This document shows positions 1-64,000 of a stretch of DNA of 64,000 nt, piece by piece. How positions within the stretch are numbered: the stretch's first letter is position 1; each line of letters opens with the position of its first letter. The position numbers were made by a program, and so were the translations under genes. The notes beneath the pieces were generated by a model. The model was not told the DNA's origin. It searched no databases and saw only the letters and a program-made list of their open reading frames with translations. The stretch is taken from contig CAVVVA010000002.1 of the NCBI GenBank assembly GCA_963751565.1, positions 198,904 to 262,903 of the forward strand. Direction: 5' to 3'. Source of the DNA: an uncultured Actinomycetes bacterium. Its GTDB lineage: Bacteria; Actinomycetota; Thermoleophilia; UBA2241.

Positions 1-1
1 A

Positions 2-217
2 CAGATCCGCGAGGCCAACGCCCTGTACGGCATCGGCATCGACCCCCTGGTCACGAGCATCCTCGAGACGCCGGAGGCCGGCGACCACATGCTGCTGCGC
101 GGCAGCCCGCCCGTGGGCACGTGCACCATCTGCGTGGGCAAGCGCGAGGTGGGCTGGCAGTCGCACTTTGGCGTCGTGCGCGCCCTGGACAACCTCAACT
201 TCTACCGGGGGCAGTGA
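2..217 (+). CDS. 3' end of an unidentified protein-coding gene (C-terminal ...GSPPVGTCTICVGKREVGWQSHFGVVRALDNLNFYRGQ*); product unknown
   Basis: Open frame 2 runs from the window edge to TGA at 215-217; CxxC near the C-terminus; stop lies 4 nt before the next gene's ATG. Family not recognised. Confidence 0.45.
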   Translation, partial: QIREANALYGIGIDPLVTSILETPEAGDHMLLRGSPPVGTCTICVGKREVGWQSHFGVVRALDNLNFYRGQ

Positions 218-221
218 ACCG

Positions 222-1403
<1,182 letters not shown>

Positions 1404-1417
1404 GAAGGAGCGCGAAC

Positions 1418-2329
1418 GTGACTGAAACCAACCTGAGCGAACTCGAACTGCCGGGTCTCGACTGCGGCCTGTGCGGCTTTCGTACCTGTACCGACATGGC
1501 GGCCGCGCTGCCCAACAAGCCCGACCTGCTCAAGCGCTGCATCCCGCTGGCGGCCGACTTCATGAACGTGCAAGCCGCTCCGGCCGGGTCGCGACCGGGC
1601 GACGAAGCACAGCCGGCCACAGCCGGCGCGCCGGTGGCGGCGTCGGCGCCATCGCTGAGCATCGTCAACGGCGAGGAGTGCTCGAGCTGCGATCCGGCGG
1701 CGGGCTGCGGCGCGGCCGTCAAGCACGGCTGGGGCAACGACGCCCCAGTGCTTGACGTGCCGGTCTTCGATCCCGCCATCGCCGACACCACCGCCTCGGA
1801 GACCACGGCCAACGCGGTCCCGCGCGACGTCCGCGTGAAGGTCGCCTCGTCGCTGCACAACGAGTGGCAGGACCACCTCGGCCGCGAGTTCGACTTCGTC
1901 CTCGACCACTTCCCCGAAGAGGCCGGGCCGCGCGAGCAGATCATCCCCCACAATCCCGTGATCACCCGCGAGCTCGAGATCGAGCCGGGCGAGATCCTGA
2001 TCGGCCGGCCGCTGGGCATCTCCTGCGGCTGCCCTATCACCCACTGCGGCATCGTGCAGAGCGTCGATAAGTTCACCGGCGCCATCGTCTGGTGCGTCAC
2101 CGGCCCGCTACACCCGCGTCAGCACGGCTTCAAGGACATCGCCTACTACTCGGCGCAGGCCTACGAGGGTCTGATCAACAAGGCGCGCACCGACGTCGAG
2201 ATCGGCCGCCGCTACTGGTTCCAGCCGCGCATGTGCATGATGCAGTGGCGCCACAGCGGCCTCGTGAACTTCTTGAACCGCGGCCCCGACGGCCTTCAGG
2301 TGCGCATCGAAGGGCTCTGGATCGGCTAG
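1418..2329 (+). CDS. Cys-rich protein with an N-terminal RnfB-type putative Fe-S cluster domain (CGLCGFRTCxxxAxxL) and an uncharacterised Cys-rich C-terminal domain
   Basis: GTG at 1418 preceded by AAGGAG (1404-1409); N-terminal motif LPGLDCGLCGFRTCTDMAAAL matches the Fe-S domain found at the N-terminus of RnfB (PF04060-like); C-terminal CSSCDPAAGC and SCGCPITHC clusters. Confidence 0.6.
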   Translation: MTETNLSELELPGLDCGLCGFRTCTDMAAALPNKPDLLKRCIPLAADFMNVQAAPAGSRPGDEAQPATAGAPVAASAPSLSIVNGEECSSCDPAAGCGAAVKHGWGNDAPVLDVPVFDPAIADTTASETTANAVPRDVRVKVASSLHNEWQDHLGREFDFVLDHFPEEAGPREQIIPHNPVITRELEIEPGEILIGRPLGISCGCPITHCGIVQSVDKFTGAIVWCVTGPLHPRQHGFKDIAYYSAQAYEGLINKARTDVEIGRRYWFQPRMCMMQWRHSGLVNFLNRGPDGLQVRIEGLWIG

Positions 2330-2361
2330 CGCCGCCGGCGCCCCAGCGGTGCGCTCCGGCG

Positions 2362-2394
2362 CCGCGGGCGCCGCCTGCAAGGCGGCGCCCGCGG
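2362..2394 (+). terminator. GC-rich hairpin (14-bp perfect stem ccgcgggcgccgcc / ggcggcgcccgcgg, loop tgcaa) downstream of the Fe-S protein gene
   Basis: Perfect inverted repeat read directly from the sequence; no clean U-tract follows, so intrinsic-terminator function is tentative. Confidence 0.4.
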
Positions 2395-2400
2395 TGGTCG

Positions 2401-2452
2401 GCGAAGTGGCCCCCGCCATGAGCACATGTGCTCATGGCGGGGGCCACTTCGC
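2401..2452. promoter_or_regulatory. 52-bp perfect palindrome (26+26, no loop): gcgaagtggcccccgccatgagcaca|tgtgctcatggcgggggccacttcgc
   Basis: Exact reverse-complement symmetry verified by hand; lies between the desulfurase/Fe-S operon and cysK; AT-richer core CATGAGCACATGTGCTCATG. Confidence 0.5.
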
Positions 2453-2504
2453 ATAAGAGATCCTCATTTGCCTTGCGCAACGGCCCGGAGCATACTGCCG
2501 CGGA

Positions 2505-2560
2505 GCAATACATGTGTTTGTTGATAGATTTACTGTGTTATATTCCCCTACGGCACCGTC
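2505..2560 (+). promoter_or_regulatory. locally AT-rich putative promoter region upstream of cysK (ttgata ... tatatt elements)
   Basis: Only markedly AT-rich stretch in this part of a ~70% GC window; -10-like tatatt about 35 nt upstream of the cysK ATG; spacing to candidate -35 elements is non-canonical. Confidence 0.3.
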
Positions 2561-2581
2561 GACCACGACACGGAGTGACAG

Positions 2582-3541
<960 letters not shown>

Positions 3542-3543
3542 GT

Positions 3544-3586
3544 GTTCTGAGTCACGACATTGTTCTGACTCACGACATTGTTGACA
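3544..3586. repeat. tandem direct repeat, 2 x 18 bp (gttctga[g/c]tcacgacatt) plus a partial third unit, just downstream of cysK
   Basis: Seen directly in the sequence; units contain the TGAGTCA/TGACTCA palindromic cores. Confidence 0.6.
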
Positions 3587-3587
3587 G

Positions 3588-3651
3588 GTGAGGGCCCGTC
3601 CTTCATCGGTTCGTGGCGCCCAAGCCAGAACCGAGAAGGGAGGCCCTCACG
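3588..3651. other. long-range inverted repeat (ggtgagggcc ... ggccctcac) enclosing about 45 nt; possible terminator or regulatory stem after cysK
   Basis: 9-10-bp perfect stem; followed by ggttcacggttcatgg. Confidence 0.3.
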
Positions 3652-3774
3652 GTTCACGGTTCATGGCAACGCGCGCCTGACCCGCCTTGGCAGACGTCTG
3701 CTCGTCGAACGTGGCGAGCAATGATGGACCATCGTCGCCGCCGCTCGGGCGGCGGCGCGCGATAGACTCCCCCC

Positions 3775-5028
3775 ATGAGACTGCCTGCCCGCCTCGACGT
3801 GTTGCGCCTGCGCAACTTTCGCAACCTGTTCATCGGTGAAGCCGTGTCGCTGCTGGGAGACGGCCTGTTCCCCGTGGCGCTCACCTTCGGCGTTCTCGAT
3901 CTGCACCACTCGGGCGCCGACGTCGGCATCGTGCTGGCCGCCTTCTCGTTGCCCATGGTGCTGTTCACGCTGATCGGCGGCGTGTGGTCCGACCGTCTGC
4001 GGCGGGAGTGGGTGATGATCGTCTCCGACCTGGTGCGCTTCGTCACCATGGCGGTCATCGCCGCACTGCTGCTCGGCGGCCGTGCCGAAGTCTGGAGCCT
4101 CGCCGTGCTGGGCTTCGTCTACGGCTGCGGCGACGCCTTCTTCTTTCCCGCCTACACCGCACTGATCCAGCAGATCGTGCCGCCCGACCGTCTGCAGGAA
4201 GCCAACGCCCTGCGCGGCATAGCCGACGGCTTCGGCTGGTTCGTCGGGCCGTCGATCTCGGGTCTCCTCGTCGCCCTGATCGGCGCCGGCGGGACTCTCG
4301 GCCTCGACGCCGTCACCTTTCTCGTCAGCGCCGGGTATCTGCTGACCCTGCGCGTGCCCGCTCTGCTGCGCGCCACGGCGCCGGCGACCTTCTTCGCCGA
4401 GTTGCGCGACGGCTGGCGCGAGGTGCGCTCGCGGACCTGGCTGTGGGTGATGATGCTGCGCGCCATGCTCGTGCTGTTCGTGACCATCGCGCCGCTCCAG
4501 GTGCTCGGCCCGCTGGCGATCACGGCCCGACACGAGAGCCCCGCGCTCTGGGGCCTTATGGTGGGGCTCTTCAGCCTCGGCATGCTCGGCGGCGGCCTGA
4601 TCGCCCTGTACTACCGGCCGCGGCGGCCGATGGTGACCGCCGCCCTGTGCGGCACGACGGCCTCGGTGCCCATGATCGCCCTGGCGCTCAGGCTCTCACC
4701 GGCCGGGCTCATCGCCGTCTGGTTTGCCCGCGGCGTCGCCATCGGCGTGCTCGACGCGGTCTGGAACACCACCCTGCAGGTCCGCATCGCTCCCGACTCG
4801 ATGGCCCGCGTGAGCAGCTGGGACTGGATGACGGCCGGCGGCCTGTGGCCCCTCGGACTGGTGCTCGCCGGACCGATCGCCCAGCTCATGGGCGTCACCG
4901 ACGCGCTGTGGCTGTCGGGGGCGCTGGGGCTGGCCTGCTCCCTGTGGGTCCTGTTCGTGAGGGACGTGTGGCGGCTGCGGGCGCTCCCGCCCGCAGCCGC
5001 CACGTCGGCGCCGGCGCCGACCGCCTGA
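3775..5028 (+). CDS. MFS transporter (12 predicted TM segments; enterobactin-exporter EntS-like subfamily)
   Basis: Hydrophobic periodicity and the FRNLFIGEAVSLLGDG N-terminus; paralog of the 62280..63722 gene. Confidence 0.85.
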   Translation: MRLPARLDVLRLRNFRNLFIGEAVSLLGDGLFPVALTFGVLDLHHSGADVGIVLAAFSLPMVLFTLIGGVWSDRLRREWVMIVSDLVRFVTMAVIAALLLGGRAEVWSLAVLGFVYGCGDAFFFPAYTALIQQIVPPDRLQEANALRGIADGFGWFVGPSISGLLVALIGAGGTLGLDAVTFLVSAGYLLTLRVPALLRATAPATFFAELRDGWREVRSRTWLWVMMLRAMLVLFVTIAPLQVLGPLAITARHESPALWGLMVGLFSLGMLGGGLIALYYRPRRPMVTAALCGTTASVPMIALALRLSPAGLIAVWFARGVAIGVLDAVWNTTLQVRIAPDSMARVSSWDWMTAGGLWPLGLVLAGPIAQLMGVTDALWLSGALGLACSLWVLFVRDVWRLRALPPAAATSAPAPTA

Positions 5029-5090
5029 CGGCGCGAAGCCGCGACGCCGGCGCTGGCACGGTGCGGCCGGCGTCGGCTACGCTGTAGGCT

Positions 5091-5783
5091 ATGAGGATTG
5101 CGTTTCTCGGCGACAGCCTGACCGAGGGCCGGCCCGGCGAGTCGTTCCTCGCGCGCCTGCGCGCCCTGCTGCCCGGCGACGAGCTGCTCAACTACGGCCG
5201 CGCCGGCGACACAGTGCCGGCGCTGCTCGCACGACTCGAGCGCACTGCTCTCGAGCCGGTCGATCTGGCGGTCGTCTGGATCGGGGTCAACGACGCCTTC
5301 GTGGGCGACTGGTACCTGCCGGAGCTGGACGAGCTCGAGGGCGGCGGCGGGCCGGGCGGGGCCGTCGGCCCCGTCCGGCCCGCCGCCGCCGACCCACAGC
5401 GCTCCGGGGCCCACCCGTCGCGCTCCGCCGCCGGCCACCCTCTGGGTCCGACCTACGACCGCGTTCTCGACATCGCCCTCACACACGCGGCGCTGGCCGT
5501 CTGCGTCCCGCCGGTCCTGCCCGACCCGTTCGAACAGGGTGGCGTCGCCGGGCGCGTCGCCGGGATCGGCGCGATGATCGTCGACACGGCGGCGGCGCGG
5601 GGCTCACGGGTGCGAGTGTTCCACCTGGCGCCGGTCTTTGCCGCCGCAGCCGCTGCGACAGGCTACGGGTTCACGATCGACGGTGTGCACCTGAGCGCCC
5701 GGGGCGCCGACGTCGTGGCGGCGGCCTTCGGCGACCTCGTCGCCACGCTGCGCCGCGAACGCCCGGTCACGGAGTCCGGCTGA
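5091..5783 (+). CDS. SGNH/GDSL-family hydrolase
   Basis: N-terminal IAFLGDSLTEG block (GDSL motif) and C-terminal DGVHLS (DxxH) block. Confidence 0.7.
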   Translation: MRIAFLGDSLTEGRPGESFLARLRALLPGDELLNYGRAGDTVPALLARLERTALEPVDLAVVWIGVNDAFVGDWYLPELDELEGGGGPGGAVGPVRPAAADPQRSGAHPSRSAAGHPLGPTYDRVLDIALTHAALAVCVPPVLPDPFEQGGVAGRVAGIGAMIVDTAAARGSRVRVFHLAPVFAAAAAATGYGFTIDGVHLSARGADVVAAAFGDLVATLRRERPVTESG

Positions 5784-5820
5784 ACGCCCACGTGGGCGGA
5801 CGGCACGGGTAGACGGAAGG

Positions 5821-5900
5821 GGCGGGCAGCGCAACAGGGGAGCGTGGCCGGGCAGGGCAGCAGGGGAGCGCCGGCGGGCGGCAGGGGCAGCGCGGCCGGA
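5821..5900. repeat. degenerate GC-rich tandem repeats (gggcagcg / caggggagcg units) in the GDSL-DUF5131 intergenic region
   Basis: Imperfect roughly 24-bp repeats visible by eye. Confidence 0.35.
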
Positions 5901-5964
5901 CGGCGCGGCCGGGCGGCGGGGGCAACGCCCCCGCCGCCCGGCGGCGCTGCTACACTTCCAGGTC

Positions 5965-6741
5965 ATGCAGACGGTCTCTCGTCGCTGGCAGTCGTGGAAC
6001 CCGGTCACGGGCTGCACCCACGTGTCCGCCGGCTGCGCTCACTGCTACGCCGAACGGTTCGCCGAGCGCTGGCGCGGCCTTCCGGGGCACCACTACGAGC
6101 ACGGCTTCGACCTGATGCTGCGGCCCGAACGGCTCGAGCTGCCGCTGCACTGGCGAACGCCGCGGCGCGTATTCGTGACCTCCATGGGCGATCTGTTCCA
6201 CGAAGAGGTCCCCGACGACTACGTGCGCCGGGTCTTCGCGGTCATGGAGCAGGCCCGCTGGCACGTGTTTCACGTCCTGACCAAGCGCGAGGGGCGGCTG
6301 CTCGCGCTCTCGACCGAACTGCCCTGGCCGGCCAACGTCCACCTGGGCGTGACCGTCGAGAGCATGGCCTGTGCGCGGCGCGCCGACGCGCTGCGCGCCG
6401 TGCCGGCGGCGGTGCGGCACATCAGTGCCGAACCGCTGCTCGGACCGCTCGACGAGCTCGACCTGACGGGGATCGACTGGGTGATCGCCGGCGGCGAGTC
6501 GGGGCCTGCGCGCCGTCCCCCGCGGCCGGAGTGGCTGCGCGGCCTGCGCGACCACTGCCTGGCCACGGGTGTGGCATTCATGTTCAAGGGATGGGGCGGC
6601 CGCGTCCAGAACGCCCGGGGGAGGATGCTCGACGGCCGCGAGTGGAACGAGCGGCCGTCGGACCCGGCGTTCGACGAGGCCGGCGCGACCGCCGACTCCG
6701 TCGGGGTCGCGCGTCAGGCCACTCTCTGGGATGCGCCCTGA
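5965..6741 (+). CDS. DUF5131 / phage Gp37-Gp68 family protein (three-Cys-motif, radical-SAM-like)
   Basis: CTHVSAGCAHCY (Cx6Cx2C) near the N-terminus, then ...ISAEPLLGPLD...IDWVIAGGESG, characteristic of the Gp37/Gp68 family. Confidence 0.75.
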   Translation: MQTVSRRWQSWNPVTGCTHVSAGCAHCYAERFAERWRGLPGHHYEHGFDLMLRPERLELPLHWRTPRRVFVTSMGDLFHEEVPDDYVRRVFAVMEQARWHVFHVLTKREGRLLALSTELPWPANVHLGVTVESMACARRADALRAVPAAVRHISAEPLLGPLDELDLTGIDWVIAGGESGPARRPPRPEWLRGLRDHCLATGVAFMFKGWGGRVQNARGRMLDGREWNERPSDPAFDEAGATADSVGVARQATLWDAP

Positions 6742-6896
6742 GGCGCGTCGGCCGTGGGCGCCGGCTGCGGCGCCGGCTCACGGCGGCCTTCGCCGACGGT
6801 CTCGACTTCGTGTCCGCCGCAGTGTGGGCACAGCGTCATGCTGACGCTGCTCTCGGCGACCACGCGAGAGAGTTCGAAGCGATGCCCGCACGACAT
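6714..6896 (-). CDS. FmdB-family zinc-ribbon protein (CxxC...CxxC)
   Basis: MSCGHRFE...CPHCGG pattern; start taken at the internal ATG at 6896, but an upstream TTG/CTG is possible. Confidence 0.5.
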   Translation of the reverse strand: MSCGHRFELSRVVAESSVSMTLCPHCGGHEVETVGEGRREPAPQPAPTADAPQGASQRVA

Positions 6897-7058
6897 GCAG
6901 GCAAACAGGCGTGTTGGACTCAAGTGAACCTCCTGGATGGTGGCAGCCGTCAGTGCCGATGGTGGCAGAGGGGTGTGCGGACGGCGATAGCGACTCGTGA
7001 ATGAGCAGTCAGTGTACGCTCTCGCGAGCATGAACGCCACGGCAATCGGTCAGGCAGG

Positions 7059-7763
7059 CTACGATCGCTCCATGACGATCGTGAACGACCCCTCGTTCGC
7101 CTTGGTGCCCGACAGCAACAGGCGATCGTCGCTGCCGCGGTAGCTGAACGACAGCCTCGCGCCGAGGCTCTCGGCAAGCTTCTCGACGGTCTCGCCCTGG
7201 GGTCCGAGAGCGCCGTAGTCGATCACCAGCTTCTTGTCGCTGATCATGCCGGGCAAAGACTGTCGCTGGCCGTTCTGGCCGACGAAGACGATCGTGAAGC
7301 TGTCGCCCTGGCGCGTGATCACGACCTTGTCTGCGGTGTTGCCCGTGTAGGCCCAGGTCCCCACGTACTTCTGCGGGTCGGCCGACGGGAACAAGCGCGG
7401 CACCGCGACGAGCGCGACGAGCGCCGCGACGACCACGACGACCGCCGCGATGACGATCGCCTTGACAGGCCCCGACCGAGGCGGCGTGCCTCCGAAGCGA
7501 GAGGGCGACGGCGTCTCGGTGCGGCCGGCCGGCGGCGGAGTCGCCCCTGCCGTGTCCCAGTTCGCCCCCGTGTCGAACGGCGACGGCGGATCGATCCAGC
7601 TCGTCTCAGACGCGAAGGGCGACGGCGCGGAGGCGGCCGGCGCGGTCGGCGGTGCGGCGCTGCTCGGCGTCCCCCGGGTCGGTGTCCCGGTCGGCGTCCC
7701 GCAGGTCGTGCAGTGTGTCGCGCCTTCGCGCAGACCAGTGCCACAGACGGCACATGAAGCCAT
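7059..7763 (-). CDS. membrane-anchored protein: N-terminal zinc ribbon (CAVCG...CTTCG), Pro/Thr-rich linker, one TM helix, extracytoplasmic domain
   Basis: Domain layout read from the translation; no family assignment. Confidence 0.55.
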   Translation of the reverse strand: MASCAVCGTGLREGATHCTTCGTPTGTPTRGTPSSAAPPTAPAASAPSPFASETSWIDPPSPFDTGANWDTAGATPPPAGRTETPSPSRFGGTPPRSGPVKAIVIAAVVVVVAALVALVAVPRLFPSADPQKYVGTWAYTGNTADKVVITRQGDSFTIVFVGQNGQRQSLPGMISDKKLVIDYGALGPQGETVEKLAESLGARLSFSYRGSDDRLLLSGTKANEGSFTIVMERS

Positions 7764-7926
7764 CGTCTCTCTCCCGCTGTCGACTACGAACCTCGGGGAG
7801 GTATCGGAACGTACGCCGCCGAGCTGAAATCGGGGTGTGGGAGCGGGCAGCGGACGGTCCGGCGGCGGGATCGCCGACCCAGCACCCGTCCGGAGGATCC
7901 GTCACCAACCTGTGTGGGAGCTGCAG

Positions 7927-8814
7927 CTAGCGCTGCCCCGTCTCGCGTTTGAACTTCTCGAGGAAGGCGTCGTAGTCGCGGTCGATCAGATCGGCGTCGG
8001 GCAGGCGCGCGGGAGCGCCCGAAGGGTCGTCGAGAGCGCGCGAGCCGGCCGGTGTGCCGGCCGCCGTGCCGTCGGCCGCCTCGTCGGCAGCCGCATCGAG
8101 CGTGCCGGCGTCCGTATCCTCCTGTGGCGGGGCGTCTCGTGGCGGGGCGTCTCGTGGCGGGGCGTCTCGTGGCGAAGCGTCGCCGAGCGCATCGCCGTCG
8201 CCGTAGCGGCCCGGGTCGCGCCGCTCCCTGATGTCGACCAGCGCGTCGACCACCCAGGGCTTGGCGTCGCGGTCTCGCAGGCTCATCTGGAGGCGTTCGA
8301 CGGCGGGCTCGCCGATGTCGACGAGCATCTCGGAGGCCGCCTGCTTGAGCCGCTCGTCGCCGGGCCCCTCGAGGACCTCGATCAGCCCCAGGACGAGGTC
8401 GCCCTGGCGCATGGCGTCCAGGACGGAAAGCGCGTTCTCGGTGCGCGGCGGCACGTTGGGGCTGCGGGTCGCCGCCTCGAGCAGGGCGCCGACCGCGCCG
8501 GCCACCGAGATCACGTCGCGCAGGCTGAGATCTGGGGGCGCTTCGCCCAGCGCGGCTCCGAGGAGCACCTCGACCACGCCCGGGCCGCGGCGGATCATCT
8601 TGGCGGAAACCTCGTTCAGCAGCGGCAGCGTGCTCGCGTCGAGCGGCAGGTCGAGGAGCGCCACGAGAACCTCGTCGGCGGTGCCGTCGTCGGCCTCGTC
8701 GACGAACTCGGCGAGCTGCTCCTCGGCATACTCCAGAGCGTCGGGGTCGCCCTCGTCCAGCGCGTCGGTGAACGCGTCGACGAGCTGGCGGGCAACCGCG
8801 ACATCCGGGTCCAT
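7927..8814 (-). CDS. HEAT-repeat (PBS-lyase-like) protein with internal PRDAP tandem repeats
   Basis: Repeated ...ALLDL..D...VR..A..AL... helical-repeat pattern; encodes PRDAPPRDAPPRDAP. Confidence 0.6.
   Translation of the reverse strand: MDPDVAVARQLVDAFTDALDEGDPDALEYAEEQLAEFVDEADDGTADEVLVALLDLPLDASTLPLLNEVSAKMIRRGPGVVEVLLGAALGEAPPDLSLRDVISVAGAVGALLEAATRSPNVPPRTENALSVLDAMRQGDLVLGLIEVLEGPGDERLKQAASEMLVDIGEPAVERLQMSLRDRDAKPWVVDALVDIRERRDPGRYGDGDALGDASPRDAPPRDAPPRDAPPQEDTDAGTLDAAADEAADGTAAGTPAGSRALDDPSGAPARLPDADLIDRDYDAFLEKFKRETGQR
8124..8183. repeat. 15-bp tandem repeat x about 4 (tggcggggcgtctcg) inside the HEAT-repeat gene
   Basis: Seen in the sequence; encodes the PRDAP repeats on the minus strand. 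Confidence 0.7.
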
Positions 8815-8940
8815 GGCGCCATGGTAGCGGGCAACGGCCGGGGCGTCACGCCAAGGTGTACGGGCCCACCGCTCGGGCTATGCTACGGAGAAGAAGACGA
8901 GGGGCGGTCGCGCGCCCGCCCCGCAAGCGACGGAGACGAC

Positions 8941-9927
8941 ATGCCGCTCGGAGGATTCTGCGAGGTCTGCGACCGCTGGGTGTGGCTCACACCCTACGGC
9001 GCCTGCGAGAACGGCCACCCGGCCACGGCGGTGCGCGACGTGCAGCAGCTCAAGGCGAGCACCGCGACCGGAGTCGCGCCCTACGAGGGCGAGTACGCGC
9101 CTTTCTCGCCGGGCAAGGCGCGCTTCCGGTTCTGGTGGCGTCATTCGCTGTGGATCGGCTGGACCTTCACGCTCGGCTTCTTCAACTGGCTCGCGTTCAT
9201 GTACATAGGCATCCGCGCCCGCCACGCCGCCTGGACCCTCGCCGGATTTGCCTATCTCATGCCGCTGATCCTGACGGCGGCGTCGTTCGGCACGCCGCTG
9301 TTCCGCGGCTTCGCCGCCCTGCAGCTGTTCGTCTCGGCCGCCTCGGTGGCCCACGCGCTCTATCTGCGGCCCTACTACCGTGCCGTGATGTTCGGCGACG
9401 CGCCGCGCTACTCGCTGCCGGCGCCCCCGCAAGACCCGCGCCTGCTGCCGCCGGCCGAACGCCCGGCCCTGCCGGGGGGCATCGACGAGGCGGCGGGCGA
9501 GGTCATCCTCGCCGCCCGCCGCCAGGTCGACGCCGTGCGCGAGACGGCCGGCGCGATCGGCAAGCGCGCCGTGCAGGACAAAGTCGTGCAGCTCTGCCAG
9601 ACCGCCGACCAGATCCTGAACGAGCTCGCCACCAAGCCCCGCAAGGTCGACGCGGCGCGCAGCTTTCTGACCTACTACTTAGACGCGGCGCAACGCATCG
9701 TCGACGGGTACGCCATGCTGGCCTCACGACCGACGAGCTCGCCCGACATCGCCCGCGCCCTGACCCGCGCCGAGGACTCGCTCGACAGTGTCCAGACCGC
9801 CTTCGACCGGCAGCTCGCCAGCGTGCTCGAAGACCGCGTGCTCGACCTCGAAAGCGAGATCGAGCTGCTCGAGAAGACCGTCCACCTGGACGACTTCTAC
9901 AGTCAGACCGGAGGGCTCGAAACGTAG
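8941..9927 (+). CDS. XpaC-like protein (5-bromo-4-chloroindolyl phosphate hydrolysis protein family) with N-terminal zinc ribbon and two TM segments
   Basis: ATG at 8941 after GGAG; N-terminal CEVCDRW...CENGH; TM helices; the C-terminal ...FLTYYLDAAQRIVDGYAML... region resembles XpaC/halo-P-hydrolysis proteins that usually pair with TelA. Confidence 0.55.
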   Translation: MPLGGFCEVCDRWVWLTPYGACENGHPATAVRDVQQLKASTATGVAPYEGEYAPFSPGKARFRFWWRHSLWIGWTFTLGFFNWLAFMYIGIRARHAAWTLAGFAYLMPLILTAASFGTPLFRGFAALQLFVSAASVAHALYLRPYYRAVMFGDAPRYSLPAPPQDPRLLPPAERPALPGGIDEAAGEVILAARRQVDAVRETAGAIGKRAVQDKVVQLCQTADQILNELATKPRKVDAARSFLTYYLDAAQRIVDGYAMLASRPTSSPDIARALTRAEDSLDSVQTAFDRQLASVLEDRVLDLESEIELLEKTVHLDDFYSQTGGLET

Positions 9928-10126
9928 AGACAGCCGAGGCCGAAGGGCCTGCGCAGTCCCGCCGGCGCGGGCGCGGGCGACGTGGCGGCGCCGGCGCCGG
10001 CGCCACGGATGATCTCCGTGGGCCGGGTGTAGACTCGCCCCGAACGCGACCGGCCGCCCGGCGCATGTTCGGCGATCGCCGCCGCGGGTACAGGAGACCC
10101 GAGGTCTGAAGCGAGACTGGGAGACG

Positions 10127-11368
10127 TTGATGACCGACGAGTTCGAGCACGACCAGCCAGGGCGCGAAAAGCCGGTCGAGGAGGAGCCCATGCCGAACGT
10201 GCCCGCGATACCCGTGCCGCCCGACGTGACCCGCGAGACGACCGGCGCGGCCGGCGCCGGAGCGCCGGCCGCGCCGGTCGCCGGACCCCTGACCGACGCC
10301 GACAAGGCGAAGGTCGCCGAGATCGCCGGCGCCGTCGATGTGACCGACGGCACCTCGGTCATCTCCTACGGCCTGCCCGCGCAGAGCCGCATCGCCACCT
10401 TTGCCGACTCGCTGCTGGGCGACGTGCGCAACAAGGACGCGGGCGCCGGCGGCGAGGCCCTGAACGAGCTGCTCAAGAAGGTCCGCGCGCTCGACATCGA
10501 CGCCCTCAGCCCGTCGGGCAAGACTCATATCCCGATCGTCGGGCGCTTCTCGAACGTCTTCAACCGCTTCGCCGCCAAGTACCAGAAGGTGGCCGGCAGC
10601 ATCGACCGCATCGTCGACGCCCTGGAACGTTCGCGCATGGGGCTGCTCAAGGACATGACCATCCTCGACAAGATGTTCGAGCTCAACCTCGAGTACCTGA
10701 AGCAGCTCGACGTCTACATCGCCGCCGGCGAGCAGGTGCTCGAGCAGCTGAACGCGGTGCGCCTGCCCGAGCTCGAGCTCGAAGCGCGCACCTCGGGCGA
10801 CCCCATGGCGGCCCAGCGCCTCGCCGACTTCCAGCAGGCCGTGACGCGCTTTGAGCGCCGCCTCCACGACCTGCGGCTGACGCGCATGATCGCCGTGCAG
10901 ACGGCGCCCCAGATCCGCCTGATCCAGGGCTCCGACCACGACCTGGTCGAGAAGATCCAGAGCTCGATCCTGACCACCGTGCCGCTCTGGAAGAACCAGA
11001 TCGTCATCGCCATCAGCCTCTACCGCCAGCAGAAGGCGCTCGAGCTGCAGCACCAGGTCAGCGACACCACGAACGAGCTGCTCGCCAAGAACGCCGAGCT
11101 GCTGCGCGACGGCCAGGCCAAGGTCGGCCGCGAGGTCGAGCGCGGCGTGGTCGACGTCGAGACGCTGCGCAAGGTCAACTCAGACCTGATCGCCACCCTC
11201 GAAGAGACCATCCGCATTCAGGACGAGGGCCGCCAGCGGCGCCTCCACGCCGAGGGCGAGATCGTCCAGCTCCAGGGCGAGCTGCGCCAGAAGCTGATCG
11301 AGCTGCGCGGCCAGGTGCCGCAGATCTCCCCGCCCGACGAGCCGCTGCTGCCCAGCGGGAACCGCTAG
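10127..11368 (+). CDS. telA: TelA-family toxic anion resistance protein
   Basis: Length and conserved coiled-coil blocks (...KDMTILDKMFELNLEYLKQLDVYIAAGE..., ...IRIQDEGRQRR...) typical of TelA/KlaA. Confidence 0.8.
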   Translation: MMTDEFEHDQPGREKPVEEEPMPNVPAIPVPPDVTRETTGAAGAGAPAAPVAGPLTDADKAKVAEIAGAVDVTDGTSVISYGLPAQSRIATFADSLLGDVRNKDAGAGGEALNELLKKVRALDIDALSPSGKTHIPIVGRFSNVFNRFAAKYQKVAGSIDRIVDALERSRMGLLKDMTILDKMFELNLEYLKQLDVYIAAGEQVLEQLNAVRLPELELEARTSGDPMAAQRLADFQQAVTRFERRLHDLRLTRMIAVQTAPQIRLIQGSDHDLVEKIQSSILTTVPLWKNQIVIAISLYRQQKALELQHQVSDTTNELLAKNAELLRDGQAKVGREVERGVVDVETLRKVNSDLIATLEETIRIQDEGRQRRLHAEGEIVQLQGELRQKLIELRGQVPQISPPDEPLLPSGNR

Positions 11369-11501
11369 CGCGCGCGAAGACGGCGGCGACGGCGCGCGAG
11401 CGCGCGAAAACGGCGCGCCGGCGCGCACCGGCGCGCGACGCGAGCGAGGACCGAGACCACCCGCGCGCGCAGGCAGGAACGATGACCTGCGTCGGGGGCG
11501 A

Positions 11502-13100
11502 CTACGGCGAGGGCGCCACCACGCGCAGCGTCGCCAGCGAGAGATCGCGCGGACCGTGCACGAAGGCGCCGCGCACCGCGGCCGCCGCCAGGTAGTCCGC
11601 CGTCTCCGCCGAGATCACCTCTCCCGGGCCCAGCACGGGAATGCCGGGCGGGTAGGGCACGACCATCTCAGCGCTGACGCGACCGACGCATTCGCGTAGC
11701 GCCCGTGCTTCGGAGGGGCCGAAGAACGCCTCCCGCGGGCTGCACGCCAAGCGCGTGAAAAGCGGCAATTGCGGCGCCGCCGCAATTGCCGCTTTCTTGC
11801 CGCTGCCGGCGACGTCGATGTCGACGTGTGCCTCAGCGACTGCGCCGATGTCCGAGCCGGCATTCGAGCCGGCGCTCGGGGCGGCGCTCGCGGCGACGCT
11901 CGCGGAGATGGCCTCGAACGCCGCGACCAGACGCTCGACGGTCGCCTCCGAGTCGCCGAAGGTGACGTTGGCGACGATGTTGTGGGGATCGGCGGCCTCG
12001 ACGGCGACCGCGTGGTCGGAGCGCAGTGCCCGTTCGAGCTCGTAGCCCGACAACCCGAGGCCCGCGGCCGAGATCGTCAGACGGACGGGATCGAAGTCGA
12101 CCGAGCCCGACTGCCGTGCGTCGTCACCATCGAGCACGGCGATGCCGGCGATCGCCGAGAGGCGCGTGCGGGCGAGAGCGGCGAGGCGCAGAGCTTTGCC
12201 CCAGAGCGCCTCGCCGCTCGCCGTCATCTGCCGCCGGGCGGCGTCGATCGACAGGTAGATCGGCGCAAGCGGACTGGTGGTGCGCAGCATCGTGACCATG
12301 ATGCGCAGGCGGTCCAGGTCGATCCGATCACCCGTGGCGAACACGACCGACGCCTGCGACAGGCCGGCGAGCAGCTTGTGGACGCTGATCACGGCGGCGT
12401 CGGCGCCGGCCGCCATGGCGTCGAGCGGCAGCGCCGCCGAAAAGCGCAGGTGGGCGCCCCAGGCCTGGTCGACCACGAGCGGCAGACCGGCGGCATGCGC
12501 CACCGTCGCCAGGCCTGTGACGTCGGCGCAGAAGCCGTTGTAGCTCGGCGAGGTCGCAAAGACTGCGCGCGCCCGCGGGTGGGCCTCGATGGCGGCAACG
12601 TACGTCTCGAGCGGCACGTTCACGGCCACCTGCCAGGTCGGGTCGAGCGTCGGCTCGACGTAGACCGGCAGCGAGCCGCCAAGGATCACGCCCGCCAGCA
12701 GCGACTTGTGGGCGTTGCGCGGCACGATGACCTCGTCGCCGGGCCCGGCGACCGCCATCACCAGGGCCTGGAGGCCGCCGCTCGAGCCGTTGGGCACGAA
12801 GAACGAGCGCTCGGCCCCCCAGGCTTGCGCCGCGAGCTCTTCGGCGCGGCGCAGCAAGCCACCCGACTCCTGGGTGTCGTCGAGGCCGTTGGCGATGCCC
12901 ATGTCGGCCGACAGGAAGCGCTCGCCGAGGGCCTCGACGAGGTCGGCCGGCGCGCCGGCGCCGAGCTTGTGGCCCGGCGTATGGAAGGCCGCAGTGCGCT
13001 CCTTGCGGTAGGCGCGCAGCGCCTCGACGAGCGGCGCCTCGGTCTGATGCGGCTCTGTCACGTCCCCTCTTCCTCTCCGGCACCGACGGCCGAGGGTCAT
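11502..13100 (-). CDS. PLP-dependent Orn/Lys/Arg decarboxylase family protein
   Basis: FHTPGHKLG N-terminus, SxHK PLP-lysine (AVISVHKLL) and the fold-type I major-domain pattern; exact start uncertain (a GTG at VTEPHQ is possible). Confidence 0.8.
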   Translation of the reverse strand: MTLGRRCRRGRGDVTEPHQTEAPLVEALRAYRKERTAAFHTPGHKLGAGAPADLVEALGERFLSADMGIANGLDDTQESGGLLRRAEELAAQAWGAERSFFVPNGSSGGLQALVMAVAGPGDEVIVPRNAHKSLLAGVILGGSLPVYVEPTLDPTWQVAVNVPLETYVAAIEAHPRARAVFATSPSYNGFCADVTGLATVAHAAGLPLVVDQAWGAHLRFSAALPLDAMAAGADAAVISVHKLLAGLSQASVVFATGDRIDLDRLRIMVTMLRTTSPLAPIYLSIDAARRQMTASGEALWGKALRLAALARTRLSAIAGIAVLDGDDARQSGSVDFDPVRLTISAAGLGLSGYELERALRSDHAVAVEAADPHNIVANVTFGDSEATVERLVAAFEAISASVAASAAPSAGSNAGSDIGAVAEAHVDIDVAGSGKKAAIAAAPQLPLFTRLACSPREAFFGPSEARALRECVGRVSAEMVVPYPPGIPVLGPGEVISAETADYLAAAAVRGAFVHGPRDLSLATLRVVAPSP

Positions 13101-13222
13101 CTTAACCCGGCATCAGGCGTCCTTGACACGGGCTGGCGCAGACCAGTCGCGGGAGTCTGGCGCTACGTAGCGCATGCCTGAACGTCTGTGTGGAGTCCAG
13201 ATCTCCTTGCTGGAGCCGCCGC

Positions 13223-13615
13223 TCATGACCCGGCCGGCTGAAACAGGTTGATCAGGTTGCCGCAGGTGTCCTCGAACAGGACCGTCGTGATCGGCCCGGC
13301 CTTCGCCGGCTCGCCGCGAAACGTGACGCCTCGTGCCCTGAGCCGGTCGTACTCAGCGCGGATGTCGTGCGAGGCGAAGGCGGTCGCCGGCATCCCGGCC
13401 TCGAACAGCGCCTTCTGATAGACCTCGGCTGGGGGGAACCCCAGCGGCTCGAGGACCAGCTCGACGTCCTGCGGTCCTTCGGGCGAGACCACCGTCAGCC
13501 ACCTGAACGTCCCCATCGCGATCTCAGTCTTCTTCACGAAGCCCAAGACCTCCGTGTAGAACGCCAGGGCTTTGTCCTGGTCGTCCACCATCACGCTTGC
13601 CAGCTGGATCTTCAT
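13223..13615 (-). CDS. VOC-family (glyoxalase/bleomycin-resistance fold) protein
   Basis: About 130 aa with the betaalphabetabetabeta-module pattern and metal-ligand His/Glu positions typical of VOC proteins. Confidence 0.75.
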   Translation of the reverse strand: MKIQLASVMVDDQDKALAFYTEVLGFVKKTEIAMGTFRWLTVVSPEGPQDVELVLEPLGFPPAEVYQKALFEAGMPATAFASHDIRAEYDRLRARGVTFRGEPAKAGPITTVLFEDTCGNLINLFQPAGS

Positions 13616-13660
13616 GAGGCTCTCCTGTCCGAAGCACTGAGCAGGCCCGCAGCCGGTAGG

Positions 13661-14134
13661 TCAGGCATGCTCGTATGCCCGCCGCAAGGCCGCGATGTCG
13701 AGCTTCTTCATGCCGAGCATCGCCGAGAAAGCCCGCTGCGCCGCCGCCCTGTCGTTCGAGCTCATCATCTCGCCCAGGGCGGCGGGCACGACCTGCCACG
13801 ACACGCCGAACCTGTCGGTCAGCCAGCCGCACTGCACCTCCTGGCCGTCCAGCGAGAGCTTTTGCCAGAGGTCGTCTATCTCTTCCTGCGTGTCGCAGGT
13901 AACGACGAACGAAATCGCGGGCGTGAACTCGTACTGGGGACCGCCGTTCAGCGCCAGGAACCGCTCACCCTTGAGGATGAACTCGACCGTCATGACCGAT
14001 CCGGCCGTGCCCGGCGATCCCTCCGGGTAGCGCGCCGTGCTGACGATCCGCGAGTTCCTGAAGACGGAGACGTAGAACTTCGCCGCCTCCTCGGCCTCGC
14101 CGTCGAACCAAAGGCAGTAGCTGATCTTCTGCAT
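13661..14134 (-). CDS. VOC-family protein, PhnB / 3-demethylubiquinone-9 3-methyltransferase-like
   Basis: Start at the internal ATG (MQKISYCLWFDGEAEEAAKFY); PhnB-like signature. Confidence 0.75.
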   Translation of the reverse strand: MQKISYCLWFDGEAEEAAKFYVSVFRNSRIVSTARYPEGSPGTAGSVMTVEFILKGERFLALNGGPQYEFTPAISFVVTCDTQEEIDDLWQKLSLDGQEVQCGWLTDRFGVSWQVVPAALGEMMSSNDRAAAQRAFSAMLGMKKLDIAALRRAYEHA

Positions 14135-14396
14135 GTGAGCCTCCACCGACGAAGGTGCGGTTGCCGACGAGCATGCCCCACAGGAGCAGATATCAGCCGT
14201 CGGGGGGCGAGTCGCAAGACGAGTTCCCGGGACGGCGACGATCACCGGCATCGCTTGCGGACTTCCGCTATGGCGCTCGCTGTGTCAAGCCGGCGGCGGC
14301 CGACCGAATGGGCCGGCGGTGTTGAGATGCGCGCTGTCTGGGCAAGCTGCTGTAACGCGAGTCTCACCACGGCACAAAGAGCAAAAGGAGAAGACC

Positions 14397-14798
14397 ATGG
14401 ACAACATGATCGTCTGGGCCGACATACCGGTCACCGATCTGGAGCGCGCCATGAAGTTCTACGGCGCCGTCCTGCAGCATGAGTTCACGACGGTCGAGGG
14501 CATGCCCGGCATCGGACTGCCGGCCCCCGAGCAGTCCGACCCCGCTGACGCACAGCAGGGCCCCATACCCGTCGCTTTCGACCTGGCGGTGGTCGAGGAC
14601 CGCAAGCCCAGCACCGACGGCTGCACCATCTATCTGACCAGCCGCGGTGATCCCGAGGGGATGCTGCAACGCGCCGCCGAGGCGGGCGGCAAGATCCTCA
14701 TACCGGTCGCCGACATGGGCCAGATGATCGGCAGCATCGGCTTCTTCCTGGACTCGGAGGGCAACCGTATCGGCGTGCACAAGCCACCGGAGATGTGA
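14397..14798 (+). CDS. VOC-family (glyoxalase-fold) protein
   Basis: ATG at 14397 after AAGGAG; MIVWADIPVTDLERAMKFY N-terminus typical of the family. Confidence 0.75.
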   Translation: MDNMIVWADIPVTDLERAMKFYGAVLQHEFTTVEGMPGIGLPAPEQSDPADAQQGPIPVAFDLAVVEDRKPSTDGCTIYLTSRGDPEGMLQRAAEAGGKILIPVADMGQMIGSIGFFLDSEGNRIGVHKPPEM

Positions 14799-14862
14799 GC
14801 CGAACAGCCGGTCGGGTGGGAGCGCGGGGAGGCGGGGCTGCGGATTTCGCTCTGGCCGCCCC

Positions 14863-15170
14863 CTAGAGCCACCAGAGCAGGATCCCGGCCAACGCCGACG
14901 CCCCATTGATCGCCAGCGACACTCTGAGCATCCGCGCGGCGCCACCGCCCAGTACCCAGAGCAGCAGCCGCCACTCGGCGACGACCACGAGCAGCTCTCC
15001 TGCGATGAGCAATGCGACAGAGGCCCCCGTCGGGTGGGCGCCCCAGCCGGCCAGGTGGCGCGCCACCATGAGCGCGCAGTCGAGCAGCGGGTTGGTAATC
15101 AGATTGACGAGCGCAACGGCCAGCAGGGCGGTCCGCGTGCGCAGGCCCAGCATGGCCGCCACGGGGAGCT
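14863..15170 (-). CDS. hypothetical small membrane protein (2-3 TM segments)
   Basis: Hydrophobic C-terminal portion of the long 14863..16170 ORF; start not defined; possibly one frameshifted gene together with the next ORF. Confidence 0.3.
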
Positions 15171-15218
15171 CGACGGCCAGCGTCAGGCCGAGGGGCTCAA
15201 GCAGAGACGCAAGGCCGC

Positions 15219-15473
15219 TCAGTGAACGTCCCTGTCGCGAGCTCTCTGGCGCCTCGTCGAGGCGCGCCGCGCTTCGGCGAGGCGATAGAGGATGAGCCAG
15301 CAGACGACGACCACGCAGGCCACCACGATGCCGGTCACGATGAGGTCCGTCGTCGAGGCCGAGAGCGGTTGCAGCGGCATGCTGTCGGCGAACGCCGGCG
15401 GTGCGACAACAAGTGCGACCAGCAAGGCCGTCAACCCTGCCGCACACGCGCGAGCCGACGCTGCCATCAACAT
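15219..15473 (-). CDS. hypothetical small protein with signal peptide and C-terminal TM anchor
   Basis: N-terminal signal-like segment, a C-terminal hydrophobic helix, then a basic tail. Confidence 0.3.
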   Translation of the reverse strand: MLMAASARACAAGLTALLVALVVAPPAFADSMPLQPLSASTTDLIVTGIVVACVVVVCWLILYRLAEARRASTRRQRARDRDVH

Positions 15474-15600
15474 CCCCCGTCCGCGAGGTGGCCCCGTGAC
15501 GCTGACACTCTAGCTTCGCCGCGCGCGATCGCATAGCAGTTGCCTCGTGCGCCGCGCTGGCATACGTTGAAATCTGCCGGCGTGACGGGGGAGCACAAGA

Positions 15601-16092
15601 ATGGCCGACTCTTCGACAGCGCAGCACGACGCCGTGGGCGCGATCCCCGCCGCAAGCTCGGGCACCCATTTCAACCGTGCCTTCGTGGTCGCCGTTACGG
15701 CCGGCGTCATCGCCTTCTTTGCCGCCCTGAGTGCGCCCTACAGCGCCTTCAGCGGGGCTTGGCAGATCGGGCTGGGCATTCCTCACGCGGGGCTGGCGAC
15801 GGGGCTCTGCGCGCCGTTTCCGCTGCTGGGGCTTGCCGGCCTGCTGATCCCCCGAGGGCCCCGCTACCTGCGCCAGCTGTTGGTCTGCCTTGGGGGTCTG
15901 GGCACCGGCGCTGTGGCCGTGGTGTGCGTGCTGCTGAGCGGCCCGCACCAGACGGCCTTCGTGAGAGTACCGGATGAGGCGTCGCCCGGCGGGATTGCAG
16001 GCTATGCCATCGTGGCGTCGGCTGCGGCGCTCACCATGATCGTCGCCGACGCAATCTCGTGGCGGCGCGCGGCGGGCCGCCAAACTCCATAG
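15601..16092 (+). CDS. hypothetical membrane protein (4 TM)
   Basis: ATG at 15601 after GGGGGAG; four hydrophobic helices. Confidence 0.45.
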   Translation: MADSSTAQHDAVGAIPAASSGTHFNRAFVVAVTAGVIAFFAALSAPYSAFSGAWQIGLGIPHAGLATGLCAPFPLLGLAGLLIPRGPRYLRQLLVCLGGLGTGAVAVVCVLLSGPHQTAFVRVPDEASPGGIAGYAIVASAAALTMIVADAISWRRAAGRQTP

Positions 16093-16119
16093 ACGCGACG
16101 CAAGATCAGCGGTTGGTGA

Positions 16120-16230
16120 GCCGTCTCGATCACCGTCGATACCTTTGGCCAGGCCGGTCCGCCCCTGCAAGAGGAGGAGGCGCTGATCGCGGGACTTGTG
16201 TTCGCAACGACACCGCCCGCCAGAGGCTGA
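16120..16230 (+). pseudogene. tyrosine-recombinase 3'-end remnant E (encodes ...ITVDTFGQAGPPLQEEEALIAGLVFATTPPARG*)
   Basis: DNA and protein similarity to the other seven remnants (core GCGCTGATCGCGGGxCTxGTGTTCGC); preceded by an in-frame stop. Confidence 0.5.
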
Positions 16231-16549
16231 GGCCGGTCATCCCGGCTCCACGACGCGCCGCTGCGACGACGTGGGGCATAGGACCCGCCCGACCGTTGGA
16301 TGTATCATCGGTCCGCCGCTCAGACCGGCGAACGTCGTTCCTTGCAGGCGACAACCCTTCTTGATGAGGCTCTGAGACTCACAGTGTCGCTCGCGATCCG
16401 CGAGGCGAACCCCTCGCGCTGATCGCAGCTGCGCCTCGCGCAGTTCGAGTCGCCTCCGACCGTCACCCACCTTCCATCTCCGCCCGGGCACGGGTGTGAG
16501 CGACTCCCAGACCGCATCCGTCCGGTCGCTCGCCCTACAGGAGAAGGCC

Positions 16550-18076
16550 ATGGCACTCGTCTTCGACCACGTCAGCTTCGCCTACGACGGCTCACCGCGC
16601 GAGATCATCTGCGGCCTGTCCGTCCACTTCCCGGCCGGTTGGACCGGCATCATCGGCGCCAACGGCATCGGCAAGAGCACCGTGCTGCAGCTGGCCAGTT
16701 GTCTCCTCGTTCCGACCAAGGGCCTCGTGCGGGGCAGCGGTGCAGCGCTCTATTGCCCACAGCGAACCGACACCGTCCCGGCCCGCCTGGAGGCGTTCAC
16801 TGAGGGCTACTCCGCCGAGGCGAGCGTCCTGCGCCGTGGCCTTGGTATCGGCGCCGACTGGGCCGCGCGCTGGCAGTCCCTCAGTCAAGGCGAACGCAAG
16901 CGGGCGCAGCTTGCCACGGCCCTCTGGCAGCGCCCCGACGTGCTGGCGATCGACGAGCCCACCAACCACCTCGACGAAGAGGCCCGGCGGCGCATCGAGG
17001 AGGCGCTGCACCTCTTCAGGGGAGTGGGCATTCTGGTCAGCCACGATCGCGCGCTGCTCGACGGCTTGTGTCTCCAGTGCCTGTTTCTCGAGCAGGGGGG
17101 TGCGACGATGCGCCCCGGGGGCTATTCCACCGGCAGCCAATCGCGTGTGGAGGAACAGGAGGCCACCCGCACGGGTCGGCGGCAGGCTGCAACTGAGCTC
17201 AAACGACTGCGGCGTATCCAGGTCTCACGACGCACTGAGGCGGACCGGGCCAAGGCCAGACGATCGGCCAAAGGCTTGGCGCGTCACGACAGCGACGGTC
17301 GCGCGCGACGACAAGCGGCGATCGTCAGCGGCAAGGACGGACAGTCCGGCCGGCTGCTGGCCCAGCTCGACGCCCGACTCGAGCGCGCCCGAGAGCGTCT
17401 GGCGACGATGCCCGCGGAGAAGGTTGAGCGCAGCGGCATCTGGCTCTCGGCCGCACGATCGTCGCGCAAGACCGTCGCCAGTCTGCCCGCGGGCTCGATC
17501 GCGGTCGGCGTGAGGCGCCGGCTCACCCACCCGGATCTCGCCCTGGGGCCCAGTGACCGAGTGGCGCTGACCGGTCCCAACGGGGCAGGCAAGACGACAC
17601 TTCTGGTCCACCTCCTGGGCAAGCTCACACTGCCGACGGAGCGCATCGTCTACCTCCCGCAGGAGGTCACCGCCGAGCAGTGTTCCTCGCTGCTCGATGA
17701 GATCAAGGCGAGCGACGAGGCCACGCTCGGCCAACTCCTGACGGTGGTCAGCAGACTAGGCTCGCGTCCGGAGCGCGTGCTCGGGAGTGGGCTTCCGAGC
17801 CCCGGAGAGACGCGCAAGCTCATGCTCGCCACGGGTGTGCTGCGCGAGCCCCACATCGTCATCATGGACGAGCCGACGAACCACCTCGACCTGCCCGCGA
17901 TCGAGTGTCTCGAGGTGGCGCTGTCCGATGCGCCGTGTGCCTTGCTGCTGGTGAGCCACGATCGCCGCTTCTTGGGCCGGCTCTGCACGATCGAGTGGCG
18001 GCTGGAACCGGGAGGCGAGGAGACGCACCTGCGGATCACGGCCATGGAAGCTGCGTCAACGGGCCAGACAGCCTGA
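16550..18076 (+). CDS. ABC-F family ATPase (two ABC domains, no TMD, long Arg-rich inter-domain linker)
   Basis: ATG at 16550 after AGGAGAAGG; two Walker A (GANGIGKST, GPNGAGKTT), two LSxGE signatures, about 90-aa basic linker. Confidence 0.85.
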   Translation: MALVFDHVSFAYDGSPREIICGLSVHFPAGWTGIIGANGIGKSTVLQLASCLLVPTKGLVRGSGAALYCPQRTDTVPARLEAFTEGYSAEASVLRRGLGIGADWAARWQSLSQGERKRAQLATALWQRPDVLAIDEPTNHLDEEARRRIEEALHLFRGVGILVSHDRALLDGLCLQCLFLEQGGATMRPGGYSTGSQSRVEEQEATRTGRRQAATELKRLRRIQVSRRTEADRAKARRSAKGLARHDSDGRARRQAAIVSGKDGQSGRLLAQLDARLERARERLATMPAEKVERSGIWLSAARSSRKTVASLPAGSIAVGVRRRLTHPDLALGPSDRVALTGPNGAGKTTLLVHLLGKLTLPTERIVYLPQEVTAEQCSSLLDEIKASDEATLGQLLTVVSRLGSRPERVLGSGLPSPGETRKLMLATGVLREPHIVIMDEPTNHLDLPAIECLEVALSDAPCALLLVSHDRRFLGRLCTIEWRLEPGGEETHLRITAMEAASTGQTA

Positions 18077-18132
18077 GAGACGCACCCGTCAGCCGATGAG
18101 CCGGAACCTTGGGCTCCGAGACCCGCTTGACA

Positions 18133-19335
18133 TCAGAAAGTCACTGCCCGCCAGGTCGCGCCGCCGTCGGAGCTGAGCACCAGCTTCCCCGGTCGACCGT
18201 CGGTGTTGCCGGCGGCGTCGGCGGGCCCGTGCACTACGACGGCGTCCAAGGGAGTCGTGAAGCCCAGGTCGGCCCAGCCCACGCCGCCGTCGCCATAGGT
18301 CACCGCGGTCTTCCAAGTCCGGCCGCTGTTTGCCGAGCGGTCGAGCCAGCTCGCGCCGCTGGCGGTCGCCAGCACCAGGTCGCTCCCGCTGCCGGCAAGG
18401 GCTTGGGCGTCGCCCTCGCTGCTCGGCGTGCCGGCCTTCTTCCAGTGCGCGCCGTCGTCAACGCTTGTGTAGAGCAGCTTCTCGGCGCCTCCGGCGAAGC
18501 CCGGTCCAACGCAGAGCAGCGCCAAGCCCTCAGCGGAGGTCGCTGCGACCGAGGACGGGCCGAAGTATTGCGGGGTGCCGGGCGTCGCGCGACGGGCGAC
18601 GGTGAGGCCGCCATTGGTGGTCACAAGGAGGCTCTTGCCGTCGAGCACCGCGGCGGTGCCGGCCTGGGTCGAGATGAGGTCGGTCGGGTCGGTCAGGTCG
18701 ACCGTCTTGAGCGCGGCGACCGTGCTCCAGGAGCCGCCGGCCAGAGAGCGACGCAGCAGCACGTACGGCCCCAGGTTGCCCTGCGCCGTGCCCTTCGCGG
18801 TGAGCGCAAGCACCTGCCCGTCGATCGTCGCCAGCGAGAGGATCGAGCCGCTCGGCTGGGAGTCCAGGGTCCAGCGCTGCCCACCGTCGCTTGTCTCCCA
18901 GAGCCCATGGCCGAAGACGAAACCGTGCGAGGGCGAGGCGAAGCGAGTGCCCCACACGGTCCGCTTGCCGCTCGAGGTGACACCGCCCAGAGGGGCAGCG
19001 GGCGCCGCCAGAGCCACCCAGGTACCGCCCCGGTTGAGCGTGCGAAGCAGGGCCGTGCCGCCGCCGGGTGCGGTACCGAGCACAAAGGCTTCCCCGGTCG
19101 AGACGAAGGTCACCGAGGCGGCCCTGAACCCCGCCGGAACCGGGCTGCCGGAAGGGTGCGTGGGCGACGCGGAGCTGCTCGGAGTGCTGGTCGCGACAGG
19201 ACTGGCCGATGTCGGGGCACTCGACGGTGAGGCCGTCGTCGAAGACTGGCCGGTCGACCCACACCCCGCTGAGACAATGGTGAGCGCGAAGCACAGCGCG
19301 ACCAGAGTGAGGGGCCGGGAGCTGCGGAATGACAT
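18133..19335 (-). CDS. lipoprotein with BNR/Asp-box repeats (Ycf48-like / sialidase-like beta-propeller)
   Basis: Signal peptide plus lipobox (LTIVSAGC); repeated S-x-D-G-G-x-W motifs (SDGGQRW, SVDDGAHW, SSDGGATW). Confidence 0.8.
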   Translation of the reverse strand: MSFRSSRPLTLVALCFALTIVSAGCGSTGQSSTTASPSSAPTSASPVATSTPSSSASPTHPSGSPVPAGFRAASVTFVSTGEAFVLGTAPGGGTALLRTLNRGGTWVALAAPAAPLGGVTSSGKRTVWGTRFASPSHGFVFGHGLWETSDGGQRWTLDSQPSGSILSLATIDGQVLALTAKGTAQGNLGPYVLLRRSLAGGSWSTVAALKTVDLTDPTDLISTQAGTAAVLDGKSLLVTTNGGLTVARRATPGTPQYFGPSSVAATSAEGLALLCVGPGFAGGAEKLLYTSVDDGAHWKKAGTPSSEGDAQALAGSGSDLVLATASGASWLDRSANSGRTWKTAVTYGDGGVGWADLGFTTPLDAVVVHGPADAAGNTDGRPGKLVLSSDGGATWRAVTF

Positions 19336-19503
19336 CGTGACCTCGCTTTCGGTGCCAGGAATGAGGGACGGTCCCTGCTGCCGTGTCTCTCTTGAGTATC
19401 AGCGGCCAGCATACTCGCGCAGCGAGTGGTGTTCACGGGGGAGCAGACCGCGCCGAAGCCTGCGGAAGGCCACAGCATGGCGACCGATGCCCGTCAGGCG
19501 CTC

Positions 19504-20245
19504 CTACGGAACGTCTACATAGAGGCCCGCCGCCACCGGCTCGCCCGCCACGACTCTGACCGTGCAGGGCGTCGGCCAGGGCAGGTTGGAGGTGACCAGC
19601 TTGAGCGTATAGACCCCGGGCGCGAGGTCGGCGACGAAGAAGCCATTCTCATCGGAGCGCACCTGCATCAGCGGCTGACCGGAGGCCGGCACCCGGTCAC
19701 CCCTCCAGATCGCCACCTGCGCCTGCGTGATCGGCCGAGGACCGCCCGGGAACGGCCCGCCCTGCATCATCGTGTGACCCCACAGGCCGCTGTTCACGGG
19801 CAGCCGGGGAAGGTAGCTGTGGAATGCGCCCCAGCCGCGACAAGTCGATGCTCGAGGTCGTCAAGCCGTGAGCCAGGTAGGAGTGATCTGCCATCAGGAC
19901 AAGGTACAGGCTGCGTGCCGACGCGCTCCGCCCTCCCTGCGGCATGAAATGGCCCTGTAGCACCACCACGTACACCTCGCGCATCGAGCGGAACATGCGA
20001 AGGTAGCTCGTCGCGCTTCCCGCCAGGCGCGCGGCGCGCGGCGCGCTGGTCTCCAGCCACTGACAGGCTCGTGGGTGAGGCTCGCCGGCGGCAAGCGACT
20101 GCCACAGCGCTTCGCTACGCACCCAGACCGGCGGCAGATCGCCCGACGAGGGCGACGAGCTGGCACGTGTCGCCGGGCTCGCGCTGCCGCAGCCTCCGAC
20201 GACCAGAAGAGCCATCAGAGCCGCAAGAACAGGAACATGTCTCAT
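19504..20245 (-). pseudogene. lipoprotein gene split by an apparent frameshift near 19800 (5' ORF 19697..20245, 3' ORF 19504..19797)
   Basis: The lipobox-containing N-terminal ORF (LLVVGGCGS) runs into a second frame whose product continues plausibly (…YTLKLVTSNLP…VVAGEP… resembles a carboxypeptidase-regulatory-like beta-sandwich); could be a sequencing error. Confidence 0.45.
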
Positions 20246-20403
20246 GGGACTGGCCTCTCCGACGACAACAGGATGCTGTCAGGTTGAGACGCGCACATCC
20301 CAAAGAGAGTTCATCTGCGCGTGTGATTCCCCTCGCCTTCACCTACGGACACGAGGCGGTCGCTTCGCGCACAGCGCTCGCCAGCCAGGTGGACGAGCCA
20401 CCG

Positions 20404-20810
20404 CTACGACAACCTGGCCTGCCTGCTGCCGCGCAGCAGCTGCGTCAACAGCTCCGCGCTTCGCTGAATGTCGATGGCGACCTGCGCCAGGTCGGTCTCG
20501 ACACCGTTGACGGTAGCGGGTTTGTATTCGATTGGGCCGCTTCCCGAGAAGTCGTCCTCAGCGATGAGAACGCCGAACGTGCGCTCGATCTCCGGCTCGA
20601 CGACTTCGTCGAGGGGATTCTTCTCCCGCTCGGTCGCATCGATGGCGACCAGCTCGCGCGCCTGCTCTTCGGTTGCCTCAGTGATGCCGATGACGATGAC
20701 CTCCCGCGGGTCGACGCCATTGAGCACGGTCAGCATCCTGTTCGAGACACCGAACCCGACCGTATGGTACCAAGCTCTGCGAAAATCATCGTAAGTCTTG
20801 CCCTCCCTCA
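20404..20810 (-). CDS. hypothetical protein
   Basis: ORF with a probable GTG start (VAQVTVAIVRRRL...); no recognised family. Confidence 0.35.
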
Positions 20811-20941
20811 ATCTGCGCCTGACGATCGCCACGGTGACCTGGGCCACTGCCCCCTCCTTGCGTCCACTAAGAATTCGTGCATCGGGACTTGACCTCGGGC
20901 TTGTCCTATCGCGAGCCTTGATGCACGACAGGCGCGTCCCC

Positions 20942-21358
20942 TCAGACCTGACCGATGGCCTCGGCCTTTCCAAAGCCCCCGCCCTTGGGTTGCTCGTGCC
21001 AGGGCACCACAAAGCATGCCACCCGCGCACTGAAGAAGCGATCGCCGAGCTTACGCTGCGCCGCCAGCAGGTCGCGCTCGATGACCTCCCGCTCGTCGTA
21101 GAAGAATCCGCCGAGCCGGCGCTGGTAGGCGAGACAATGTTGATGCGCCACCAGGTAGATCGTGTCTACTCCATGTCCCCGGACGATCGCCTCGATCCAG
21201 CCCAGGACGTGGTCTTGCTCGGCTGCCCAGTCGGTCAGCACCAGGGGACCTCCGGGCACGAGCAGCCGATCGCCGTTGTCGGCGCCGATGCGCGTCTCCA
21301 GCTCGGCAAGCGTCTGCCGCAGTCGCCCGTCCACGCAAGAGACGAGAAGGGTGTTCAC
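20942..21358 (-). CDS. small beta-carbonic-anhydrase-like protein (putative Cys-His-Cys zinc site: SCVDGRL ... HQHC)
   Basis: GTG at 21358 preceded by GGGAGG; C-x-D-x-R and H-x-H-C motifs resemble the beta-CA zinc ligands, but the protein is short (139 aa). Confidence 0.4.
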   Translation of the reverse strand: MNTLLVSCVDGRLRQTLAELETRIGADNGDRLLVPGGPLVLTDWAAEQDHVLGWIEAIVRGHGVDTIYLVAHQHCLAYQRRLGGFFYDEREVIERDLLAAQRKLGDRFFSARVACFVVPWHEQPKGGGFGKAEAIGQV

Positions 21359-21461
21359 GACACGTGCCTCCCCTCGGAGCCTCGCCACAACGCAAAGGTT
21401 TGCCGGCACCGGCGCAGGGAGTCAGCGTCGCGCTCGCGGTGGCCGGGTGCCTTGCAGGATA

Positions 21462-21664
21462 CCTTCGACCCCCACTCGCACGCCATCCCGGCGATGCAGG
21501 AGGAGGCGACGGCGATGATCGCAGGGCTGGGGGCGCCGGAGTGCAGGTTCGCCACCGAAACCGGGGAGGCGGCTGCCTCAGCGTGCAATTCCTGTTCGCG
21601 GTACCTCTGGAGTAGGGTGGTAAGCGAAAGCGACGTGCAGCCGCGTCGCAACGACGGCGCCTGA
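21462..21664 (+). pseudogene. tyrosine-recombinase 3'-end remnant C (…DTFDPHSHAIPAMQEEATAMIAGLGAPE… then an unrelated tail)
   Basis: Similarity to the consensus remnant over about 70 bp (21462-21535). Confidence 0.5.
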
Positions 21665-21674
21665 GGTACGGCCG

Positions 21675-22280
21675 GTGGACGACGATGCCAGCAACCGCCG
21701 TGAGCAGCCCTATGTGGCGCACTACGCATGGCCACCTGAGCCACGAGTCGCCTCGGACCGACAGCGCCTCGCCGCCGAAGAGCGCCAGCTCGCCCGGGAG
21801 AGCTACCTCGCCCGTTGGCGTGGCCTGTTCTACGCGCTCGGCGTGGTGCTGGTCTGTGTCTCAATCGCCGGCGGAGCCTTCGCAGTGATGGCGGTTGCCG
21901 GCGCGCTCGCTGCGCCCACGGGGGGCACCACGACGCTGGTTTTGGGGGTAACGCCTGGCGGCGGTCAGAGCAGCATCACGCTGACCGCGACGCAGGCGAT
22001 CGCTGTGGCCGTCGCCATGGTCGTCCTCGAAGCTCTCACTATCTGTGCCGCGTGGCTGCTGTTCGCGAAGCGTCTCCATGGGCGATTCTGGCTCGTCGTC
22101 ACCCTGGCCGCGCTGCTCGCGTCAGGGGCTGCAGTGTGGGCGTGGGAGACCGGCCGACACGACCTGCTCTCGCTCTACTCACCTATGGTCTACGTCTGCC
22201 CCGTCGTCGTCATCGCGGGGCTCGTCCAGCTCCTCCGGGCGCATCGTCTGCGCATGCGCTGGGGCGAGCCAGACGCCTGA
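21675..22280 (+). CDS. hypothetical membrane protein (4 TM)
   Basis: ORF with four hydrophobic helices; sole gene of the C-to-F cassette. Confidence 0.45.
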   Translation: MDDDASNRREQPYVAHYAWPPEPRVASDRQRLAAEERQLARESYLARWRGLFYALGVVLVCVSIAGGAFAVMAVAGALAAPTGGTTTLVLGVTPGGGQSSITLTATQAIAVAVAMVVLEALTICAAWLLFAKRLHGRFWLVVTLAALLASGAAVWAWETGRHDLLSLYSPMVYVCPVVVIAGLVQLLRAHRLRMRWGEPDA

Positions 22281-22350
22281 GGTTCTGCTCCGCAGTCTGA
22301 GACGCCCCGCCTTTTGCCGCTGACCCGAAAGCGCTCAGGGGTCGTTGGCA

Positions 22351-22391
22351 CCGCTGCAGGCGGCGGCGCTGATCGCTGGGCTGGTGCTCGG
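22351..22391 (+). pseudogene. tyrosine-recombinase 3'-end remnant F (about 41 bp: ccgctgcagg..cggcggcgctgatcgctgggctggtgctcg)
   Basis: Shortest copy; carries a 6-bp deletion relative to the consensus. Confidence 0.4.
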
Positions 22392-22525
22392 AGTTCCACC
22401 GACAGCATGTCCCGCCGAGCCGCATGTCGCTGGTGCCCCGCGACACTGAAAGGCTTAGGGTCTGCCCACGTCCTCGACCGCCGGCATGTCCACAGTTGAG
22501 GCACCAAGGGGGTCGCTCCCACCCT

Positions 22526-23128
22526 ATGTTCTACGTGCTCCTGATCTACCCCAACCTGGACGAGAGCCTCGTTGGCCGGTTACGACGGAAGTACGATCCC
22601 ACGACCGACGTCATCCAGCCGCATGTGGCTGTCGTCTTTCCGGTCCCGGAAAGCGTCGGGCGCGACAGTCTCATCTCCCACATAGAGGCCGTCACGGCGG
22701 ACTGGCGGCCGTTCGAGATCCGGCTTGGAGGACTCAACAAGTCGCCCGACCACTGGCTGTTCCTGACGCTCACGCAGGGATGCGAGAGCGTCAGGCGCCT
22801 CTACCGGCCGCTCCACACCGGTGTCTTGGCCGAGTTCCGCATCGCCGAGTCTTCGTTCGTGCCGCGCCTTGCTCTCGGCCTCTTCCTGAGAGAAGGCGCG
22901 ACCTACGACTGGGAGAACCCGCGCGCAGAGACCTTCGATGCCGAGACGTCCCAGGTTGCCCTCTCGGAGGCGCAGCCCCTGCTGGAGGGGTCCGCCGAGC
23001 TCGTCGACACGCTTCACCTGGTCGCCATCCCCGACGAGGTGGTCGAGTGGTTCGGCGGAGAGCGATCGACCTTCTCCCCGAACTTGCGGGCCGAGGAAGT
23101 CCGTGCGTTCCGTATCGGGCGCTCATAG
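22526..23128 (+). CDS. hypothetical protein
   Basis: ATG at 22526; no confident family assignment (two H-x-x-x dyads only weakly resemble 2H phosphoesterase motifs). Confidence 0.45.
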   Translation: MFYVLLIYPNLDESLVGRLRRKYDPTTDVIQPHVAVVFPVPESVGRDSLISHIEAVTADWRPFEIRLGGLNKSPDHWLFLTLTQGCESVRRLYRPLHTGVLAEFRIAESSFVPRLALGLFLREGATYDWENPRAETFDAETSQVALSEAQPLLEGSAELVDTLHLVAIPDEVVEWFGGERSTFSPNLRAEEVRAFRIGRS

Positions 23129-23154
23129 CCGCGCTGGTGTTCGCGGTGAAGTAG
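23117..23154 (+). pseudogene. tyrosine-recombinase 3'-end remnant G (gcgctcatagccgcgctggtgttcgcggtgaagtag)
   Basis: 36-bp match to the 3' terminus of the consensus, including the stop codon. Confidence 0.4.
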
Positions 23155-23217
23155 GGGCGTGGTCTGCGCACGCAGCCGCGTCTTGACCGAGACAGGCTGA
23201 GCGTCGCAGCTGCGCTT

Positions 23218-23382
23218 TCAGTACTTGGCCGGCCGCGGCGACGAGAAGGCGGCGGTGAGTTTCTGCTTGATCTTGTGGCTGCCGCACTTGGGGCAGACCG
23301 CCTTGGCTTCGCGCTCATCCATGTGGCAGGTGATTTCGAACTCGGTGCCGCACTTCTTGCACTTGAAGTCGTAGGCAACCAT
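23218..23382 (-). CDS. FmdB-family zinc-ribbon protein (MVAYDFKCKKCGTEFE...CPKCGSHK)
   Basis: Canonical FmdB N-terminus and two CxxC pairs; ATG start. Confidence 0.65.
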   Translation of the reverse strand: MVAYDFKCKKCGTEFEITCHMDEREAKAVCPKCGSHKIKQKLTAAFSSPRPAKY

Positions 23383-23415
23383 GGTGCCCTCCCGGTGACG
23401 GCTTCGCACTGCCCT

Positions 23416-23754
23416 CAGTCGCGCGGCCTTCGTGTGCGCCAGTGAAACAGCGCCCCGAGGACCATGCCCAGCAACAGGCCGAGGATGGCGGCAAAGAGCA
23501 CCAGCCAGACAAGCGAGACCGACGAGGTCACCGAACACCCAGCTGACCTTGACGTGGCCGGTGTTGGCCAGCACCAGGGCGATCAGAAAGACGAGCAGTA
23601 CGACCGCGAAGCCGGCATAGAGGTAGAGGCGGGCCCGATGGGCCTTGCGGGCAAAACGCGCACCGCCGGTCTCGGCGACCGTCTCTGTCGCGGCGGCGGT
23701 GCCTAGCGGATCGACCGACTCTGTCTGCTCGAAGGACCCTTCACCGGAACTCAT
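23416..23754 (-). pseudogene. LapA-domain (DUF1049-like) small membrane protein gene interrupted by a 1-nt frameshift near 23530
   Basis: 5' frame encodes ...ANTGHVKVSWVFG; the 3' part (VTSSVSLVWLVLFAAILGLLLGMVLG...RRPRD*) continues in a different frame; may be a sequencing error. Confidence 0.4.
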
Positions 23755-23805
23755 CTTGCCCCCTCTTCTGTCGGCTGACCAGGCAACCAGTCTGCGCTGG
23801 GCCCG

Positions 23806-24087
23806 CTAGCGCCCCACCCACCAGAACCACGACCTCCTTCTGCGGCCCCTGATGAGACCGTAGACGAAGAGCAGCACGACGGCTCCGGCGAACGCGACCA
23901 GGAAGCTCCTGAACGAGAACCCCGTGAGTCCCGGGCCGTGGGTGACGGCCGTCAACACCCAGCCGCCCACGACAGCGCCGAGGATGCCGACGGTGATCGT
24001 GACAACGATGCCCAGGTGGCGCTTCATGACAAAGCGTGCCGCAAAGCCGGCAAGAGCGCCGATCACGATCCACGACAGGATGCCCAT
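23806..24087 (-). CDS. GlsB/YeaQ/YmgE-family stress-response membrane protein
   Basis: MGILSWIVIGALAGFAARFVM... about 93 aa, diagnostic of the transglycosylase-associated family. Confidence 0.8.
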   Translation of the reverse strand: MGILSWIVIGALAGFAARFVMKRHLGIVVTITVGILGAVVGGWVLTAVTHGPGLTGFSFRSFLVAFAGAVVLLFVYGLIRGRRRRSWFWWVGR

Positions 24088-24269
24088 GCTTCCCCCTTGG
24101 GTGGTCATCCCTCACGGGATCGCCACCACCCACGCGTCCGGGCAGGGTGCCCAACGGCTGATGAGCGCGTACCCGTGCTTCGGGCCGGCGAAACGTGGCG
24201 TCGCGGCCCTAGCCTATCGGATCAGGGGGACCACTGGCAGCCCGCAGACCAGCACGGCGGGCCGCTTGG

Positions 24270-24722
24270 TCAGGTCGTCTGCTTCGTGTCGATCGCGCTC
24301 TCCCCACCCTTCACCTTGAGCTCGATCTGCTGCGGCACGACCTCGGCGGCCTTGGGCACGCGCACCTCAACGACGCCGTTCTCGTAGCTCGCCTCGATCG
24401 CCTCGCGCTTCACGGAGCGGGGCAGCGTGATGCTGCGCTGGAACGCTCCGTAGTGCCACTCGGTGCTCTGGTACTGCTCCTTGTCGAGCGTCCCCTCCTG
24501 GTGGCGCTCGCCCTTGATGGTGAGCACATCGTCGTCGAGCTCGATGTGCACGTCCTCGGGCTTCATGCCGGCGAGCTCCGCCTTTAACACGATGGCCTGG
24601 GGCGTGTCGAGGATGTCGACGGCCGGCATCCAGCTGCGCTCGCCGGCGGCGCCGAACATGCGGTAGAGACGGTCCTGAAGGCCCGCTACGTCCTGGAACG
24701 GTTCCCACCTGACGATTGGCAT
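24270..24722 (-). CDS. Hsp20/alpha-crystallin family small heat-shock protein
   Basis: Alpha-crystallin domain (…PAVDILDTPQAIVLKAELAGMKPEDVHIELDDDVLTIKGER…GAFQRSITLP…); RBS AGGAGG before the ATG. Confidence 0.9.
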   Translation of the reverse strand: MPIVRWEPFQDVAGLQDRLYRMFGAAGERSWMPAVDILDTPQAIVLKAELAGMKPEDVHIELDDDVLTIKGERHQEGTLDKEQYQSTEWHYGAFQRSITLPRSVKREAIEASYENGVVEVRVPKAAEVVPQQIELKVKGGESAIDTKQTT

Positions 24723-25269
24723 CTCAGATCCTCCTGCTCGCTTGGTTCTCTTGGTTCTCGCCGGTCGACGGTCGCGACGGCCGTTGCGTCAAGCAAAAGC
24801 CCGCCGCAACCTCGAGGGCGCTGACAAGCCAGCCGTGCTAAGACGTGCCTACCTTGTCGCGCTTCAGACGTGCCACGCCAGGCCTTCAATCGGTCTGTCG
24901 TGCCACGCCTTGCCATACCGATTAGCTGCAGCGGGCACTGTTAGTATCCGCGCCACGGTCGGTTTCTACACCCGTTGCCGGGCTGGCGGTCGCCTTGTGG
25001 ACCGCAGCGACTCCGGCCGATGCCACCTCGCGGCCACGATAATGCGGACTGGGTCAGGGAACACATGATCGTCAGACCTCTTCGATAGCCAGACGGCTGG
25101 GTCACGCGATTGAGCCGCTCCTTGGCGTTGCTGCAACCGGCCTGCAACCGCACACAGCATCAGTGGGTAGCGCTCAGTGATCCACGAGGACCTCGTGGTT
25201 GCGGCTTGGCTGCAGACCCGTGAAGCGAAGCCCGCTGGTGGCCTTCCGAGATGTCTCATGCGGGCGTAG

Positions 25270-25446
25270 AACCGTCTCGCGGAGAACGCCTTCGGCGAGG
25301 CTGTGGACCGCCCCCGACGGGCGGTTCAGGTTAAGCTGACCACCGCAGGCTCCGCCATGACGCTCGATCTCTACAGTCACGTGATCCCGGCGATGCAGGA
25401 AGAGGCCGCGGCATTGATAGCGGGGCTGGTGTTCGCGGAGAAGTAG
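25270..25446 (+). pseudogene. tyrosine-recombinase 3'-end remnant B (…RAVQVKLTTAGSAMTLDLYSHVIPAMQEEAAALIAGLVFAEK*)
   Basis: About 58-codon open frame after an in-frame TAG; retains the catalytic-Tyr region (LDLYSH). Confidence 0.55.
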
Positions 25447-25627
25447 CGGCCCCGGCAGCCGCGTTGCGATGGGCGGCCTCCGGGCAGGCTTCTGCGGGCT
25501 GCATAACGCCACCGCCCGTGCCCCGAAGAGCGTAGGGTCTCCACAACGTCCCGGTATGTCCGGACATTGGCTGGCCGCCGCCCGCGTTTCTCGAACTCGG
25601 GTGATTCAAGAGGGGGGAGCAAGACGG

Positions 25628-26491
25628 ATGGATGATGATCTGCAGCATCCCGAGCATACGGGCCAGGAACTCACCGTAGGAGACGTTAAGCTCTACTACG
25701 AGGTCCATGGCCTCTCCTCGGGCATGCCTCTGTTGGTCGTGAACGGTGGCCCCGGACTCGACCACAGCTACCTTGAGATCTCCGCGGTCTGGAGTGAGTT
25801 GGCGAGGCGTCGTCCCGTCGTCTTCTACGACCAGCGCGGCAACGGGCGCTCTTCGCGCCTAGCAGAAGGGCAGCCTTGTGGACTGGCAGAGCAACTCACC
25901 GACCTTGATGCTCTGCGGCAGCATCTCGGCTTCGAGCAGGTCGACCTGCTCGGCCATTCCTTCGGTGGCAACCTTGCCATGGCCTACACGGCGCGCTACC
26001 CGCAGCAGGTCCACAAGCTGATTCTCGTAGGCTCGGCTGCGCCCAAGCTGGGCGACACGGTGTTCCTCTTCGAGCACGTCTTTCCCGAAACGGTGGCGCG
26101 CGAGAATGCCCTGGCGTTTGCGGTCGAACTGGGAGACGAGGAAGCCATTCTGGCAGACAATCGGGAGTATGCTTCAATGTGCTTCTACTCGCCGCAGAAG
26201 CGTGATGCGGTCTTGTCGGTGGCAGATTCGTTTGTCTTCCGCCCCGAGATCAACAAGATGCTTTGGGCAGATACGGAGAAGTTCGACCTGGGCGCCGAAC
26301 TGGCCAAGTTCCAACTGCCCACCCTGGTTATGACGGGGCGCTATGACGCCGACGTCGCCCCGGCTGTCTCCTTCAAGATCCACCAGGCCATCGCGGGCTC
26401 GCGCTTTGTGGTCTTCGAACAGAGTGGCCATTGTCCGTTCTTTGAAGAACCGCAGATGTTCCTGGAGGTGGTGGAGTCGTTTCTCGCCTGA
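25628..26491 (+). CDS. alpha/beta-hydrolase fold protein (proline-iminopeptidase-like)
   Basis: ATG at 25628 after an AGGGGGGA RBS; GHSFGG nucleophile elbow; C-terminal SGHCPF block. Confidence 0.8.
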   Translation: MDDDLQHPEHTGQELTVGDVKLYYEVHGLSSGMPLLVVNGGPGLDHSYLEISAVWSELARRRPVVFYDQRGNGRSSRLAEGQPCGLAEQLTDLDALRQHLGFEQVDLLGHSFGGNLAMAYTARYPQQVHKLILVGSAAPKLGDTVFLFEHVFPETVARENALAFAVELGDEEAILADNREYASMCFYSPQKRDAVLSVADSFVFRPEINKMLWADTEKFDLGAELAKFQLPTLVMTGRYDADVAPAVSFKIHQAIAGSRFVVFEQSGHCPFFEEPQMFLEVVESFLA

Positions 26492-26498
26492 CGGCTAA

Positions 26499-26595
26499 GT
26501 CTCGATCGCGCTCGACACCTGCTCGCACGCCGTTCCGGCGACGCAAAGAAGAAGCTGCGGCGCTGGTCGCGGGGCTGGTGTTCGCGGCGAAGCAG
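26499..26595 (+). pseudogene. tyrosine-recombinase 3'-end remnant D (…SIALDTCSHAVPATQ… then a 1-bp deletion, then …LVAGLVFAAK)
   Basis: Begins right after an in-frame TAA; catalytic Tyr replaced (TCS); internal frameshift relative to copy A. Confidence 0.5.
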
Positions 26596-26604
26596 AGGGC
26601 CGCG

Positions 26605-26892
26605 CTAGGCTTCCGAGTTCAGCGCCGACTCGAGGACGGACACTCGCGGCGTGGCCACGTTGCTTGTAGACCACTGCATCGCCTCCTCGAGCTCCAGCGA
26701 GTCGGCAAACTCGTTGGCTTTCTCCACGCTGTCCCACTCGAGCAGCACGACGAGCTTGTTCGGCTCGTTGGCCGTGCGATAGACCCACCCGCCCTGGGAC
26801 CCGCCTCTTCGGCGACGCTCGAGGTCGTCCATATACACAGCCTTGAAGGTCTCCCAATCCGCAACGTCGTGTTCGATGAGCACGTACGGCAC
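26605..26892 (-). CDS. small ABM/Dabb-like (ferredoxin-like fold) protein, putative
   Basis: GTG start preceded by AAGGAG at optimal spacing (VPYVLIEHDVADWETFKAV...); the family call is tentative. Confidence 0.4.
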   Translation of the reverse strand: MPYVLIEHDVADWETFKAVYMDDLERRRRGGSQGGWVYRTANEPNKLVVLLEWDSVEKANEFADSLELEEAMQWSTSNVATPRVSVLESALNSEA

Positions 26893-27064
26893 GTCCGGCT
26901 CCTTTCGCTGCCCCACGAGGCGACCTGCCCCGCGCCAACCATCTTAGTCTCCGCCGAGGATGCACGTCGCGTCGCGGAGCAGGCTCTCTCCAGACCGGGG
27001 GCGGTCGGCGTGGCGCCGAGTTGCGGGATGAGGACCGCGGAGTGGCCCGCGGGGGAGTCGCGGA

Positions 27065-27246
27065 ACATGCCCTTGACCCATAAGACTGTCGTGGCACCGC
27101 AGGGCAGCGCCCACCAGAAAGTCGTCCAAGAGCGCCTTGGGCATTCGACCATCGCTATCACGCTGGACATTTACAGTCACGCCATTCCAGCGATGCAGGA
27201 GGAGGCCGCCGCGCTGATCGCGGGGCTGGTGTTCGCGCAACGGTAG
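27065..27246 (+). pseudogene. tyrosine-recombinase 3'-end remnant A (MPLTHKTVVAPQGSAHQKVVQERLGHSTIAITLDIYSHAIPAMQEEAAALIAGLVFAQR*), the best-preserved copy
   Basis: Contains the conserved C-terminal box of tyrosine recombinases (LGHSxIxxTxxxYxH with catalytic Tyr) but lacks everything upstream. Confidence 0.6.
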
Positions 27247-27257
27247 GGTGGGCCTTG

Positions 27258-30200
27258 TCAGTCTGAGTCGGCCGCGATTCGCTCCATTAACTCACCGGTC
27301 TCGGCGATCGCCGGCTTGGCGCCAAGCCGCGCGAAGATCTCGCGGGCCGCAGCAAGAGGCGCTGCCGCCTCCGCCCCTCTGCCCAGTGCCACCAGACAGC
27401 GCCCCTGGCCGAGCAGCGCCTGGGCCTCTTCATAGGGCATGCCGAACTCACACCAGCCGGCGGCGGCGGTGGCCAAGCCGGCCAGCGCCGCCTCGTGCTC
27501 GCCGCGCGACTCGGCGAGCAGAGCGCCCACGGTCGTCAGAACATGTCGATGCAGCGGCAGGCTCTCCCTGGCCGCAAAGGACTCGACCGTCGCCACCATC
27601 TGCGCGGCCAGGGGGGCATCATCACAGGCGAGGGCCAGCCGCAACGCTTCCGGGAAAAGCTCCTCGTCAGCTACACCCATATCGACCATCCCCGGCACCC
27701 ACTCGTTGAGCAGCGCCAGAGCGGCGTCGCTCTCACCGAGACGCAGATGCACCGCCGAGGCCGCCAGCAGGGCCCCGCCGCGCAGCTGGATGGCCTCGCT
27801 CTCGCGACCCTGCTGCGCCAGCCAGGCCAGCAACGGCGCCGCTTCGAGCGGCTCGCCGCGGCAGGCGAAGATGAGCGCCCGCTGCGTTCGCAGATAGACC
27901 AGATTATAGGCGTCCTCGAGCTCTTCCAGGCTCGGCGCCAGCTCGCCAGCCTCGGCCAGCGCCCGATCCCACTCGCCTACGCGGCGCAGGCTCTCCACCA
28001 GCTGCGCACGGAACAAGAGCTCCGTGAGTTCGTTCCCGCAGCGGCGGGTAAACTCGAGCCCCTCGTCTATGACATCCAGGGTCGCAGGGGCCCCTCTGGT
28101 GAGCATGACCGGATACACGTAGTTGTTCTCGATCATGGCCCGCTCGAATCCGAGCCCCTGAGCCCGCGCCGCTGCCAAGGCGCGTTCTTGGTCCTCCAGG
28201 CCGCCGAGGTCACCGAGTTCGAGGCGCGCCAGGCCGCGGTAGCTCAGCGCCCAGGCGGGCTCGGGCAGCGCAAGCTGCTCACAGATCGCGCTGGCCCGCG
28301 TCGCCGCCGCGATCGCCGACTGGTAGTCTGCCTGCGCCTCGTAGAGACCATGGGCGTAGCCGGTGAACACCCAGGCCTGTTCCGCTGACGGCCCGTCGTT
28401 TGCCAAGAGGGCCACTGCCGCCCGGTGCAGGTCTGCAGACGGTTCGCCGAACCTCAAGTGATCGAGGGCGAGCCAGGTCATCGCCGCCGCTGCCGCGCGG
28501 ATGTCGCCGCACGCCTGCAGACCGGCGATGGCCTCCTCCATGGCGGCGGACGCCTCGCGGTGGCCGCTTCTGTGCATGTTTACAGCCAAGCCCCAGCGTG
28601 GCAGGAGCCGCGGCCTCTCACTGCTGTCTGTGCCGGCCAACTCCAGGGCACGGGCGAAGTAGCGTTCGGCCGCCGCCCCATCGAGGCGCAGCGCCCGCTC
28701 GCCGGCGTGCCCAAGATGCCGGATGGTCGGCGCCACCAGCGAGGAAGCCAGCTCCTCATCGCCGAGCGCCCGGGCCAGGTCGAGGGCCGTCGCGTAGTGG
28801 TGGGCGAGCACCTCGGCGAGCTCCTCGGCCCGCTCGCCGGCCTTGGCCTCGATCCAGGCGGCCGCGGCCGCGTGCTTGTGAGCCCGTACGGCGCGGGGCA
28901 GCTCGCCATAGGCGACGTCGCGCGCCAGCGTATGGCCGAAGACGAACTCGTTCTCGCCGGCCAGCGACGACTGCCGCACGCGCCGCACAAGGTGCTTGGT
29001 GACCAGCTCGCGCAGGGCCCCGTCCACGTCTGTGGCGGCGCCTTGCCCGAGGGCGGCCACGGCGCCGTTCCAGAAGACGTCGCCGAGCACGGCGGCGTCG
29101 CCGAGGACGGCCTTCTGCTCGGCTGGCAGCGCGTCAAGACGCGCCGCCACCACGGCCTGTATCGAGGCCGGCAGCGGCGCGCCCTGCACCTGGTCGTTAA
29201 GCAGGCGCGCCGACTCCTCGGCAAAGAAGGGGTTGCCTTCGCAGTGCGCGACGATATCGGCGGCCCGCTGGCCGAGGGCCTCGGCGTCACCGACCAGTTC
29301 GTTCACCAGGCGCTCGGTCTCGGTGTGTGTCAGCGGCTCTAAGGAGATGCGGTTGAGCTGCGTGCTGCCGGCGGCGAAGGTGGGATGCCCTTCGAAGAGT
29401 TCCGGGCGTGCTGTGCCGAGCATGACTAAAGGCACGCGGTCGATATGCGTGGCGAGATGTTCGACGAAGGCCAGCAGACCCTCGTCGGCCCAGTGCAGGT
29501 CCTCGAGCACCACAACCAGCGGCTCGCGGAGCGCCAGCTGCTCGAGGAATCCCAGCCAGGCCGCGAAGTTCTCCTCGCGGCCGGCCTGCGGCGCCTCCAG
29601 ACCGAGCAGGGCGCGCAGCCTTTGGCGGAACCATTCACGGTCAGGACCGCCGGGCAGCACCGGGCCGAGCTTCTCGTCGACTGCGGCGGGCGTGTCGCTG
29701 TCCAGGATGGCGGCATGGGCCTTGACGATCTCGGCCAGCGCCCAGAAGGTCACGCCCTCGCCGTAGGGCAGACAGCGGCCCTGGCGCCAGGTGACCATGG
29801 CGGGACTGGCATCGACGTAGGCAAGCAGCTCGACAAGCAGACGGCTCTTGCCGATGCCGGGCTCGCCGACGATCAGAGCGAACTGCGGCGCCGCGGCGGC
29901 CAGTGCCTTGTCGAAGAGTGCCATGAGGTAGGCGAGCTCCACCTCACGGTCCACCAGCGGCGTGAGGCGACCCTTCTCGGCCACGCTGCCCAGGCGCGCC
30001 AGCGGCGCCTTGGCGAGCCAGAGCGCCAGCGGCTCGCTCTTGCCCTTGGCCTCAACCGGCGCCAGCTCCTCACAGGTAAAAGCCCGGCCGGCAAGGCCGA
30101 AGGTGCTCTGCCCCATGACGACGCCGCCCGGCGGCGCGGCGGCCTGGAGACGCGCTGCCGTGTTCACGGCGTCGCCGGTCAGAAAGCCGCGGCCAGAGAG

Positions 30201-30644
30201 GGGATCGACGTCGAGGCGCACCAGCGCCTCGCCGGTGTTGACGCCGATGCGCACGGCAAGCGGCGTGCCGTCCGGTGCTGCGAGACCCTCGAGAGCCTGC
30301 ACCAGGCGCAGAGCGGCGTGCACGGCGCGCTCCGGGTCGTCCTCGTGCGCCGCCGGCACGCCAAAGACACCGACCACGGCGTCACCGATGAACTTCTCGA
30401 CGGTGCCGCCGTGGGACTCGATGACCTGACGGGCGGTGGCGCTGTAACTGCGCAGCAGGGCGTCGACGTCCTCGGGATCGGCGGCCTCGCTCATGGCGGT
30501 GAAGGCGACCAGGTCGCAGATCAGGGTAGTGACGACCTTGCGTTCCTCGGGGGCTGCCGACGGCGCAGCGAGCTTGGTGCCGCACTTGGCGCAGAAGGCG
30601 GAGCCGTCGGCGGTCTCAAAGCCGCAGGAAGGGCAGGCGATCAC
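27258..30644 (-). CDS. multidomain signalling protein: N-terminal zinc ribbon + class III adenylate/guanylate cyclase domain + AAA_16/STAND-type P-loop NTPase + TPR-like repeats (1128 aa, no HTH)
   Basis: CPSCG...CAKCG; the cyclase block (...FIGDAVVGVFG...RIGVNTGEALV...); Walker A GEPGIGKSRL and Walker B VVVLEDLHWAD; long helical repeat C-terminus. Confidence 0.85.
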   Translation of the reverse strand: MIACPSCGFETADGSAFCAKCGTKLAAPSAAPEERKVVTTLICDLVAFTAMSEAADPEDVDALLRSYSATARQVIESHGGTVEKFIGDAVVGVFGVPAAHEDDPERAVHAALRLVQALEGLAAPDGTPLAVRIGVNTGEALVRLDVDPLSGRGFLTGDAVNTAARLQAAAPPGGVVMGQSTFGLAGRAFTCEELAPVEAKGKSEPLALWLAKAPLARLGSVAEKGRLTPLVDREVELAYLMALFDKALAAAAPQFALIVGEPGIGKSRLLVELLAYVDASPAMVTWRQGRCLPYGEGVTFWALAEIVKAHAAILDSDTPAAVDEKLGPVLPGGPDREWFRQRLRALLGLEAPQAGREENFAAWLGFLEQLALREPLVVVLEDLHWADEGLLAFVEHLATHIDRVPLVMLGTARPELFEGHPTFAAGSTQLNRISLEPLTHTETERLVNELVGDAEALGQRAADIVAHCEGNPFFAEESARLLNDQVQGAPLPASIQAVVAARLDALPAEQKAVLGDAAVLGDVFWNGAVAALGQGAATDVDGALRELVTKHLVRRVRQSSLAGENEFVFGHTLARDVAYGELPRAVRAHKHAAAAAWIEAKAGERAEELAEVLAHHYATALDLARALGDEELASSLVAPTIRHLGHAGERALRLDGAAAERYFARALELAGTDSSERPRLLPRWGLAVNMHRSGHREASAAMEEAIAGLQACGDIRAAAAAMTWLALDHLRFGEPSADLHRAAVALLANDGPSAEQAWVFTGYAHGLYEAQADYQSAIAAATRASAICEQLALPEPAWALSYRGLARLELGDLGGLEDQERALAAARAQGLGFERAMIENNYVYPVMLTRGAPATLDVIDEGLEFTRRCGNELTELLFRAQLVESLRRVGEWDRALAEAGELAPSLEELEDAYNLVYLRTQRALIFACRGEPLEAAPLLAWLAQQGRESEAIQLRGGALLAASAVHLRLGESDAALALLNEWVPGMVDMGVADEELFPEALRLALACDDAPLAAQMVATVESFAARESLPLHRHVLTTVGALLAESRGEHEAALAGLATAAAGWCEFGMPYEEAQALLGQGRCLVALGRGAEAAAPLAAAREIFARLGAKPAIAETGELMERIAADSD

Positions 30645-30647
30645 GGC

Positions 30648-32024
30648 TCACCCGGCCGCAGGCTCGGCGGCGTACAGCCGCCAGCTGCCCGGCACGCCCT
30701 TGAGCTCGTGCTCGCCGCGGTCGGTGAAGGAGAGGCCCGAGCCGGCGACCAGGTCCTTGACGGTGGAGGAGACGAGGACCTCCGAAGGCTTCGCCAATGC
30801 GCCAACCCTGGCGCCGATGTGCACGGCGATGCCACCCACGTCGGTTCCCAGCAGCTCGATCTCGCCGGTGTGGCAGCCGGCGCGCACCTCAATGCCCAGT
30901 GGCTTGACCGCCTCGCAGATGCCCTGGGCGCAGCGCACCGCCCGGGCCGGCCCGTCGAAGGTGGCCAGAAAGCCGTCGCCCATCGTCTTGACTTCGGTGC
31001 CGCGGTAGCGGGCCAGCAGGCTACGGGTGGCCGCGCGATGGCGCTCGAGGAGTTCCTGCCAGCGAAGGTCGCCCAGCTTCGCCGCCGTCTGGGTCGAGCC
31101 CACCACGTCGGTGAAGAGAACCGTGGCCAGCACGCGGTCGAGCTCGACCTCCTCTTCGCGCACCGAGGCAAGGAAGTGCTCCATGGCCGAGACCAGGGGT
31201 CCGGGCTCCTCCACCCAGGGGATGTCGGCGACACCCGATACCGCCACCAGGGCGGCGCCCGGTATGCGCTCGGCGGGGTAGGCCGCCCACTCTGGAGTCC
31301 AAGAATCGGGACTGTCGGCCTTGTAGAACACGGCGGTCGGCACGTGCACCGAGGGCAGCACGTGGCGCACGTCGGTCTCGAACAACATGCGCTCGAAGGC
31401 CTCGTAGCTGGCCGGCGTCGCGGCGTAGCGGAAGAACCTCGCGCTCCACGCCATAAAGGCCGCGTCGAGCGGTGGCTGCTGGGCGGGATCTTCGCCGAAG
31501 ATCCAGCTCATCAGGTCAGGCGTGATGCCCTCTTCCTCGCCCCAGCTCGCGACGGTGGTGGCGATGATCGCGTCGAGCTCCTCCTCGGTCATCCCCCAGG
31601 GGTAGTCCTCGGTGCGCCTCAAGGAGATGTCGCCGTCGATGAGCAGCGCCGACGTGCGCTCGGGGTAGGTGGACGCGAACACGACCGCCAGGGGAGGGCC
31701 GCCGGTTCCCCACCCGTAGAGGGCTGCCCGCTCCACCCCGGCGGCGTCCATGACCGCCCGGATGTCGTCCATGCGCACGCCGATGTCGAGCGGCCCACTG
31801 ACCCTGTCCGAGAGGCCCGTGCCGCGCTTGTCGAAATGGAGCACGCGCATACTGCGCGATAGCCGGTGCATGAGACGGGCGAACGGGGGCCACTCCCAGT
31901 AGACCTCCACGTGCGAGACCCAGCCATGGATCACGACGAGGGTCAGCGGCCCCGCGCCGAAGTCCTGGTAGGCGATCGAGGCGCCGTCGATGGTCTTCGC
32001 TCGGCGTGTCTTGGGGACGTCCAT
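30648..32024 (-). CDS. alpha/beta-hydrolase + class III nucleotide cyclase fusion protein (LipJ-like), paralog 1
   Basis: N-terminal alpha/beta-hydrolase fold; C-terminal cyclase block (VLFTDVVGST...KTMGDGFLATF...RAGCHTGEIE); ATG (MDVPKT) overlaps the upstream stop by 1 nt; 4-nt gap to the STAND-cyclase gene. Confidence 0.8.
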   Translation of the reverse strand: MDVPKTRRAKTIDGASIAYQDFGAGPLTLVVIHGWVSHVEVYWEWPPFARLMHRLSRSMRVLHFDKRGTGLSDRVSGPLDIGVRMDDIRAVMDAAGVERAALYGWGTGGPPLAVVFASTYPERTSALLIDGDISLRRTEDYPWGMTEEELDAIIATTVASWGEEEGITPDLMSWIFGEDPAQQPPLDAAFMAWSARFFRYAATPASYEAFERMLFETDVRHVLPSVHVPTAVFYKADSPDSWTPEWAAYPAERIPGAALVAVSGVADIPWVEEPGPLVSAMEHFLASVREEEVELDRVLATVLFTDVVGSTQTAAKLGDLRWQELLERHRAATRSLLARYRGTEVKTMGDGFLATFDGPARAVRCAQGICEAVKPLGIEVRAGCHTGEIELLGTDVGGIAVHIGARVGALAKPSEVLVSSTVKDLVAGSGLSFTDRGEHELKGVPGSWRLYAAEPAAG

Positions 32025-33388
32025 CACGGCGCCACCGCGTAGAGGTGCCACGGCTCGGGCACGCCCTTGAGCTCGTGCTCGCCGCGGTCGGTGAAGACGA
32101 GGCCCGATCCGGCGACCAGGTCCTTGACGGTGGAAGAGACGAGGACCTCAGACGGCTCGGCGAGCGCACCGACGCGGGCGCCGATGTGCACGGCGATGCC
32201 GCCCACATCAGCGCCCAGCAGCTCGATCTCGCCGGTGTGACAGCCGGCCCGCACCTCGAGGCCCAGGGGCTTGACGGCCTCGCAGATGCCCTGGGCGCAG
32301 CGTACCGCCCGCGCCGGGCCATCGAAGGTGGCCAGAAAGCCGTCGCCCATCGTCTTGACCTCGGTGCCGCGGTAGCGGGCCAGCAGGGCCCGCACGGCCG
32401 CGGAGTGGCGTTTGAGAAGTTCTTTCCAGCGCGCATCGCCGAGCTCGGCGGCCCGCTGCGTCGAACCCACGACGTCGGTGAACAACACCGTGGCCAGCAT
32501 GCGGTCGAGGTCCTCTTGCTCACGCCGCACCGAGGCCAGGAAGCCCTCGATGGCTGCGACGAAGGGCTCGGGGTCTTCAATGTCGGCCGCATACGCAGCG
32601 CCCACGTACTCGACGACCTTGGCGCCGGCGATCAGTCCCGCGTTGTAGACGGCACGGGCCCGATGCTCGTCATCCCATCCCGTCGCCTGCAGGCACCCGG
32701 TGGGGACATGGACGCTGGGCAGGATGTCGCGCACGTCGGTCTCGTAGGTCACCCGGTCGTACTCGGCGATGGTCGTCGGCGTCGCGGAGAACCTCGCCAG
32801 GCGTGTGAACCAAGCCAGGAACGCCGGATCGTCGTGGGGCGCGTCGACCGGACGCTCACCGTATATGTCGCGCACGAGCTCGGCGGCGTAGGACGGGTCG
32901 CCCCAGTGCGCGCTGTTGTTTCTGATGTCGGCCTCCTGCTCTTCGGCAGTCCAGCCGAAGGGGTAGTCCGCAGAGCGCCGACAGCAGAAGTGCCCCCCGT
33001 TGACGATGAGTGCCAGGACGCGCTCCGGCTGGCTGGCGGCAAAGAAGGCGGCCAAGCATGGGCCGCCGGTACCCGAGACTAGCAGGGCGGCACGCTCGAC
33101 ACCGGCGGCGTCCATCACCGCCCGCACGTCGTCCATACGAGTATCGAGGTCGGCGGCCAGCGTGCGGTCGGACATGCCCACGCCGCGCTTGTCGAAGGCA
33201 AGCATGCGCATGTCGCGTGCCAGGCGGCGCATGAAGCGCACGCAGCGCGGTTGCTCCCAGAGGATCTCGAGGTGCGAGATCCAGCCGGGGATCACGACCA
33301 GGGTGACCGGGCCCTGTCCGAAGTCCTGGTAGGCGATCGAGGCGCCGTCGATGGTCTTCGCCCAGTGGACCTCGGGGATCTCGCTCAC
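32024..33388 (-). CDS. alpha/beta-hydrolase + class III nucleotide cyclase fusion protein, paralog 2
   Basis: GTG start (VSEIPEVHWAKTIDG) after GAAGGGGGG; near-identical cyclase-domain DNA to paralogs 1 and 3. Confidence 0.8.
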   Translation of the reverse strand: MSEIPEVHWAKTIDGASIAYQDFGQGPVTLVVIPGWISHLEILWEQPRCVRFMRRLARDMRMLAFDKRGVGMSDRTLAADLDTRMDDVRAVMDAAGVERAALLVSGTGGPCLAAFFAASQPERVLALIVNGGHFCCRRSADYPFGWTAEEQEADIRNNSAHWGDPSYAAELVRDIYGERPVDAPHDDPAFLAWFTRLARFSATPTTIAEYDRVTYETDVRDILPSVHVPTGCLQATGWDDEHRARAVYNAGLIAGAKVVEYVGAAYAADIEDPEPFVAAIEGFLASVRREQEDLDRMLATVLFTDVVGSTQRAAELGDARWKELLKRHSAAVRALLARYRGTEVKTMGDGFLATFDGPARAVRCAQGICEAVKPLGLEVRAGCHTGEIELLGADVGGIAVHIGARVGALAEPSEVLVSSTVKDLVAGSGLVFTDRGEHELKGVPEPWHLYAVAP

Positions 33389-33648
33389 CGTCGCCCCCCC
33401 TTCATGGCCTCGAATCGATGTGCGCTCCTGCCCGACCGATCCTAGCACCTGAACCCGGGCCAGCGTTTGCAAGGTGTTCGCAGGAGCACCGACTCGGCGC
33501 ATCGCTGATGTCGCTCAGGCTGTCTCGCAAGCGTGAAGAGCCGTGATCAGAGGTAGGTGACCTGCGCCCTGGGGGGCGGCGCGTGCTCCACTACGTCTGT
33601 GGACGCTGGTGAGCGAAACCGATTGACGTATCGCGGGGTAACAGCGTC

Positions 33649-35022
33649 TCAAGCTGCGGCAGTCTCGGCCGCGTAGAGCCGCCAGCTGCCCGGCACGCCC
33701 TTGAGCTCGTGCTCGCCACGGTCGGCGAAGCTCAGGCCCGAGCCGGCGACGAGGTCCTTGACGGTCGAGCTGACGAGGACCTCGGAGGGACCGGCAAGTG
33801 CACCGACGCGGGCGCCGATGTGGACGGCGATGCCGCCCACGTCTGAGCCCAGCAGCTCGATCTCGCCGGTGTGGCAGCCGGCCCGTACTTCTAGGCCGAG
33901 GGGTCTGACCGCTTCGCAGATGCCCTGGGCGCAGCGCACCGCCCGCGCCGGTCCGTCGAAGGTGGCCAGGAAGCCGTCGCCCATGGTCTTGACTTCCGTG
34001 CCGCGGTAGCGGGCCAGCAGGGCTCGCACGGTGGTGCAGTGCCGCTCCAGCAGTTCCTTCCAACGGGCGTCGCCGAGCTCGGCGGCGCGCTGTGTCGAGC
34101 CCACCACGTCGGTGAACAACACGGTGGCCAGCAGGCGGTCGAGGTCCTCCTGCTCGCGTCGCACGGAGCCCAGGAAGCCCTCGATAGCCGCGACGAAGGG
34201 CTCGGGGTCTTCAATGTCGAGGGAATACGCGGCGCCCGCGTACTCGACGACCTTGGCGCCGGCGATCAGTCCCGCGTTGTAGGCGGCGCCCGCCTTGCCC
34301 TCTTCTTCCCACCCCGTCGCCTGCAGACTGGCCGTCGGGACGTGGACGCTGGGCAGGATGTCGCGCACGTCGGTCTCGTAGGTCACCCGCTCGAACGCCG
34401 CGTAGGTCGTCGGTGTCGCCGAGAACCTCGCCAGGCGTGCGCTCCAGGCCAGGAAGGCCGGGTCGTCGAAGGGCGCATCAACCGGACGCTCACCCCAGCC
34501 GAAGCGGACGAGCTCGGCGGCGTAGGCCGGGTCGCCCCAGTGCGCAGTGAGGTTCCTGATCTCGGCCTCCTCCTCTTCGGCAGTCCAGCCGTAGGGATAG
34601 TCCGCAGAACGCCGGCAGCAGAAGTACCCCTCGACGATGAGCGCCAGGACGCGCTCGGGCTGGCTCGCGGCGAAGAAGGCGGCCAGGCAGGGGCCGCCGC
34701 TGCCCTCGGCCAGCAGGGCGGCGCGCTCCACACCGGCGGCATCCATCACCGCTCGCACGTCGTCCATGCGGGTCTCAAGATCGGTAGCCATGGTGCGGTC
34801 GGACATGCCCAGGCCGCGCTTGTCGAAGACAAGCACACGCATGTTGCGCGCCAGGCGGCGCATGAAGCGTGCGTAGCGGGGCTGCTCCCAGTAGACCTCG
34901 AGGTGCGTGATCCAGCCGGGGATCACGACCAGGGTGACCGGACCCGAGCCGAAGTCCTGGTAGGCGATCGAGGCGCCGTCGATGGTCGTCGCCCAGCGGA
35001 CCTGGGGGATCTCGCTCACCAT
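33649..35022 (-). CDS. alpha/beta-hydrolase + class III nucleotide cyclase fusion protein, paralog 3
   Basis: ATG (MVSEIPQVRW) after GAAGGGAGGG; same domain layout. Confidence 0.8.
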   Translation of the reverse strand: MVSEIPQVRWATTIDGASIAYQDFGSGPVTLVVIPGWITHLEVYWEQPRYARFMRRLARNMRVLVFDKRGLGMSDRTMATDLETRMDDVRAVMDAAGVERAALLAEGSGGPCLAAFFAASQPERVLALIVEGYFCCRRSADYPYGWTAEEEEAEIRNLTAHWGDPAYAAELVRFGWGERPVDAPFDDPAFLAWSARLARFSATPTTYAAFERVTYETDVRDILPSVHVPTASLQATGWEEEGKAGAAYNAGLIAGAKVVEYAGAAYSLDIEDPEPFVAAIEGFLGSVRREQEDLDRLLATVLFTDVVGSTQRAAELGDARWKELLERHCTTVRALLARYRGTEVKTMGDGFLATFDGPARAVRCAQGICEAVRPLGLEVRAGCHTGEIELLGSDVGGIAVHIGARVGALAGPSEVLVSSTVKDLVAGSGLSFADRGEHELKGVPGSWRLYAAETAAA

Positions 35023-35162
35023 CGCCCTCCCTTCATCGCCCGGAGTCGCTGCGCGCTCCTCGCCGCCCGATCCTAACACCCGACGTCGGGCACCTTGGTG
35101 TTGGGCGACGGGGCTGCGCTTGAAAGCGGAGGACGCCCCGAAACGGTTGCAGAGCTGACAGT

Positions 35163-35314
35163 GGCGGCGCCCCGAGGTCGTCTCCGAGCGCCTCGGCCAC
35201 GCGAGCATCTCGATCACACCAGACACCTGCTCGGATGCCATTCCACCCGTACGTGAGGAGGCGCCCGCGACGATCACGGCGCCCGTCACCAGAACGTCGG
35301 AAAGGCTAGGGTGA
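35163..35314 (+). pseudogene. tyrosine-recombinase 3'-end remnant H (QWRRPEVVSERLGHASISITPDTCSDAIPPVREEAPATITAPVTRTSERLG*)
   Basis: Diverged copy (Tyr replaced by Cys, as in D) immediately upstream of the cyclase block on the other side from A. Confidence 0.5.
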
Positions 35315-35490
35315 GGCGGATGCGGACGTTCTGCGGACAACACGCCCCGGGCCAGCTGTCCATTGAGGTGAAACCCGCTGGAAACGGCGGGGTTCAGGTT
35401 TCACATTAGTTCGCCCGCGCTTAACACGGACTTAAACGGGGACGCCGATAATTGCGAGCGACCCCCCCAAGGGCAACCCCAAGCCCTGGG

Positions 35491-35528
35491 CGAGCCCCGT
35501 CCCCCGCGGGGCTCGTCCCTTTTCTGGG
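35491..35528. terminator. putative intrinsic terminator (gagccccg tccccc cggggctc + gtcccttttctgggg), bidirectional candidate between the cyclase block and msrB
   Basis: GC stem followed by a T-rich tract on the plus strand and preceded by an A-rich tract (agaaaagg) on the other. Confidence 0.45.
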
Positions 35529-35582
35529 GCGGTTTCACACCTGAGCCGCTCCGCAGCGGCGCTTGTGCGACAGACGGCAGGG

Positions 35583-36149
35583 TCAGCCGCCGGCCGTGGT
35601 CTCGTCCACTGCCGTGTCGCCGGCCGCGATCTCGTCCACTGCCGTGTCGCCAGCGGCCGCGTCGTCGGCGGCCGTATCAGCTTTGGCCATGTCGCCGGCC
35701 GGCTCGTCGCCGAACAGCCCCAGCAAGTCGCCGTAACCCTCCTCGGCCAGGCGCTCCCGGGGCACGAAGCGCAGCGCCGCCGAGTTCATGCAGTAGCGCT
35801 CGCCGGTGGGCTGCGGACCGTCTTCGAACACATGGCCGAGGTGCGCGCCGCTGGCGGCGCTGTGCGCCTCGGTGCGCGGCAGGACCAGCTTGAAGTCGCG
35901 GCGCGTCTCGACCGCGTCGGGGCGCAGCGGCCGGGTGAAGCTCGGCCAGCCCGTGCCCGAATCGTACTTGTCTCGCGAGCTGAAGAGCGGCTCACCGGAG
36001 ACGACGTCGACGTAGATGCCGTCGCGGTGTTCGTCCCAGTAGTCGTTGTCGAAGGCCGGCTCGGTCCCCTCGTGCTGGGTGACCTGGTACTGCTGCGGGG
36101 TCAGCCGCCGCCGCAGCTCCTCGTCGCTGGGCTTCTCGTAGCTTGCCAT
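35583..36149 (-). CDS. msrB: peptide-methionine (R)-S-oxide reductase MsrB with a repetitive acidic C-terminal tail
   Basis: SelR/MsrB signature (…GWPSF…RxE…C…HLGHVFxDGP…RYCxNS); ATG (MASYEKPSD); the tail (DTAVDE repeats) comes from a 27-bp tandem repeat at 35597-35650. Confidence 0.85.
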
Positions 36150-36201
36150 CGTCACGTACCTCGCTTCTTGCCGGATCACGTCGCCGGCTTGCCTCGTCGC
36201 T

Positions 36202-36471
36202 TCAGACGTACGTCTCGTCGACGTAGCACCACCGCCAGTCCTCGCCGGGCTCGAAAGAGCGGGCGATCGGATGGCCGGTCTCGAGAGCGTGCCGGCTCGC
36301 GTGCCTGTTCTTCGACGAGTCGCAGCAGCCCACGTGGCCGCAGGTCAAACAGATGCGCAGATGGGCCCACCCGTCGCCCGACTCGAGGCACTCCTGGCAG
36401 CCCTCGCCCGACGGCGCTACCTCGCGGATCTGGTCGGTGTGGGTGCAGCTCGTTGCCTGTGGCGCGCTCAT
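36202..36471 (-). CDS. UBP-type zinc-finger domain protein
   Basis: CxHxx…GxxCxxCxxxxWxHLRxCLxCGHxGCC…H pattern typical of bacterial zf-UBP proteins. Confidence 0.7.
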
Positions 36472-36566
36472 GACGCCTCCCTGCTGGGTCGCCCGGTGGA
36501 CGCTTTGCAACGTTTCCGCAAAGGTTCTACCCCGCAACGACTCACTTGATGGCGTGCGGCCGCGCG

Positions 36567-37157
36567 CTATCCTCGCTCGAACAGTGTCGTCCTGCTCAGG
36601 CGCACGCGCGGCGCCGCCACCGGCCGCAGGCCGGCCGCCGTCGCCATGTCGATCGTCGCGGCGAAGGCGGCCGCCGACACGTGGCCGCGCGGCTCGACCA
36701 GCAGGAACCGGCCGCCCGGCTTGAGCGCGCCGGCGACCTCGCCCAGAAAGCGCGCCACGTCGGGCACCTCGTGGACCATGTAGAAGGCCAGGGCAGCGTC
36801 GGCCGCCGGCAGCTCGCCGACCGAGTCGGGGGCGCAGCAGTGCAGCGTGATGCGCGACTCAAGGCCGGCGCGCTCGGCGCGCAGCCGCAGCCTGTCGAGC
36901 ATCGCGGCCTGCAGGTCGACCGCCACGACCCTGCCGTCGGGCCCCACCATCTCGGCCATCGGCAGGGTGAAGAAGCCCGGTCCGCAGCCGAAGTCTATGG
37001 CGGTGTCGCCCGCCGCGACGAGCCCCTTGAGAATGCGCCGCGGATCGTGCAACAGCCGCCGCAGCGGAGTCGAGAGCCAGCCGGCGTGCTCGGCCGAACA
37101 CACGTCGCCGCCGCCGGGCGCCGGCGACCCCGCGGCCTGCCCCGCGCCCGGGGTCAC
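36567..37157 (-). CDS. class I SAM-dependent methyltransferase
   Basis: Motif I (IDFGCGPGFF) and the Rossmann-fold pattern; its ATG overlaps the MFS stop (ATGA). Confidence 0.75.
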   Translation of the reverse strand: MTPGAGQAAGSPAPGGGDVCSAEHAGWLSTPLRRLLHDPRRILKGLVAAGDTAIDFGCGPGFFTLPMAEMVGPDGRVVAVDLQAAMLDRLRLRAERAGLESRITLHCCAPDSVGELPAADAALAFYMVHEVPDVARFLGEVAGALKPGGRFLLVEPRGHVSAAAFAATIDMATAAGLRPVAAPRVRLSRTTLFERG

Positions 37158-38869
37158 GACGCACCCGCTTCGGCCTCGTCGGCCACCAGAGCGGCAGACT
37201 CCGATCGTTCCTCGGCTCGCTGAGCATCGGCCGGCGCCGTGCCGCCCTCGTGGGTGGCCGCATGTGCCTTTTGGGCCACGGCCTCACGCGCCGCGACGTG
37301 GTGTGGCGCCGTGCCACGGATGGTCGCCAGGGCGATGGGGGCGCCGGCCAGCAGCATGATCCCGCTGACCCACAGGGCGGCGTGCACGCCCGAGGTGAAG
37401 CCCGCCGCGGAGGCGCTCTTGACGGTGTGCAGAAGAGCCGGGCCATCGACGCCGGGCGGCAGCTTGCCGGACGCCAGGTCGCGTCCCTCCTTGACCGCGG
37501 TCATGATGCCGTCGATGAGCGCTGGGGGCAGGTGCAAGGGACGCAAGGCGGTGAGTGTCTGGTCGGTGATGGGCCGTGTCACCAGGTTGCCCAGCACGGC
37601 GATGCCGAACACGCTGCCGACCTGGCGCATGGTGTTCGAGGTCGCCGAGGCCATGCCCGCGCGAGCCGCCGGCACGGTACCCATGATCGCCGTCGTCATG
37701 GGGCTCATGATCAGGCCGGTGCCGACGCCCATCAGGAGCAGCCAGTACCAGAACGAAGCGTAGCCGCTGGTGGGCTCGACCGAGGTCAGAAAGAGCAGTG
37801 ACGCGCCCGTCATGAGCAGGCCGACGGTGATCGGCAGGCGCGCCCCGATGCGCCCGACGATGCGCCCCGAGACGATCGCCGTCACCATGATCCCGAGGGT
37901 GGCGGGCAGCTGCAGAGCTCCGGCTTGGGTCGGCGAATAGCCCTGCACCTCCTGCATGAACAGCGACAGAAAGAAGATCACGCCGAAGAAGGCGAAGCTC
38001 ACGATCACGCCCACGAGGTTGGCGCCGCTGAAGGTGCCGCTGCGAAAGAACTTGAGCTGCAGCAGCGGGGAGCGACCGCGCAGCTCGACGAGCAGGAAGA
38101 GGCCGAGGGCGACGGCCGACACGACGAAGCACGAGACGATCCGGGCCGAGGTCCAGCCGTAGGTGTTGGCCTCGATGAACGCGTAGGTCAGAGCCACGAG
38201 GCCGATGACCGCCGTGACCTGGCCGGGCAGGTCGAGGCTGCGACCGGCGCGGTCGGACGATTCGGGCACGAACAGCACCGCCATGATGAGGGCGGCGACG
38301 CCGACCGGCACGTTGATCCAGAAGATGCTCTGCCAGTCGAAACGGTCGACCAGGGTGCCGCCGATCAGCGGGCCGATGGCCAGGGCCAGGCCTGAGATGC
38401 CGGCCCACATGCCGATCGCCCGGGCGCGCTCGCGAGGGTCGCGAAAGGTGTTCGTGATGATCGACAGCGTGCTCGGCAGCATGAGGGCGCCGCCGACGCC
38501 CTGGATGACGCGCGAGCCGATGAGAAACGAGGTCGACGGCGCCAGGGCGCACATGACCGAGCCGCCGGTGAACAGCGCGAGGCCGGAAATGAACATCTTG
38601 CGGCGCCCGAACAGGTCGCCCAGCGTGCCGCCGGTGAGCAGCAGGCTCGCCAGCGCCAGCACGAAGGCGTCGACGATCCATTGCACCTCCGAGTAGCTGG
38701 CGTGCATCTTGAACTGGATGGTCTTCAGCGCGAGGTTCACGACAGTGCTGTCGAGCATCACCATGAACAGGGCGAAGCACATGCACGCCAGGGTCAGGCG
38801 CTTCCTTCCGCGATCCTTGTCGGGCATCGTCTCCTCCGTGGTCTCCATCTGTGCGACGGCGCGCGTCAT
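37154..38869 (-). CDS. MFS transporter, DHA2 (14-TMS drug:H+ antiporter EmrB/QacA) family
   Basis: 14 hydrophobic segments, the GxLaDrxGrkxxl motif (GDLFGRRKMF) and QFKM-like blocks; start placed at the ATG overlapping the TetR stop (ATGA), though an upstream ATG is possible. Confidence 0.85.
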   Translation of the reverse strand: MTRAVAQMETTEETMPDKDRGRKRLTLACMCFALFMVMLDSTVVNLALKTIQFKMHASYSEVQWIVDAFVLALASLLLTGGTLGDLFGRRKMFISGLALFTGGSVMCALAPSTSFLIGSRVIQGVGGALMLPSTLSIITNTFRDPRERARAIGMWAGISGLALAIGPLIGGTLVDRFDWQSIFWINVPVGVAALIMAVLFVPESSDRAGRSLDLPGQVTAVIGLVALTYAFIEANTYGWTSARIVSCFVVSAVALGLFLLVELRGRSPLLQLKFFRSGTFSGANLVGVIVSFAFFGVIFFLSLFMQEVQGYSPTQAGALQLPATLGIMVTAIVSGRIVGRIGARLPITVGLLMTGASLLFLTSVEPTSGYASFWYWLLLMGVGTGLIMSPMTTAIMGTVPAARAGMASATSNTMRQVGSVFGIAVLGNLVTRPITDQTLTALRPLHLPPALIDGIMTAVKEGRDLASGKLPPGVDGPALLHTVKSASAAGFTSGVHAALWVSGIMLLAGAPIALATIRGTAPHHVAAREAVAQKAHAATHEGGTAPADAQRAEERSESAALVADEAEAGAS

Positions 38870-39570
38870 TGCGGCGCCGACCATTCGCTCTTCAGGCCAT
38901 TCACGAACGCCTGGAGCAGGCGCCGCTGGCGCGCGCGCAGGCGGGCGGCGGTCTCGGGCCGCTGGCGCTGCTCGAGCGTGGCGAGGCCCTGAGCCAGCGC
39001 CCAGGCGCCGTAGGTCATGAAGTCGGCGTCTTCCTGGGTGGGCATGGTGAACACGCCCGCCGCGGCGCCCTCGCGGAACACGTTGAGCACCGTCTCTTCG
39101 AGCTGTTCGTGCTCGCGGGAGTGTGGTCCGACGGCGACCGACTCGTGCATCGTGACGATCGCCACGTCCTCGGGGTTGTGGCGCGCGAACTCGAGATACG
39201 CCATGCCGAGCTCGACGGCGCGCTCGTCGGGCGGCAAGTCGGCCGGCACGCCGGCGAAAGCCTCGAGCAGCGCGCCCATGGCGTGGTCGGCCAGCGCCTT
39301 CACCACGTCGTCCTTGCTGTCGAAGTACTTGTACAGGGCGCCGGGAGAGAAGCCGGCGCGGCGCGCGATCTCGCGCAGGGAGAGGTCGGCCGCGCCCCGC
39401 TCGAGGAGCACCTCCCGAGCGGCCAGCAGTATCTCATCCCGTGTCTCGCGGTGACGGCGTGCCCGGCGATCCACGAGCCGGTCGGCCAACGGGCGATCGA
39501 CCACAAGACCGTCGTCCGGCTCACCGCGGCGGTGGTGAACCCTGTGTGTCCGATGATGGTCTGCCCGCAT
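38866..39570 (-). CDS. TetR/AcrR-family transcriptional regulator
   Basis: HTH (LSLREIARRAGFSPGALYKYF) plus a C-terminal ligand-binding helix bundle; start uncertain. Confidence 0.8.
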   Translation of the reverse strand: MRADHHRTHRVHHRRGEPDDGLVVDRPLADRLVDRRARRHRETRDEILLAAREVLLERGAADLSLREIARRAGFSPGALYKYFDSKDDVVKALADHAMGALLEAFAGVPADLPPDERAVELGMAYLEFARHNPEDVAIVTMHESVAVGPHSREHEQLEETVLNVFREGAAAGVFTMPTQEDADFMTYGAWALAQGLATLEQRQRPETAARLRARQRRLLQAFVNGLKSEWSAPQ

Positions 39571-40024
39571 CGCCCTTGCCCGCCTTTCCGTGTTCTCACC
39601 CGACGGAGTGTCTGTAAACGGCGCTCTCTCCAGAGAACGGCGAGTTCGTCCCTGAACGGCGTTCACCATAGAAGGGCGGAGAAAGGATGTCAAGCGTCGT
39701 CGACCACAAGGAACGGCCCGCGCGGCGCGGCGCGGGAGAGGTGGGCGCGGCGCGGCGCGGGAGAGGTGGGCGCGGCGCGGTTCGAGGCGCAACCGGCGAG
39801 CACGGCGAAGGGCGGGGAGTCGAAAGACTCCCCGCCCTTCAAACCGGCGGGGCCGGCTCGAGCCGGCCCCGCCTCGCTTCTCTGGTCTAGCGGTGAAACG
39901 CACCTCTAGTGTACGCGCTCCCGGCGCAAGTTCCTTTCGGGCATCGGCAGGGTTCGCGGCCTGTGCCCGTGCGCACGGCCGCCGCCTGAGCGATAGCCTC
40001 GCCCGACCACCCCAAGCCGCAGCT

Positions 40025-43000
40025 TCAGTCCACCGCGGCCGGCCCAGCGACTCCCGACCTGCCCCGCAGGTACTCGATCATCGGGCCGCTGACCAGCGGC
40101 ACGACGTCGCCGATCATGTGGGGCATGAGGTTGTCCATGATGCCGGGCATCATGGCCGGCATCTGCTCGGCCATGTAGCCGGGCATCGGCACCCGGTCGG
40201 CGATGCGCTCGAGCATGGTCGTCATGACCTTGGGCATCATCATCGGCAGCAGCCGCGGGAACAGCACGGGGAATATCGGTTTCATCAGGTCGAGCACGCC
40301 CGGCACCTTGCCCATCGCCCGCATCATGGGTCCCATGCCGAAGGGCATGGCATCGATGAGTTCGGGCCACATCGTGCCCATCAGGTCCGCGAAGCCCTGC
40401 GGCGTCATGAGGGCGATCATGGCCTCGAATACGGCCCACTGCTTCTGCACTTCGGGATTCGGGTCGGGCAGCTCGTAGCCCAGCGCCGCGGCGCTGAAGC
40501 GAGCCAGGTCGACCACGTCGATGTCGATGCCTTTGGCCTGGGCGCTCACGCGCAGCTGGAACTGGCAGCACGGGCACAGTGCGAGGATCGTCTCGGCGCC
40601 GACCTCCTGGGCCTCGCGCAGCCGGGTCTCGCCGATGTCGGCGGCTGCGGCTGGGTCGTTGAGCAGCGTCAGCACGCTGCCGCAGCAATGCGCCTCGGAA
40701 CGGTTGAACGGCATCTCCACGAACTCGGCGTTGGGGTTGGCTCTGATCAGCTCGCGCGGCGGCTCGTACACGCCCGAAGCGCGCCCGATGTGGCACGAGT
40801 CGTGCCAGGTCACGCGCGTCTTGTGAGACGCCGCGGCCCCGTCTGTCTTGCCGCTCTTCTTGCCGCTCTTCTTGCCGCTCGCGTCACGTGTCGGCGGCGT
40901 CGAAGGAAACGCGAACTCGCCCGTGGCGATCCTGTCGGCGATGAGCTCGGAGTAGTGCCTGACCGCGATCGGATAGTCGATGCCGAGCCTTGCGGCCCAC
41001 TCCGGGTAGACGTTGCGCCACATCATGTCGCAGGCGGGGCAGCTGGTCGTCACGGTGTGTGCGCCGCTCGCCAGCACACTGGCGATGTTGCTGCGCATGA
41101 CGTTCTCGAACTGCTCCCACTTGCCGGCCACGAGCATCGGCGTCGCGCAACACAGCTCCTTCTCACCCAGGTAGGTGAAGTCGACGCCGGCCGCGTCGAG
41201 CAGACGCACCGTGCCGATGCCGATGTCGCGTTCGACGTAGCTCGCCGTGCAGCCGGCAAAGTACAGCGTGTCGGCGGCGTGCTGCGGACCGTGCTTCGCC
41301 CAAAGGTCCTGGGGGAACCAGTCGGCGCGATTCTGGCGGTAGCCCGCCCAGATATCGCCCTGGTCGCGCAGCGCCGCGCTCATCATCTCGAACGGCGGCA
41401 GCGTCATGCGCCCGTCGTCTTCGATCAGCCGGCCGCGGAGCTTCATCCAGCTCGGCTCGATCGGCAGGACGGCCGAGCAGCGCGTGTCGCAGATCTCGCA
41501 GGTCGTGCAGGTGATGAACGTGTCGACCATCTCCTGGCTCCAGGCCTCGCGGCCCTCGATGAACTCGCGCAGCCAGTACCACTTGCCGCGCGGGCTCTGA
41601 CTCTCCCAGCCGCGCCCGTAGAACTGGTCGCACTGGTCGACGCAGTAGCCGCACTGCGAGCACGAGTAGGCGTAGAGAGCGACGTCCGCGGGGATGCCGC
41701 GCACCGAAGCCGCGGGGTCGGGCTTGGCGACGGCCTTGGCGATGACGCGGTTGCCGAAGGGCCGGATCAGCGGCTCGAACGCCCCGGCCAGCGTGAGCGC
41801 TTTGCCCAGCGCGCCGCTGGCGATCACCTTGCCGGGGTTGAGCACGCCGCGTGGGTCGACCTGCCGCTTGAAGTCGCGCAGGCGCTTGACGCGCTCGGTG
41901 CCCAGGATGTCGTCGGCGCGGCTGGCGAAGTACATGCCGGTCGAGTAGGGCCGGCCACCGTGCTTTTCGGCGATGTCCATGATGGTGAGCACGAGGCCGA
42001 AGACGAAGTTGTAGTCGAAGCGACGCTGGTCGGAGGGGATGAAGCCGAGAATGATCGCCTCGGGCCGGCCGTGGGCGCCGTGCCTGACGATCACGCCCTC
42101 CTTGACCACCGGCTGATCGACCTTGCGCTCGATCTCCTCCATGACCGCCCCAAGGTGCTCGAGCGGCACGACCACCTCGGAGGGCACCAGCGACGGACCC
42201 AGGCGCTTGACGATCATGAGCTGGAAGCGGTGCTCCCATTCGTGCCGGGCGATGCGGTCGGACAGTATCTCGGCCTGGACGGGGCCGACGAGCCCGGGAA
42301 GCGCCGCCTCCACGACGGCCTGATCGGCGGCCCGGTAGGCCAGCGTCAGGATGTAGGCGGCCGGCAGCAGGACGCGCTCCTCGGCCGGATGGCCGTTGTG
42401 CTCGCGCAGCGGCGAGCGGTTCTTCATCTCGGCCATGCGCGGGTTGATGTAGACCATCGACCAGATCGGCAGGTCGGCGGCGATGATGGTGTCGATCAGG
42501 GTCTGCAGGTCGCGGGCGTCGGCGCAGGCGACCGCGGTGACGGCCTCGTCTTCGAGCGGGCGGATACGCACCGTGACCCGGCTGATGATGCCGGTCGTGC
42601 CCTCGGCGTCGGCGACGAGGCCCACGTCGACACCCGAGAGCTCGCGCACGGCGCCCCCGGCCAGCACGACGCGCACGGAGACGACGTTGTCGGCGAACCA
42701 GCCGTACTCATACGAGCCGATGCCGGCGCCGCCCTGGGCGAGCCAGCCGCCCACCGAAGACGACGGATAGCTGGTCGGGTAGAGGCGCAGCGTCAGCCCG
42801 TGCCGGGCGAGCTCGCGGTCGAGCTGCTCCCACGTGATGCCGGGCTCGACGGTGACCGTGAGAGCCTCACGGTCGACAGCCAGGATGCCGCGCAGGCGGT
42901 AGAGGTCGACGACGAGGCCCTTCTTGACCGGGATGGCGCCGCCGTAGCCTGACGAGCCTTTGCCGCGCGGTGTCAGCGGGACGCCGCGATCGGTCGCCCA

Positions 43001-43198
43001 GCGTACGAGCTCGACGAGCTGCTCCTCGCTCGAGGGCTGAACGACCGCGTCGGGCGTCGTGTCGCCGACGAGCGGCTTGATCAGGCTCGGCATGGCGGCG
43101 ATGTCGTGGCCGTACAGCCGGCGCTCGCGGCGCTCGAAGGTCACGTGTCGACCGAGAAGGTTCTTCAGCCGGTCCCTGTCTGCCGTGGAGAGAGCCAT
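40025..43198 (-). CDS. FAD-binding oxidase (GlcD-like PCMH domain) fused to 4Fe-4S dicluster and CCG/GlcF-like cysteine-rich domains (about 1058 aa)
   Basis: ATG at 43198; FAD-binding block (…RGKGSSGYGGA…); CSQCGYCVDQC and CTTCEICDTRC ferredoxin motifs; two CCG-like blocks; a Lys-rich insert (KKSGKKSGK) coded by a small tandem DNA repeat. Confidence 0.85.
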   Translation of the reverse strand: MALSTADRDRLKNLLGRHVTFERRERRLYGHDIAAMPSLIKPLVGDTTPDAVVQPSSEEQLVELVRWATDRGVPLTPRGKGSSGYGGAIPVKKGLVVDLYRLRGILAVDREALTVTVEPGITWEQLDRELARHGLTLRLYPTSYPSSSVGGWLAQGGAGIGSYEYGWFADNVVSVRVVLAGGAVRELSGVDVGLVADAEGTTGIISRVTVRIRPLEDEAVTAVACADARDLQTLIDTIIAADLPIWSMVYINPRMAEMKNRSPLREHNGHPAEERVLLPAAYILTLAYRAADQAVVEAALPGLVGPVQAEILSDRIARHEWEHRFQLMIVKRLGPSLVPSEVVVPLEHLGAVMEEIERKVDQPVVKEGVIVRHGAHGRPEAIILGFIPSDQRRFDYNFVFGLVLTIMDIAEKHGGRPYSTGMYFASRADDILGTERVKRLRDFKRQVDPRGVLNPGKVIASGALGKALTLAGAFEPLIRPFGNRVIAKAVAKPDPAASVRGIPADVALYAYSCSQCGYCVDQCDQFYGRGWESQSPRGKWYWLREFIEGREAWSQEMVDTFITCTTCEICDTRCSAVLPIEPSWMKLRGRLIEDDGRMTLPPFEMMSAALRDQGDIWAGYRQNRADWFPQDLWAKHGPQHAADTLYFAGCTASYVERDIGIGTVRLLDAAGVDFTYLGEKELCCATPMLVAGKWEQFENVMRSNIASVLASGAHTVTTSCPACDMMWRNVYPEWAARLGIDYPIAVRHYSELIADRIATGEFAFPSTPPTRDASGKKSGKKSGKTDGAAASHKTRVTWHDSCHIGRASGVYEPPRELIRANPNAEFVEMPFNRSEAHCCGSVLTLLNDPAAAADIGETRLREAQEVGAETILALCPCCQFQLRVSAQAKGIDIDVVDLARFSAAALGYELPDPNPEVQKQWAVFEAMIALMTPQGFADLMGTMWPELIDAMPFGMGPMMRAMGKVPGVLDLMKPIFPVLFPRLLPMMMPKVMTTMLERIADRVPMPGYMAEQMPAMMPGIMDNLMPHMIGDVVPLVSGPMIEYLRGRSGVAGPAAVD

Positions 43199-43224
43199 GG
43201 CGATTCCTTTCCGGGTTCCGGGAG

Positions 43225-43557
43225 CTACGAGAGACCGCGCGCCAGGGCGGCCTGCTGGGAGAGCGCACTGGTGAGCACGGCACGCAGGGTGTCGAGCGCG
43301 TCGATCACGCGCGGGTCGGCCAGCGCGTACAGCACGCTGGCGCCGTCGCGCGCGGTGGTGACCAGTCGCCGGTCGCGCAGCACCTTGAGGTGGCGGGAGA
43401 CGGTCGACTGCGGCGCATCGAGCAGCTCGGCCAGCCCGCTCACGTGCCTGGGCGACTCGGCCAGCGCATAGAGGATGAGGATGCGGGTCGGGTCGGCGAG
43501 CGCCTGGCAGAGGTTGGCGTGCAACAGATTGACCTCGCGCCTGAGCTGCTCGTCCAC
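43225..43557 (-). CDS. ArsR/SmtB-family transcriptional regulator
   Basis: GTG start with a perfect AAGGAGGAGAC RBS; HTH (…LAESPRHVSGLAELLDAPQSTVSRHLKVL…). Confidence 0.8.
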   Translation of the reverse strand: MDEQLRREVNLLHANLCQALADPTRILILYALAESPRHVSGLAELLDAPQSTVSRHLKVLRDRRLVTTARDGASVLYALADPRVIDALDTLRAVLTSALSQQAALARGLS

Positions 43558-43832
43558 GTCTCCTCCTTGAAGGGATGCGCATATCCGTTTCTGCGAATAT
43601 ATTGGCAGTCTAGCACCCGGCGACGGGTTCGTGTCAACCAGGTGCGGGAACGGAAACGTTGCCCTCGGGAACGGTCGGCGGGCACGATGCGTGAACGCGA
43701 GCGTCGACCAGGAAGGAGATCGGCATCTCGCGACCGTTGCCACCACCGGCCCGCTCTCGCTCGAACCAAGGCGGCGAGCTGCCGCTCGACCGGTGGATCC
43801 CGCCGACGACTTCGACTGAAGCGCGCCGCGGT

Positions 43833-44048
43833 TCAGCCGCCGGCGACGACCCGCCGGTGGTCGGCGCCCACGAGGGCGCGCAGAACCTCGATCTCGTCGA
43901 GCCTGCCCTCGGGCAGGTCATAGAACACGGCGAGTTGCCGGTGCTCCAGAGCGGCCGCCTTGGCACGAACGAGCAGCTCGTCGCGCTCAACGTACCGACC
44001 CTCTCTGAAGGCCTCGCGCACGACCCGTCTGGCATCGCGTGACAGCAT
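43833..44048 (-). CDS. hypothetical small protein
   Basis: ORF with ATG after GGAGGGGGGAG; no recognised family. Confidence 0.25.
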   Translation of the reverse strand: MLSRDARRVVREAFREGRYVERDELLVRAKAAALEHRQLAVFYDLPEGRLDEIEVLRALVGADHRRVVAGG

Positions 44049-44414
44049 CTCCCCCCTCCGGTCGCTTCGCCCGACCCACGGTTCTCTGTCGTACACCCGA
44101 TCGGTGGTTCCGCCAAGCGTTGCCGGCGCCGAGCCGCCCTGACACCGTTGGCCGCACCGGCCGCCGCAGGGAGAACCAAGGCTCCGTCATTCGAGCGTGC
44201 CGGGTCGGTGCGCACCTGGCCGTGCGCACCTGGGCGCGACGGCTCCGCGCCGCGCCCCGGCGCCCACCCGCGCGCACGAGAGCCCGATGAAAACGCTCGG
44301 GCGACGGGACTCACCGGCCAGCGGTTTGCCGGTGGGAATGGTATGGTCGCGACGACGAACGTGTCCGCCGCGGCCGCGCGGCGATCACCGTCCCAAAGAC
44401 GAAGTGAGGTGCGC

Positions 44415-45050
44415 ATGCTCACGCTCTACCAGGCCGAATGGTGCCCGTACTGCCACCGGGTGCGGCAGGTGCTCACCGAGCTCGGGCTGACGTACACGTG
44501 CGTCAACGTCCCGGTGCAGCGCGCCGATCGCACCCAGGTGCGCGAGCTGTCCGGGCAGGACGTCGTACCGGTGCTCAAGGACGGCCGCAAGGTCCTGGTC
44601 GGCTCCGACGAGATCGTCGCCCACCTGCGGGCCGGCTATCCACCGCCGGCCGACGCCGAAGCTCACGCCGAAGTCGGCCGCTTCCGCGTGGTGCTCGAGC
44701 TCGACGAAGGGCCTGAGGAGGCGCTCGCGCTGCTCCGCGAGGTCTTCGCGACCGCCGACATCCGCATCATCTCCGAGACACGCGGCCACGAGCTCGGCGC
44801 CGACCACCTGCCCGAAGGCTACGTGCTGGTGCAGGCCGCCGCCGTCTGGGCCATGGAGCAGGCGGCCGCGTTCGACCCCACGGTGCCGGCCGCGACCTCG
44901 TTCTCGCTGGCCGTGTTCTCCGCCGACGGCGGCAGCGCGATCGCCGTCACGCGTCCCTTCGCCGAAGCCTGGCTCTACGGCGACCCCGCCTTGAGCAAGC
45001 TCACCATGGCGGTGACGCAGCGCGTCTACGAGGCGCTCGAGAAGCTCTGA
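44415..45050 (+). CDS. glutaredoxin-like domain (CPYC) fused to an uncharacterised C-terminal domain
   Basis: ATG at 44415; N-terminal LYQAEWCPYCHRVRQVLTELG thioredoxin-fold motif. Confidence 0.6.
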   Translation: MLTLYQAEWCPYCHRVRQVLTELGLTYTCVNVPVQRADRTQVRELSGQDVVPVLKDGRKVLVGSDEIVAHLRAGYPPPADAEAHAEVGRFRVVLELDEGPEEALALLREVFATADIRIISETRGHELGADHLPEGYVLVQAAAVWAMEQAAAFDPTVPAATSFSLAVFSADGGSAIAVTRPFAEAWLYGDPALSKLTMAVTQRVYEALEKL

Positions 45051-45115
45051 CCCGTGCGGGGGCGGCGGGGGCGGGCGGCCTTGCGGCCGCCCGCCCCCGC
45101 CGCCCCGCCGCCCCC

Positions 45116-45925
45116 CTATTCCCACTCAAAGAGCGCGGCCGCCATGAGGGCCGTCGCCACGCCGATGCCGCCTACGATCGTCAGCTGCAGCAGGCTGACG
45201 CCGAAACCGTTCCAGGGATCGACCAGCGAGATCACCACGTGGTAGAGCGGCAGCGCCTTGCCGAGAGCCAGCATCCAGGCGGGCAGCAGGTCGAGCGGCG
45301 CGCTGGTGCCCGAGATGAACATCATGATGAACCAGATCAGCAGACCGACGCCCTGGGCGGCGCGCGCCGTGGGCGCGAGCGAGGCGATCAGCACGCCGAG
45401 CGCCGAGAAGGCGAACACGGCCACCACGAAAGCGATGGCCACACCGCCGACCGAAGCCGGCGCGACCACGCCGTAGGCGAAGACGCCGAGCACGCCGATG
45501 ACCAGGCCGCCGACCAGGCAGATGCCGACGCCCACGAGGAACTGCGAGCCCAGGAGCACCCACTCCGACATTCCGGAAGCGCGGAAGCGCCGCAACACGC
45601 CCCGTTCGCGATAGGTCGACAGATGCACCGGCAGCGAGACGGTGCCGATCGAGGCGATCACGAGGCCGATGTAGCCGGGCACGTACCAGTCCATCATCTT
45701 CAGGCCGGCGTAGGCGCCGCGGTCCATGTGCTGGCCGCCGAAGATGCCGCCCAGCAGCACCAGCACGAGCACCGGGAAGGCAAACGAGAAAACGAGGGTC
45801 ACCGGTTCGCGGACCAGCAGCTTGATCTCGATCCAGGTCATGCGCAGCAGGACCTTGACGAAGGTCGCGGCCCAGCTCCCCCGTCTCGCAGCCGTTCCGC
45901 GCGACCGTGACGGCATCTCGCTCAT
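45116..45925 (-). CDS. ABC-2 type transporter permease (DrrB-like)
   Basis: Six TM segments; start overlaps the ATPase gene stop (ATGA). Confidence 0.75.
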   Translation of the reverse strand: MSEMPSRSRGTAARRGSWAATFVKVLLRMTWIEIKLLVREPVTLVFSFAFPVLVLVLLGGIFGGQHMDRGAYAGLKMMDWYVPGYIGLVIASIGTVSLPVHLSTYRERGVLRRFRASGMSEWVLLGSQFLVGVGICLVGGLVIGVLGVFAYGVVAPASVGGVAIAFVVAVFAFSALGVLIASLAPTARAAQGVGLLIWFIMMFISGTSAPLDLLPAWMLALGKALPLYHVVISLVDPWNGFGVSLLQLTIVGGIGVATALMAAALFEWE

Positions 45926-46878
45926 TCGGCCATGACGTGTCCGGTGAGGCTGAGGAAGACGTCTTCGAGGCTCGGCGCCTCGACATGAAGGTCGGCCGGC
46001 GCCATGTCCCGGGCGACGAGGGCCGCGGCGACGTGCGCCAGCACGGCGCCGCGGCCCTCGACGACCACGCGCGGGCCCTCGCGGCGCACCGCCTCGACGT
46101 GGCGCACGCCCTCGAGGAACGATACGTCGGTGGCCTCGGTGTGGAACACCACCCGCTGTCCGGCGGCGTGCGAGGCGATCAGGCCTCGTGGGCTGTCGAG
46201 CGCCACGACCTTGCCCCTGAACATGACCGCGATGCGGTCGCAGAGCCGCTCGGCCTCGTCCATGAAGTGCGTCACCAGCACGACGGTCGAGCCCCGTTCA
46301 CGAATCTCGCGGATGAGATCCCAGGCGACGCGGCGGGCGGCCGGGTCGAGACCGGTGGTCATCTCATCTAAGAACACGACCTCGGGTCCGTTGACCACCG
46401 CCAGGGCGACGAAGAGCCGCTGCCGCTGACCGCCCGACAGCGAGTGGAAGGCCGCCCGGCTCTTGTCGGCGAGCCCCCATTCGGCCATGACGTCGCGCCA
46501 GTCGCGCCCGCCGGGCGTGAGCGAAGCGAACAGCTCGAGCGCCTCCCAGACGCGGATGTGGTCGGGCAGGGCCGACTCCTGGAGCTGGCAGCCGATGCGC
46601 CGCCGCAGCTCGCGCGACTGGCGCGCCGGATCGAGCCCGAGCACCGCGATCGCCCCGCCGTCGGGCTGGCGCAGGCCCTGCAGGCATTCGACGGTGGTCG
46701 TCTTGCCGGCGCCGTTGGGGCCGAGCAGCCCGAAGATCTCGCCGCGCGCTACGGCGAAGGTGGCGTCGCGCAGGGCGGTGAACCCGCGGTAGGACTTCTG
46801 CACGTGGGACGCGGTGATGACGGCCTCGCGGCCGTCGAGGTCGCGAAGATCGGCTCGGCGCGCCATAGCGTTCGCCAT
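45922..46878 (-). CDS. ABC transporter ATP-binding protein (DrrA-like)
   Basis: Walker A GPNGAGKTT, signature LSGGQRQR, Walker B VVFLDE. Confidence 0.9.
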   Translation of the reverse strand: MANAMARRADLRDLDGREAVITASHVQKSYRGFTALRDATFAVARGEIFGLLGPNGAGKTTTVECLQGLRQPDGGAIAVLGLDPARQSRELRRRIGCQLQESALPDHIRVWEALELFASLTPGGRDWRDVMAEWGLADKSRAAFHSLSGGQRQRLFVALAVVNGPEVVFLDEMTTGLDPAARRVAWDLIREIRERGSTVVLVTHFMDEAERLCDRIAVMFRGKVVALDSPRGLIASHAAGQRVVFHTEATDVSFLEGVRHVEAVRREGPRVVVEGRGAVLAHVAAALVARDMAPADLHVEAPSLEDVFLSLTGHVMAE

Positions 46879-46905
46879 GGTAGCACGGCGGACCGGGATC
46901 GGCGC

Positions 46906-47901
46906 CTACGGCAGCAGTCCCTCGCCGCCCCACACGCCGAGCTTGCGAAAGCGTTCGCGGCGCAGCACGCGGCGCTCGCGCGGCATGACCGCGTCGAGCT
47001 CGGCCAAGGCCTCGGCGATGGCGTCGTGGACGCGTCGGGCGGCGCCCTCGGGATTGAGGTGGGCGCCGCCGCGCGGCTCCTCGATCACCCGATCGATGAT
47101 GCCGAGCGGCAGGAGCTGCGAGGCCGTCGGCCGCAGCGCCTCGGCGGCCTGCGGCGCGAACTCGGCGTCGCGCCACAGGATCGCGGCGCAGCCCTCGGGC
47201 GAGATGACCGAGTAGGTCGCGTTCTCCTGCATGAGGACGCGGTCGGCGACGGCGAGGGCGAGGGCTCCGCCCGAGCCGCCCTCGCCGATCAGCGTGGCGA
47301 CGACCGGCACGCTCAGGCGCGCCATGGTCAGCATGGTCTCGGCGATCGCCCGCGCCTGCCCGCCCTCTTCGGCGGCCACACCCGGATAGGCCCCCGGCGT
47401 ATCGACGAAGGTGAGCACCGTCAGGCGGTGTCGTTCGGCCAGGGTGAAGAGCCGCTGAGCCTTGCGGTAGCCCTCGGGCTTGGCCATCCCGAAGCTGTGC
47501 TCCGTTTGCTCATCGAGCGTGCGGCCCTTCTGGTGGCCGACCACGACCACGGCGCGGCCGTCGAACCAGCCCAGCCCGCCGATCACGGCCCGGTCGTCGG
47601 CCCGCAGGCGGTCGCCCTTGAGCTCCTCGAAGCCCTCGATGAGAAACTCGATGTACTCGCTGGTGCGCGGACGATCCTTGTTGCGCGCGATCTGGACGGT
47701 CAGCCAGGTGTCGTGGCGGCGGCGTTCATGCCGGCGGCTCTTCAGGAGCCCCTGGAGCCGGTCCGCCTCCTCCGAGAGGTTGACTCCCGGGATTCTTGAA
47801 AGCCGCCGCAACTCTTGCAGACGCTGCCCGAGCCAGCCTTCGCGTGCGGCCGCCTCTGGATCGTGATGCTCGTCGTCGTTCGAGTCCGTCAGGTTGACCA
47901 C
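46906..47901 (-). CDS. accA: acetyl-CoA carboxylase carboxyltransferase subunit alpha
   Basis: Strong similarity throughout (…FGMAKPEGYRKAQRL…FVDTPGAYPG…ISPEGCAAILW…). Confidence 0.9.
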   Translation of the reverse strand: MVNLTDSNDDEHHDPEAAAREGWLGQRLQELRRLSRIPGVNLSEEADRLQGLLKSRRHERRRHDTWLTVQIARNKDRPRTSEYIEFLIEGFEELKGDRLRADDRAVIGGLGWFDGRAVVVVGHQKGRTLDEQTEHSFGMAKPEGYRKAQRLFTLAERHRLTVLTFVDTPGAYPGVAAEEGGQARAIAETMLTMARLSVPVVATLIGEGGSGGALALAVADRVLMQENATYSVISPEGCAAILWRDAEFAPQAAEALRPTASQLLPLGIIDRVIEEPRGGAHLNPEGAARRVHDAIAEALAELDAVMPRERRVLRRERFRKLGVWGGEGLLP

Positions 47902-48721
47902 CTCCCTTCAGCAGACGGAGGTAGTTGGCCACCTTGTCCTTGAGCTCGACGCGCGGCACGATCGCGTCGACGTGGCCGAGCAGCAGGTTGCGCTCGGCGC
48001 TGCCGAAGTCGGCGGGAAGCTGCTCACCCGTGGTCTGCGAGATCACCCGCGGACCCGAGAAGTACAGCAGGGCGCCCGGTTCGGCCACGCAGATGTCGGC
48101 CAGGCTGACGAAGCTCGCCACTACGCCGCCGGTGCAGGGGTCGGCCATCACCGCGACGAACGGCACGCGGGCGTCGTTCAACACGTCGACGGCACAGGTG
48201 GTCTTGGCCATCTGCATGAGCGACAGGGCGCCCTCCTGCATGCGGGCGCCGCCCGAGCTGGCCACGGCCACGAGCGGCCGGCTCTCTTCGGCGGCGACGG
48301 CGGCGGCGCGCCAGAGCCTCTCGCCGACGACGCTGCCCATGCTGCCGCCCATGAAGCCGAAGTCCATGACGGCCAGCACGCAGGGGGTGGAGCCGATCGT
48401 GGCCGTGCCGGCCAGGATCGCCTCGGTCAACCGGCTTGCGCCCTGCGCCTCGCGCACCCGTTCCGGGTAGGGCTCGAGGTCGATGAAGTCGAGCGGGTCG
48501 AGCGTACGCAGGTGGCCCCAGGACTCGACGAACGTGCCGTCGTCGGCAAGCTGGGCGATGCGCTCACGAGCGCCGATGCGCTCGTGAAAGCCGCAGGCGG
48601 GGCAGACCGACAGGTTCTCCTTGACCGCGGCCGGGTCGTGATCCGAAGCGCACTTGGGGCAGACCCAGCGCCGCTCTTGCGGCCCGTTCTCCCGCCGGGC
48701 GATCTCGACCGTGACGGTCAT
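47726..48721 (-). CDS. accD: acetyl-CoA carboxylase carboxyltransferase subunit beta (N-terminal zinc ribbon)
   Basis: CPKCASD…CPACGFH zinc ribbon; the carboxyltransferase core (…DFGFMGGSMGSVVGE…); the last about 60 codons are Arg-rich and overlap accA out of frame. Confidence 0.8.
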   Translation of the reverse strand: MTVTVEIARRENGPQERRWVCPKCASDHDPAAVKENLSVCPACGFHERIGARERIAQLADDGTFVESWGHLRTLDPLDFIDLEPYPERVREAQGASRLTEAILAGTATIGSTPCVLAVMDFGFMGGSMGSVVGERLWRAAAVAAEESRPLVAVASSGGARMQEGALSLMQMAKTTCAVDVLNDARVPFVAVMADPCTGGVVASFVSLADICVAEPGALLYFSGPRVISQTTGEQLPADFGSAERNLLLGHVDAIVPRVELKDKVANYLRLLKGGGQPDGLERRRASRSRGGRTRRLARAASARVAAAFKNPGSQPLGGGGPAPGAPEEPPA

Positions 48722-49968
48722 CAGCCGTAGCGCCGAAAGACGAGCGTCGCGTTGTGGCCGCCAAAGCCGAAGGAGTTGGAGGCGGCCACGTTCACAGTCG
48801 CCGGACGCGCCGTGAGCGGCACGTAGTCGAGGTCGCATTCCGGGTCGGGAACGGTCAGGTTGATGGTGGGTGGAATGACGCCGCGGTCGATGGTCAGCAC
48901 CGAGATGATCGCCTCGAGCGCACCGGAGCCGCCCAGGCAGTGACCGATCATCGACTTCGTCGAGGAGATCGCGACCTTGCGGGCGTTCTTTTCGCCCAGG
49001 GCGATCTTGATCACGCGGGTCTCGGCGATGTCGCCGGGCGGCGTGGAGGTGCCGTGGGCGTTGATGTAGTCGATCTCGGCAGGGTCGATGCCGGCCTCGT
49101 CGATGGCCATGCGCATGGCGCGCGCCTGCGTCAGTCCGGTCTCGTCGGGCAGCGTCAGGTGAAAGGCGTCGGAGCTCATGCCGTAGCCGACGAGCTCGGC
49201 GTGGATCGTCGCCCCCCGCGCCTCGGCGTGGCCGAGCTCCTCGAGCACCATGATGCCGGCGCCCTCGCCCATGACGAAGCCGTCGCGGTCGCGGTCGAAC
49301 GGCCGGCTGGCCTTTTCGGGCTCGTCGTTGCGGGTCGACAGAGCCCGCATGGCGGCAAACGCCGTGAGGCCGACGTTGCAGATCGGCGCCTCGCTGCCGC
49401 CGGCGAACATGGCGTCGGCCGCGCCGCGGCGGATCATCTCGAAGGCGTCGCCGATGCCGTTGGTGCTCGCCGCACAGGCCGTGCAGACGGTGGACAGCGG
49501 GCCCTTGGTGCCCAGCCCCAGCGAGATCTGGGCGGCGGCCATGTTGGGGATCATCATCGGGATGAACAGCGGGCTCATGCGGTCGTTGCCCTTGGTCCAC
49601 ATCGTGCGCAGCTGATCCTCGAAGGTGCCCAGGCCGCCGACGCCGCTGGCGACCACGGCGCCGACCCGGTCGGGCTCCTTGCTCACGTCGAGCCGGGAGT
49701 CGTCCTGGGCCATGATGGCCGCGGCCAGCGCGTACTGGGCGAACGGGTCCATGCGGCGCTGGGTGCGGCGGTCCATGTACTCGAGAGGGTCGAAGTCGCG
49801 GACCTCGGCGGCAATGCGCACCGGCAGCGACGAGGCGTCGAAATTGTGGATGAGCCCCACGCCCGACTGACCGGCGATCAGGCGGCTCCAGAAACGGTCG
49901 ATGTCGCAGCCGAGCGGCGACACCACACCCATGCCGGTGACGACGACTCGTCGGGGATCGTTGCTCAT
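48721..49968 (-). CDS. fabF: beta-ketoacyl-ACP synthase II
   Basis: KAS II active-site blocks (…[10 protein letters not shown]…, …[11 protein letters not shown]…, …GHCLGGSG…); ATG after AAGGAG; its stop overlaps the accD ATG (TGATG). Confidence 0.9.
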
Positions 49969-50019
49969 GCAGGATCGCTCCTTAAGGATCGGCCGGACCA
50001 CCGCGGCCTTTGCCACCTG

Positions 50020-50775
50020 TCAGGTGCCGAGGCCGCCGTCGACCGGGAGTGTGCACCCGGTAATGTACCGCGACAGCGGCGATGCGAGAAACAGCACTGC
50101 GTTGGCGACGTCGGACGGACGGCCGATGCTCCGCAGCGGCGTCGCGTCGACGATCGCCTGCCGCACCTCGGCGGCCAGCGCCTGGGTCATGGCGGTGTCG
50201 ATGTAGCCGGGAGCCACCGCGTTGACGCGGATGGTGCGCGGCCCGAGCTCCTTGGCCAGCGACTTGGTGAGGCCGATGATGCCCGCCTTGGCGGCCGCGT
50301 AGTTGGCCTGGCCGGCGTTGCCGCGGCGCCCCACCACGCTCGAGATGTTGATGATCGAGCCCTCGCGGCGGCGCAGCATCTTGCGGGCCGCCGCCTTGGA
50401 GACCAGAAACGTGCCGCGCAGATGGGTGCGGATGACGCCGTCGAACTCGTCGGGGGTCATGAGCATCGCGACGTTATCGCGCGTGATGCCGGCGTTGTTG
50501 ACCACGATGGAGAGCGGACCAAGCTCGGCCTCGACCCGGTCGACGATCTCGGCGACGCTCTGCTCGTCGCCGACGTCGCCCATCACGCACAAGGCGCCGA
50601 CGCCCATCGCTTCGATCTCCGCGACCAGGGCCTGGCAGACATCCTCGCCGGCGTAGTCGTTGACGGCGACCGCGGCGCCGGCCGCGGCGAGCGTCAGCGC
50701 GATCTCGCGCCCGATGCCGCGGCCGGCGCCGGTCACGAGCGCGATCTTGCCGCTCAGGTCGATCGTCGTGGTCAT
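50020..50775 (-). CDS. fabG: 3-oxoacyl-ACP reductase (SDR family)
   Basis: TGAGRGIGREIA Rossmann motif, NNAG, the YxxxK catalytic dyad (YAAAK). Confidence 0.9.
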   Translation of the reverse strand: MTTTIDLSGKIALVTGAGRGIGREIALTLAAAGAAVAVNDYAGEDVCQALVAEIEAMGVGALCVMGDVGDEQSVAEIVDRVEAELGPLSIVVNNAGITRDNVAMLMTPDEFDGVIRTHLRGTFLVSKAAARKMLRRREGSIINISSVVGRRGNAGQANYAAAKAGIIGLTKSLAKELGPRTIRVNAVAPGYIDTAMTQALAAEVRQAIVDATPLRSIGRPSDVANAVLFLASPLSRYITGCTLPVDGGLGT

Positions 50776-51707
50776 CGGTCCGCCTCTCCGCCGGTGGCCC
50801 AGCCGCCGCCGAGCGCCGTCGCGAGCGAGTCGATGTCGCCCGCGGTCGCCGTGGCGGCCGAGCCGTCGATCCGTTTGACGAGGCCGGCGAGCACGGCCCC
50901 CGGTCCGACCTCGAGATACGCATTGTACCCCTCGCCCGACAGCCGGCGTATCGACTCCTCGAATCGCACCGGCGACACCAGCTGCCGGGCGAGCAGCGCC
51001 GGAAAGCCGTCGTGCTCGAACTCGGCGCTGCAGGTCGAAAAGAAGGCCGGCGCCGGCGCGGCCCACGACGTCGCCGCGAGCGGGCCGTGCAGGGCCTCGG
51101 CGGCCGGCGCCACGAGCGGCGAGTGGAACGCCCCGCTCACCGCGAGGCGCACCACGCGCCGCGCGCCGGCCGCCTTCGCCGCCTCTTCGAAAGCCTCGAG
51201 TGAGCTCTCGGCGCAACTCACCACGACCTGGCCCGGACAGTTGAAGTTGGCCGGCCAGACGGAGTCGAGGCCGGCGCACAGCCCTTCGACCGCGCCGGCC
51301 TCGAGACCGAGCACGGCCACCATGCCGCCCGGGCGGCGCGCGGCGGCGGCGGCCATGGCCTCGCCGCGCGCCTTGACGAGCGTCAGCGCGTCGCGAAAGC
51401 CCAGGGCGCCGGTGGCCACGAGAGCGCTGTACTCGCCCAGGCTGTGGCCGAGCGCCACGTCGAAGGCAAAGCCGCCGTCGCGCAGCACGCGCAGCGCGGC
51501 CACCGAGTGCGCGAGCAGCGCCGGCTGGGCGATCTCGGTGCGGGAGAGCTGCTCGGGCGATCCCCCGCGGCAGACGCCCGTGAGATCGTAGCCCAGCACG
51601 TCGCTGGCCTCGTCGAAGGCGTCACGGGCGATGGCGAAGCTGTCGCAGAGATCGCAGCCCATGCCGGCGGCCTGCGACCCTTGACCGGGGAACAGGACCG
51701 CGATCAC
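50772..51707 (-). CDS. fabD: malonyl-CoA:ACP transacylase
   Basis: FPGQGSQ and GHSLGEYSAL active-site motifs; ATGA overlap with fabG. Confidence 0.9.
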   Translation of the reverse strand: MIAVLFPGQGSQAAGMGCDLCDSFAIARDAFDEASDVLGYDLTGVCRGGSPEQLSRTEIAQPALLAHSVAALRVLRDGGFAFDVALGHSLGEYSALVATGALGFRDALTLVKARGEAMAAAAARRPGGMVAVLGLEAGAVEGLCAGLDSVWPANFNCPGQVVVSCAESSLEAFEEAAKAAGARRVVRLAVSGAFHSPLVAPAAEALHGPLAATSWAAPAPAFFSTCSAEFEHDGFPALLARQLVSPVRFEESIRRLSGEGYNAYLEVGPGAVLAGLVKRIDGSAATATAGDIDSLATALGGGWATGGEADR

Positions 51708-51744
51708 GGGCGCTTCCGACCGGGCGCCAGCGGGCCCATGGCCG

Positions 51745-52752
51745 TCACAGCTCCCACCTGGTCAGGCACGAACCCCAGGTGAGCCCCGCGCCGAAGCCGA
51801 CGATCAGCAGCCTGTCGCCCTTCTTCAGGCGGCCCTGTTCCATGGCGTCGTTCAGGCAGAGCGGGATAGATGCGCAGGAGGTGTTGCCGAACCGATCGAG
51901 GTTCCAGAAGACCTGTTCGTCGCTGAAGCCGAGCTGCGCGGCGACCTTCTCGATGATGCGCAGGTTGGCCTGGTGCGGCACGAACAGGTCGATCTCGGCG
52001 GCCGACACGCCGGCGTCGTCGAGCGTCTTCTGGCACGACTCGACCACCCGCCGCGTGGCAAAGCGGTACACCTCGCGACCGTTCATGCGCAGGAAGTGCT
52101 GGCGCTCGTCGACCGTTTCGTGACTGGCCGGCAGCCTGGTGCCGCCGGCCGGCATGCTGAGGTAGGGAGCGCCGGTGCCGTCGTTGCCCAGATCGAAGGC
52201 GAAGATCGAGCCGTTGTCGCTGGGCCGCACGAGCACGGCCCCGGCGCCGTCGCCGAACAGCACGCACGTGCTGCGGTCCCGCCAGTCGAGCGCCTTCGAA
52301 ATGGCCTCGGCCCCGGTCACGAGCACGTTGTCGTAGATGCCGGCCGACACGAACGCGGTGGCCGTGGCGAGACCGTAGACGAACCCGGTGCAGCCCGACT
52401 GCACGTCGAACGCCCCGGCGTTCAGGGCGCCGATGCGCTCGGCGATGACCGACGCCGTGGCCGGAAACGGCATGTCGGGCACGAGCGACGTGCTGATCAC
52501 GAGGTCGATGTCCTCGGCGTGGTGGCCGCTGCGAGCCAGCAGGTCGGCGGCCGCGGCGACGGCGAGGTCGGAGGTCGCCTGGTCGGGCCGGCACACCCGC
52601 CGCTCGCGGATGCCGGTGCGCGACGAGATCCACTCGTCGGAGGTGTCGATGGTGCGGGCCAGCTCGGCGTTGGTCAGGACGCGTTCGGGGATGAAAACGC
52701 CGAGCGCCGCGATCTTCGCTCCGTGAACGAGCCCCCGCCGGAGGCCGATCAA
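51745..52752 (-). CDS. fabH: beta-ketoacyl-ACP synthase III
   Basis: KAS III blocks (…SGCTGFVYGL…, …HQANLRI…, …GNTSCASIPL…); a TTG start is inferred from the TTGA overlap with the fabZ stop (no ATG/GTG available). Confidence 0.8.
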   Translation of the reverse strand: MIGLRRGLVHGAKIAALGVFIPERVLTNAELARTIDTSDEWISSRTGIRERRVCRPDQATSDLAVAAAADLLARSGHHAEDIDLVISTSLVPDMPFPATASVIAERIGALNAGAFDVQSGCTGFVYGLATATAFVSAGIYDNVLVTGAEAISKALDWRDRSTCVLFGDGAGAVLVRPSDNGSIFAFDLGNDGTGAPYLSMPAGGTRLPASHETVDERQHFLRMNGREVYRFATRRVVESCQKTLDDAGVSAAEIDLFVPHQANLRIIEKVAAQLGFSDEQVFWNLDRFGNTSCASIPLCLNDAMEQGRLKKGDRLLIVGFGAGLTWGSCLTRWEL

Positions 52753-53246
52753 CGGTCCTGCCCCGCGCCGGGGCTCAGTCGCGCCCGGCCGGACGCCGTC
52801 TCGTCGGCGTCGGCCATCGCGAACATGAGCTCGCCGCGGCAGGCCGTGTCGCCATCGACGGTGGCGCTCACCCTGCCGCGGCCCACCGCGCTGCGGGCCA
52901 TCGTGACCTCGACCTCGAGGTCGAGCGTGTCGCCCGGGGTGACGACGCGCTTGAACCGCACCTTGTCGATGCCGGCGAACAGGATCAGCTTGCCCCTGTT
53001 GGCCGGATGCGACAGCGCGGTCACGACGCCCGCCTGGGCGAGCGCCTCGACGATCAGCACGCCGGGCATGACGGGGTTGCCGGGAAAGTGGCCGGCGAAC
53101 CACCAGTCGTCTGCGCGGACGAGCCGGCGGGCGTGGCAACGCTCGCCCGGAATGAGCTCGACGACCTCGTCGAGCAGGAGGAACGGGTGACGGTGAGGGA
53201 TGAGCTCCTCGATCTGCTCGCGGGTGAGGGCGACGCCGGCGTTCAT
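52749..53246 (-). CDS. fabZ: 3-hydroxyacyl-ACP dehydratase
   Basis: Hotdog-fold motifs (…HRHPFLLLDEV…FAGHFPGNPVMPGVL…); ATG after GGTGGAGG; ATGA overlap with the anti-sigma stop. Confidence 0.85.
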   Translation of the reverse strand: MNAGVALTREQIEELIPHRHPFLLLDEVVELIPGERCHARRLVRADDWWFAGHFPGNPVMPGVLIVEALAQAGVVTALSHPANRGKLILFAGIDKVRFKRVVTPGDTLDLEVEVTMARSAVGRGRVSATVDGDTACRGELMFAMADADETASGRARLSPGAGQDR

Positions 53247-53644
53247 GCCTCCACCTCGTCCTCGTCGACCTTGCGACCGTACCTGCGCTGCAGGCCGATC
53301 ACCACCGCAGCCAGCGCCAGACCATAGTAGGCATAGCGCCTGACGCGGCGCGGCACGCGACCGGGCAGCACGCCGCCGGTCGCGGTCGAGAGCGCCCGCT
53401 CGAGCGCCGACGGTTCGGGCCGCGCCTCGAGGGCCGTCATGACGCGGTCGACAAAGCCGGCCGGCACGTCGACCGTGACCTCGCGCGTGGCCTGCAGCAC
53501 GCTGCGCGCCGCCGCGATCCCCTGCAGCTCGGCCGCGCAGTCGCCGCACAGGCTCAAGTGCCTCTGGAACTCGACGACCTGGCCGTCGTCGAGCTCGCCG
53601 TCGATGTACCGCTGGATGACCTCGCGGCACGAAACGCAGTCCAT
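53243..53644 (-). CDS. anti-sigma factor (zf-HC2 type, single TM)
   Basis: CxxC…H…CxxC zinc motif (MDCVSCREV…HLSLCGDCAAEL) and a C-terminal TM helix; 1-nt overlap with the sigma factor stop. Confidence 0.7.
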   Translation of the reverse strand: MDCVSCREVIQRYIDGELDDGQVVEFQRHLSLCGDCAAELQGIAAARSVLQATREVTVDVPAGFVDRVMTALEARPEPSALERALSTATGGVLPGRVPRRVRRYAYYGLALAAVVIGLQRRYGRKVDEDEVEA

Positions 53645-54222
53645 CAGGCCTCCTCGTCGAATGCGCCGCCGGCCTGCAGGCGCAGCCGCAGCGAGGTGCG
53701 GCCGCGGTGCACGCAGGCCTTGACCGTGCCGAGCGGCCGGTCGAGGGCGTCGGAGATCTCGCCGTAGCGCAGCCCATAGAGGTCGCGCAGGACGAGCGGG
53801 AGGCGATAGTCGGGAGGCAGGTCGGCGAGCGCCCTCATGACGCGCGCATAGCCGTCGCGCCGCAGTACGTCGGCGACGGGGTCGGCGACGGGTTCGGGCA
53901 CGTCGGGCAACGCGCCGTACTTCCGGTAGCGGCGCTGGTAGTCGATGATCGCGTTCAGCGCCAGACGAAAGAACCACGTCGTGAACGTGGAGTACCCGCG
54001 AAACCCGCTGAGCTTCTGATGCAGCCGCAGGAACGCCTCCTGCGACGCGTCTTCGGCGTCGACGTGGTTGCCGAGCAGGTTGTAGGCCATCGTGTAGACC
54101 ATGCCCTGGTACCTCTCCACGATCCTGCGAAACGCCTCCCGGTCGCCCGCCGCCGCGGCCGCGACGTCGTGCGGGCTCGGCTCGGGGAGATCGGTGTGGT
54201 CGGCGAAGTTAGACGGCGTCAT
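53644..54222 (-). CDS. ECF (sigma-70 family group 4) RNA polymerase sigma factor
   Basis: Region 2 (…DAEDASQEAFLRLH…) and region 4 (…YRLPLVLRDLYGLRYGEISDALDRPLGTVKA…). Confidence 0.85.
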   Translation of the reverse strand: MTPSNFADHTDLPEPSPHDVAAAAAGDREAFRRIVERYQGMVYTMAYNLLGNHVDAEDASQEAFLRLHQKLSGFRGYSTFTTWFFRLALNAIIDYQRRYRKYGALPDVPEPVADPVADVLRRDGYARVMRALADLPPDYRLPLVLRDLYGLRYGEISDALDRPLGTVKACVHRGRTSLRLRLQAGGAFDEEA

Positions 54223-54363
54223 CGCGCAAAAGGTTGCAGGGTGGTCCTTCTGGGTCGGGCGGCCGGCCGCGGGAGCGCCGGCCGATCGTGCCTGGTGGGG
54301 GATGAGTCTACACCTCGCGAGCGGCGCGCCGTCACGCGCGACGCCGCCTTGCGCCGCCCTGTC

Positions 54364-54975
54364 CTATCCCGTGCGCCCGCGCTGCGCGCCCGGCTGCGTC
54401 AGCCGCTTGGCGAACACGAGCTGCTCCTTCTCGAGGTCGTAGCCGCGGCGCCCGTAGAAGAGGTGCGAGACGCGCCGCTCCCGCCGCGAGCGGACGCGGA
54501 GCTGCACGACGCCGCGCTCGGCGGCCCACGTCTCGACCGCGTCCAGGAGCGCCGTGGCGACGCCCCGTCGCCGCGCGGCGGCCGCCACCACGAGGCCGCC
54601 GAGCTCGACGAACGGCTCGCTCACGAGCAGCCGCCGTTCGAGGCCCTGCACGAAGCCGACCACCTCGCCGGCGATCTCGGCAACGAAGATCTGGCTCGCC
54701 CCGTCGCCGGAAAGCGTCGTCACCCGCTGCTCGGCTTCACCGGCCGAGACTTCGTAGCCCAGCTCGCCGCTGAGGCGGGCGAGGGCGGGCGCGTCGCCCG
54801 CCCTCGCCGCCCTTACGGCGATGTTTTCGCTTCTGCCCCGCGACCTGTTCGCACCCGCTTCGCCCGGCGCTCCCGCCGCGTTCACGCCCGCTTCGCCCGG
54901 CGCTCCCGCCGCACTCACGCCCCCACCTGCGGTGCCGCCGGCGCTCACGTCACGACCGCCCGTGCAGGTGCTCAT
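54364..54975 (-). CDS. GNAT-family N-acetyltransferase with a repetitive N-terminal extension
   Basis: Acetyl-CoA-binding motif (…QLRVRSRRERRVSHLFYGRRGY…); start uncertain; the N-terminus is coded by a 33-bp tandem repeat (54866-54931, AAGAPGEAG x2). Confidence 0.65.
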   Translation of the reverse strand: MSTCTGGRDVSAGGTAGGGVSAAGAPGEAGVNAAGAPGEAGANRSRGRSENIAVRAARAGDAPALARLSGELGYEVSAGEAEQRVTTLSGDGASQIFVAEIAGEVVGFVQGLERRLLVSEPFVELGGLVVAAAARRRGVATALLDAVETWAAERGVVQLRVRSRRERRVSHLFYGRRGYDLEKEQLVFAKRLTQPGAQRGRTG

Positions 54976-55894
54976 GTTCTGGTTGGTCTTCGGTGTGCCG
55001 CTCCTTGCCGGGCGGGTGCGCGTGCGGATGCGAGTGCAGCAGCGCGCCGTGATGGTGAGCGTGCTCGTGGATGAGATTGACCGAGAGCAGCAGGTCACGG
55101 TCGGCGAGCACGTCGGCGAGCCGCCCGTCGGCCGCGGGGCGGTGGTCTTCGCCGAGGACCACCGCCCGGTCGACGAGCCGCTCGAGGACGTCGAGCTGGT
55201 GGGTGGCCACGACGATCGTCTTGCCGCTGTCGTGAAGCTGCTCGAGCAGCTCGATCAGCCACTCCTGGGTGCGCGGGTCGAGGCCGTTCGTGGGCTCGTC
55301 GAGCATCAACACCTCGGGGTTGATCGAGAGCACCGACGCCAGGGCGACCTTCTTCTTCTCGCCGCCGCTCAGGTTGTACGGCGCTCGCTTCGCCAGCGCG
55401 GCAAGGCCGAGCATGCCCAGCGTGTCGTCGACGCGCGCCAGGATCTCGTCGCGCGGCAGATCGAGGTGCAGCGGCCCGAAGGCGACCTCGTCGCGCACGG
55501 TGGGGTTGAAGAGCTGAGCGTCGGCGCTCTGAAAGACCATGCCGACGCGCCTGCGAAAGCGCTGCGCCGTCGCTTCGTCTCTGAGCCCGCCGTCGTCGAT
55601 GCGCTCACCGAAGGCCTCGACCGTGCCCTGGGTCGGCCGGGCGAGACCGGCGAGGACCTTGAGCAGGGTCGACTTGCCGGAGCCGTTGGCGCCGAGAATG
55701 GCGAGGCGCTCGCCGCGGTCGATCTGCAGATCGACCGCGGCGAGCGCCTCGACCCCGGGGGCGTACTCGTAGCCGACGCCGGCGAGGCAAAACAGGACGG
55801 GCGCGGGTTCGCGCTCGCCGTCGGGCGCACCGCCGTTGGGGGCCCTGCCGTCGTGCGGTGTGCGGGGCGGCGGTGCAACCGCCGGATCGGCCAT
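54950..55894 (-). CDS. cbiO: ECF-transporter ATPase (CbiO/NikO-type) with a His-rich C-terminal tail
   Basis: Walker A GANGSGKST, LSGGEKKK, LMLDEPT; C-terminal HEHAHHHGALLHSHPHAHPP…HEHLH; start overlaps the cbiQ stop (TGATG). Confidence 0.85.
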   Translation of the reverse strand: MADPAVAPPPRTPHDGRAPNGGAPDGEREPAPVLFCLAGVGYEYAPGVEALAAVDLQIDRGERLAILGANGSGKSTLLKVLAGLARPTQGTVEAFGERIDDGGLRDEATAQRFRRRVGMVFQSADAQLFNPTVRDEVAFGPLHLDLPRDEILARVDDTLGMLGLAALAKRAPYNLSGGEKKKVALASVLSINPEVLMLDEPTNGLDPRTQEWLIELLEQLHDSGKTIVVATHQLDVLERLVDRAVVLGEDHRPAADGRLADVLADRDLLLSVNLIHEHAHHHGALLHSHPHAHPPGKERHTEDQPEHEHLHGRS

Positions 55895-56697
55895 CAGTGC
55901 GTCCCCGCGGTGAGCTCGAACCAGACGAGGGCGACGAGGCCCGCAGCCATGACCGCGCTCCACACGAGGTCGAGCCGCCGCAGGCGCCAGGTGCTCAGCG
56001 TGCGCGCGTCGCCTGAGTAGCCGCGCGAGATCATCGCCAGGTAGACCTGCTCGCTCGTCGCCTGGGACTTGCCGAACACGGCCGCCACCGTTCCCCCCAG
56101 GAAGTGGCGGTCCTCGCGGTCCGAGACGCGGCCGACGAGCCGGCTCATGCGGGCGATCGCCATGTCCTGCACCAGCCTGACCAGCGTGAAGACGTAGCGA
56201 TAGGCGACCACCAGCACGAAGACAAAGCCGCGCGGCACGCCCACGGCGCGCATCGCCTTGAGCAGTTCGGCCCATGGGGTCGTGAGCGTCAGCAGCACGC
56301 AGAACGAGACGACCGTCGTGACCCGCAGCACGAGGCGCGCGAAGGCAAACAGACCGGGCGTCGTGACCGCGAGCCTGCCCGGCAGCGGCCAGAAGGGGGC
56401 GCCGTGCGACCACAGCGTCAGCACGGCGTGCCCCGGGGTGACGATGTTGAAGATCGCCGGCGCCATGATCGCCGCGGTGAACAGCGGGATGAACAGCCAG
56501 GCCCGAACGGCGAACTGCCGCAGGCCGATGCGCGAGGCCGGCACGAGGGCAACCGCCACCGCCAGCAGCACGAGCAGCACCGTCATGCGCGTGGCCAGGG
56601 CGGTGGTCACGATGAGCGCCAGCAGACTGACGAGCTTGACACGCGGATCGAGGCGCTGCAGGAGCCCCGGACGACGCGCCAGTTCGTCGGCGACCAT
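55894..56697 (-). CDS. cbiQ: ECF transporter transmembrane (T) component CbiQ
   Basis: Five-TM pattern of the CbiQ family; start within 56697-56913 uncertain. Confidence 0.75.
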   Translation of the reverse strand: MVADELARRPGLLQRLDPRVKLVSLLALIVTTALATRMTVLLVLLAVAVALVPASRIGLRQFAVRAWLFIPLFTAAIMAPAIFNIVTPGHAVLTLWSHGAPFWPLPGRLAVTTPGLFAFARLVLRVTTVVSFCVLLTLTTPWAELLKAMRAVGVPRGFVFVLVVAYRYVFTLVRLVQDMAIARMSRLVGRVSDREDRHFLGGTVAAVFGKSQATSEQVYLAMISRGYSGDARTLSTWRLRRLDLVWSAVMAAGLVALVWFELTAGTH

Positions 56698-56925
56698 GGC
56701 GCGCTCGACCCAGGCGGCCAGCGTGCCGAGCAGCCGGTCGGTGAACAGGCGCCGTGAGCGGCGCGGGCGGGCCGGCTGCGCCGGCCCGCCCGCGCCCTCC
56801 GCCGGCGCCAGCAGCCACGCCGGCACCCCATCGCTCGGACGGGGTGGGCCGCCGTGAGCGGACGGACCTGCGGCATCGGCCACGAGGGGACTCACCGTGT
56901 GGTCAGCTCGCATAGCGAGCCGCGC

Positions 56926-57993
56926 TCAAAGTGCGCCGTCCACGGGCGGCGGGCCGACCGGTGTCTGAGCCGCCACCTGTGTCCGAGCCGCCACCTGCGT
57001 CCGGGCCACCCGATGCCGCAGCCTGATCACCAGCCAGACGATCGCCGAGAGCACTGCCACGCCGACCAGCGCGCTCACGATGTAGGAGACGACGGTCCAC
57101 ACACCACTCGCCCCGCTCCAGCCGTAGTCGGGCAGCAGGCCGCGCCAGTGTCCGCCTAGGCGGGCGAAGCCCTGGGGCACGTAGCCAACGCGTTTGCGCA
57201 GCTCGCCTGAGCCCCACTCGGCAAACGCGCCGCCGCCGGCGATCAGCCCCAGCGGCACGGCCGCGATGAACACGGCCAGCAGGGCGACGATCCAGCGACG
57301 CCGCACCGGTCTCGTGCCGGCGCCGGCCTCGAACAGCTCGGGGCTCTGGCGCCTGAGCACGGCAAAGACGCCGACCGTGAAGGCCGCTTCGACGGGACCC
57401 ACGAGCAGGGCGTGCGAGCCGACCATCGCCGGAAACGTCGTCTTCAAGCCGTAGGGGAAGTACTGGGCGATGCCGTTGACGGTGTGCAACAGGGGCTGGA
57501 TGCCGAGCTCGATGCTGTTGAGAAAGGCGGCCGCCACGAGGCCGCACCAGGCGCCCACGCCGGCCGCCCAGAGGCGCCGCGACGACTGCAGGTCGCTGCC
57601 GCCGGCCACCAGGCGATAGACGGCGTAGCCGGCGTAAGGCATGACGATCGCCATGTTCAGGACGTTGATGCCCAGCGTCAGGACGCCCCCGTCGCCAAAG
57701 AAGAAGGCCTGGATGACCAAGGCCGCGCTGACCGCCAGGCAGGCGATGTCGGGTCCGGCGATCACGGCGATCAGCACCGCCCCGACGGCGTGCGCCGTAG
57801 TGCCTCCCGCCACGGGCACGTTGAGCATCATGACGAGAAACGAAAATGCCGCGCCGAAGGCCAGCACGGGGATCATCCTGGGCTCCGAGAGGAGCTGCCG
57901 GGTGCGCCGGTTGGCGCGATACCAGATCGGCACGGTGACCGCCCAGCCGGCGGCCAGCGTCTCCGGCCCCAGATAGCCGTCGGGTATGTGCAT
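56926..57993 (-). CDS. cbiM: ECF transporter substrate-capture component CbiM/NikM fused to a CbiN/NikN-like C-terminal segment
   Basis: Canonical MHIPDGYL N-terminus; extra C-terminal TM region (…LPDYGWSG…TVVSYIVSALVGVAVL…). Confidence 0.85.
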   Translation of the reverse strand: MHIPDGYLGPETLAAGWAVTVPIWYRANRRTRQLLSEPRMIPVLAFGAAFSFLVMMLNVPVAGGTTAHAVGAVLIAVIAGPDIACLAVSAALVIQAFFFGDGGVLTLGINVLNMAIVMPYAGYAVYRLVAGGSDLQSSRRLWAAGVGAWCGLVAAAFLNSIELGIQPLLHTVNGIAQYFPYGLKTTFPAMVGSHALLVGPVEAAFTVGVFAVLRRQSPELFEAGAGTRPVRRRWIVALLAVFIAAVPLGLIAGGGAFAEWGSGELRKRVGYVPQGFARLGGHWRGLLPDYGWSGASGVWTVVSYIVSALVGVAVLSAIVWLVIRLRHRVARTQVAARTQVAAQTPVGPPPVDGAL

Positions 57994-58029
57994 GGCTTTC
58001 CCTGTTCCTGCCTGGTTGCCGGCCTGTCG

Positions 58030-58464
58030 TCAGTCCGACGCCGCTTCGGCCGGCTCCCGACAGTCCCGGCAGAGGCCGAACACGGTCATGCGAGCCTCGC
58101 TCACCAGAAAGCCGGCCGAGTCGAGCAGCTCGTGCCGAACGGGCTCGAGGAGCTCGTCGTCGAGGTGGCCTACCGCGCCGCAGCCCTTGCAGACGAAGTG
58201 GTGGTGCACCGGCGCGGGGGCGACCTCGTAGTAGGTGGCGACGCCCGCGAGCCTCGTCTCCTGGACGAGCTCGAGCCCGACCAGCAGCTCGAGCGTGCGA
58301 TAGACCGTGGACACGTTCACCTCGGGCAGCGTCTGCTGCACCTCGGCGGCGATCTCGTCGGCGGTCCGGTGACGGCCGCCGCGGCGCACCGCCTCCCAGA
58401 CGGCCACGCGCTGCGGGGTCAGCCTGTAGCCGGCCTTGCGGATCGTCTCGCGAGCGTGGTGCAT
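58030..58464 (-). CDS. Fur-family metalloregulator (probably nickel-responsive, Nur-like, from context)
   Basis: DNA-binding winged helix plus the HHHFVCKGCG metal site; lies immediately upstream of cbiMNQO. Confidence 0.85.
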   Translation of the reverse strand: MHHARETIRKAGYRLTPQRVAVWEAVRRGGRHRTADEIAAEVQQTLPEVNVSTVYRTLELLVGLELVQETRLAGVATYYEVAPAPVHHHFVCKGCGAVGHLDDELLEPVRHELLDSAGFLVSEARMTVFGLCRDCREPAEAASD

Positions 58465-58596
58465 GGTGCGACGCTATCGCAACCGCAACCGAGTCGCAAG
58501 TGCCACCTTTTGGCCGGATCGGCGGCGGCAGGCCGCCGCTCACCGCGTCGCGGGAGCACCGGCGACGGTCCCGGTTTCGCGCCGGGTATGCTTGCC

Positions 58597-58632
58597 GTAC
58601 CGATGAAGACCTTCTGCCGATGAAGACCTTCT
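58597..58632 (+). repeat. 17/18-bp tandem duplication spanning the ABC exporter start codon (cgatgaagaccttctgc cgatgaagaccttctgg), creating a 6-codon uORF MKTFCR*
   Basis: Seen directly in the sequence; the first copy's ATG is out of frame and terminates at the TGA that overlaps the true ATG. Confidence 0.6.
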
Positions 58633-60410
58633 GGCGCATCACCAGGCTGCTGGGCGACTACCCCTGGCTCGTGTTCGTGGGCTTCAGCACGGCCCTGCTG
58701 CAGATGGCGGCGACGCTCGCCATCCCGTGGCTCACGCGCGGGGTCATCAACAAGGCGCTCGCGCCCGGCAAGACGAGCGTGTTGATCTGGTACGGCCTCG
58801 CGCTGCTCGGAGTCGGCGCCGTGCGCTTCGGCTTCGCCATCGCCCGGCGCCTGTCGACCGGAAAGGTCAGCCTCGCCATCGAGTACGACCTGCGCAACAG
58901 GATGTGGGGTCATCTGCTGCGTCAGTCGTTCGGCTACTTCGACGGCTGGCCCACCGGACAGCTCATGTCGCGCGCCATGGCCGACATTCAGAACGTGCGC
59001 ATGTTCTTGGGCTACGGTCTCGTCTTCTTCACCACCAACGTGTTCTCGATGATCGCCGTCACGGTCCTGATGTTCGTACTGGACTGGCGGCTCGCCTTGC
59101 TCAGCCTGGCGTTCCTGCCGCTCCTGCTGATCGTCACCGTGCGGTTCAGCCGGCGCCTGCAGCCGATCCTGCGCGACGTTCAGCAGAAGATCGCCGACGT
59201 CACCGCGACCGCCGAGGAGAACGTGACCGGCTCGCGCATCGTGCGGATCTTCGCCCGTGAAGACGACGAGCTCGCCAAGTTCTCGGACCGCAGCACGCGC
59301 GTGTTCGAGGCCGAGGTGAGCGCCGCCCGCATCCGCGCCGTCTACGTGCCGCTGATCGGTTTCCTGCCCAATCTCGCGATCGTCGTCTTGCTGTACGTGG
59401 GCGGGCGCGCGGTCATCGACGGCAGCCTCAGCCTGGGCTCGCTCGTGGCCTTCTACAGCTACCTGATGCTGCTGATCTACCCGGCCCAGATGATCGGCTG
59501 GCTCATGGGCCTCGCCCAGCTCGCCATCGCCTCGGGGATCCGGGTGTACGAGATCCTCGACGCACCGCTCGAGATGGTCGAACGCCCGGACGCGACGGCC
59601 GTGCCCAGCGTCCGCGGCGAGGTGCGTTTCGAGAACGTGTCGTTTTCGTACGTCGACCGGCCGGTGCTCGAGAACGTCGACCTCGAAGTGCCGGCCGGAC
59701 ACACGATCGCGCTGGTGGGCCACACGGGCTGCGGCAAGACGACTCTGACCAACCTCGTGCCGCGTTTCTACGACGCCGGAGACGGCCGGGTGCTGATCGA
59801 CGGTCTCGACGTGCGCGACGCCCGCCTGGCCGACTTGCGCGGCCACATCGGCGTAGTGACCCAGGACCCGTTCCTGTTCTCGACGACCATCGCCGACAAC
59901 ATCCGCTTCGGCCGCCCGGGGGCGACCGACGAGCAGGTGCGTGAGGCGGCCGAGCGCGCCCAGGCCGCCGCGTTCATCGAGGCCCTGCCCGACGGCTACG
60001 AGACGATCGTCGGCGAGCGCGGCCTCACCCTGTCGGGCGGCCAGCGCCAGCGCGTCGCCATTGCCCGCGCGCTCGTCGTGGACCCACGCATCCTCATCCT
60101 CGACGACGCCACCTCGAGCGTCGACGCCGAGACCGAGTTCAAGATCAGGCGCGCGCTGGTGGAGGTCATGAAGGGTCGCACGACGTTCATCATCGCTCAC
60201 AGGCCGTCGACCATCTCGCTGGCCGAGGAGATCGTCGTAATGGACGAGGGGCGCATAGTCGAACGCGGCGTGCACAGCGAGCTGATCGCCGGCGACACGC
60301 TCTACCGGCGCATGTTCGGCGCCGCCGAGCGCGAAGGCACGACCCTCGACGCGGCCGACGACCTCGCCGGCGACGGGCGCGGCGCGCGGCGCGCGGACGA
60401 GGTGCGTTAG
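58620..60410 (+). CDS. ABC exporter (TMD-NBD half transporter), subunit 1: consensus signature, Walker B followed by Asp instead of Glu
   Basis: Six TM segments; GHTGCGKTT, LSGGQRQR, ILILDDATS, H-loop IAHR. Confidence 0.85.
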   Translation: MKTFWRITRLLGDYPWLVFVGFSTALLQMAATLAIPWLTRGVINKALAPGKTSVLIWYGLALLGVGAVRFGFAIARRLSTGKVSLAIEYDLRNRMWGHLLRQSFGYFDGWPTGQLMSRAMADIQNVRMFLGYGLVFFTTNVFSMIAVTVLMFVLDWRLALLSLAFLPLLLIVTVRFSRRLQPILRDVQQKIADVTATAEENVTGSRIVRIFAREDDELAKFSDRSTRVFEAEVSAARIRAVYVPLIGFLPNLAIVVLLYVGGRAVIDGSLSLGSLVAFYSYLMLLIYPAQMIGWLMGLAQLAIASGIRVYEILDAPLEMVERPDATAVPSVRGEVRFENVSFSYVDRPVLENVDLEVPAGHTIALVGHTGCGKTTLTNLVPRFYDAGDGRVLIDGLDVRDARLADLRGHIGVVTQDPFLFSTTIADNIRFGRPGATDEQVREAAERAQAAAFIEALPDGYETIVGERGLTLSGGQRQRVAIARALVVDPRILILDDATSSVDAETEFKIRRALVEVMKGRTTFIIAHRPSTISLAEEIVVMDEGRIVERGVHSELIAGDTLYRRMFGAAEREGTTLDAADDLAGDGRGARRADEVR

Positions 60411-60412
60411 CG

Positions 60413-62239
60413 ATGGCCTGGAGCGGGCGCCGGTCGGGCCCCCACGGCAGCGGCGCTGAGCTGCACGAGTTCCGGGGCTGGCGGACGTTCGTCCATCTGG
60501 CGCGCGAGCTCAAGCTCGCGCGCCTCGCTCGCCTCGCCTATCCGTATCGCGGCCGGGCCGCGCTCAGCATCGTGGCCATGGTGCTGGTAACGCTGACCGG
60601 CCTGGCGGTGCCCTACCTCGTCAAGATCGCCATCGACTCGGGCATTCAGAAGCGCGACCTGCACGTCGTCGACCTGGTCATCGTCGCCTTCCTTGTCGTC
60701 AACCTGCTGAACCTGGGCGCGAGCTACGTGCAGACCTACCTCGTGAGCTGGGTCGGCGAGCGCATCATCCTCGACCTGCGGCGCAACCTCTTCGCCCATC
60801 TCCAGAAGCTCTCTCTCGACTTCTTCAGCCGCCAGCGCACCGGCTGGATCGTGTCGCGTCTGACCAACGACATCGACGCCCTCGACCAGCTCGTCACCGA
60901 CGGCGTCACGTCGCTGATCACGAACGGTCTCACGATCGTGGGCGCCGCCGTCCTGCTGTTCGTGCTCTCCTCTCGCCTGGCGCTCGCCACGCTGGCGATC
61001 ATGCCGCTCCTGCTGATCGCCACGCTCAGGTTCCGCACGCGCTCGGCGCGCTCGTATGCGCTGGTACGCAACCGGATCGGCGACGTTGCGGCGCATCTCC
61101 AGGAGTCGATCTCCGGCATGCGCGTGCTCAAGGCCTTCCGCGCCGAGGACCGCGACATGAGAAACGAGGTCGGGGTCAACGCCGCCTACCGCGACGCGAA
61201 CATGCAGACGGTGGTCCAGAGCGGCCTCTACTTCCCGTTCGTCGAGCTGATGTCGGCGGTGGGCATTGTGATCGTCCTGTGGTACGGCGGGACGCTCGTC
61301 GTCGGCGGCGCCATCCAGGTCGGCGTCCTGGTCGCCTTCATCGGCTACCTGGGGAGCTTCTTCGACCCGATCCAGCAGCTCTCCCAGCTCTACAACACCT
61401 TCCAGTCGTCGATGGCGGCCGTGCAGAAGATCTACACCGTGCTCGACACCGAGCCCGACCTGACCGACGCCCCCGACGCGCGGCCGCTGCGGGACGTGCG
61501 CGGCCGTGTCGAGTTCGACCACGTGACCTTCGGCTACGGCGACGCCGACGACGTTCTGCACGACGTCGACTTCGCCGTCGAGCCAGGCGCCACCGTCGCT
61601 CTCGTCGGCACCACCGGAGCCGGAAAGTCGACGATCATCAAGCTGCTGGCGCGCTTCTACGACCCGCGCGGCGGCGCCGTGCGCATCGACGGCCTCGACC
61701 TGCGCAAGGCGACCACGAAATCGCTGCGCGAGCAGCTCGCGGTCGTGCCCCAGGAGGCGTTCCTGTTCACGGGCTCGATCCTCGACAACATCCGCTTCGG
61801 GCGCCCGGAGGCAAGCCGCGAGGAGGTGCGACGCATCGCCCGCATCGTCGGCGTTCACGACTTCGTCGAAGGGCTGCCGGAGGGGTACGACACCGACGTC
61901 CAGGAGGGCGGGAGCGCCCTGTCGACCGGGCAGCGCCAGCTCATCTCGTTCGCCCGGGCGCTCCTGGCCGATCCTCGCGTGTTGATCCTCGACGAGGCGA
62001 CCTCGAGCGTCGACGCCGAGAGCGAGCAGCGCATTTCGCGGGCCATGGACGTGCTCTTCAACGGCCGCACGTCGGTGATCGTCGCGCACCGCCTCAGCAC
62101 GGTGCGCTACGCCGACGAGATCCTGGTGATCGAGGAGGGCCGCATCGTCGAGCGCGGCAGCCACGACGAGCTCGTGCTCGCCGGCGGCCGCTACTTCAGC
62201 CTGTACCGCGAGTGGCAGGAGACGGGCAGGCCGGTGTGA
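60413..62239 (+). CDS. ABC exporter (TMD-NBD half transporter), subunit 2: degenerate signature LSTGQ, canonical Walker B Glu
   Basis: Six TM segments; GTTGAGKST, LSTGQRQL, LILDEATS; its start lies 2 nt after the subunit-1 stop. Confidence 0.85.
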   Translation: MAWSGRRSGPHGSGAELHEFRGWRTFVHLARELKLARLARLAYPYRGRAALSIVAMVLVTLTGLAVPYLVKIAIDSGIQKRDLHVVDLVIVAFLVVNLLNLGASYVQTYLVSWVGERIILDLRRNLFAHLQKLSLDFFSRQRTGWIVSRLTNDIDALDQLVTDGVTSLITNGLTIVGAAVLLFVLSSRLALATLAIMPLLLIATLRFRTRSARSYALVRNRIGDVAAHLQESISGMRVLKAFRAEDRDMRNEVGVNAAYRDANMQTVVQSGLYFPFVELMSAVGIVIVLWYGGTLVVGGAIQVGVLVAFIGYLGSFFDPIQQLSQLYNTFQSSMAAVQKIYTVLDTEPDLTDAPDARPLRDVRGRVEFDHVTFGYGDADDVLHDVDFAVEPGATVALVGTTGAGKSTIIKLLARFYDPRGGAVRIDGLDLRKATTKSLREQLAVVPQEAFLFTGSILDNIRFGRPEASREEVRRIARIVGVHDFVEGLPEGYDTDVQEGGSALSTGQRQLISFARALLADPRVLILDEATSSVDAESEQRISRAMDVLFNGRTSVIVAHRLSTVRYADEILVIEEGRIVERGSHDELVLAGGRYFSLYREWQETGRPV

Positions 62240-62279
62240 CGCGGCAGACCGGTGTGACGGCAGGCCCCCGAAGGCGGCG

Positions 62280-63722
62280 CTACGTCTCTGAGCGGTGGGG
62301 CGGTCGGGCCGCCGTCCAGGCGTCCATCGGCTCGAGACCGACGGGGGCGGCGGCGTCGCGCCGGGGCGGCCGCCCGAGAGCCGGCGCCGGGCGGCGACAG
62401 CGCACCCGCCTGATGTCGGGCAGCGCGATCTGCAGCACGGCCGAGGCGACCGTCGCCCCGCCGGCCACGGTGAACGAGCCGGCGATGCCGATGACCGCCG
62501 CGATCGGGCCGGCGACGAGCATGCCGAGCGGGTAGAAGGCCAGCGACCCCATCAGGTCGAAGGCCGACACGCGCGACAGCGCCTCGGGCGGGATCTGCTC
62601 CTGCAGCGTGGTCTCCCAGAGCACGTTGACCAGGGCCGCCGAGACGCCGCACAGAGCGGCGGCGGCGATCAGCGCCGGCGTGCCGTAGCCCAGGGCGAAG
62701 AAGGCAAACAGCGGCACCTCGAGCAGCGTGAGCCAGCCGCACAGCAGCAGCGGCCGCGCCGGTCGCAGGCGCAGGCCGCTGATCCCGCCGAACACCTGCC
62801 CCACGCCGAGCGACGCCAGGATGGCGCCCCAGGCGGCCGCCCCACCGAGGGAGTGATTGGCGACGTAGGGGCCGAGCACCATGAGCGGCGCGATGATCAG
62901 CAGGTGGAACACCGCCGCCTCGCAGACGACGACCCACAGCCAGGTGCGCGAGCGGAACTCCTGCCAGCCGTCGCGCAGGTCGCGCAGGAAGCCGCCGGTC
63001 CGCCCGCCGGACTCGCCGTGCGGCGGGGCGACGGCGCCGCCCGCGAGCCCCGCCGTGAGACCTGCCTCGGCGGCGGAAAGTGAGCCGGAGACCGTGGAGG
63101 CCGCCGGAACGAGCCCCCGCAGACCCCACAGGAACCCGGCGCTCACCAGGTAGGACAGGCTGTCGAGGCCGATCGCCCAGCCCGAGCCGATGGCCGCCAC
63201 CAGGATGCCGCCCATGGCGGCCCCCAGGGTGACGCCGAGGCTTTCGGCCAATCCCCGCAGGGCGTTGGCCTGTTGCAGCCGCTCGGCGCTGACCGTGTGC
63301 GGCGTGAGGCCGGTCTGCGCCGGCCGGAAGAAGGCCTCGGCGCTGCCGCGCACGAACTGCAGGGCGACGAGCTCCAAGATGGTGGCCCTGTGGGTGAGCA
63401 GCAGCCAGGCCATGACCGCCTGGCAGGCGAAGCGCACCACGTCGGAGACCAGCATGACCCACTGGCGCGGGAGGCGGTCGGCCCACACGCCGCCGACCAG
63501 CAGGAAGGCCACCAGCGGCACGAGACCCGCGGCCCCGACGATGCCGTAGTCGATGGCATAATGGTGGGGGCTGATCTCGAGCACGGCGAAAGCCAGCGCG
63601 ACCGTGGTGATCGAGCTGCCGATCAACGAGATGGTCTGGCCGGTGAAGAGCAGCCGGAAGTCCCGCTCGCGCAGGGCTCCGAACATGCCCGACTGTGAAC
63701 TGGCTACGCCCGCCTCCCTCAT
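62280..63722 (-). CDS. MFS transporter (paralog of the 3775..5028 gene)
   Basis: Same subfamily blocks (…RLPRQWVMLVSDVVRF…); start may instead be the internal ATG at about 63686. Confidence 0.8.
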   Translation of the reverse strand: MREAGVASSQSGMFGALRERDFRLLFTGQTISLIGSSITTVALAFAVLEISPHHYAIDYGIVGAAGLVPLVAFLLVGGVWADRLPRQWVMLVSDVVRFACQAVMAWLLLTHRATILELVALQFVRGSAEAFFRPAQTGLTPHTVSAERLQQANALRGLAESLGVTLGAAMGGILVAAIGSGWAIGLDSLSYLVSAGFLWGLRGLVPAASTVSGSLSAAEAGLTAGLAGGAVAPPHGESGGRTGGFLRDLRDGWQEFRSRTWLWVVVCEAAVFHLLIIAPLMVLGPYVANHSLGGAAAWGAILASLGVGQVFGGISGLRLRPARPLLLCGWLTLLEVPLFAFFALGYGTPALIAAAALCGVSAALVNVLWETTLQEQIPPEALSRVSAFDLMGSLAFYPLGMLVAGPIAAVIGIAGSFTVAGGATVASAVLQIALPDIRRVRCRRPAPALGRPPRRDAAAPVGLEPMDAWTAARPPHRSET

Positions 63723-63749
63723 TCCCGCACGGCGCCGCTGGCGGCTCCG

Positions 63750-64000
63750 CTACCCTTCTCCTAGTTTCGGCAGGACCCTCTCCAGTGATGAGGGAAGCCA
63801 CCAGTTGATCGACCCCACGAGCCGCATGGTCGCCGGCACGAGCAGGATGCGGATGATGGTCGCGTCCAGGGCGATCGCCACGGCGAGGCCCACGCCGATC
63901 GCTTTGGTGATGAGGATGCTGGTGGTGGCAAAGGAGCCGGCCACGATGACGATGATCAGGGCGGCGCTCGTGATGATCCTGCCTGTGCGCTCCAGGCCAA
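63750..64000 (-). CDS. MMPL/RND-superfamily transporter, C-terminal part (gene continues beyond the window)
   Basis: C-terminal TM region (…IALDATIIRILLVPATMRLVGSINWWLP…) typical of MmpL proteins; frame is open to the window edge. Confidence 0.6.
   Translation of the reverse strand, partial: GLERTGRIITSAALIIVIVAGSFATTSILITKAIGVGLAVAIALDATIIRILLVPATMRLVGSINWWLPSSLERVLPKLGEG

Follow-up and report, generated by a model that had tools for sequence, protein, structure and literature searches.

A cysteine desulfurase gene of an uncultured actinobacterium is closely followed by a gene for a cysteine-rich protein, which raises the question of what this protein is and with which partners it works. 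The window analyzed here is a 64,000-nucleotide stretch of contig CAVVVA010000002.1 (assembly GCA_963751565.1, positions 198,904 to 262,903 of the forward strand) from a bacterium of the Thermoleophilia lineage UBA2241, and all coordinates below are positions in this window.

Gene structure and immediate flanks

The features of the locus are as follows.

2–217, + strand: 3′ end of a gene for a P-loop GTPase of the G3E family (HypB/UreG/CobW-like), comprising its final 71 codons and the TGA stop
222–1403, + strand: NifS/IscS-class (class I) cysteine desulfurase, 393 aa, active-site loop SSGSAC
1404–1410, + strand: Shine-Dalgarno sequence GAAGGAG, 7 nt 5′ of the GTG, by direct sequence reading
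1418–2329, + strand: Fe-S gene, encoding a 303-aa two-domain Fe-S protein, "COG2000-type"
2357–2452, + strand: two adjacent GC-rich hairpins with 16-bp and 24-bp stems, terminator-like, without a U-tract
2582–3541, + strand: cysK (O-acetylserine sulfhydrylase A), TIGR01139 at 459.7 bits against a cut-off of 350.95

The open reading frame of the Fe-S gene runs from a GTG at 1418 to a TAG at 2327–2329 and encodes 303 aa, with a 14-nt gap between the nifS stop codon (TAA, 1401–1403) and the GTG. An earlier sequence-only reading had given the same open reading frame, gap and ribosome-binding site, all of which were borne out. The encoded protein was identical to GenBank MGD0998181.1 from a Thermoleophilia metagenome-assembled genome (MAG). 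Searches returned 2156 homologues at E ≤ 1e-3, and species hits to the family numbered about 448 among the 185,579 species representatives of the reference genomes. The Fe-S gene is real, its conservation is very strong, and its product is an iron-sulfur protein of two domains.

The upstream neighbor NifS matched PF00266 (E 2.7e-77) and scored 455 bits against the TIGR03402 NifS model, under its equivalog cut-off of 530.75. This match, together with the above-cut-off TIGR01139 score downstream, agrees with the previous assignment of the flanks as cysteine desulfurase and cysteine synthase. The idea that cysK is a coupled partner of the Fe-S gene was not upheld, as the two genes lie 252 nt apart with two very stable hairpins between them, and only about 16 of 80 related loci have cysK 3′ of the Fe-S gene. 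The hairpin region had an RNA folding energy of −116 kcal/mol (z = −9.2), and equivalent hairpins of different sequence were present at 8950–9040 of the related locus L001. A promoter and terminator consensus scan of positions 1–3800 called nothing, the hairpins included; the sole Rfam match near the Fe-S gene was a sub-threshold mir-9209 hit on the hairpin, rejected as meaningless, and no Rfam riboswitch was found 5′ of cysK. The cysK gene is a separate transcription unit within the same sulfur neighborhood.

Domain architecture of the Fe-S protein

The 303-aa protein was divided into three regions.

1448–1546, + strand: predicted N-terminal [4Fe-4S]-binding domain, residues 11–43, ligand cysteines C16, C19, C24 and C41
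1550–1858, + strand: Ala/Pro-rich variable linker, residues 45–147, with a CxxC (C88, C91) common in the bacterial clade
1859–2326, + strand: conserved all-beta C-terminal domain, residues 148–303, from alignments and a structural model

Residues 11–43 matched PF04060 above the Pfam gathering threshold (E 2.4e-8, 34 bits against a cut-off of 23), as did all 54 family members tested. The family profile also matched the [4Fe-4S] domain of the solved large subunit of the corrinoid Fe-S protein (CoFeSP; 4djd_C, E 3.7e-6) and that of RnfB (7zc6_B). The four cysteines, spaced CX2CX4CX16C, were each invariant in 54 of 54 homologues and aligned with the CGECGTPTC...C ligands of 4djd_C. Because PF04060 lies above its cut-off and the family profile finds both structures, the N-terminal motif is beyond chance, and these matches confirmed the earlier recognition of C16-G-L-C19-G-F-R-T-C24-T-D-M-A as an RnfB/CoFeSP-type Fe-S domain. 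The protein itself was identified neither as RnfB, with TIGR01944 reaching 20.6 bits against a cut-off of 68.7 over the Fe-S domain only, no Pfam match to Fer4, and NifS and cysK as neighbors instead of an rnf operon, nor as the CoFeSP large subunit (AcsC/CdhE), for which NF003195 stayed at 12 bits (cut-off 306) and covered residues 11–47 only.

The remaining 200 residues had been described as one domain, which was only partly right, since residues 45–147 form a linker with little conservation (22% mean pairwise identity, pLDDT below 50) and the conserved domain comprises residues 148–303. Linker lengths in 70 parsed loci reached 119 aa with a median of 61, the minimum of 0 being partly a parsing artefact. 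The cluster C88-S-S-C91-D-P-A-A-G-C97 highlighted before is present, but its conservation is limited to C88 and C91 within the bacterial clade and does not extend to C97. A role of the linker CxxC as a NifS-specific persulfide acceptor was rejected: linkers lacking it are found next to NifS (for example, in loci L033, L047, L066 and L072) as well as where NifS is not adjacent, and a regular-expression tally, partly distorted, found no correlation between the CxxC and the presence of NifS. The sole PDB match of the single sequence, alpha-1-syntrophin (E 0.014), fell over the low-complexity linker and was judged spurious.

The C-terminal domain showed a mean pairwise identity of 77% across phyla, and 78 of its 156 positions were invariant among 30 homologues. 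Across the whole superfamily the invariant motifs were C205-P-x-x-H209 and C273-M-x4-H279, whose C205, H209, C273 and H279 are the sole superfamily-invariant side chains with ligand character in the beta domain. The motif S202-C-G-C-P-I-T-H-C210 is present as previously given, and the further cysteines C203, C210 and C226 are invariant within, and specific to, the bacterial clade. An AlphaFold2 run on the full-length protein with 30 close homologues was discarded (pLDDT 47.5) and replaced by a model of the short-linker homologue P0295 (62% identical), built from a diverse 54-sequence alignment. This model reached a pLDDT of 87 with an all-beta C-terminal domain, and it placed both Cys...His pairs at two predicted loop-to-strand junctions. 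Assuming that the four residues converge, C205, H209, C273 and H279 form a candidate Cys2His2 metal site.

No Pfam or NCBIfam model matched the C-terminal domain in any of the 54 family members, and no PDB relative was found by sequence, profile or fold comparison. Sub-threshold matches to Lambda_tail_I, Thiolase_C and N-acetylglutamate synthase were mutually inconsistent and were set aside. A Rieske-type [2Fe-2S] identity was rejected, as the motifs read C-P-x-x-H and C-M-x4-H rather than CxH...CxxH, PF00355 was not matched, and the fold matches contained no Rieske protein, the resemblance being confined to two Cys and two His on two loops. An identity with the Fe-S scaffolds IscU/NifU/SufU or SufB/SufD was likewise dismissed for want of sequence or fold similarity. 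The fold of the beta domain is apparently new. The earlier view of this domain as undescribed therefore holds for Pfam, NCBIfam and the PDB, but the family itself had already been named in a 2025 paper (see below).

Conserved gene neighborhood

To place the gene in its context, 80 related bacterial loci were compared, all of them from MAGs. The results revealed an invariant gene order on one strand of ABC-type ATPase, G3E GTPase, NifS (not always present) and Fe-S gene. The ABC ATPase was found in 73 of 73 and the GTPase in 76 of 76 loci informative upstream, while 62 of 78 informative loci (79%), from many phyla, had NifS as the next gene 5′ of the Fe-S gene. A contig carrying the identical Fe-S protein (L089) had the full order of ABC ATPase, cobW-like GTPase, NifS and Fe-S gene. 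Since the window begins inside the GTPase gene, it does not reach the remainder of that gene or the ABC-ATPase gene further upstream, and both partners were missed by the sequence-only reading. The conservation of a neighborhood with NifS/IscS-like genes across many phyla accords with the suggestion of a dedicated desulfurase partner, but the invariant partners are the ABC ATPase and the G3E GTPase. NifS is not obligatory, because it is absent from 16 bacterial loci and from archaeal clades.

By tblastn, 76 of 80 related loci encoded the 71-aa GTPase tail (59–99% identity) directly 5′ of NifS or the Fe-S gene, and the tail carries a conserved C-terminal CxxC (GTCTICVGK). Full-length orthologues (L001, 6102–6800; L089, 1898–2599) matched PF02492 cobW (E 3.8e-11) and TIGR00073 hypB. 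They retain the G3E Walker B Glu (ETAG), and in alignments their C-P-D-H and LRC residues fall on the metal-binding Cys/His of HypB (2wsm) and UreG (4hi0). The ABC-type ATPase of the module comes without a membrane partner.

The same triad of ABC ATPase, GTPase and Fe-S gene occurred in Methanoculleus-type archaea (without NifS), in a TFIIB-encoding archaeon and in WOR-3. In a MAG of the Micrarchaeaceae (DPANN), the triad and NifS stood beside ftsZ and tsaD, with no sulfur-assimilation neighbors. The Fe-S protein might be a mere ferredoxin-like electron-transfer subunit or a redox sensor, its neighbors being due to operon drift, and its sole recognizable domain is indeed the electron-transfer-type [4Fe-4S] domain common to RnfB and CoFeSP. 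However, the order and the translational coupling to two NTPases are invariant in Bacteria and Archaea, and the strongest selection acts on the C-terminal domain and not on the cluster domain, so that we regard this explanation as very improbable.

The bacterial flanks were genes of sulfur assimilation, including sbp-cysTWA, cysDN, cysK, metY and thi4. In Thermoguttaceae, the operon ran from sbp through the triad (with NifS) and its Fe-S gene to cysT, cysW and cysA, with the Fe-S stop codon overlapping the start of cysT. Further flanks contained metY, metX and cysK together with a sulfide-dependent thiazole synthase, or an OscA-like sulfur-starvation gene. The Rrf2 regulators found upstream in 31 loci had no cluster-binding Cys, for which reason they are CymR-like rather than IscR-like, and IscR-type regulation was rejected. 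Clustering of the open reading frames of the loci showed no conserved IscU, IscA, SufB, HscAB or ferredoxin gene near the Fe-S gene, and neither cysH nor cysI was seen in the inspected loci, as judged only from the clustering and by-eye maps within ±8 kb. This conserved neighborhood points to an uncharacterized sulfur- or metal-handling machine.

Such a machine could be a housekeeping-type Fe-S assembly system, an alternative to NIF, ISC, SUF, MIS and SMS, with NifS as sulfur donor, the ABC ATPase acting like SufC, the GTPase as iron donor and the Fe-S protein as a scaffold with its own electron donor. The parts lists of SufS-SufBC2D and IscS-IscU-Fdx parallel that of the module, the Cys/His pattern is scaffold-like, and the operon is kept in the genome-reduced DPANN archaeon next to ftsZ and tsaD. 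Yet the adjoining regulators are Cys-free and CymR-like, not IscR or SufR, the genes for IscU, IscA, SufB, HscAB and ferredoxin are not conserved nearby, and the neighborhoods are specifically those of sulfur assimilation or coenzyme M synthesis. Moreover, with so few species hits, the family cannot serve most lineages as their principal system. Taken together, general Fe-S assembly appears quite unlikely.

The methanogen relatives

In methanogens, the Fe-S gene was translationally coupled to genes for MMP16 coenzyme M synthase, cysteate synthase and sulfopyruvate decarboxylase. The Methanoculleus locus of P0298 (WP_324304210.1) had the order ABC ATPase, cobW-like GTPase, Fe-S gene, MMP16 (TIGR03287, 503 bits), cysteate synthase and ComDE, and in the locus L083 cysteate synthase and sulfopyruvate decarboxylase accompanied the triad, without MMP16. 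P0298, a 35%-identical homologue that aligned over both domains, matched the family profile at E 1.9e-75, and keeps C205, P206, H209, C273, M274 and H279.

The legend to Figure 2 of Chadwick et al. (2025, PLoS Genet, PMC12068725) names the methanogen members "COG2000 domain Fe-S protein", and the paper places this protein beside an ATPase and a Ni-binding GTPase, near coenzyme M genes, and states its role as unknown. We provisionally give the present family the name of the COG2000 Fe-S protein, which is carried over by shared gene context only. The Methanosarcina acetivorans genes MA3294 and MA3300, which flank MA3297–3299, were considered as the triad and rejected, since they encode a C-N hydrolase and a MoaD/ThiS protein; no expression evidence for the triad can therefore be drawn from the transcriptome tables of PMC12068725. 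A literature search found no functional study of the PF04060/COG2000 family or of the pairing of a G3E protein with a desulfurase.

G3E GTPases are cofactor or metal insertases for client enzymes encoded nearby, and UreG/HypB, CooC and NifS serve as maturation factors for their enzymes. With such precedents, the Fe-S protein could itself be a new redox metalloenzyme that converts sulfite, or else thiosulfate or persulfide, to sulfide and back at the putative Cys2His2 metal, fed by the [4Fe-4S] cluster, while the GTPase, ABC ATPase and NifS are only maturation factors. The metal ligands conserved in the partner GTPase and the invariance of half of the C-domain positions, an active-site-like feature, would fit this reading. 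Sulfite is also common to both contexts: the bacterial loci combine sulfate uptake and activation with unseen cysH and cysI, and the archaeal loci encode cysteate synthase, a sulfite consumer, which in L083 accompanies the triad and sulfopyruvate decarboxylase where MMP16 is missing. To our knowledge, the source of sulfite for coenzyme M in methanogens is unassigned, and a literature search for it found nothing. On the other side, we know of no sulfite or sulfur reductase with so small a non-haem catalytic domain, nor of any six-electron reduction at a mononuclear site, and both points count against such an enzyme. In addition, the Micrarchaeaceae MAG has the four-gene operon without sulfur-assimilation neighbors, and the absence of cysH and cysI was judged within ±8 kb only. 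A sulfite-converting metalloenzyme is thus unlikely in our view, although it deserves weight.

Proposed role of the module

Our preferred, tentative reading, to which we give somewhat less than an even chance, is that the Fe-S protein serves as redox-active acceptor or scaffold in a module for metal-sulfur mobilization that is fed by NifS and assisted by the NTPases. In the proposed mechanism, NifS would draw persulfide sulfur from cysteine and pass it to the Cys-rich beta domain, free sulfide taking the place of NifS in sulfidic archaea. The tethered [4Fe-4S] domain would give the electrons that reduce S0 to S2−, the GTPase would load the Cys2His2 site with an Fe or Ni ion, and the ABC ATPase would power assembly or release. 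The product might be a labile metal-bound sulfide or a small metal-sulfur center, for use by those enzymes of thiol-cofactor synthesis and sulfur assimilation that depend on sulfide or on clusters.

The acceptor/scaffold reading is supported by the domain anatomy, the ligand pattern, the invariant synteny, the sulfur and coenzyme M loci, the metal ligands of the GTPase and the extreme conservation. Metallocenter assembly typically employs parts of the kinds combined here: a GTPase of the metallochaperone type, a soluble ABC ATPase, a desulfurase and a redox protein rich in Cys and His. Against it, the parts list suits a catalytic metalloenzyme with dedicated maturases equally well, NifS is not obligatory, and the linker CxxC does not follow the presence of NifS. 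Put more broadly, the ABC ATPase, G3E GTPase and COG2000 Fe-S protein (with NifS in bacteria) may constitute either an unrecognized metal-sulfur biogenesis or sulfur-mobilization machine distinct from NIF, ISC, SUF, MIS and SMS, or a new, possibly nickel- or iron-dependent enzyme of undescribed fold whose product, reduced or oxidized inorganic sulfur, would feed the synthesis of coenzyme M in methanogens and of cysteine, methionine and thiamin in bacteria; we hold this full statement to be possible but doubtful.

With three or four genes, the module varies little over a wide range of lineages, which includes Thermoleophilia, Chloroflexota, Planctomycetota and Omnitrophota as well as methanogens and one DPANN archaeon. 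Its loci touch on the supply of sulfur and electrons to COG1900 enzymes and on the completion of sulfur assimilation in some anaerobes. Once defined, its function could add a new route of sulfur or Fe-S trafficking or a new metalloenzyme, and some carriers are cultivable methanogens, which offer testable targets.

Comparison with known systems

The closest counterpart is the methanogen COG2000 protein, which has the same PF04060 domain, the same C-domain with CP..H and CM....H motifs, and the same triad of ABC ATPase, cobW-like GTPase and Fe-S protein. The bacterial clade differs by the added C203, C210 and C226 and usually by a linker CxxC and a long linker. Bacterial loci usually have NifS inserted before the Fe-S gene, and they are accompanied by cysteine, methionine and sulfate-transport genes and a Cys-free Rrf2 regulator, not by MMP16, cysteate synthase and ComDE.

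The PF04060 proteins CoFeSP large subunit (AcsC/CdhE; 4djd_C, 2h9a_A) and RnfB (7zc6_B) have the CX2CX4CX16C spacing in common with the Fe-S protein. The remainder of the protein is unrelated to them, lacking a TIM barrel, a corrinoid domain, Fer4 and a membrane anchor, and its gene lies in no rnf or acs operon.

As in NifS-NifU, IscS-IscU-Fdx and SufS-SufBC2D, the gene of a class I desulfurase shows translational coupling with that of a putative Cys/His-rich acceptor; the ABC-type ATPase without permease recalls SufC, and the presumed electron-donating Fe-S part recalls Fdx or the central domain of NifU. In contrast to these systems, the Fe-S protein resembles IscU, NifU and SufB neither in sequence nor in fold, a G3E GTPase is added, the regulator is CymR-like, and the context is sulfur assimilation.

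Like HypB for [NiFe] hydrogenase and UreG for urease, the GTPase of the module has the G3E Walker B Glu and aligned metal-site Cys/His, and it adjoins a putative client with an invariant Cys2His2 motif. Unlike in those systems, the putative client is no known Ni, Co or Zn enzyme, partners of the HypA, UreE and UreF types are lacking, and the GTPase bears a unique conserved C-terminal CxxC extension.

The Fe-S gene and its surroundings in the window

Translation of the window placed the Fe-S gene between a GTG at 1418 and a TAG at 2327-2329 (303 codons). The TAA of the desulfurase in front of it (1401-1403) is followed by the strong ribosome-binding site GAAGGAG (1404-1410) and, after seven further bases, by the GTG, making up the reported gap of 14 nt. 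The start codon is supported by the N-terminus MTETNLSELELPGLDCG, which aligns with homologues from the first residues. The exact protein is found in GenBank as MGD0998181.1, a "(Fe-S)-binding protein" from a Thermoleophilia MAG. The features of this region are as follows:

222-1403, class I NifS/IscS-type cysteine desulfurase (PF00266, E 2.7e-77; TIGR03402, 455 bits, under the equivalog cut-off)
1418-2329, plus strand, Fe-S gene
2357-2452, two adjacent GC-rich hairpins with perfect stems of 16 bp and 24 bp (-116 kcal/mol, z -9.2)
2582-3541, cysK (TIGR01139, 460 bits, over the cut-off)

Thus, the sequence-only reading was confirmed as an observation: the open reading frame and ribosome-binding site are as stated, every quoted Cys motif occurs in the translated protein, and both flanking genes are backed by the profile matches. 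The cysK gene is not coupled to the Fe-S gene: the two strong hairpins set it apart as a unit of its own, and it lies downstream of the Fe-S gene in about 16 of 80 loci. The hairpins lack a U-tract and were therefore missed by a consensus terminator scan; their palindrome occurs once in the window, and hairpins of differing sequence stand at the equivalent place (8950-9040) of the orthologous locus L001.

An AT-richer stretch before cysK (2460-2580), partly conserved in L001 (9040-9165; for example, ATACTGCC...ACATGT(G)TTTGTTGATAG), may serve as promoter or operator of cysK; Rfam gave no riboswitch there. Directly after the cysK stop codon lies an 18-nt direct repeat (TGTTCTGACTCACGACAT; 3543-3582, 2.2 copies, 95% match). 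Further on, 5965-6741 encodes a DUF5131 protein (PF07505, E 7.8e-85) with a Cys-rich N-terminus (CTHVSAGCAHC), and a perfect 15-nt tandem repeat (8124-8174, 3.4 copies) is read as pentapeptides in long ORFs on both strands (GVSWR, plus; RDAPP, minus). The minus-strand ORF at 7927-8814 had no Pfam match.

A conserved operon with two NTPases

One genome per GTDB species was scanned with patterns specific to the bacterial clade, and at least 448 species, a lower bound for this reason, encode a relative. Synteny was analyzed in the best 80 loci, all on MAG contigs, from Thermoleophilia and other Actinomycetota, Chloroflexota, Planctomycetota, Omnitrophota, Elusimicrobiota, Acidobacteriota, Verrucomicrobiota, Hydrogenedentota, Sumerlaeota, Myxococcota and others; ORF calling in these maps was crude, and NCBIfam confirmation of named neighbours covers the loci cited. 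The most conserved neighbour was the gene whose last 71 codons occupy 2-217 of the window (76 of 80 loci, 59-99% identity). In L001 (best-segment identity 94%) and in L089, a contig encoding an Fe-S protein identical to that of the window, it is a 232-aa P-loop protein encoded after a 262-273-aa ABC-type ATPase. The tblastn results showed the same-strand order ABC ATPase, GTPase, [NifS], Fe-S gene at every locus with enough upstream DNA (ATPase 73/73, GTPase 76/76). In 62 of the 78 informative loci, NifS was the gene directly before the Fe-S gene; in one of the other 16 it lay downstream. The proposal of a trafficking partner of the desulfurase is partly supported, in its conserved NifS link and its undescribed C-domain, but the invariant partners, the ATPase and the GTPase, were outside its view.

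The GTPase matched PF02492 (CobW/HypB/UreG) and, far under the equivalog cut-off, TIGR00073 (hypB). It carries a Walker A GPATTGKT, a TKGD motif and a Walker B LLVETAG, the Glu of which is the defining feature of G3E proteins. Its C-P-D-H aligns to the "CH" and "CPH" metal ligands of HypB (2wsm) and UreG (4hi0), and the Cys of LRC to the HypB Cys following Walker B. By alignment, the putative metal-site residues are conserved, suggesting that the GTPase binds metal. The portion visible in the window is a conserved C-terminal extension with GTCTICVGK. The ATPase gave a generic PF00005 match and has no permease partner.

An Rrf2 regulator gene lies upstream in 31 loci. These Rrf2 neighbours lack cluster-ligand Cys (26 of 42 are free of any Cys) and thus resemble CymR, as known from B. 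subtilis, not IscR. In Chloroflexota (L013-L017, L022-L024, L027, L029, L034; at ~4.1-5.2 kb of these loci), the operon comes after a tandem pair of Rrf2 paralogues, Cys-free or Cys-poor, the second being ~40-46% identical to the first.

Domain architecture and predicted fold

PF04060 ("FeS") matched residues 11-43 (E 2.4e-8; 34 bits, gathering score 23). Searching all PDB sequences with a 54-member family profile retrieved only the large subunit of the corrinoid/iron-sulfur protein (CoFeSP; 4djd_C, E 3.7e-6) and RnfB (7zc6_B, 9eri_B), with matches confined to their [4Fe-4S] domain. C16, C19, C24 and C41 are invariant, and their spacing, CX2CX4CX16C, is that of the CoFeSP/RnfB domain. What had been taken for a single ~200-aa domain after it falls instead into two parts:

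residues 45-147, Ala/Pro-rich linker (22% mean pairwise identity, 30 homologues)
residues 148-303, C-domain (77% mean pairwise identity)

The linker reaches 119 residues (median 61 in 70 parsed loci, with a minimum of 0 that is due in part to the parsing) and is disordered in the predicted model. Across Thermoleophilia, Chloroflexota and other sequences, 78 of the 156 C-domain positions are invariant, indicating a domain under very strong constraint. This pattern, like the synteny, would be left unexplained if the protein were a mere electron carrier, a role we regard as very improbable. With the C-domain alone as HMMER query, an exhaustive search of 1.84 billion cluster representatives matched 136 clusters, including divergent full-length members of 200-230 aa. 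Alignment with these members revealed a superfamily-invariant core (R172, P198, C205-P206, H209, G229-P230, E250-G251, F268, P270, C273-M274, H279 and G281). Two Cys and two His are thus shared by all members, and the bacterial clade that includes the window protein adds C203, C210 and C226, as well as C88/C91 in the linker.

The short-linker homologue P0295 (62% identical overall to the window protein) was modelled from an alignment of 54 diverse sequences (pLDDT 87.4, pTM 0.69; C-domain mostly >90), as against a pLDDT of only 47.5 from a close-homologue alignment. The predicted C-domain is all-beta and comprises some ten strands plus two short helices, and the invariant Cys/His pairs would lie in two loops, each leading into a strand: C115...H119 before strand 119-126 (C205/H209 in the window protein) and C183...H189 before strand 189-199 (C273/H279). 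The four residues probably converge in the predicted fold.

Sulfur-related contexts and proposed function

In Thermoguttaceae, the operon lies inside a sulfate transporter operon (sbp, ABC, GTPase, [NifS], Fe-S, cysT, cysW, cysA; identities from NCBIfam equivalogs), and the Fe-S gene stop overlaps the cysT start. At an Omnitrophota locus, metY, cysK, metX, metW, a sulfide-dependent ADP-thiazole synthase and an Rrf2 gene precede the triad of ATPase, GTPase and Fe-S gene, and an Elusimicrobiota locus carries cysD and cysNC. Directly before the ATPase, the window's lineage has a small DUF2292 protein resembling the sulfur-starvation response protein OscA (NF033785; E 7.8e-15, 54.6 bits, under the cut-off of 85); the gene was seen at L089 686-955, L001 4908-5138 and in L002, L003, L005, L008 and L011. 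Four Methanoculleus-type loci are translationally coupled throughout: ABC, cobW, FeS, MMP16 (TIGR03287, 503 bits), cysteate synthase (654 bits), sulfopyruvate decarboxylase. In ORF clusters and maps read by eye, the inspected loci showed no cysH or cysI within ±8 kb. In an Anaerolineales MAG (L024, 10518-13232), the operon is followed by ORFs that, judged by eye from their translations, are two DsrE-like, one GcvH/LbpA-like, one thioredoxin-like and one HdrC-like with a CCG motif; as a set they recall the sHdr-type clusters of sulfur oxidation.

From these contexts, which comprise sulfate uptake and activation, CysK, MetY and Thi4 as consumers of sulfide, the CoM synthase MMP16 and cysteate synthase, we assign the module to sulfur assimilation and the synthesis of thiol cofactors. 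Its parts, namely NifS as donor of sulfur, a metallochaperone-type GTPase, a soluble ABC ATPase and a protein with a tethered cluster and a Cys/His-rich domain, are those expected for building or handing over metal-sulfur species. On both grounds, we tentatively favour the Fe-S protein as acceptor or scaffold of an NTPase-assisted sulfur/metal mobilisation module, in which NifS, or sulfide in archaea, would feed in sulfur and an electron-transfer cluster would be coupled through the flexible tether to the Cys/His-rich domain.

In the main rival, which we hold to be rather less likely, the Fe-S protein would be a redox metalloenzyme in its own right, would act on sulfite or a related species and would be matured by the other three proteins. 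The cys and CoM contexts have sulfite in common, and in the bacterial glycan cluster L083 the triad occurs with genes for cysteate synthase and the alpha subunit of sulfopyruvate decarboxylase but without MMP16. This cluster (8001-16642) is of pseudaminic-acid type (PseG-like, NeuB, CTP transferase, aminotransferases), and its combination with the triad and these two genes suggests that a sulfonated sugar substituent is made.

Divergent members of the family, among them the Methanoculleus-type loci and L083, retain the triad. A bare triad was found on one archaeal and one WOR-3 contig, and a Micrarchaeaceae (DPANN) MAG (L093, 3314-6708) has the complete ABC, cobW, NifS, FeS operon beside ftsZ and tsaD/RIO kinase genes, which is unexpected in a reduced genome if the role is amino-acid sulfur assimilation only. 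A general Fe-S assembly system would fit this occurrence as well as the parts list, but it appears improbable given the CymR-like regulators, the narrow distribution and the lack of any known Fe-S assembly gene nearby.

Relation to the described family

Literature on PF04060, COG2000 and desulfurase/G3E/ABC combinations yielded neither a functional study nor an account of the bacterial operon that contains NifS. To the sequence-only reading the C-domain had appeared undescribed, which holds for the domain but not for the family, which had been noticed without an assigned function. The only relevant published text found is the legend to Fig. 2 of Chadwick et al. (2025; PMC12068725). As the recovered loci reproduce the arrangement given in that legend, we equate the family, by matching gene arrangement, with its methanogen "COG2000 Fe-S protein", which lies beside an ATPase and a Ni-binding GTPase near CoM genes.

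Follow-up and report, generated by a model that had tools for sequence, protein, structure and literature searches.

Integrase gene tails at the junctions of small cargo units in an accessory island of an uncultured soil Thermoleophilia

Why does each module of an accessory island end in a remnant of an integrase gene? The question is raised by a 64,000-nucleotide stretch of DNA (the window) from an uncultured soil Thermoleophilia, in which a 22.3-kb island (block 13135–35409) is partitioned by eight fragments of such a gene, F1–F8 (Table 1). The most likely reason is that elements insert into each other's integrase tail. The island would then contain a chain of integrative units built by phage-type (arm-domain) tyrosine integrases inserting at the tail of their own gene, a reading to which we assign a probability of roughly 0.7; the array is best read as a self-targeting variant of tandem accretion.

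Fragments, cargo and boundaries of the island

An initial annotation of the window had proposed eight plus-strand fragments encoding the C-terminus of a tyrosine recombinase. All eight are present on that strand. They derive from the 3′ end of a gene for a phage-type tyrosine integrase of ~417 aa and align with aa 363–417 of its full-length relatives; tblastn and a nucleotide HMM of the integrase 3′ end (int-3′) gave nothing comparable elsewhere in the window or on the minus strand. The annotation was also right that the catalytic Tyr is changed to Cys in two copies, F6 and F8, and that an intact integrase is missing from the window, which also yielded neither a tRNA nor an Rfam family reaching the gathering threshold. 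F5 had been started at 25270, and its integrase similarity begins near 25318–25355. The DNA core ascribed to all eight copies holds for seven: the 27-bp sequence GCGCTGATCGCGGGGCTGGTGTTCGCG occurs in them with 0–7 mismatches (four copies at ≤3, three at 4–7), and F8, a diverged subtype, has a recognisable left half of the core and no recognisable right half. The ~290 bp following the core-only site F4 match sequence found directly after the core in at least five other loci (L011, L014, L028, L039 and L062). Other annotations list F7 (P0001) as a "hypothetical protein" or "integrase" of 59 aa.

Table 1. Coordinates of integrase fragments, cores, cargo and boundaries in the window
Feature	Position	Strand	Description
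Island left boundary	13112–13134		ATCAGGCGTCCTTGACACGGGCT, imperfect copy of a chromosomal 23-mer that recurs at 35410–35432
Unit 0 cargo	13135–16120		Glyoxalase-superfamily genes 13223–13615 (−), 13661–14251 (−), 14319–14798 (+) (Pfam)
Unit 0 435-aa ORF	14863–16170	−	Without Pfam match; low GC3, possibly not a gene
F1	16121–16211	+	aa ~387–415; protein E 6e-6, HMM E 6e-12
F1 core	16180–16206	+	3 mismatches; no stop nearby
Unit 1 cargo	16212–21460		ABC-F-type ATPase 16496–18076 (+); BNR/sortilin-like 18133–19335 (−); small ORFs (Pfam)
F2	21461–21531 (to 21538 with core)	+	aa ~390–412; protein E 3e-8, HMM E 3e-16
F2 core	21512–21538	+	Degenerate, 7 mismatches
Unit 2 cargo	21539–22357		ORF 21675–22280 (+); no family
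F3	22358–22392	+	Core-only site; HMM E 4e-4
F3 core	22366–22392	+	4/27 mismatches
Unit 3 cargo	22393–23118		2′-5′ RNA ligase superfamily gene 22424–23128 (+)
F4	23119–23154	+	Core-only site; core match is the sole basis of significance from the fragment's sequence
F4 core	23119–23145	+	4/27 mismatches; then two codons and TAG
Unit 4 genes	23155–25317		FmdB-type zinc-ribbon 23218–23382 (−); Transgly_assoc 23806–24108 (−); Hsp20 24270–24722 (−) (Pfam)
Unit 4 candidate structured RNA	about 24798–24935	−	
F5	25318/25355–25451	+	aa ~376–417; protein E 1e-14, HMM E 4e-20
F5 core	25411–25437	+	3 mismatches; stop 25444–25446
Unit 5 cargo	25452–26497		Alpha/beta hydrolase 25469–26491 (+)
F6	26498–26599	+	Frameshifted, Tyr to Cys; HMM E 9e-21
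F6 core	26560–26586	+	1 mismatch
Unit 6 cargo	26600–27075		103-aa ORF 26605–26916 (−); no significant family
F7	27076–27258	+	Best fragment, aa 363–415; protein E 1e-23, HMM E 6e-35
F7 core	27211–27237	+	Perfect; stop 27244–27246
Unit 7 cargo	27259–35170		Zinc-ribbon/cyclase/AAA_16 gene 27258–30644 (−) and the hydrolase-cyclase genes of the next row (Pfam); tandem repeats D1–D4
Unit 7 cargo, rest	30648 to about 35050	−	Three tandem paralogous hydrolase-cyclase genes
F8	35171–35287	+	Diverged, aa ~375–413, Tyr to Cys; protein E 8e-9, HMM E 4e-17
Right-arm segment, F8 to island boundary	35288–35409	+	
Island right boundary	35410–35432		TTCGCCCGCGCTTAACACGGACT, second copy of the 23-bp chromosomal sequence
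6C-like sRNA	35468–35521	+	Just downstream of the right-boundary 23-bp copy

The annotation had recommended a comparison of syntenic loci. The chromosomal alignment with two related metagenome contigs carrying the empty site (L089 and L092) runs to the left boundary and then diverges; the whole block, the Unit 0 stretch included, is absent from both, and in them a decarboxylase gene abuts the sRNA and msrB. At the island's place, the syntenic contig L070 has an intact xis–int pair flanked by cores. Taken as a whole, the island occupies another att, the 23-bp direct repeat upstream of the 6C-like sRNA, and F8 is the remnant adjoining its right junction. Since this other repeat bounds the island ~120 bp beyond F8, at least one integration did not use an integrase tail. 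Within the right arm, 35365–35406 recurs after an integrase fragment in L070 (6936–6977), and 35395–35427 recurs at the end of L101, beside an integrase-like remnant.

Cargo is also found in other arrays: a homologue of the Unit 1 BNR gene (76% identity) lies in L059 (11346–12593), and parts of Unit 4 stand as separate units in other loci. No residual core was found inside Unit 4, which is apparently a fusion of units whose internal sites were lost.

The full-length integrase family and its site

The full-length recombinase carrying this C-terminus, for which the annotation had advised a search, was found at many loci, including integrases with the exact window tail. Genes of the family are numerous per genome in MAGs of Thermoleophilia and other Actinomycetota, and co-oriented arrays of tail fragments follow full-length integrases in many of these genomes. 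The full-length relatives are tyrosine recombinases, with a PF00589 catalytic domain above the gathering score (80 bits, cut-off 27.1) that carries HxxR, LGH and Y (HDLRH...LGH...YSH), and an N-terminal SAM-like domain (PF14659, 37 bits). Some adjoin Prim-Pol/PriCT, D5_N or HTH_17 genes.

The core encodes aa ~406–415, beyond both the catalytic Tyr (~389) and aa 397, where the Pfam domain match ends. Integrase genes adjoining arrays stay full length and only their tails vary, with 1 to ~50 residues following ...LVF. Among gene-attached cores, 81% have an in-frame stop within the next 5 codons; the figure is 70% for fragment cores and 9% for random positions. In intact genes, third-codon positions are more strongly conserved across the final ~28 codons (1.3–1.4 versus 1.0 bit). 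No clear inverted-repeat core architecture was seen at the sites examined, no conserved sequence to the right of the core beyond +12, and no common host target to the left of core-only sites. With att lying over the end of the integrase ORF, each recombination would alter the enzyme's final residues, possibly tying its stability or activity to the state of the array. The site is short and sequence-defined, so it is directly testable by two-site recombination.

Arrays, exchange points and the formation of the chain

The layout recurs in dozens of related genomes. Across 78 related loci and the window, a sample that was gathered by similarity to the tail and is thus biased towards conserved sites, int-3′ matches were co-oriented in 183 of 183 cases. 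Their homology always ends about three codons past the core (clustering at HMM positions 482–493), with the left end anywhere between positions 1 and 449. At least two cores were present in 38 of 67 loci and at least three in 18, spaced by 307–8051 bp (median ~1.1 kb). Fragments lie in excess downstream of intact integrases (62 vs 14), a figure that does not discriminate, given that the gene has the element body on its upstream side.

Recurring units have their boundaries at the core in different arrays, and their order differs: three loci share units arranged as FmdB–Z (L039), X–Y–Z (L054) and Y–FmdB–W (L062). Copies of unit Y are 91–93% identical in tail, cargo and right-hand fragment and 72–74% in the left fragment and core, the identity switching within a few nucleotides of GGTGYT. 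In L024 and L056, a common 5.5-kb segment at 96% identity starts ~10 nt past the core, after integrases that are 75% identical. The exchange point is not consistent, lying ≤3 nt past GGTG for unit Y and ~13 nt past it for L024/L056. Two loci of one genome read int-A-B (L010) and int-B (L023), and the end of the L010/L023 duplication lies ~34 nt past the core; the downstream fragment resembles the gene end of the other copy, and 16 of the gene mismatches fall within the last ~500 bp. Both features suggest gene conversion or homologous exchange more than a clean event of site-specific recombination. The annotation had further supposed that each insertion displaces the previous 3′ end. Unit Y, which carries its own fragment at its right end, speaks against this; for L010/L023, displacement or homologous exchange is the better fit.

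Repeated site-specific insertion at an att within a recombinase 3′ end, as the annotation envisaged for this cassette-like array, gains support from the full-length integrases with this tail and their downstream arrays, the reordered units bounded at the core and the missing block in the two related contigs. In the mechanism we propose, the recombination site would consist of the last ~10 integrase codons (...AALIAGLVFA) with the following two or three codons and stop. A circular unit, ordered as tail and stop, cargo, and then integrase or 3′ remnant up to the core, would recombine with the counterpart site where a resident integrase gene or remnant ends. This would yield a head-to-tail pile-up with an integrase tail at every junction and all copies in one direction, the upstream integrase having only its last few residues swapped; integrase copies would afterwards lose their 5′ parts while the site persists. 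As judged from the sequence comparisons, the integrase probably catalyses the joining of units, strand exchange probably occurs no more than about 10 nt from the core's right end, and integrase-less units may be mobile with an integrase supplied in trans. The eight-unit chain of the window, without a live integrase, would thus be an orphan array, sitting in an island itself inserted upstream of the sRNA gene.

The same arrays might instead be read as an integron-like platform, in which an integrase gene with its embedded site serves as a fixed capture site and small integrase-less cassettes are moved in trans, the window array being the counterpart of a CALIN (a site cluster without integrase). 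This is a tentative alternative. Unit sizes are integron-like (median ~1.1 kb, minimum ~0.3 kb), and the cargo is diverse, 97 cassette ORFs matching 143 different Pfam families with no mobile-element hallmark among those listed. Units with short fragments (X, Y, FmdB and RNA-only units of 310–410 bp) recur across arrays and positions, fragments below 120 nt are ~20-fold more frequent than uniformly placed deletion end-points would give, fragments keep a conserved core, and platforms are many per genome (at least 11 loci in one MAG among the best 80 matches). However, live units of cargo and integrase lie between two cores, with AmtB (L014), ADH and others (L013) or SpoIIE (L017) as cargo, as does a live xis–int unit in L070; together with the continuum of fragment lengths from full length to core-only, they fit the decay of autonomous units equally well. 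Deletion can also produce presence or absence of units, cassette gene orientation (83 antisense vs 33 sense) gives no common promoter logic, and neither a circular cassette nor a recent transfer of an integrase-less unit was demonstrated. It is conceivable, if at present speculative, that Thermoleophilia and neighbouring Actinomycetota possess a second, independently evolved gene-capture system, whose phage-type integrase would dock at its own last codons and assemble and reshuffle small integrase-less cassettes, RNA-only ones too, on many platforms per genome. If true, a phylum from which no complete integrons are reported would have its own functional analogue of them.

An unlikely explanation is that the fragments are passive relics without site function, left by classical tandem accretion followed only by deletion and homologous recombination. 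Truncated integrases do form a continuum, gene conversion or homologous exchange is suggested by L010/L023, Unit 4 is apparently a fusion with lost internal sites, and several window cores are degenerate (F2, F8). The core, however, does not decay along with its flank: at sites chosen by flank only, core mismatches average 3.79 beside fragments and 3.80 in intact genes, whereas the coding remnant 31–60 nt upstream of fragment cores has 3.5 times more mismatches than intact genes. The description of the copies as old and decaying thus applies to the flanking coding remnant and not to the core. Unrelated arrays also have their sharp unit boundaries at one and the same place, and neutral deletion would not so regularly spare the last 30–100 nt of a gene.

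GC-rich chance similarity, which the annotation had named among the outcomes that would refute it, or a chimeric assembly joined at repeats might be suspected in a metagenome-derived genome of 70% G+C, but both were rejected and are almost certainly wrong: none of 100 shuffles gave a core match at ≤3 mismatches, against four in the window, HMM E-values go down to 6e-35, the segment 24.0–30.9 kb is reproduced at 99.4–99.9% identity (NCBI GCA_050015135.1, ENA and three JGI metagenomes), five independent assemblies agree on the order across F5–F7, and many related arrays lie on contigs of 0.2–2 Mb.

Self-targeting insertion of elements into integrase tails, our preferred reading, would mean that one integrase family accounts for a large part of the small-scale turnover of accessory genes in Actinomycetota that are abundant, and uncultured, in soil and peat. 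The tail fragments, now annotated as 40–75-aa "hypothetical protein" or "integrase" ORFs, offer an easily searchable signature that delimits cargo modules precisely, as tRNA fragments do for classical islands.

Comparison with known systems

No description of such an integrase-tail array was found in the literature searched, in agreement with the annotation, which knew of none. Integrons and CALINs share with it a tyrosine recombinase beside a one-directional array of small diverse cassettes, and orphan arrays without recombinase; complete integrons have not been found in Actinobacteria genomes (PMC4889954). The integron-like alternative raised by the annotation holds for the small, diverse cassettes that vary among relatives (median 1.1 kb; shuffled in L039, L054 and L062) and fails on the remaining features. 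The integrase does not belong to the IntI clade, which is marked by a specific additional domain, scoring 35.9 (cut-off 265) and 25.7 (cut-off 435) with the NCBIfam models. Integron attC sites are imperfect palindromes that recombine as folded single strands and keep their structure more than their sequence. The sites here are conserved as double-stranded sequence rather than as attC hairpins, six 101-nt single-stranded DNA folds (five site sequences, one on both strands) giving z-scores of −0.55 to +1.63. In place of an upstream attI with Pc and an array 5′ of the integrase, the site is formed by the last codons of the integrase gene and the co-oriented array lies downstream. Many cassette genes are antisense, and units can carry their own integrase.

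Tandem tRNA/tmRNA islands (Islander, PMC4383910; Dehalococcoides ssrA, PMC3146451) likewise arise by serial insertions at one site, and at each junction they leave a 3′ piece of the target gene that is co-oriented and always ends at the same point on the right. There, the island restores an RNA gene, whereas here the end of a recombinase ORF is repeated and no tRNA/tmRNA is involved.

A site inside the integrase ORF is also known from IntP of the Myxococcus phage Mx8, for which Tojo and colleagues reportedly described a tRNA-Asp gene as the host target in 1996. In Mx8 and the SSV-type archaeal integrases, as here, integration alters the integrase product and leaves a gene piece at the other end of the element (PMC4383910, PMC7253208, PMC8371274). 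SSV integration splits and inactivates the gene in "suicidal" fashion, whereas here the core follows the catalytic Tyr, integrase genes beside arrays remain whole and change only in their last two or three residues. The variable C-terminal tails fit the int-internal position of attP in Mx8. Mx8 targets a host site; here, no tRNA lies in the window and no common host target was found to the left of core-only sites. What is usually targeted here appears to be a further copy of the site itself.

A further close parallel is tandem accretion with CIMEs of the ICESt1/ICESt3 type (PMC5704250), in which head-to-tail units are flanked by att copies and units without integrase and transfer genes retain their att sites. 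The arrays described here have this organisation, with intact, truncated and core-only junctions mixed. In ICESt1/ICESt3-type accretion, a host gene (fda, tRNA) carries the att at its 3′ end and the arrays usually comprise two or three large elements, whereas here units are mostly 0.3–3 kb, arrays reach at least 7–8 sites and many loci occur per genome. With the integrase gene's own tail as att, in place of a host gene's, the elements would target each other.

Integrase fragments in the window and their parent family

A tblastn search of the whole window (G+C content 69.7%) with the 42-aa peptide of the best copy, F7, gave eight matches, all + strand and all within 16.1-35.3 kb; the rest of the window gave none. 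All eight co-oriented recombinase 3'-end fragments of the initial annotation (F1–F8) were thereby recovered. A nucleotide HMM derived from the 3' ends of full-length integrase relatives found seven of the eight, with E values from 4e-4 to 6e-35; the fragment that it missed, F4, is followed by ~290 bp matching the sequence directly 3' of a core, i.e., the conserved 27-bp site within the integrase 3' end, in at least five other loci. The core, GCGCTGATCGCGGGGCTGGTGTTCGCG, matched four positions of the window at three or fewer mismatches, compared with none in 100 shuffles, and three additional copies carry 4–7 mismatches. The initial annotation needs correcting in two details: the similarity of F5 begins near 25318-25355 rather than at the proposed start, 25270, and F8 retains only the left half of the shared core. 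The F7 59-aa ORF is identical to a protein from a Thermoleophilia MAG. Contigs of five independent assemblies reproduce 24.0-30.9 kb at 99.4–99.9% identity, so the fragment order is not an assembly artefact.

The absence of an intact integrase from the window also held, no long integrase match being present there, and no live integrase of the window's own genome was found in the window and the short matching contigs. Neither a tRNA nor a tmRNA occurs in the window, which led us to reject these genes as the insertion target; no Rfam family reached its gathering score in the window.

A scan of one genome per species identified 287 stretches encoding relatives. Among the best 80 of these, almost all belong to soil and peat MAGs of Thermoleophilia and other Actinomycetota, a single MAG contributing up to 11 loci; the source genomes of the loci are mostly MAGs. 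Many of the related stretches are full-length genes of ~417 aa, with an MRGS.RHRG start, an N-terminal arm region containing a zinc ribbon, a SAM-like domain, a catalytic domain and the C-terminus ...HDLRHTHATLALQAG.HPKVVSERLGHA..ITLDTYSHAIPAMQEEAAALIAGLVFA, beyond which come 1 to ~50 variable residues. The full-length relatives were assigned to PF00589 and PF14659, and the integrase scored far under the cut-offs of the integron-integrase and Xer models. A phage origin was rejected, as IMG/VR contains no exact match to the 23-nt core and the closest phage or plasmid integrases reach at most 36% identity. The first protein search had returned only proteins of up to 74 aa; the view that only short proteins match was abandoned once the genome scan and a representative search had found full-length genes, and the absence of long matches looks like a length effect of word-indexed protein search with a 42-aa query, not biology.

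A conserved site in the integrase tail

The HMM matched 183 times in 78 loci and the window, always in the orientation of the reference integrase of the locus concerned. On the right, homology mostly ends at HMM positions 482-493 (core, 451-477; usual stop, about 486-489), while the left end lies anywhere from full length to the core alone, most fragments being shorter than 120 nt. In the protein the core corresponds to residues ~406-415, downstream of the catalytic tyrosine and of the end of the Pfam domain match. Information content drops to approximately zero 12 nt past the core. An in-frame stop within five codons past the core was found for 81% of gene-attached and 70% of fragment-attached cores, against 9% of random positions, its usual place being exactly two codons past the core. 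Third-codon conservation in intact genes is 1.3–1.4 bit over the last ~28 codons, compared with 1.0 bit upstream.

Mean core mismatches to the consensus are 3.79 in fragments, which for this comparison were picked by flank only, and 3.80 in intact genes, within a sample that favours conserved sites because all related loci were gathered via the tail sequence. In contrast, the coding remnant 31-60 nt upstream of the core shows 26% mismatches in fragments versus 7% in genes. The core thus behaves as a conserved DNA site and not as part of a decaying pseudogene; the initial description of the fragments as old and decaying applies to the flanking coding remnant but not to the core. Phased CTCG..CAC repeats left of the core decay in fragments. 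No conserved arm-type motif was detected right of the core, and no common host attB left of core-only sites, where flanks are unrelated. Single-strand folding of the sites was no better than that of shuffled sequence, and attC-like folding was rejected on this basis. In some fragments, the GAGGAG stretch (EE of ...AMQEEAA...) has grown into long GAG/GAGGAG runs, a case of simple-repeat slippage within the integrase remnant.

Units between cores and the 22.3-kb island

Two or more cores occur in 38 of 67 core-bearing loci, three or more in 18, and seven in one locus (L014), with core-to-core spacings of 307-8051 bp (median ~1.1 kb). The 97 ORFs between cores match 143 Pfam families, including PadR, aldo/keto reductases, MFS and ammonium transporters, nitroreductases and cupins; no mobile-element hallmark family is among the Pfam families listed for these ORFs. 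By a crude GC3-based heuristic for gene calls, inter-core ORFs in arrays L007-L084 and the window are antisense to the integrase in 83 of 116 cases and sense in 33. Most cargo is therefore transcribed toward the core that precedes it, and an integrase remnant stands upstream of where the gene begins.

Units, i.e., gene modules between two cores, recur in shuffled order: [FmdB][Z] in L039, [X][Y][Z] in L054 and [Y][FmdB][W] in L062. The tail, cargo and right-hand fragment of unit Y are 91–93% identical between L054 and L062, versus a background-level 72–74% for its left-hand fragment and core, and identity switches just past GGTGYT on the left and just past GGTGCT on the right. Exchange points in these loci could be read in a small number of pairs and do not agree entirely with one another. 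Loci L024 and L056, from different MAGs, have 5.5 kb in common at 96% identity, starting ~10 nt past a core, behind integrases 75% identical and different proximal units. Two copies in one genome, L010 and L023, agree at every position of a 1.9-kb stretch that takes in most of the integrase; what sets them apart is one unit (A), placed between the integrase and the common unit B. Unit A is followed by a fragment similar to the gene end in the other copy, and all 16 gene mismatches lie within the last ~500 bp. The alignment points to probable homologous exchange or gene conversion between repeated ends, besides any site-specific events; the exact crossover was set aside for this pair, where the two kinds of exchange are inseparable.

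Core-to-core units with a full-length integrase and ordinary cargo exist in three loci (Table). In L070, an excisionase-type HTH_17 gene overlaps the integrase start, with a core on either side, and Prim-Pol/PriCT/DUF3987, D5_N/DUF5906, AAA_25 and HTH_17 genes lie upstream of other integrases; some copies thus sit at the right end of small replicative integrative elements. The full-length integrase genes of L011 and L070 span 3214-4467 and 7300-8574, respectively. Within 6 kb of intact integrase genes, short fragments number 62 downstream and 14 upstream, an excess arising because the element body fills the upstream side. This polarity was consequently rejected as evidence for a capture platform, given that the Prim-Pol and xis genes place the element body upstream.

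Three recurrent features accompany these units. An FmdB mini-unit, read from the other strand than the integrase and encoding a ~55-aa zinc-ribbon protein (PF09723), stands directly behind a core in at least seven loci; in three of them (L011, L028 and L039) its immediate neighbour is the integrase stop. Rather than cargo, it may be a conserved gene of the element end, e.g., a regulator. A ~140-nt noncoding element, a candidate structured RNA, is 74–86% identical among the window and six loci. None of its reading frames holds a conserved ORF, and even a threshold of E≤1 yields no Rfam match. Its − strand alignment folds into a multi-stem structure with an 11-bp closing helix and 43 pairs (99% of cells paired), three of them compensatory and 13 with one-sided pair-keeping changes (G-U to or from G-C or A-U); the consensus energy is −56 kcal/mol, compared with −41 for the + strand. 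In L008 and L059, it is the sole content of a 310-410-bp unit between two cores. Finally, the window carries three tandem paralogous genes, each combining an alpha/beta-hydrolase and an adenylate/guanylate cyclase domain (period 1.36-1.63 kb, 75–87% identity). A near-identical population contig (L001, 7.2 kb, possibly truncated) has two copies and a split large cyclase gene, and copy number may vary between strains.

Coordinates and content of features in the window and in related loci (L handles)
Feature	Locus	Position	Strand	Content
F4	window	23119-23154	+	27-bp core with 4 mismatches, two codons, TAG
FmdB mini-unit	window	23155-23408
FmdB mini-unit	L011	4431-4719
FmdB mini-unit	L028	5941-6222
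FmdB mini-unit	L039	10165-10456
FmdB mini-unit	L062	10964-11261
FmdB mini-unit	L014	20006-20207
FmdB mini-unit	L067	15914-16098
Noncoding element	window	about 24798-24935	−	upstream of hsp20
Noncoding element	L030	5924-6117
Noncoding element	L074	7403-7592
Noncoding element	L059	5396-5538
Noncoding element	L083	2973-3135
Noncoding element	L008	10247-10391
Noncoding element	L055	10730-10869
Hydrolase-cyclase tandem	window	30644-35019
GAG/GAGGAG run	L014	~13230-13290
GAG/GAGGAG run	L027	~680-735
Live unit	L014			integrase, ammonium transporter
Live unit	L013			integrase, dehydrogenase and others
Live unit	L017			integrase, SpoIIE phosphatase, permease
Boundary repeat, left	window	13112-13134		23 bp
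Boundary repeat, right	window	35410-35432		23 bp
Arm copy	L070	6936-6977		behind integrase fragment
6C-like sRNA	window	35468-35521 (flanks 35410-35540)	+	two C-rich loops, intrinsic terminator; also L088, L089, L092
sRNA terminator stem	window	35495-35515		also L089, L092

Syntenic loci differ in content at this place. Over window 1-13070, two contigs from metagenomes (L089 and L092) are collinear at 74–99% protein identity; they then pass straight into the sequence of 35.4-36.5 kb; lacking 13135-35409, they mark this block as a 22.3-kb insertion. L070, syntenic with the left flank, holds instead an xis-int module flanked by cores at the equivalent place, which makes the locus a hot spot for this integrase element family. 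A further locus, L059, was rejected as syntenic: the BNR and cyclase genes that it has in common with the window probably represent shared units and not chromosomal synteny.

Where the island is missing, the site consists of conserved intergenic sequence 5' of a small RNA, and a 23-bp stretch of it stands in imperfect copies at both island ends. Within the island this stretch does not recur; the repeat was therefore rejected as the site at which the chain was built. Between F8 and the right boundary lie ~120 bp; part of this arm recurs in L070 and at the end of the closest relative (L101), next to an integrase-like remnant. On sequence comparison, one integration probably used a conventional att shortly past an integrase gene, and the seven core sites represent junctions formed within the island.

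The sRNA is conserved beside a decarboxylase gene in relatives and scored 29.1 bits against the actinobacterial 6C RNA (RF01066), below the gathering score of 47 (E 0.04, 321-nt search). The island sits immediately upstream of it, in its putative promoter region. Its terminator stem carries CGCGGGGCTCGT, matching the core centre CGCGGGGCTGGT at 11 of 12 positions (written as CGCGGGGCT.GT), which may be fortuitous, the DNA being G+C-rich, or may hint at an ancestral target.

Proposed serial insertion and known systems

The sequences show how the site is built, that its copies are co-oriented, that units are modular, that core and flank differ in conservation and that relatives have or lack the block, and we consider serial insertion at the integrase-tail site, followed by 5' decay of the integrase copies, likely (probability about 0.7). 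A circular unit would comprise a tail and stop, cargo, and an integrase or remnant up to the core. Its site would recombine with the one ending a resident integrase gene or remnant, giving head-to-tail insertion: the upstream gene would acquire a new tail of two to three residues and a stop, and the unit's own integrase end would come to stand before the old tail. Repeated insertion would yield a co-oriented chain, whose integrase copies would afterwards shed their 5' parts, and the window would read attL, cargo0, F1, cargo1, F2 ... cargo7, F8, arm, attR. We infer that the integrase catalyses the joins and that strand exchange probably falls within about 10 nt of the core right end; site-specific junctions would accordingly be expected within about 10 nt of GGTGTTCGC. 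Fragment sites presumably continue to be used, which would explain core conservation. Integrase-less units would then be mobilisable in trans, as the accretion literature describes for CIMEs (PMC5704250).

Integrase-less cassettes could instead be the main currency, making the arrays an integron analogue; we regard this reading as less likely. The layout is similar to that of integrons and CALINs; here, the tests of integrase type, attC structure and attI position all failed. That the fragments are purely passive relics fits the continuum of truncated integrases but not the retained core, and is improbable.

We found no description of such arrays in full-text literature available without subscription. 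Their serial-insertion logic matches tandem accretion of integrative elements and CIMEs (PMC5704250), tandem islands with displaced 3' fragments of tRNA or tmRNA genes (PMC4383910, PMC3146451), and Mx8 and SSV-type integrases, whose ORF spans attP (PMC4383910, PMC7253208, PMC8371274). Unlike in all of these, the site here is the non-catalytic tail of the integrase gene, so that the gene would survive integration and elements could target one another. The small, diverse units and the number of arrays per genome set the present system further apart from them.

Follow-up and report, generated by a model that had tools for sequence, protein, structure and literature searches.

The canonical bacterial fab cluster (E. 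coli, B. subtilis) is ordered plsX-fabH-fabD-fabG-acpP-fabF. In B. subtilis, fabF is driven by a sigma-W promoter inside fabHa (PMC3875570, PMC3498285); sigW-rsiW are transcribed apart from these genes as their own operon, and the boost is confined to fabF. FAS genes of P. aeruginosa are induced by SigX, with no ECF consensus at the FAS operons, and a fabH paralogue, a single accessory fabH, is predicted to share an operon with the ECF sigma/anti-sigma pair that follows it (fabH3-PA14_21550-PA14_21560) (PMC3875570). In Streptomyces, rsrA is served by a ribosome-binding site of its own and by a promoter within sigR (PMC5472188). In M. tuberculosis, sigE is read from a housekeeping promoter and from an ECF-type promoter (P3) located within its ORF, and the protein carries an N-terminal extension (PMC10027907).

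The locus described here was found in a 64-kb stretch of DNA (the window, meaning the whole stretch analysed) from an uncultured peat-soil actinobacterium of the class Thermoleophilia, and is best read as the type II fatty-acid synthase and acetyl-CoA carboxylase carboxyltransferase operon of that bacterium. Nine minus-strand genes, placed in the order ECF sigma, zf-HC2 anti-sigma, fabZ, fabH, fabD, fabG, fabF, accD and accA by an earlier reading of the DNA by itself (the sequence-only reading), were all confirmed by Pfam and NCBIfam at the coordinates it had given (Table 1). The fabH-fabD-fabG-fabF order and equivalog-level similarity are those of the canonical cluster, but acpP is missing between fabG and fabF, plsX is absent, fabZ stands in front, accD-accA stand at the end and regulatory genes lead. 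A SigW-like ECF sigma, a zinc-binding membrane anti-sigma and, as predictions here, an AAC-N16/17-CGT-type promoter inside upstream coding sequence and FAS genes as the target are shared with B. subtilis; in contrast to B. subtilis, the fab/acc operon itself opens with the sigma and anti-sigma genes, and the predicted internal promoter sits in the sigma gene. Increased acc and fab expression under an ECF sigma, as with P. aeruginosa SigX (PMC3875570), is proposed here, and, unlike in P. aeruginosa, all of fabZHDGF-accDA stands behind the sigma pair and a bipartite motif is clearly present. A likeness to Streptomyces SigR-RsrA (PMC5472188) is the ZAS anti-sigma gene, which begins within the sigma stop and has its own ribosome-binding site; further likenesses, predicted or candidate features here, are an anti-sigma transcribable from within the sigma gene (giving inhibitor in excess), two promoters and N-terminal sigma isoforms; the Streptomyces pair differs in that the autoregulatory promoter lies upstream and gives the longer sigma, RsrA is soluble and no biosynthetic genes are fused. 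M. tuberculosis sigE, similar in its extension and in its two promoters (putative here), differs in that SigH, another sigma, reads P3, with shorter isoforms from non-canonical starts, the anti-sigma gene rseA heads a separate operon and no fab genes are linked. The proposed control varies a theme seen with B. subtilis SigW and P. aeruginosa SigX, sigma factors that act on fab genes: the wiring, which had been called unusual, is unusual in form but not in principle, since ECF control of fab genes has precedents.

Table 1. Features of the operon and its flanks (positions counted from the first nucleotide of the window).
Feature	Position	Strand	Basis
GGTGTAGACT, conserved -10-like element (TAGACT fits TANNNT), putative housekeeping promoter P1	54305..54314	-	sequence conservation
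ECF-type bipartite promoter motif TGCAAC-N17-CGTCTAAC (predicted)	54208..54238	-	conservation across orthologs
ECF (group 4) sigma factor, 192 aa, SigW/SigE-like	53644..54222	-	Pfam Sigma70_r2, Sigma70_r4_2
Class I anti-sigma, zinc-binding (ZAS) type, 133 aa	53243..53644	-	Pfam zf-HC2, 33.5 bits vs cutoff 22.2
fabZ (3-hydroxyacyl-ACP dehydratase)	52749..53246	-	NCBIfam NF000582, 162 bits vs cutoff 113; ATG overlaps anti-sigma stop
fabH (ketoacyl-ACP synthase III)	51745..52752	-	NCBIfam NF006829, 409 bits vs cutoff 249
fabD (malonyl-CoA:ACP transacylase), GTG start	50772..51707	-	TIGR00128, 291 bits vs cutoff 260.9
fabG (3-oxoacyl-ACP reductase)	50020..50775	-	TIGR01830, 307.8 bits vs cutoff 297.75; ATGA overlap with fabD
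Small stem-loop GGCCG-N8-CGGCC in fabG-fabF gap, then AAGGAG Shine-Dalgarno	49991..50008	-	conserved
fabF (ketoacyl-ACP synthase II)	48721..49968	-	TIGR03150, 610 bits vs cutoff 493.75
accD (ACC carboxyltransferase beta)	47726..48721	-	TIGR00515, 289.8 bits vs cutoff 317.45 (slightly under)
accA (ACC carboxyltransferase alpha)	46906..47901	-	NF004344, 382 bits vs cutoff 357; Pfam ACCA residues 24-322
TGCTACCAT, extended -10-like element before ABC genes	46877-46885	-	conserved
Accessory ABC ATPase	45922-46878	-	Pfam ABC_tran
Accessory ABC-2 permease	45116-45925	-	weak DrrB-family matches (NCBIfam)

The eight junctions were read from the sequence and comprise five 1- or 4-nt start/stop overlaps, two gaps and one 176-nt overlap: sigma/anti-sigma (TGATG), anti-sigma/fabZ (ATGA), fabZ/fabH (TTGA), fabH/fabD (37-nt gap, GTG start), fabD/fabG (ATGA), fabG/fabF (51-nt gap with a strong AAGGAG Shine-Dalgarno), fabF/accD (TGATG) and accD/accA (176 nt, out of frame). 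Start and stop codons do not overlap at every junction, as they would in a fully translationally coupled operon, and that description was overstated on account of the two gaps; the overlaps listed in the sequence-only reading were all recovered, but only seven junctions had been given for the nine genes, the fabH/fabD junction having been left out, and the fabG-fabF gap is 51 nt, not 50. The overlaps are maintained across species and are therefore not chance. All relatives keep the 4 nt shared by anti-sigma and fabZ, which leaves no intergenic room there for a terminator or a separate promoter. Terminator-like sites were not in excess (5 found vs 3.5 expected from shuffled sequence), and no sigma-70-type promoter was returned by a consensus scan. 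The TTG start assigned to fabH is upheld by a GTG (GTGA) at the orthologous position in 11 relatives with a readable junction. The fabH-fabD gap is not conserved and ranges from 7 to 73 nt between species; in the fabG-fabF gap, five base pairs of the stem-loop are conserved in 10 species without compensatory change, and no U-tract follows it in the source sequence. The TIGR00515 match of accD spans residues 14-272 and the zinc ribbon (CPKC...CPAC) is present; the final ~58 codons overlap the accA 5' end in another frame, with a conserved stop position and a tail that changes wherever accA changes synonymously. The annotated GTG start of accA lies 176 nt inside accD; codon 4, which is ATG, TTG or CTG in relatives and has GGGAGG 8 nt upstream, may be the true start.

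The sigma has Sigma70_r2 (residues 34-100) and Sigma70_r4_2 (127-178) and no other Pfam domain, the two-domain build of ECF sigmas, and scored 92.9 bits against TIGR02937 (sigma70-ECF; cutoff 42.9). Its best NCBIfam match is SigW, at 115.7 (NF007223; cutoff 209) and 106.8 (TIGR02948; cutoff 243.1); scores under the equivalog cutoffs make it SigW-like, not a SigW orthologue. Among solved structures it is closest to M. tuberculosis SigE and B. subtilis SigW; these matches start only at residue 24-29 and are preceded by an N-terminal extension of ~23 residues. In the anti-sigma, C3, H29, C33 and C36 (the ZAS motif H-x3-C-x2-C and an upstream Cys) and YGLAxxAVxIG are conserved in 14 orthologs, the four zinc-site residues without exception. 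A C-terminal hydrophobic anchor is followed by a short basic tail, the gene has its own conserved Shine-Dalgarno (GAGGAGG), and its TGATG junction with sigma is conserved. A score of 29.6 against the RsrA equivalog (cutoff 62.5) indicates that it is not an RsrA orthologue.

The sigma/anti-sigma-fabZ linkage, for which conservation in relatives had been proposed as a check, is no accident of one genome: it is kept in 12 GTDB species representatives, in more distant relatives and, without the anti-sigma, in Gaiellales. Wherever the sigma is 53-100% identical and the locus long enough, the order sigma/anti-sigma/fabZHDGF/accDA is retained, including the 12 representatives (56-96%) and further loci (54-66%). 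In Gaiellales, an ECF sigma 37-38% identical stands directly before the same fab/acc genes; an anti-sigma encoded beside the sigma, as expected of an ECF pair, is found in the source locus and not in this version. Conservation of the layout across the class points to a direct link between a stress switch and the synthesis of membrane lipids.

Two conserved islands only, the GGTGTAGACT element and the ECF-type motif, were found in an otherwise unalignable intergenic region. The former is a putative housekeeping promoter ~83 nt upstream of the sigma ATG; in distant orthologs, GGTGTA[G/C]ACT occurs 41-113 nt upstream of the ECF -35 box. A 10-mer identical to the GGTGTAGACT element also occurs at 10026-10035, ~95 nt upstream of another gene. 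An ECF-type promoter had been predicted upstream of 54222; an AAC-N17-CGT motif does exist, but it straddles the sigma start codon and is not simply upstream. The start codon (54222-54220) lies inside the spacer of TGCAAC-N17-CGTCTAAC, and the -10 box forms sigma codons 3-5. The motif is invariant across orthologs while its surroundings diverge, and sigma residue 3 varies (P/S/T/A) while its codon, constrained by the motif, is always NCG. One perfect copy occurs in the window, and in 1.26 Mb of related loci (both strands) the motif occurs only at the 5' end of sigma, so that the second copy sought before other genes was found in neither set. In two related loci (L013, L015) an extra copy lies upstream, its boxes and their distance identical but its spacer sequence different. 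With one exception, the variable base of the -35 box (GCAAC or GTAAC) goes with the sequence of the sigma-4 helix (KAC/KAS or KVM), a covariation that may reflect only one or two evolutionary events. An AAC-N16/17-CGT motif of the kind associated with autoregulation is present, conserved and unique to this site, but it overlaps the start codon, and its promoter activity is a prediction. From position alone, we infer that the motif is read by the operon's own sigma.

From these elements we propose, with a probability of roughly 0.6, that a housekeeping promoter gives basal expression and that the operon's sigma boosts the anti-sigma and fatty-acid genes from a start inside its own frame. The TANNNT-type promoter (GGTGTAGACT) would give basal transcription of all nine genes, sigma included. 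Once freed by the anti-sigma, for which redox at the zinc site or a membrane cue at the anchor are candidate signals, the sigma would read TGCAAC-N17-CGTCTAAC. Because the start codon lies between -35 and -10, the resulting transcripts would begin within the sigma frame; they would include the anti-sigma gene (with its own ribosome-binding site), fabZHDGF and accDA and lack the start of full-length sigma. Activation would thereby raise fatty-acid and malonyl-CoA capacity together with the inhibitor, a self-limiting loop tying membrane-lipid synthesis to the sigma/anti-sigma switch. Co-transcription of all nine genes and an 'envelope-stress' signal are presumed. Against this circuit, a sigma-dependent transcript would carry an untranslated 5' stretch of ~560 nt, an unusual length that might invite premature termination. 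A stronger version, in which the ECF promoter was placed deliberately around the sigma start so that sigma-dependent transcripts could yield no full-length sigma, only the anti-sigma and the complete fab/acc set, a negative-feedback-only circuit, sensed via a tail-anchored zinc anti-sigma, with bulk membrane-lipid synthesis as its sole direct output and conserved across an abundant soil Actinomycetota class, is tentative and on balance doubtful.

The same operon and ECF promoter could also support ordinary positive autoregulation with two isoforms, like M. tuberculosis SigE P3, if the internal transcripts were translated from a non-canonical downstream start (e.g. codon 20) into a shorter sigma without the ~20-residue extension. 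That the first ~20 residues are an extension fits (matches to solved ECF sigmas begin only after them), and there are parallels in M. tuberculosis sigE, where mRNA from a sigma-H-dependent promoter inside the ORF is translated from non-canonical starts (PMC10027907), and in Streptomyces sigR, which uses a GTC start (PMC5472188); codon 20 is GTC here and ATC, CTG, CTC or GTG in relatives. However, most species have no in-frame ATG, GTG or TTG between codons 6 and 34, three species have CTC at codon 20, which as a near-cognate start is poor, and no Shine-Dalgarno precedes this codon. We consider a short isoform unlikely. A start within the gene at M41, with AGG codons mimicking a Shine-Dalgarno, was also considered and fails in distant orthologs, which have CGG, CGA or CGC in place of those codons. 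Codons 8-19 change among orthologs at third positions and within the serine family, which argues that translation does start at the embedded ATG.

The Gaiellales operon bears on whether the sigma controls the fab genes at all. There, a TAGAAT/TACAAT/TAGACT -10 element lies 9-11 nt ahead of the sigma start and seems to be the only driver of the operon, a conserved ECF motif being absent, so the fab genes can do without an ECF promoter in some lineages. Sigma, with or without the anti-sigma, might then be a mere passenger of constitutive fab/acc genes read from a housekeeping promoter, its first place just scaling sigma production with lipid synthesis and its real targets lying elsewhere in the genome. 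The conserved upstream GGTGTAsACT element in the source organism's clade is compatible with this, as is the need of essential FAS genes for basal expression. Such an account is improbable: it leaves unexplained the strict conservation of the ECF motif, its duplication in two species and its restriction to one site, and no further copy that might mark an external regulon was seen in the window or flanks (a small sample).

Partners of the pathway were sought by tblastn. The reported absence of acpP and plsX held, none being found in the window or in the ~10 kb flanking the operon in the relatives whose loci were fetched, and fabI, accB and accC were likewise absent from both; the fabG-fabF gap, from which acpP had been said to be missing, is too short a tract to alter this at 51 nt, with no ACP-like sequence in the window. 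The genes for ACP, enoyl reductase and AccB/AccC presumably lie in other parts of the genome. A second, specialised FAS set for a particular lipid, possibly exported by the adjoining ABC-2 transporter, would account for the missing acpP, fabI and accBC, which with plsX are absent from operon and flanks in every lineage, and a DrrB-like ABC-2 exporter does lie downstream in many loci. This is the least probable of the readings, since FabZ, FabH, FabD, FabG, FabF and AccA all reach or exceed the NCBIfam equivalog cutoffs for housekeeping enzymes (Pfam agrees), genes for a PKS, tailoring enzymes or a dedicated carrier protein are lacking, the operon was found in every relative examined, and the transporter has its own promoter-like element and is missing downstream of accA in one related locus (L041) and in Gaiellales, placing it outside the conserved core. 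'GTGCTACCATGG' is kept in the otherwise variable gap ahead of the ABC ATPase gene.

Nine consecutive minus-strand genes (sigma, anti-sigma, fabZ, fabH, fabD, fabG, fabF, accD and accA) were identified by ORF listing, sequence inspection, and Pfam and NCBIfam searches, in agreement with the names given in the sequence-only reading. The NCBI record for FabF of the window is titled 'MAG: beta-ketoacyl-ACP synthase II [Thermoleophilia bacterium]', and the G+C content of the window was 65–74%. Reading from sigma to accA, the first three junctions were TGATG, ATGA and TTGA; fabH and fabD were 37 nt apart, fabD/fabG met at ATGA, fabG and fabF were 51 nt apart, fabF/accD met at TGATG, and accD overlapped accA by 176 nt. 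The earlier list gave seven junctions for nine genes and omitted the fabH-fabD gap. Because that gap was missed, the description 'fully translationally coupled' was too strong for an operon with 37-nt and 51-nt gaps between genes, and the original observation was thus real and slightly overstated. The proposed TTG start of fabH was borne out by a GTG at the same position, overlapping the fabZ stop, in 11 relatives with a readable junction. Four ACPs, FabI, PlsX, AccB and AccC were used as tblastn queries and gave no credible match in the 64 kb window, in line with the reported absence of acpP and plsX; nor did any related locus yield one within ~10 kb of the operon. A specialised-lipid gene set is unlikely, since the Fab proteins scored at equivalog level and no tailoring genes were present.

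Features of the operon and its surroundings (window coordinates unless a relative's locus is named)
Feature	Position	Strand	Remarks
ECF sigma		minus	Sigma70_r2 + r4_2 (Pfam)
Anti-sigma		minus	zf-HC2
FabZ, FabH, FabD, FabG, FabF		minus	each above NCBIfam equivalog cutoff
AccD		minus	289.8 bits, just below cutoff of 317.45; Cys4 zinc ribbon
AccA		minus	above NCBIfam cutoff
First island, GGTGTA[G/C]ACT (GGTGTAGACT in the window)	54314-54305	minus	contains TANNNT-type -10 hexamer
Second island, TGCAAC-N17-CGTCTAAC	54238-54208	minus	ECF-type bipartite motif
Tandem duplicate of ECF two-box unit	L013 9953-10014; L015 9953-10014		relatives' loci
Stem-loop GGCCG-N8-CGGCC	49991-50008	minus	fabG-fabF gap; conserved in 10 species
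accD/accA overlap	47726-47901	minus	176 nt; accD out of frame over accA 5' end
Conserved GTGCTACCATGG	46877-46885	minus	otherwise variable 27-nt accA-ABC ATPase gap
Exact second copy of GGTGTAGACT	10026-10035	plus	intergenic
33-bp tandem repeat	54847-54922		2.3 copies, 90% matches

The identical sigma protein sequence was also found on metagenome contigs, and sigmas 81–96% identical came from MAGs classed as Thermoleophilia, Actinomycetes or Actinomycetota, part of them recovered from bog and palsa samples. The order GNAT-sigma-anti-sigma-fabZ-fabH-fabD-fabG-fabF-accD-accA-ABC ATPase-ABC permease was kept in twelve GTDB species representatives (sigma 56–96% identical). A protein search returned a large family of sigmas 53–67% identical to that of the window, and sigma through accA was kept in every sufficiently long locus of this family; the sigma/anti-sigma-fabZ linkage seen in the window therefore held in both sets. 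One relative's locus (L041) carried neither the GNAT gene nor the ABC transporter. As these flanking genes are not constant, the conserved core is the nine genes originally named. Short start/stop overlaps were also conserved among relatives; in two loci (L013 and L015) three overlaps, including sigma/anti-sigma and fabF/accD, were opened into small gaps, each with its own ribosome-binding site. In L018 and L039 several operon genes were broken into fragments lying in different frames; assembly indel errors rather than pseudogenes are suspected.

In a second lineage, identified as Gaiellales by a protein search, an ECF sigma only 37–38% identical to that of the window was followed directly by fabZ-fabH-fabD-fabG-fabF-accD-accA, with no anti-sigma gene between sigma and fabZ or downstream and with a putative birA divergent and upstream. 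Since Gaiellales share the arrangement, the sigma-fab linkage spans at least two orders of Thermoleophilia. In three Gaiellales loci (L060, 1709-3065; L061; L101) the divergent gene was biotin-protein ligase-like by translated ORF reading, and the sigma carried a conserved ~35-residue N-terminal extension (MFPQ...LSDVVL) with no anti-sigma gene nearby.

The GNAT-sigma spacer could not be aligned between species apart from two islands. The first recurred 41–113 nt upstream of the second in distant orthologs and is a putative housekeeping-type promoter. A consensus scan detected no sigma-70-type promoter, and terminator-like sites were not in excess. The exact second copy of the first island in the window, ~95 nt ahead of an ORF on the plus strand that starts near 10127, suggests that a promoter element of this kind recurs in the genome. 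Pairing of GGTGTAGACT with CGTCTAAC was rejected (just 5 bp, broken by a TACACT variant), as was RNA structure in the 5' leader (stability no greater than that of shuffled sequence; z = -0.22), and no Rfam family was found in 44000-56000.

The second island matches the textbook ECF-type bipartite motif and is a predicted promoter. It was invariant from 100% to 45% sigma identity, the only change being C to T in the -35 box, and a search of both strands of 1.26 Mb of fetched loci placed it at the 5' end of sigma and nowhere else. In L013 and L015 a second full copy lay just upstream, with identical boxes and 17-nt spacing and an unrelated spacer. Residue 3 of sigma was P, S, T or A but was encoded in every case by NCG, so that the CG of CGTCTAAC is retained. 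Invariance, confinement to a single site, duplication and the codon constraint show that this is a DNA-level element. The -35 variant followed the sigma-4 recognition helix (KAC/KAS with GCAAC, KVM with GTAAC; one exception), a correlation taken as weak evidence because it possibly reflects just one or two evolutionary events. Neither the window nor the fetched loci carried a second copy in front of other genes. A GCAAC-N17-CGTCTGA within the sigma 5' end of L060 was treated as chance or relic because it was not kept in L061 and L101. That sigma is a mere passenger in a constitutive fab/acc operon would suit Gaiellales, where a TAGAAT/TACAAT-type -10 lies beside the sigma start and an ECF motif is not conserved, but would leave the conserved motif of the window clade unexplained. 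With the comparative evidence and a predicted promoter now behind it, the original interpretation is broadly right.

The expected ECF-type motif was thus present, but rather than lying simply upstream it straddles the sigma start codon: the ATG (54222) falls between the -35 and -10 boxes, the latter forming codons 3–5, so that a transcript from this promoter would begin within the sigma reading frame. In L047 and L048, loci of two relatives, the entire motif lay within the sigma ORF. In L013 and L015 the additional copy could give ordinary positive autoregulation, as it lies entirely before the sigma ATG. ORF listing gave no in-frame start upstream of the sigma ATG, and codons 8–19 changed chiefly at third positions, with a conserved serine alternating between AGC and TCN codons; translation therefore does begin at the embedded ATG. 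An internal start at M41, preceded in the window clade by conserved Shine-Dalgarno-like AGG codons, was rejected as a general mechanism because distant orthologs have CGG, CGA or CGC. Matches to the closest solved structures (M. tuberculosis SigE and B. subtilis SigW) began at residue 24–29, so ~20 N-terminal residues form an extension. The anti-sigma always had its own Shine-Dalgarno sequence and kept C3, H29, C33 and C36, which make up a full ZAS zinc site. It is predicted to be membrane-anchored with almost no extracytoplasmic domain, given a conserved hydrophobic segment at the C-terminal end (YGLAxxAVxIG) and the short basic tail after it. The main text of the ECF reclassification paper makes no mention of fatty-acid contexts, and no ECF group was assigned from it.

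We propose that the upstream -10 element would provide basal transcription of all nine genes and that, when the anti-sigma lets go, the operon's own sigma would fire the internal ECF promoter, so that anti-sigma, FabZ/H/D/G/F and AccD/A would all increase while full-length sigma would not. Precedents exist for each step. The rsrA gene carries a ribosome-binding site of its own and is also served by a promoter within sigR, so the inhibitor stays in excess (PMC5472188). In B. subtilis, fabF is driven by a SigW promoter within fabHa; in P. aeruginosa, SigX induces acc as well as fab genes, and fabH3 belongs to a predicted operon together with the genes for an ECF sigma and the corresponding anti-sigma (PMC3875570). 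The chief alternative replaces the last step with a shorter sigma isoform from a non-canonical start, as at M. tuberculosis sigE P3 (PMC10027907). Codon 20 of the window sigma is a candidate, being GTC, the start codon used in sigR (PMC5472188), but three species have CTC there and no Shine-Dalgarno sequence precedes it.

In this operon a sigma/anti-sigma switch is physically joined to the whole initiation and elongation gene set and to the genes for the ACC carboxyltransferase. Fatty-acid synthesis control in bacteria is known mainly from repressors such as FapR, FabR, FabT and FasR, together with a few cases of ECF sigmas acting in trans. ECF control of fatty-acid synthesis is known; here it is predicted to be hard-wired in cis, with the predicted ECF promoter in an unexpected place. 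If the internal promoter works as proposed, it would offer a simple ECF circuit without positive autoregulation and a direct handle on the matching of membrane synthesis to stress in these organisms; Thermoleophilia, including Gaiellales, are to our knowledge among the commonest soil Actinomycetota and almost unstudied.

One outcome is of direct use for annotation: public automatic gene calls cut accA down to 226 aa on account of the long overlap with accD, whereas the Pfam ACCA match covers residues 24–322 of the 331-aa form. Translation of accA may in fact begin at codon 4, which in relatives is ATG, TTG or CTG and has GGGAGG 8 nt upstream. The accD stop lay 173–176 nt inside accA in all close relatives, and the overlapped stretch evolved as accA coding sequence, synonymous accA changes altering the Arg/Gly/Pro-rich AccD tail. 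This tail, beyond the end of the NCBIfam AccD match at residue 272, looks unselected. With the accD stop conserved and selection on the accA frame, a frameshifted fusion was rejected in favour of a passive, true long overlap.

The fabG-fabF stem-loop, considered as a possible regulatory RNA, showed no covariation in 10 species and no U-tract in the window, a U-run following it in L014 only; it may act in processing, in stability or as a weak attenuator, separating sigma-to-fabG from fabF-accDA. Downstream, TGCTACCAT matches the extended -10 pattern (TGnTAnnnT), so the ABC transporter may have its own near-leaderless promoter, with a start at the second ATG (46866). Upstream of GNAT (~55000-58000, minus strand), CbiM with PDGLE, CbiQ and an ABC ATPase (a cobalt/nickel-type ECF transporter) and a Fur-family regulator were present, also in close relatives, and were not kept beside the operon in more distant ones. 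The tandem repeat lies in the N-terminal region of the GNAT acetyltransferase ORF and encodes AAGAPGEAG units.
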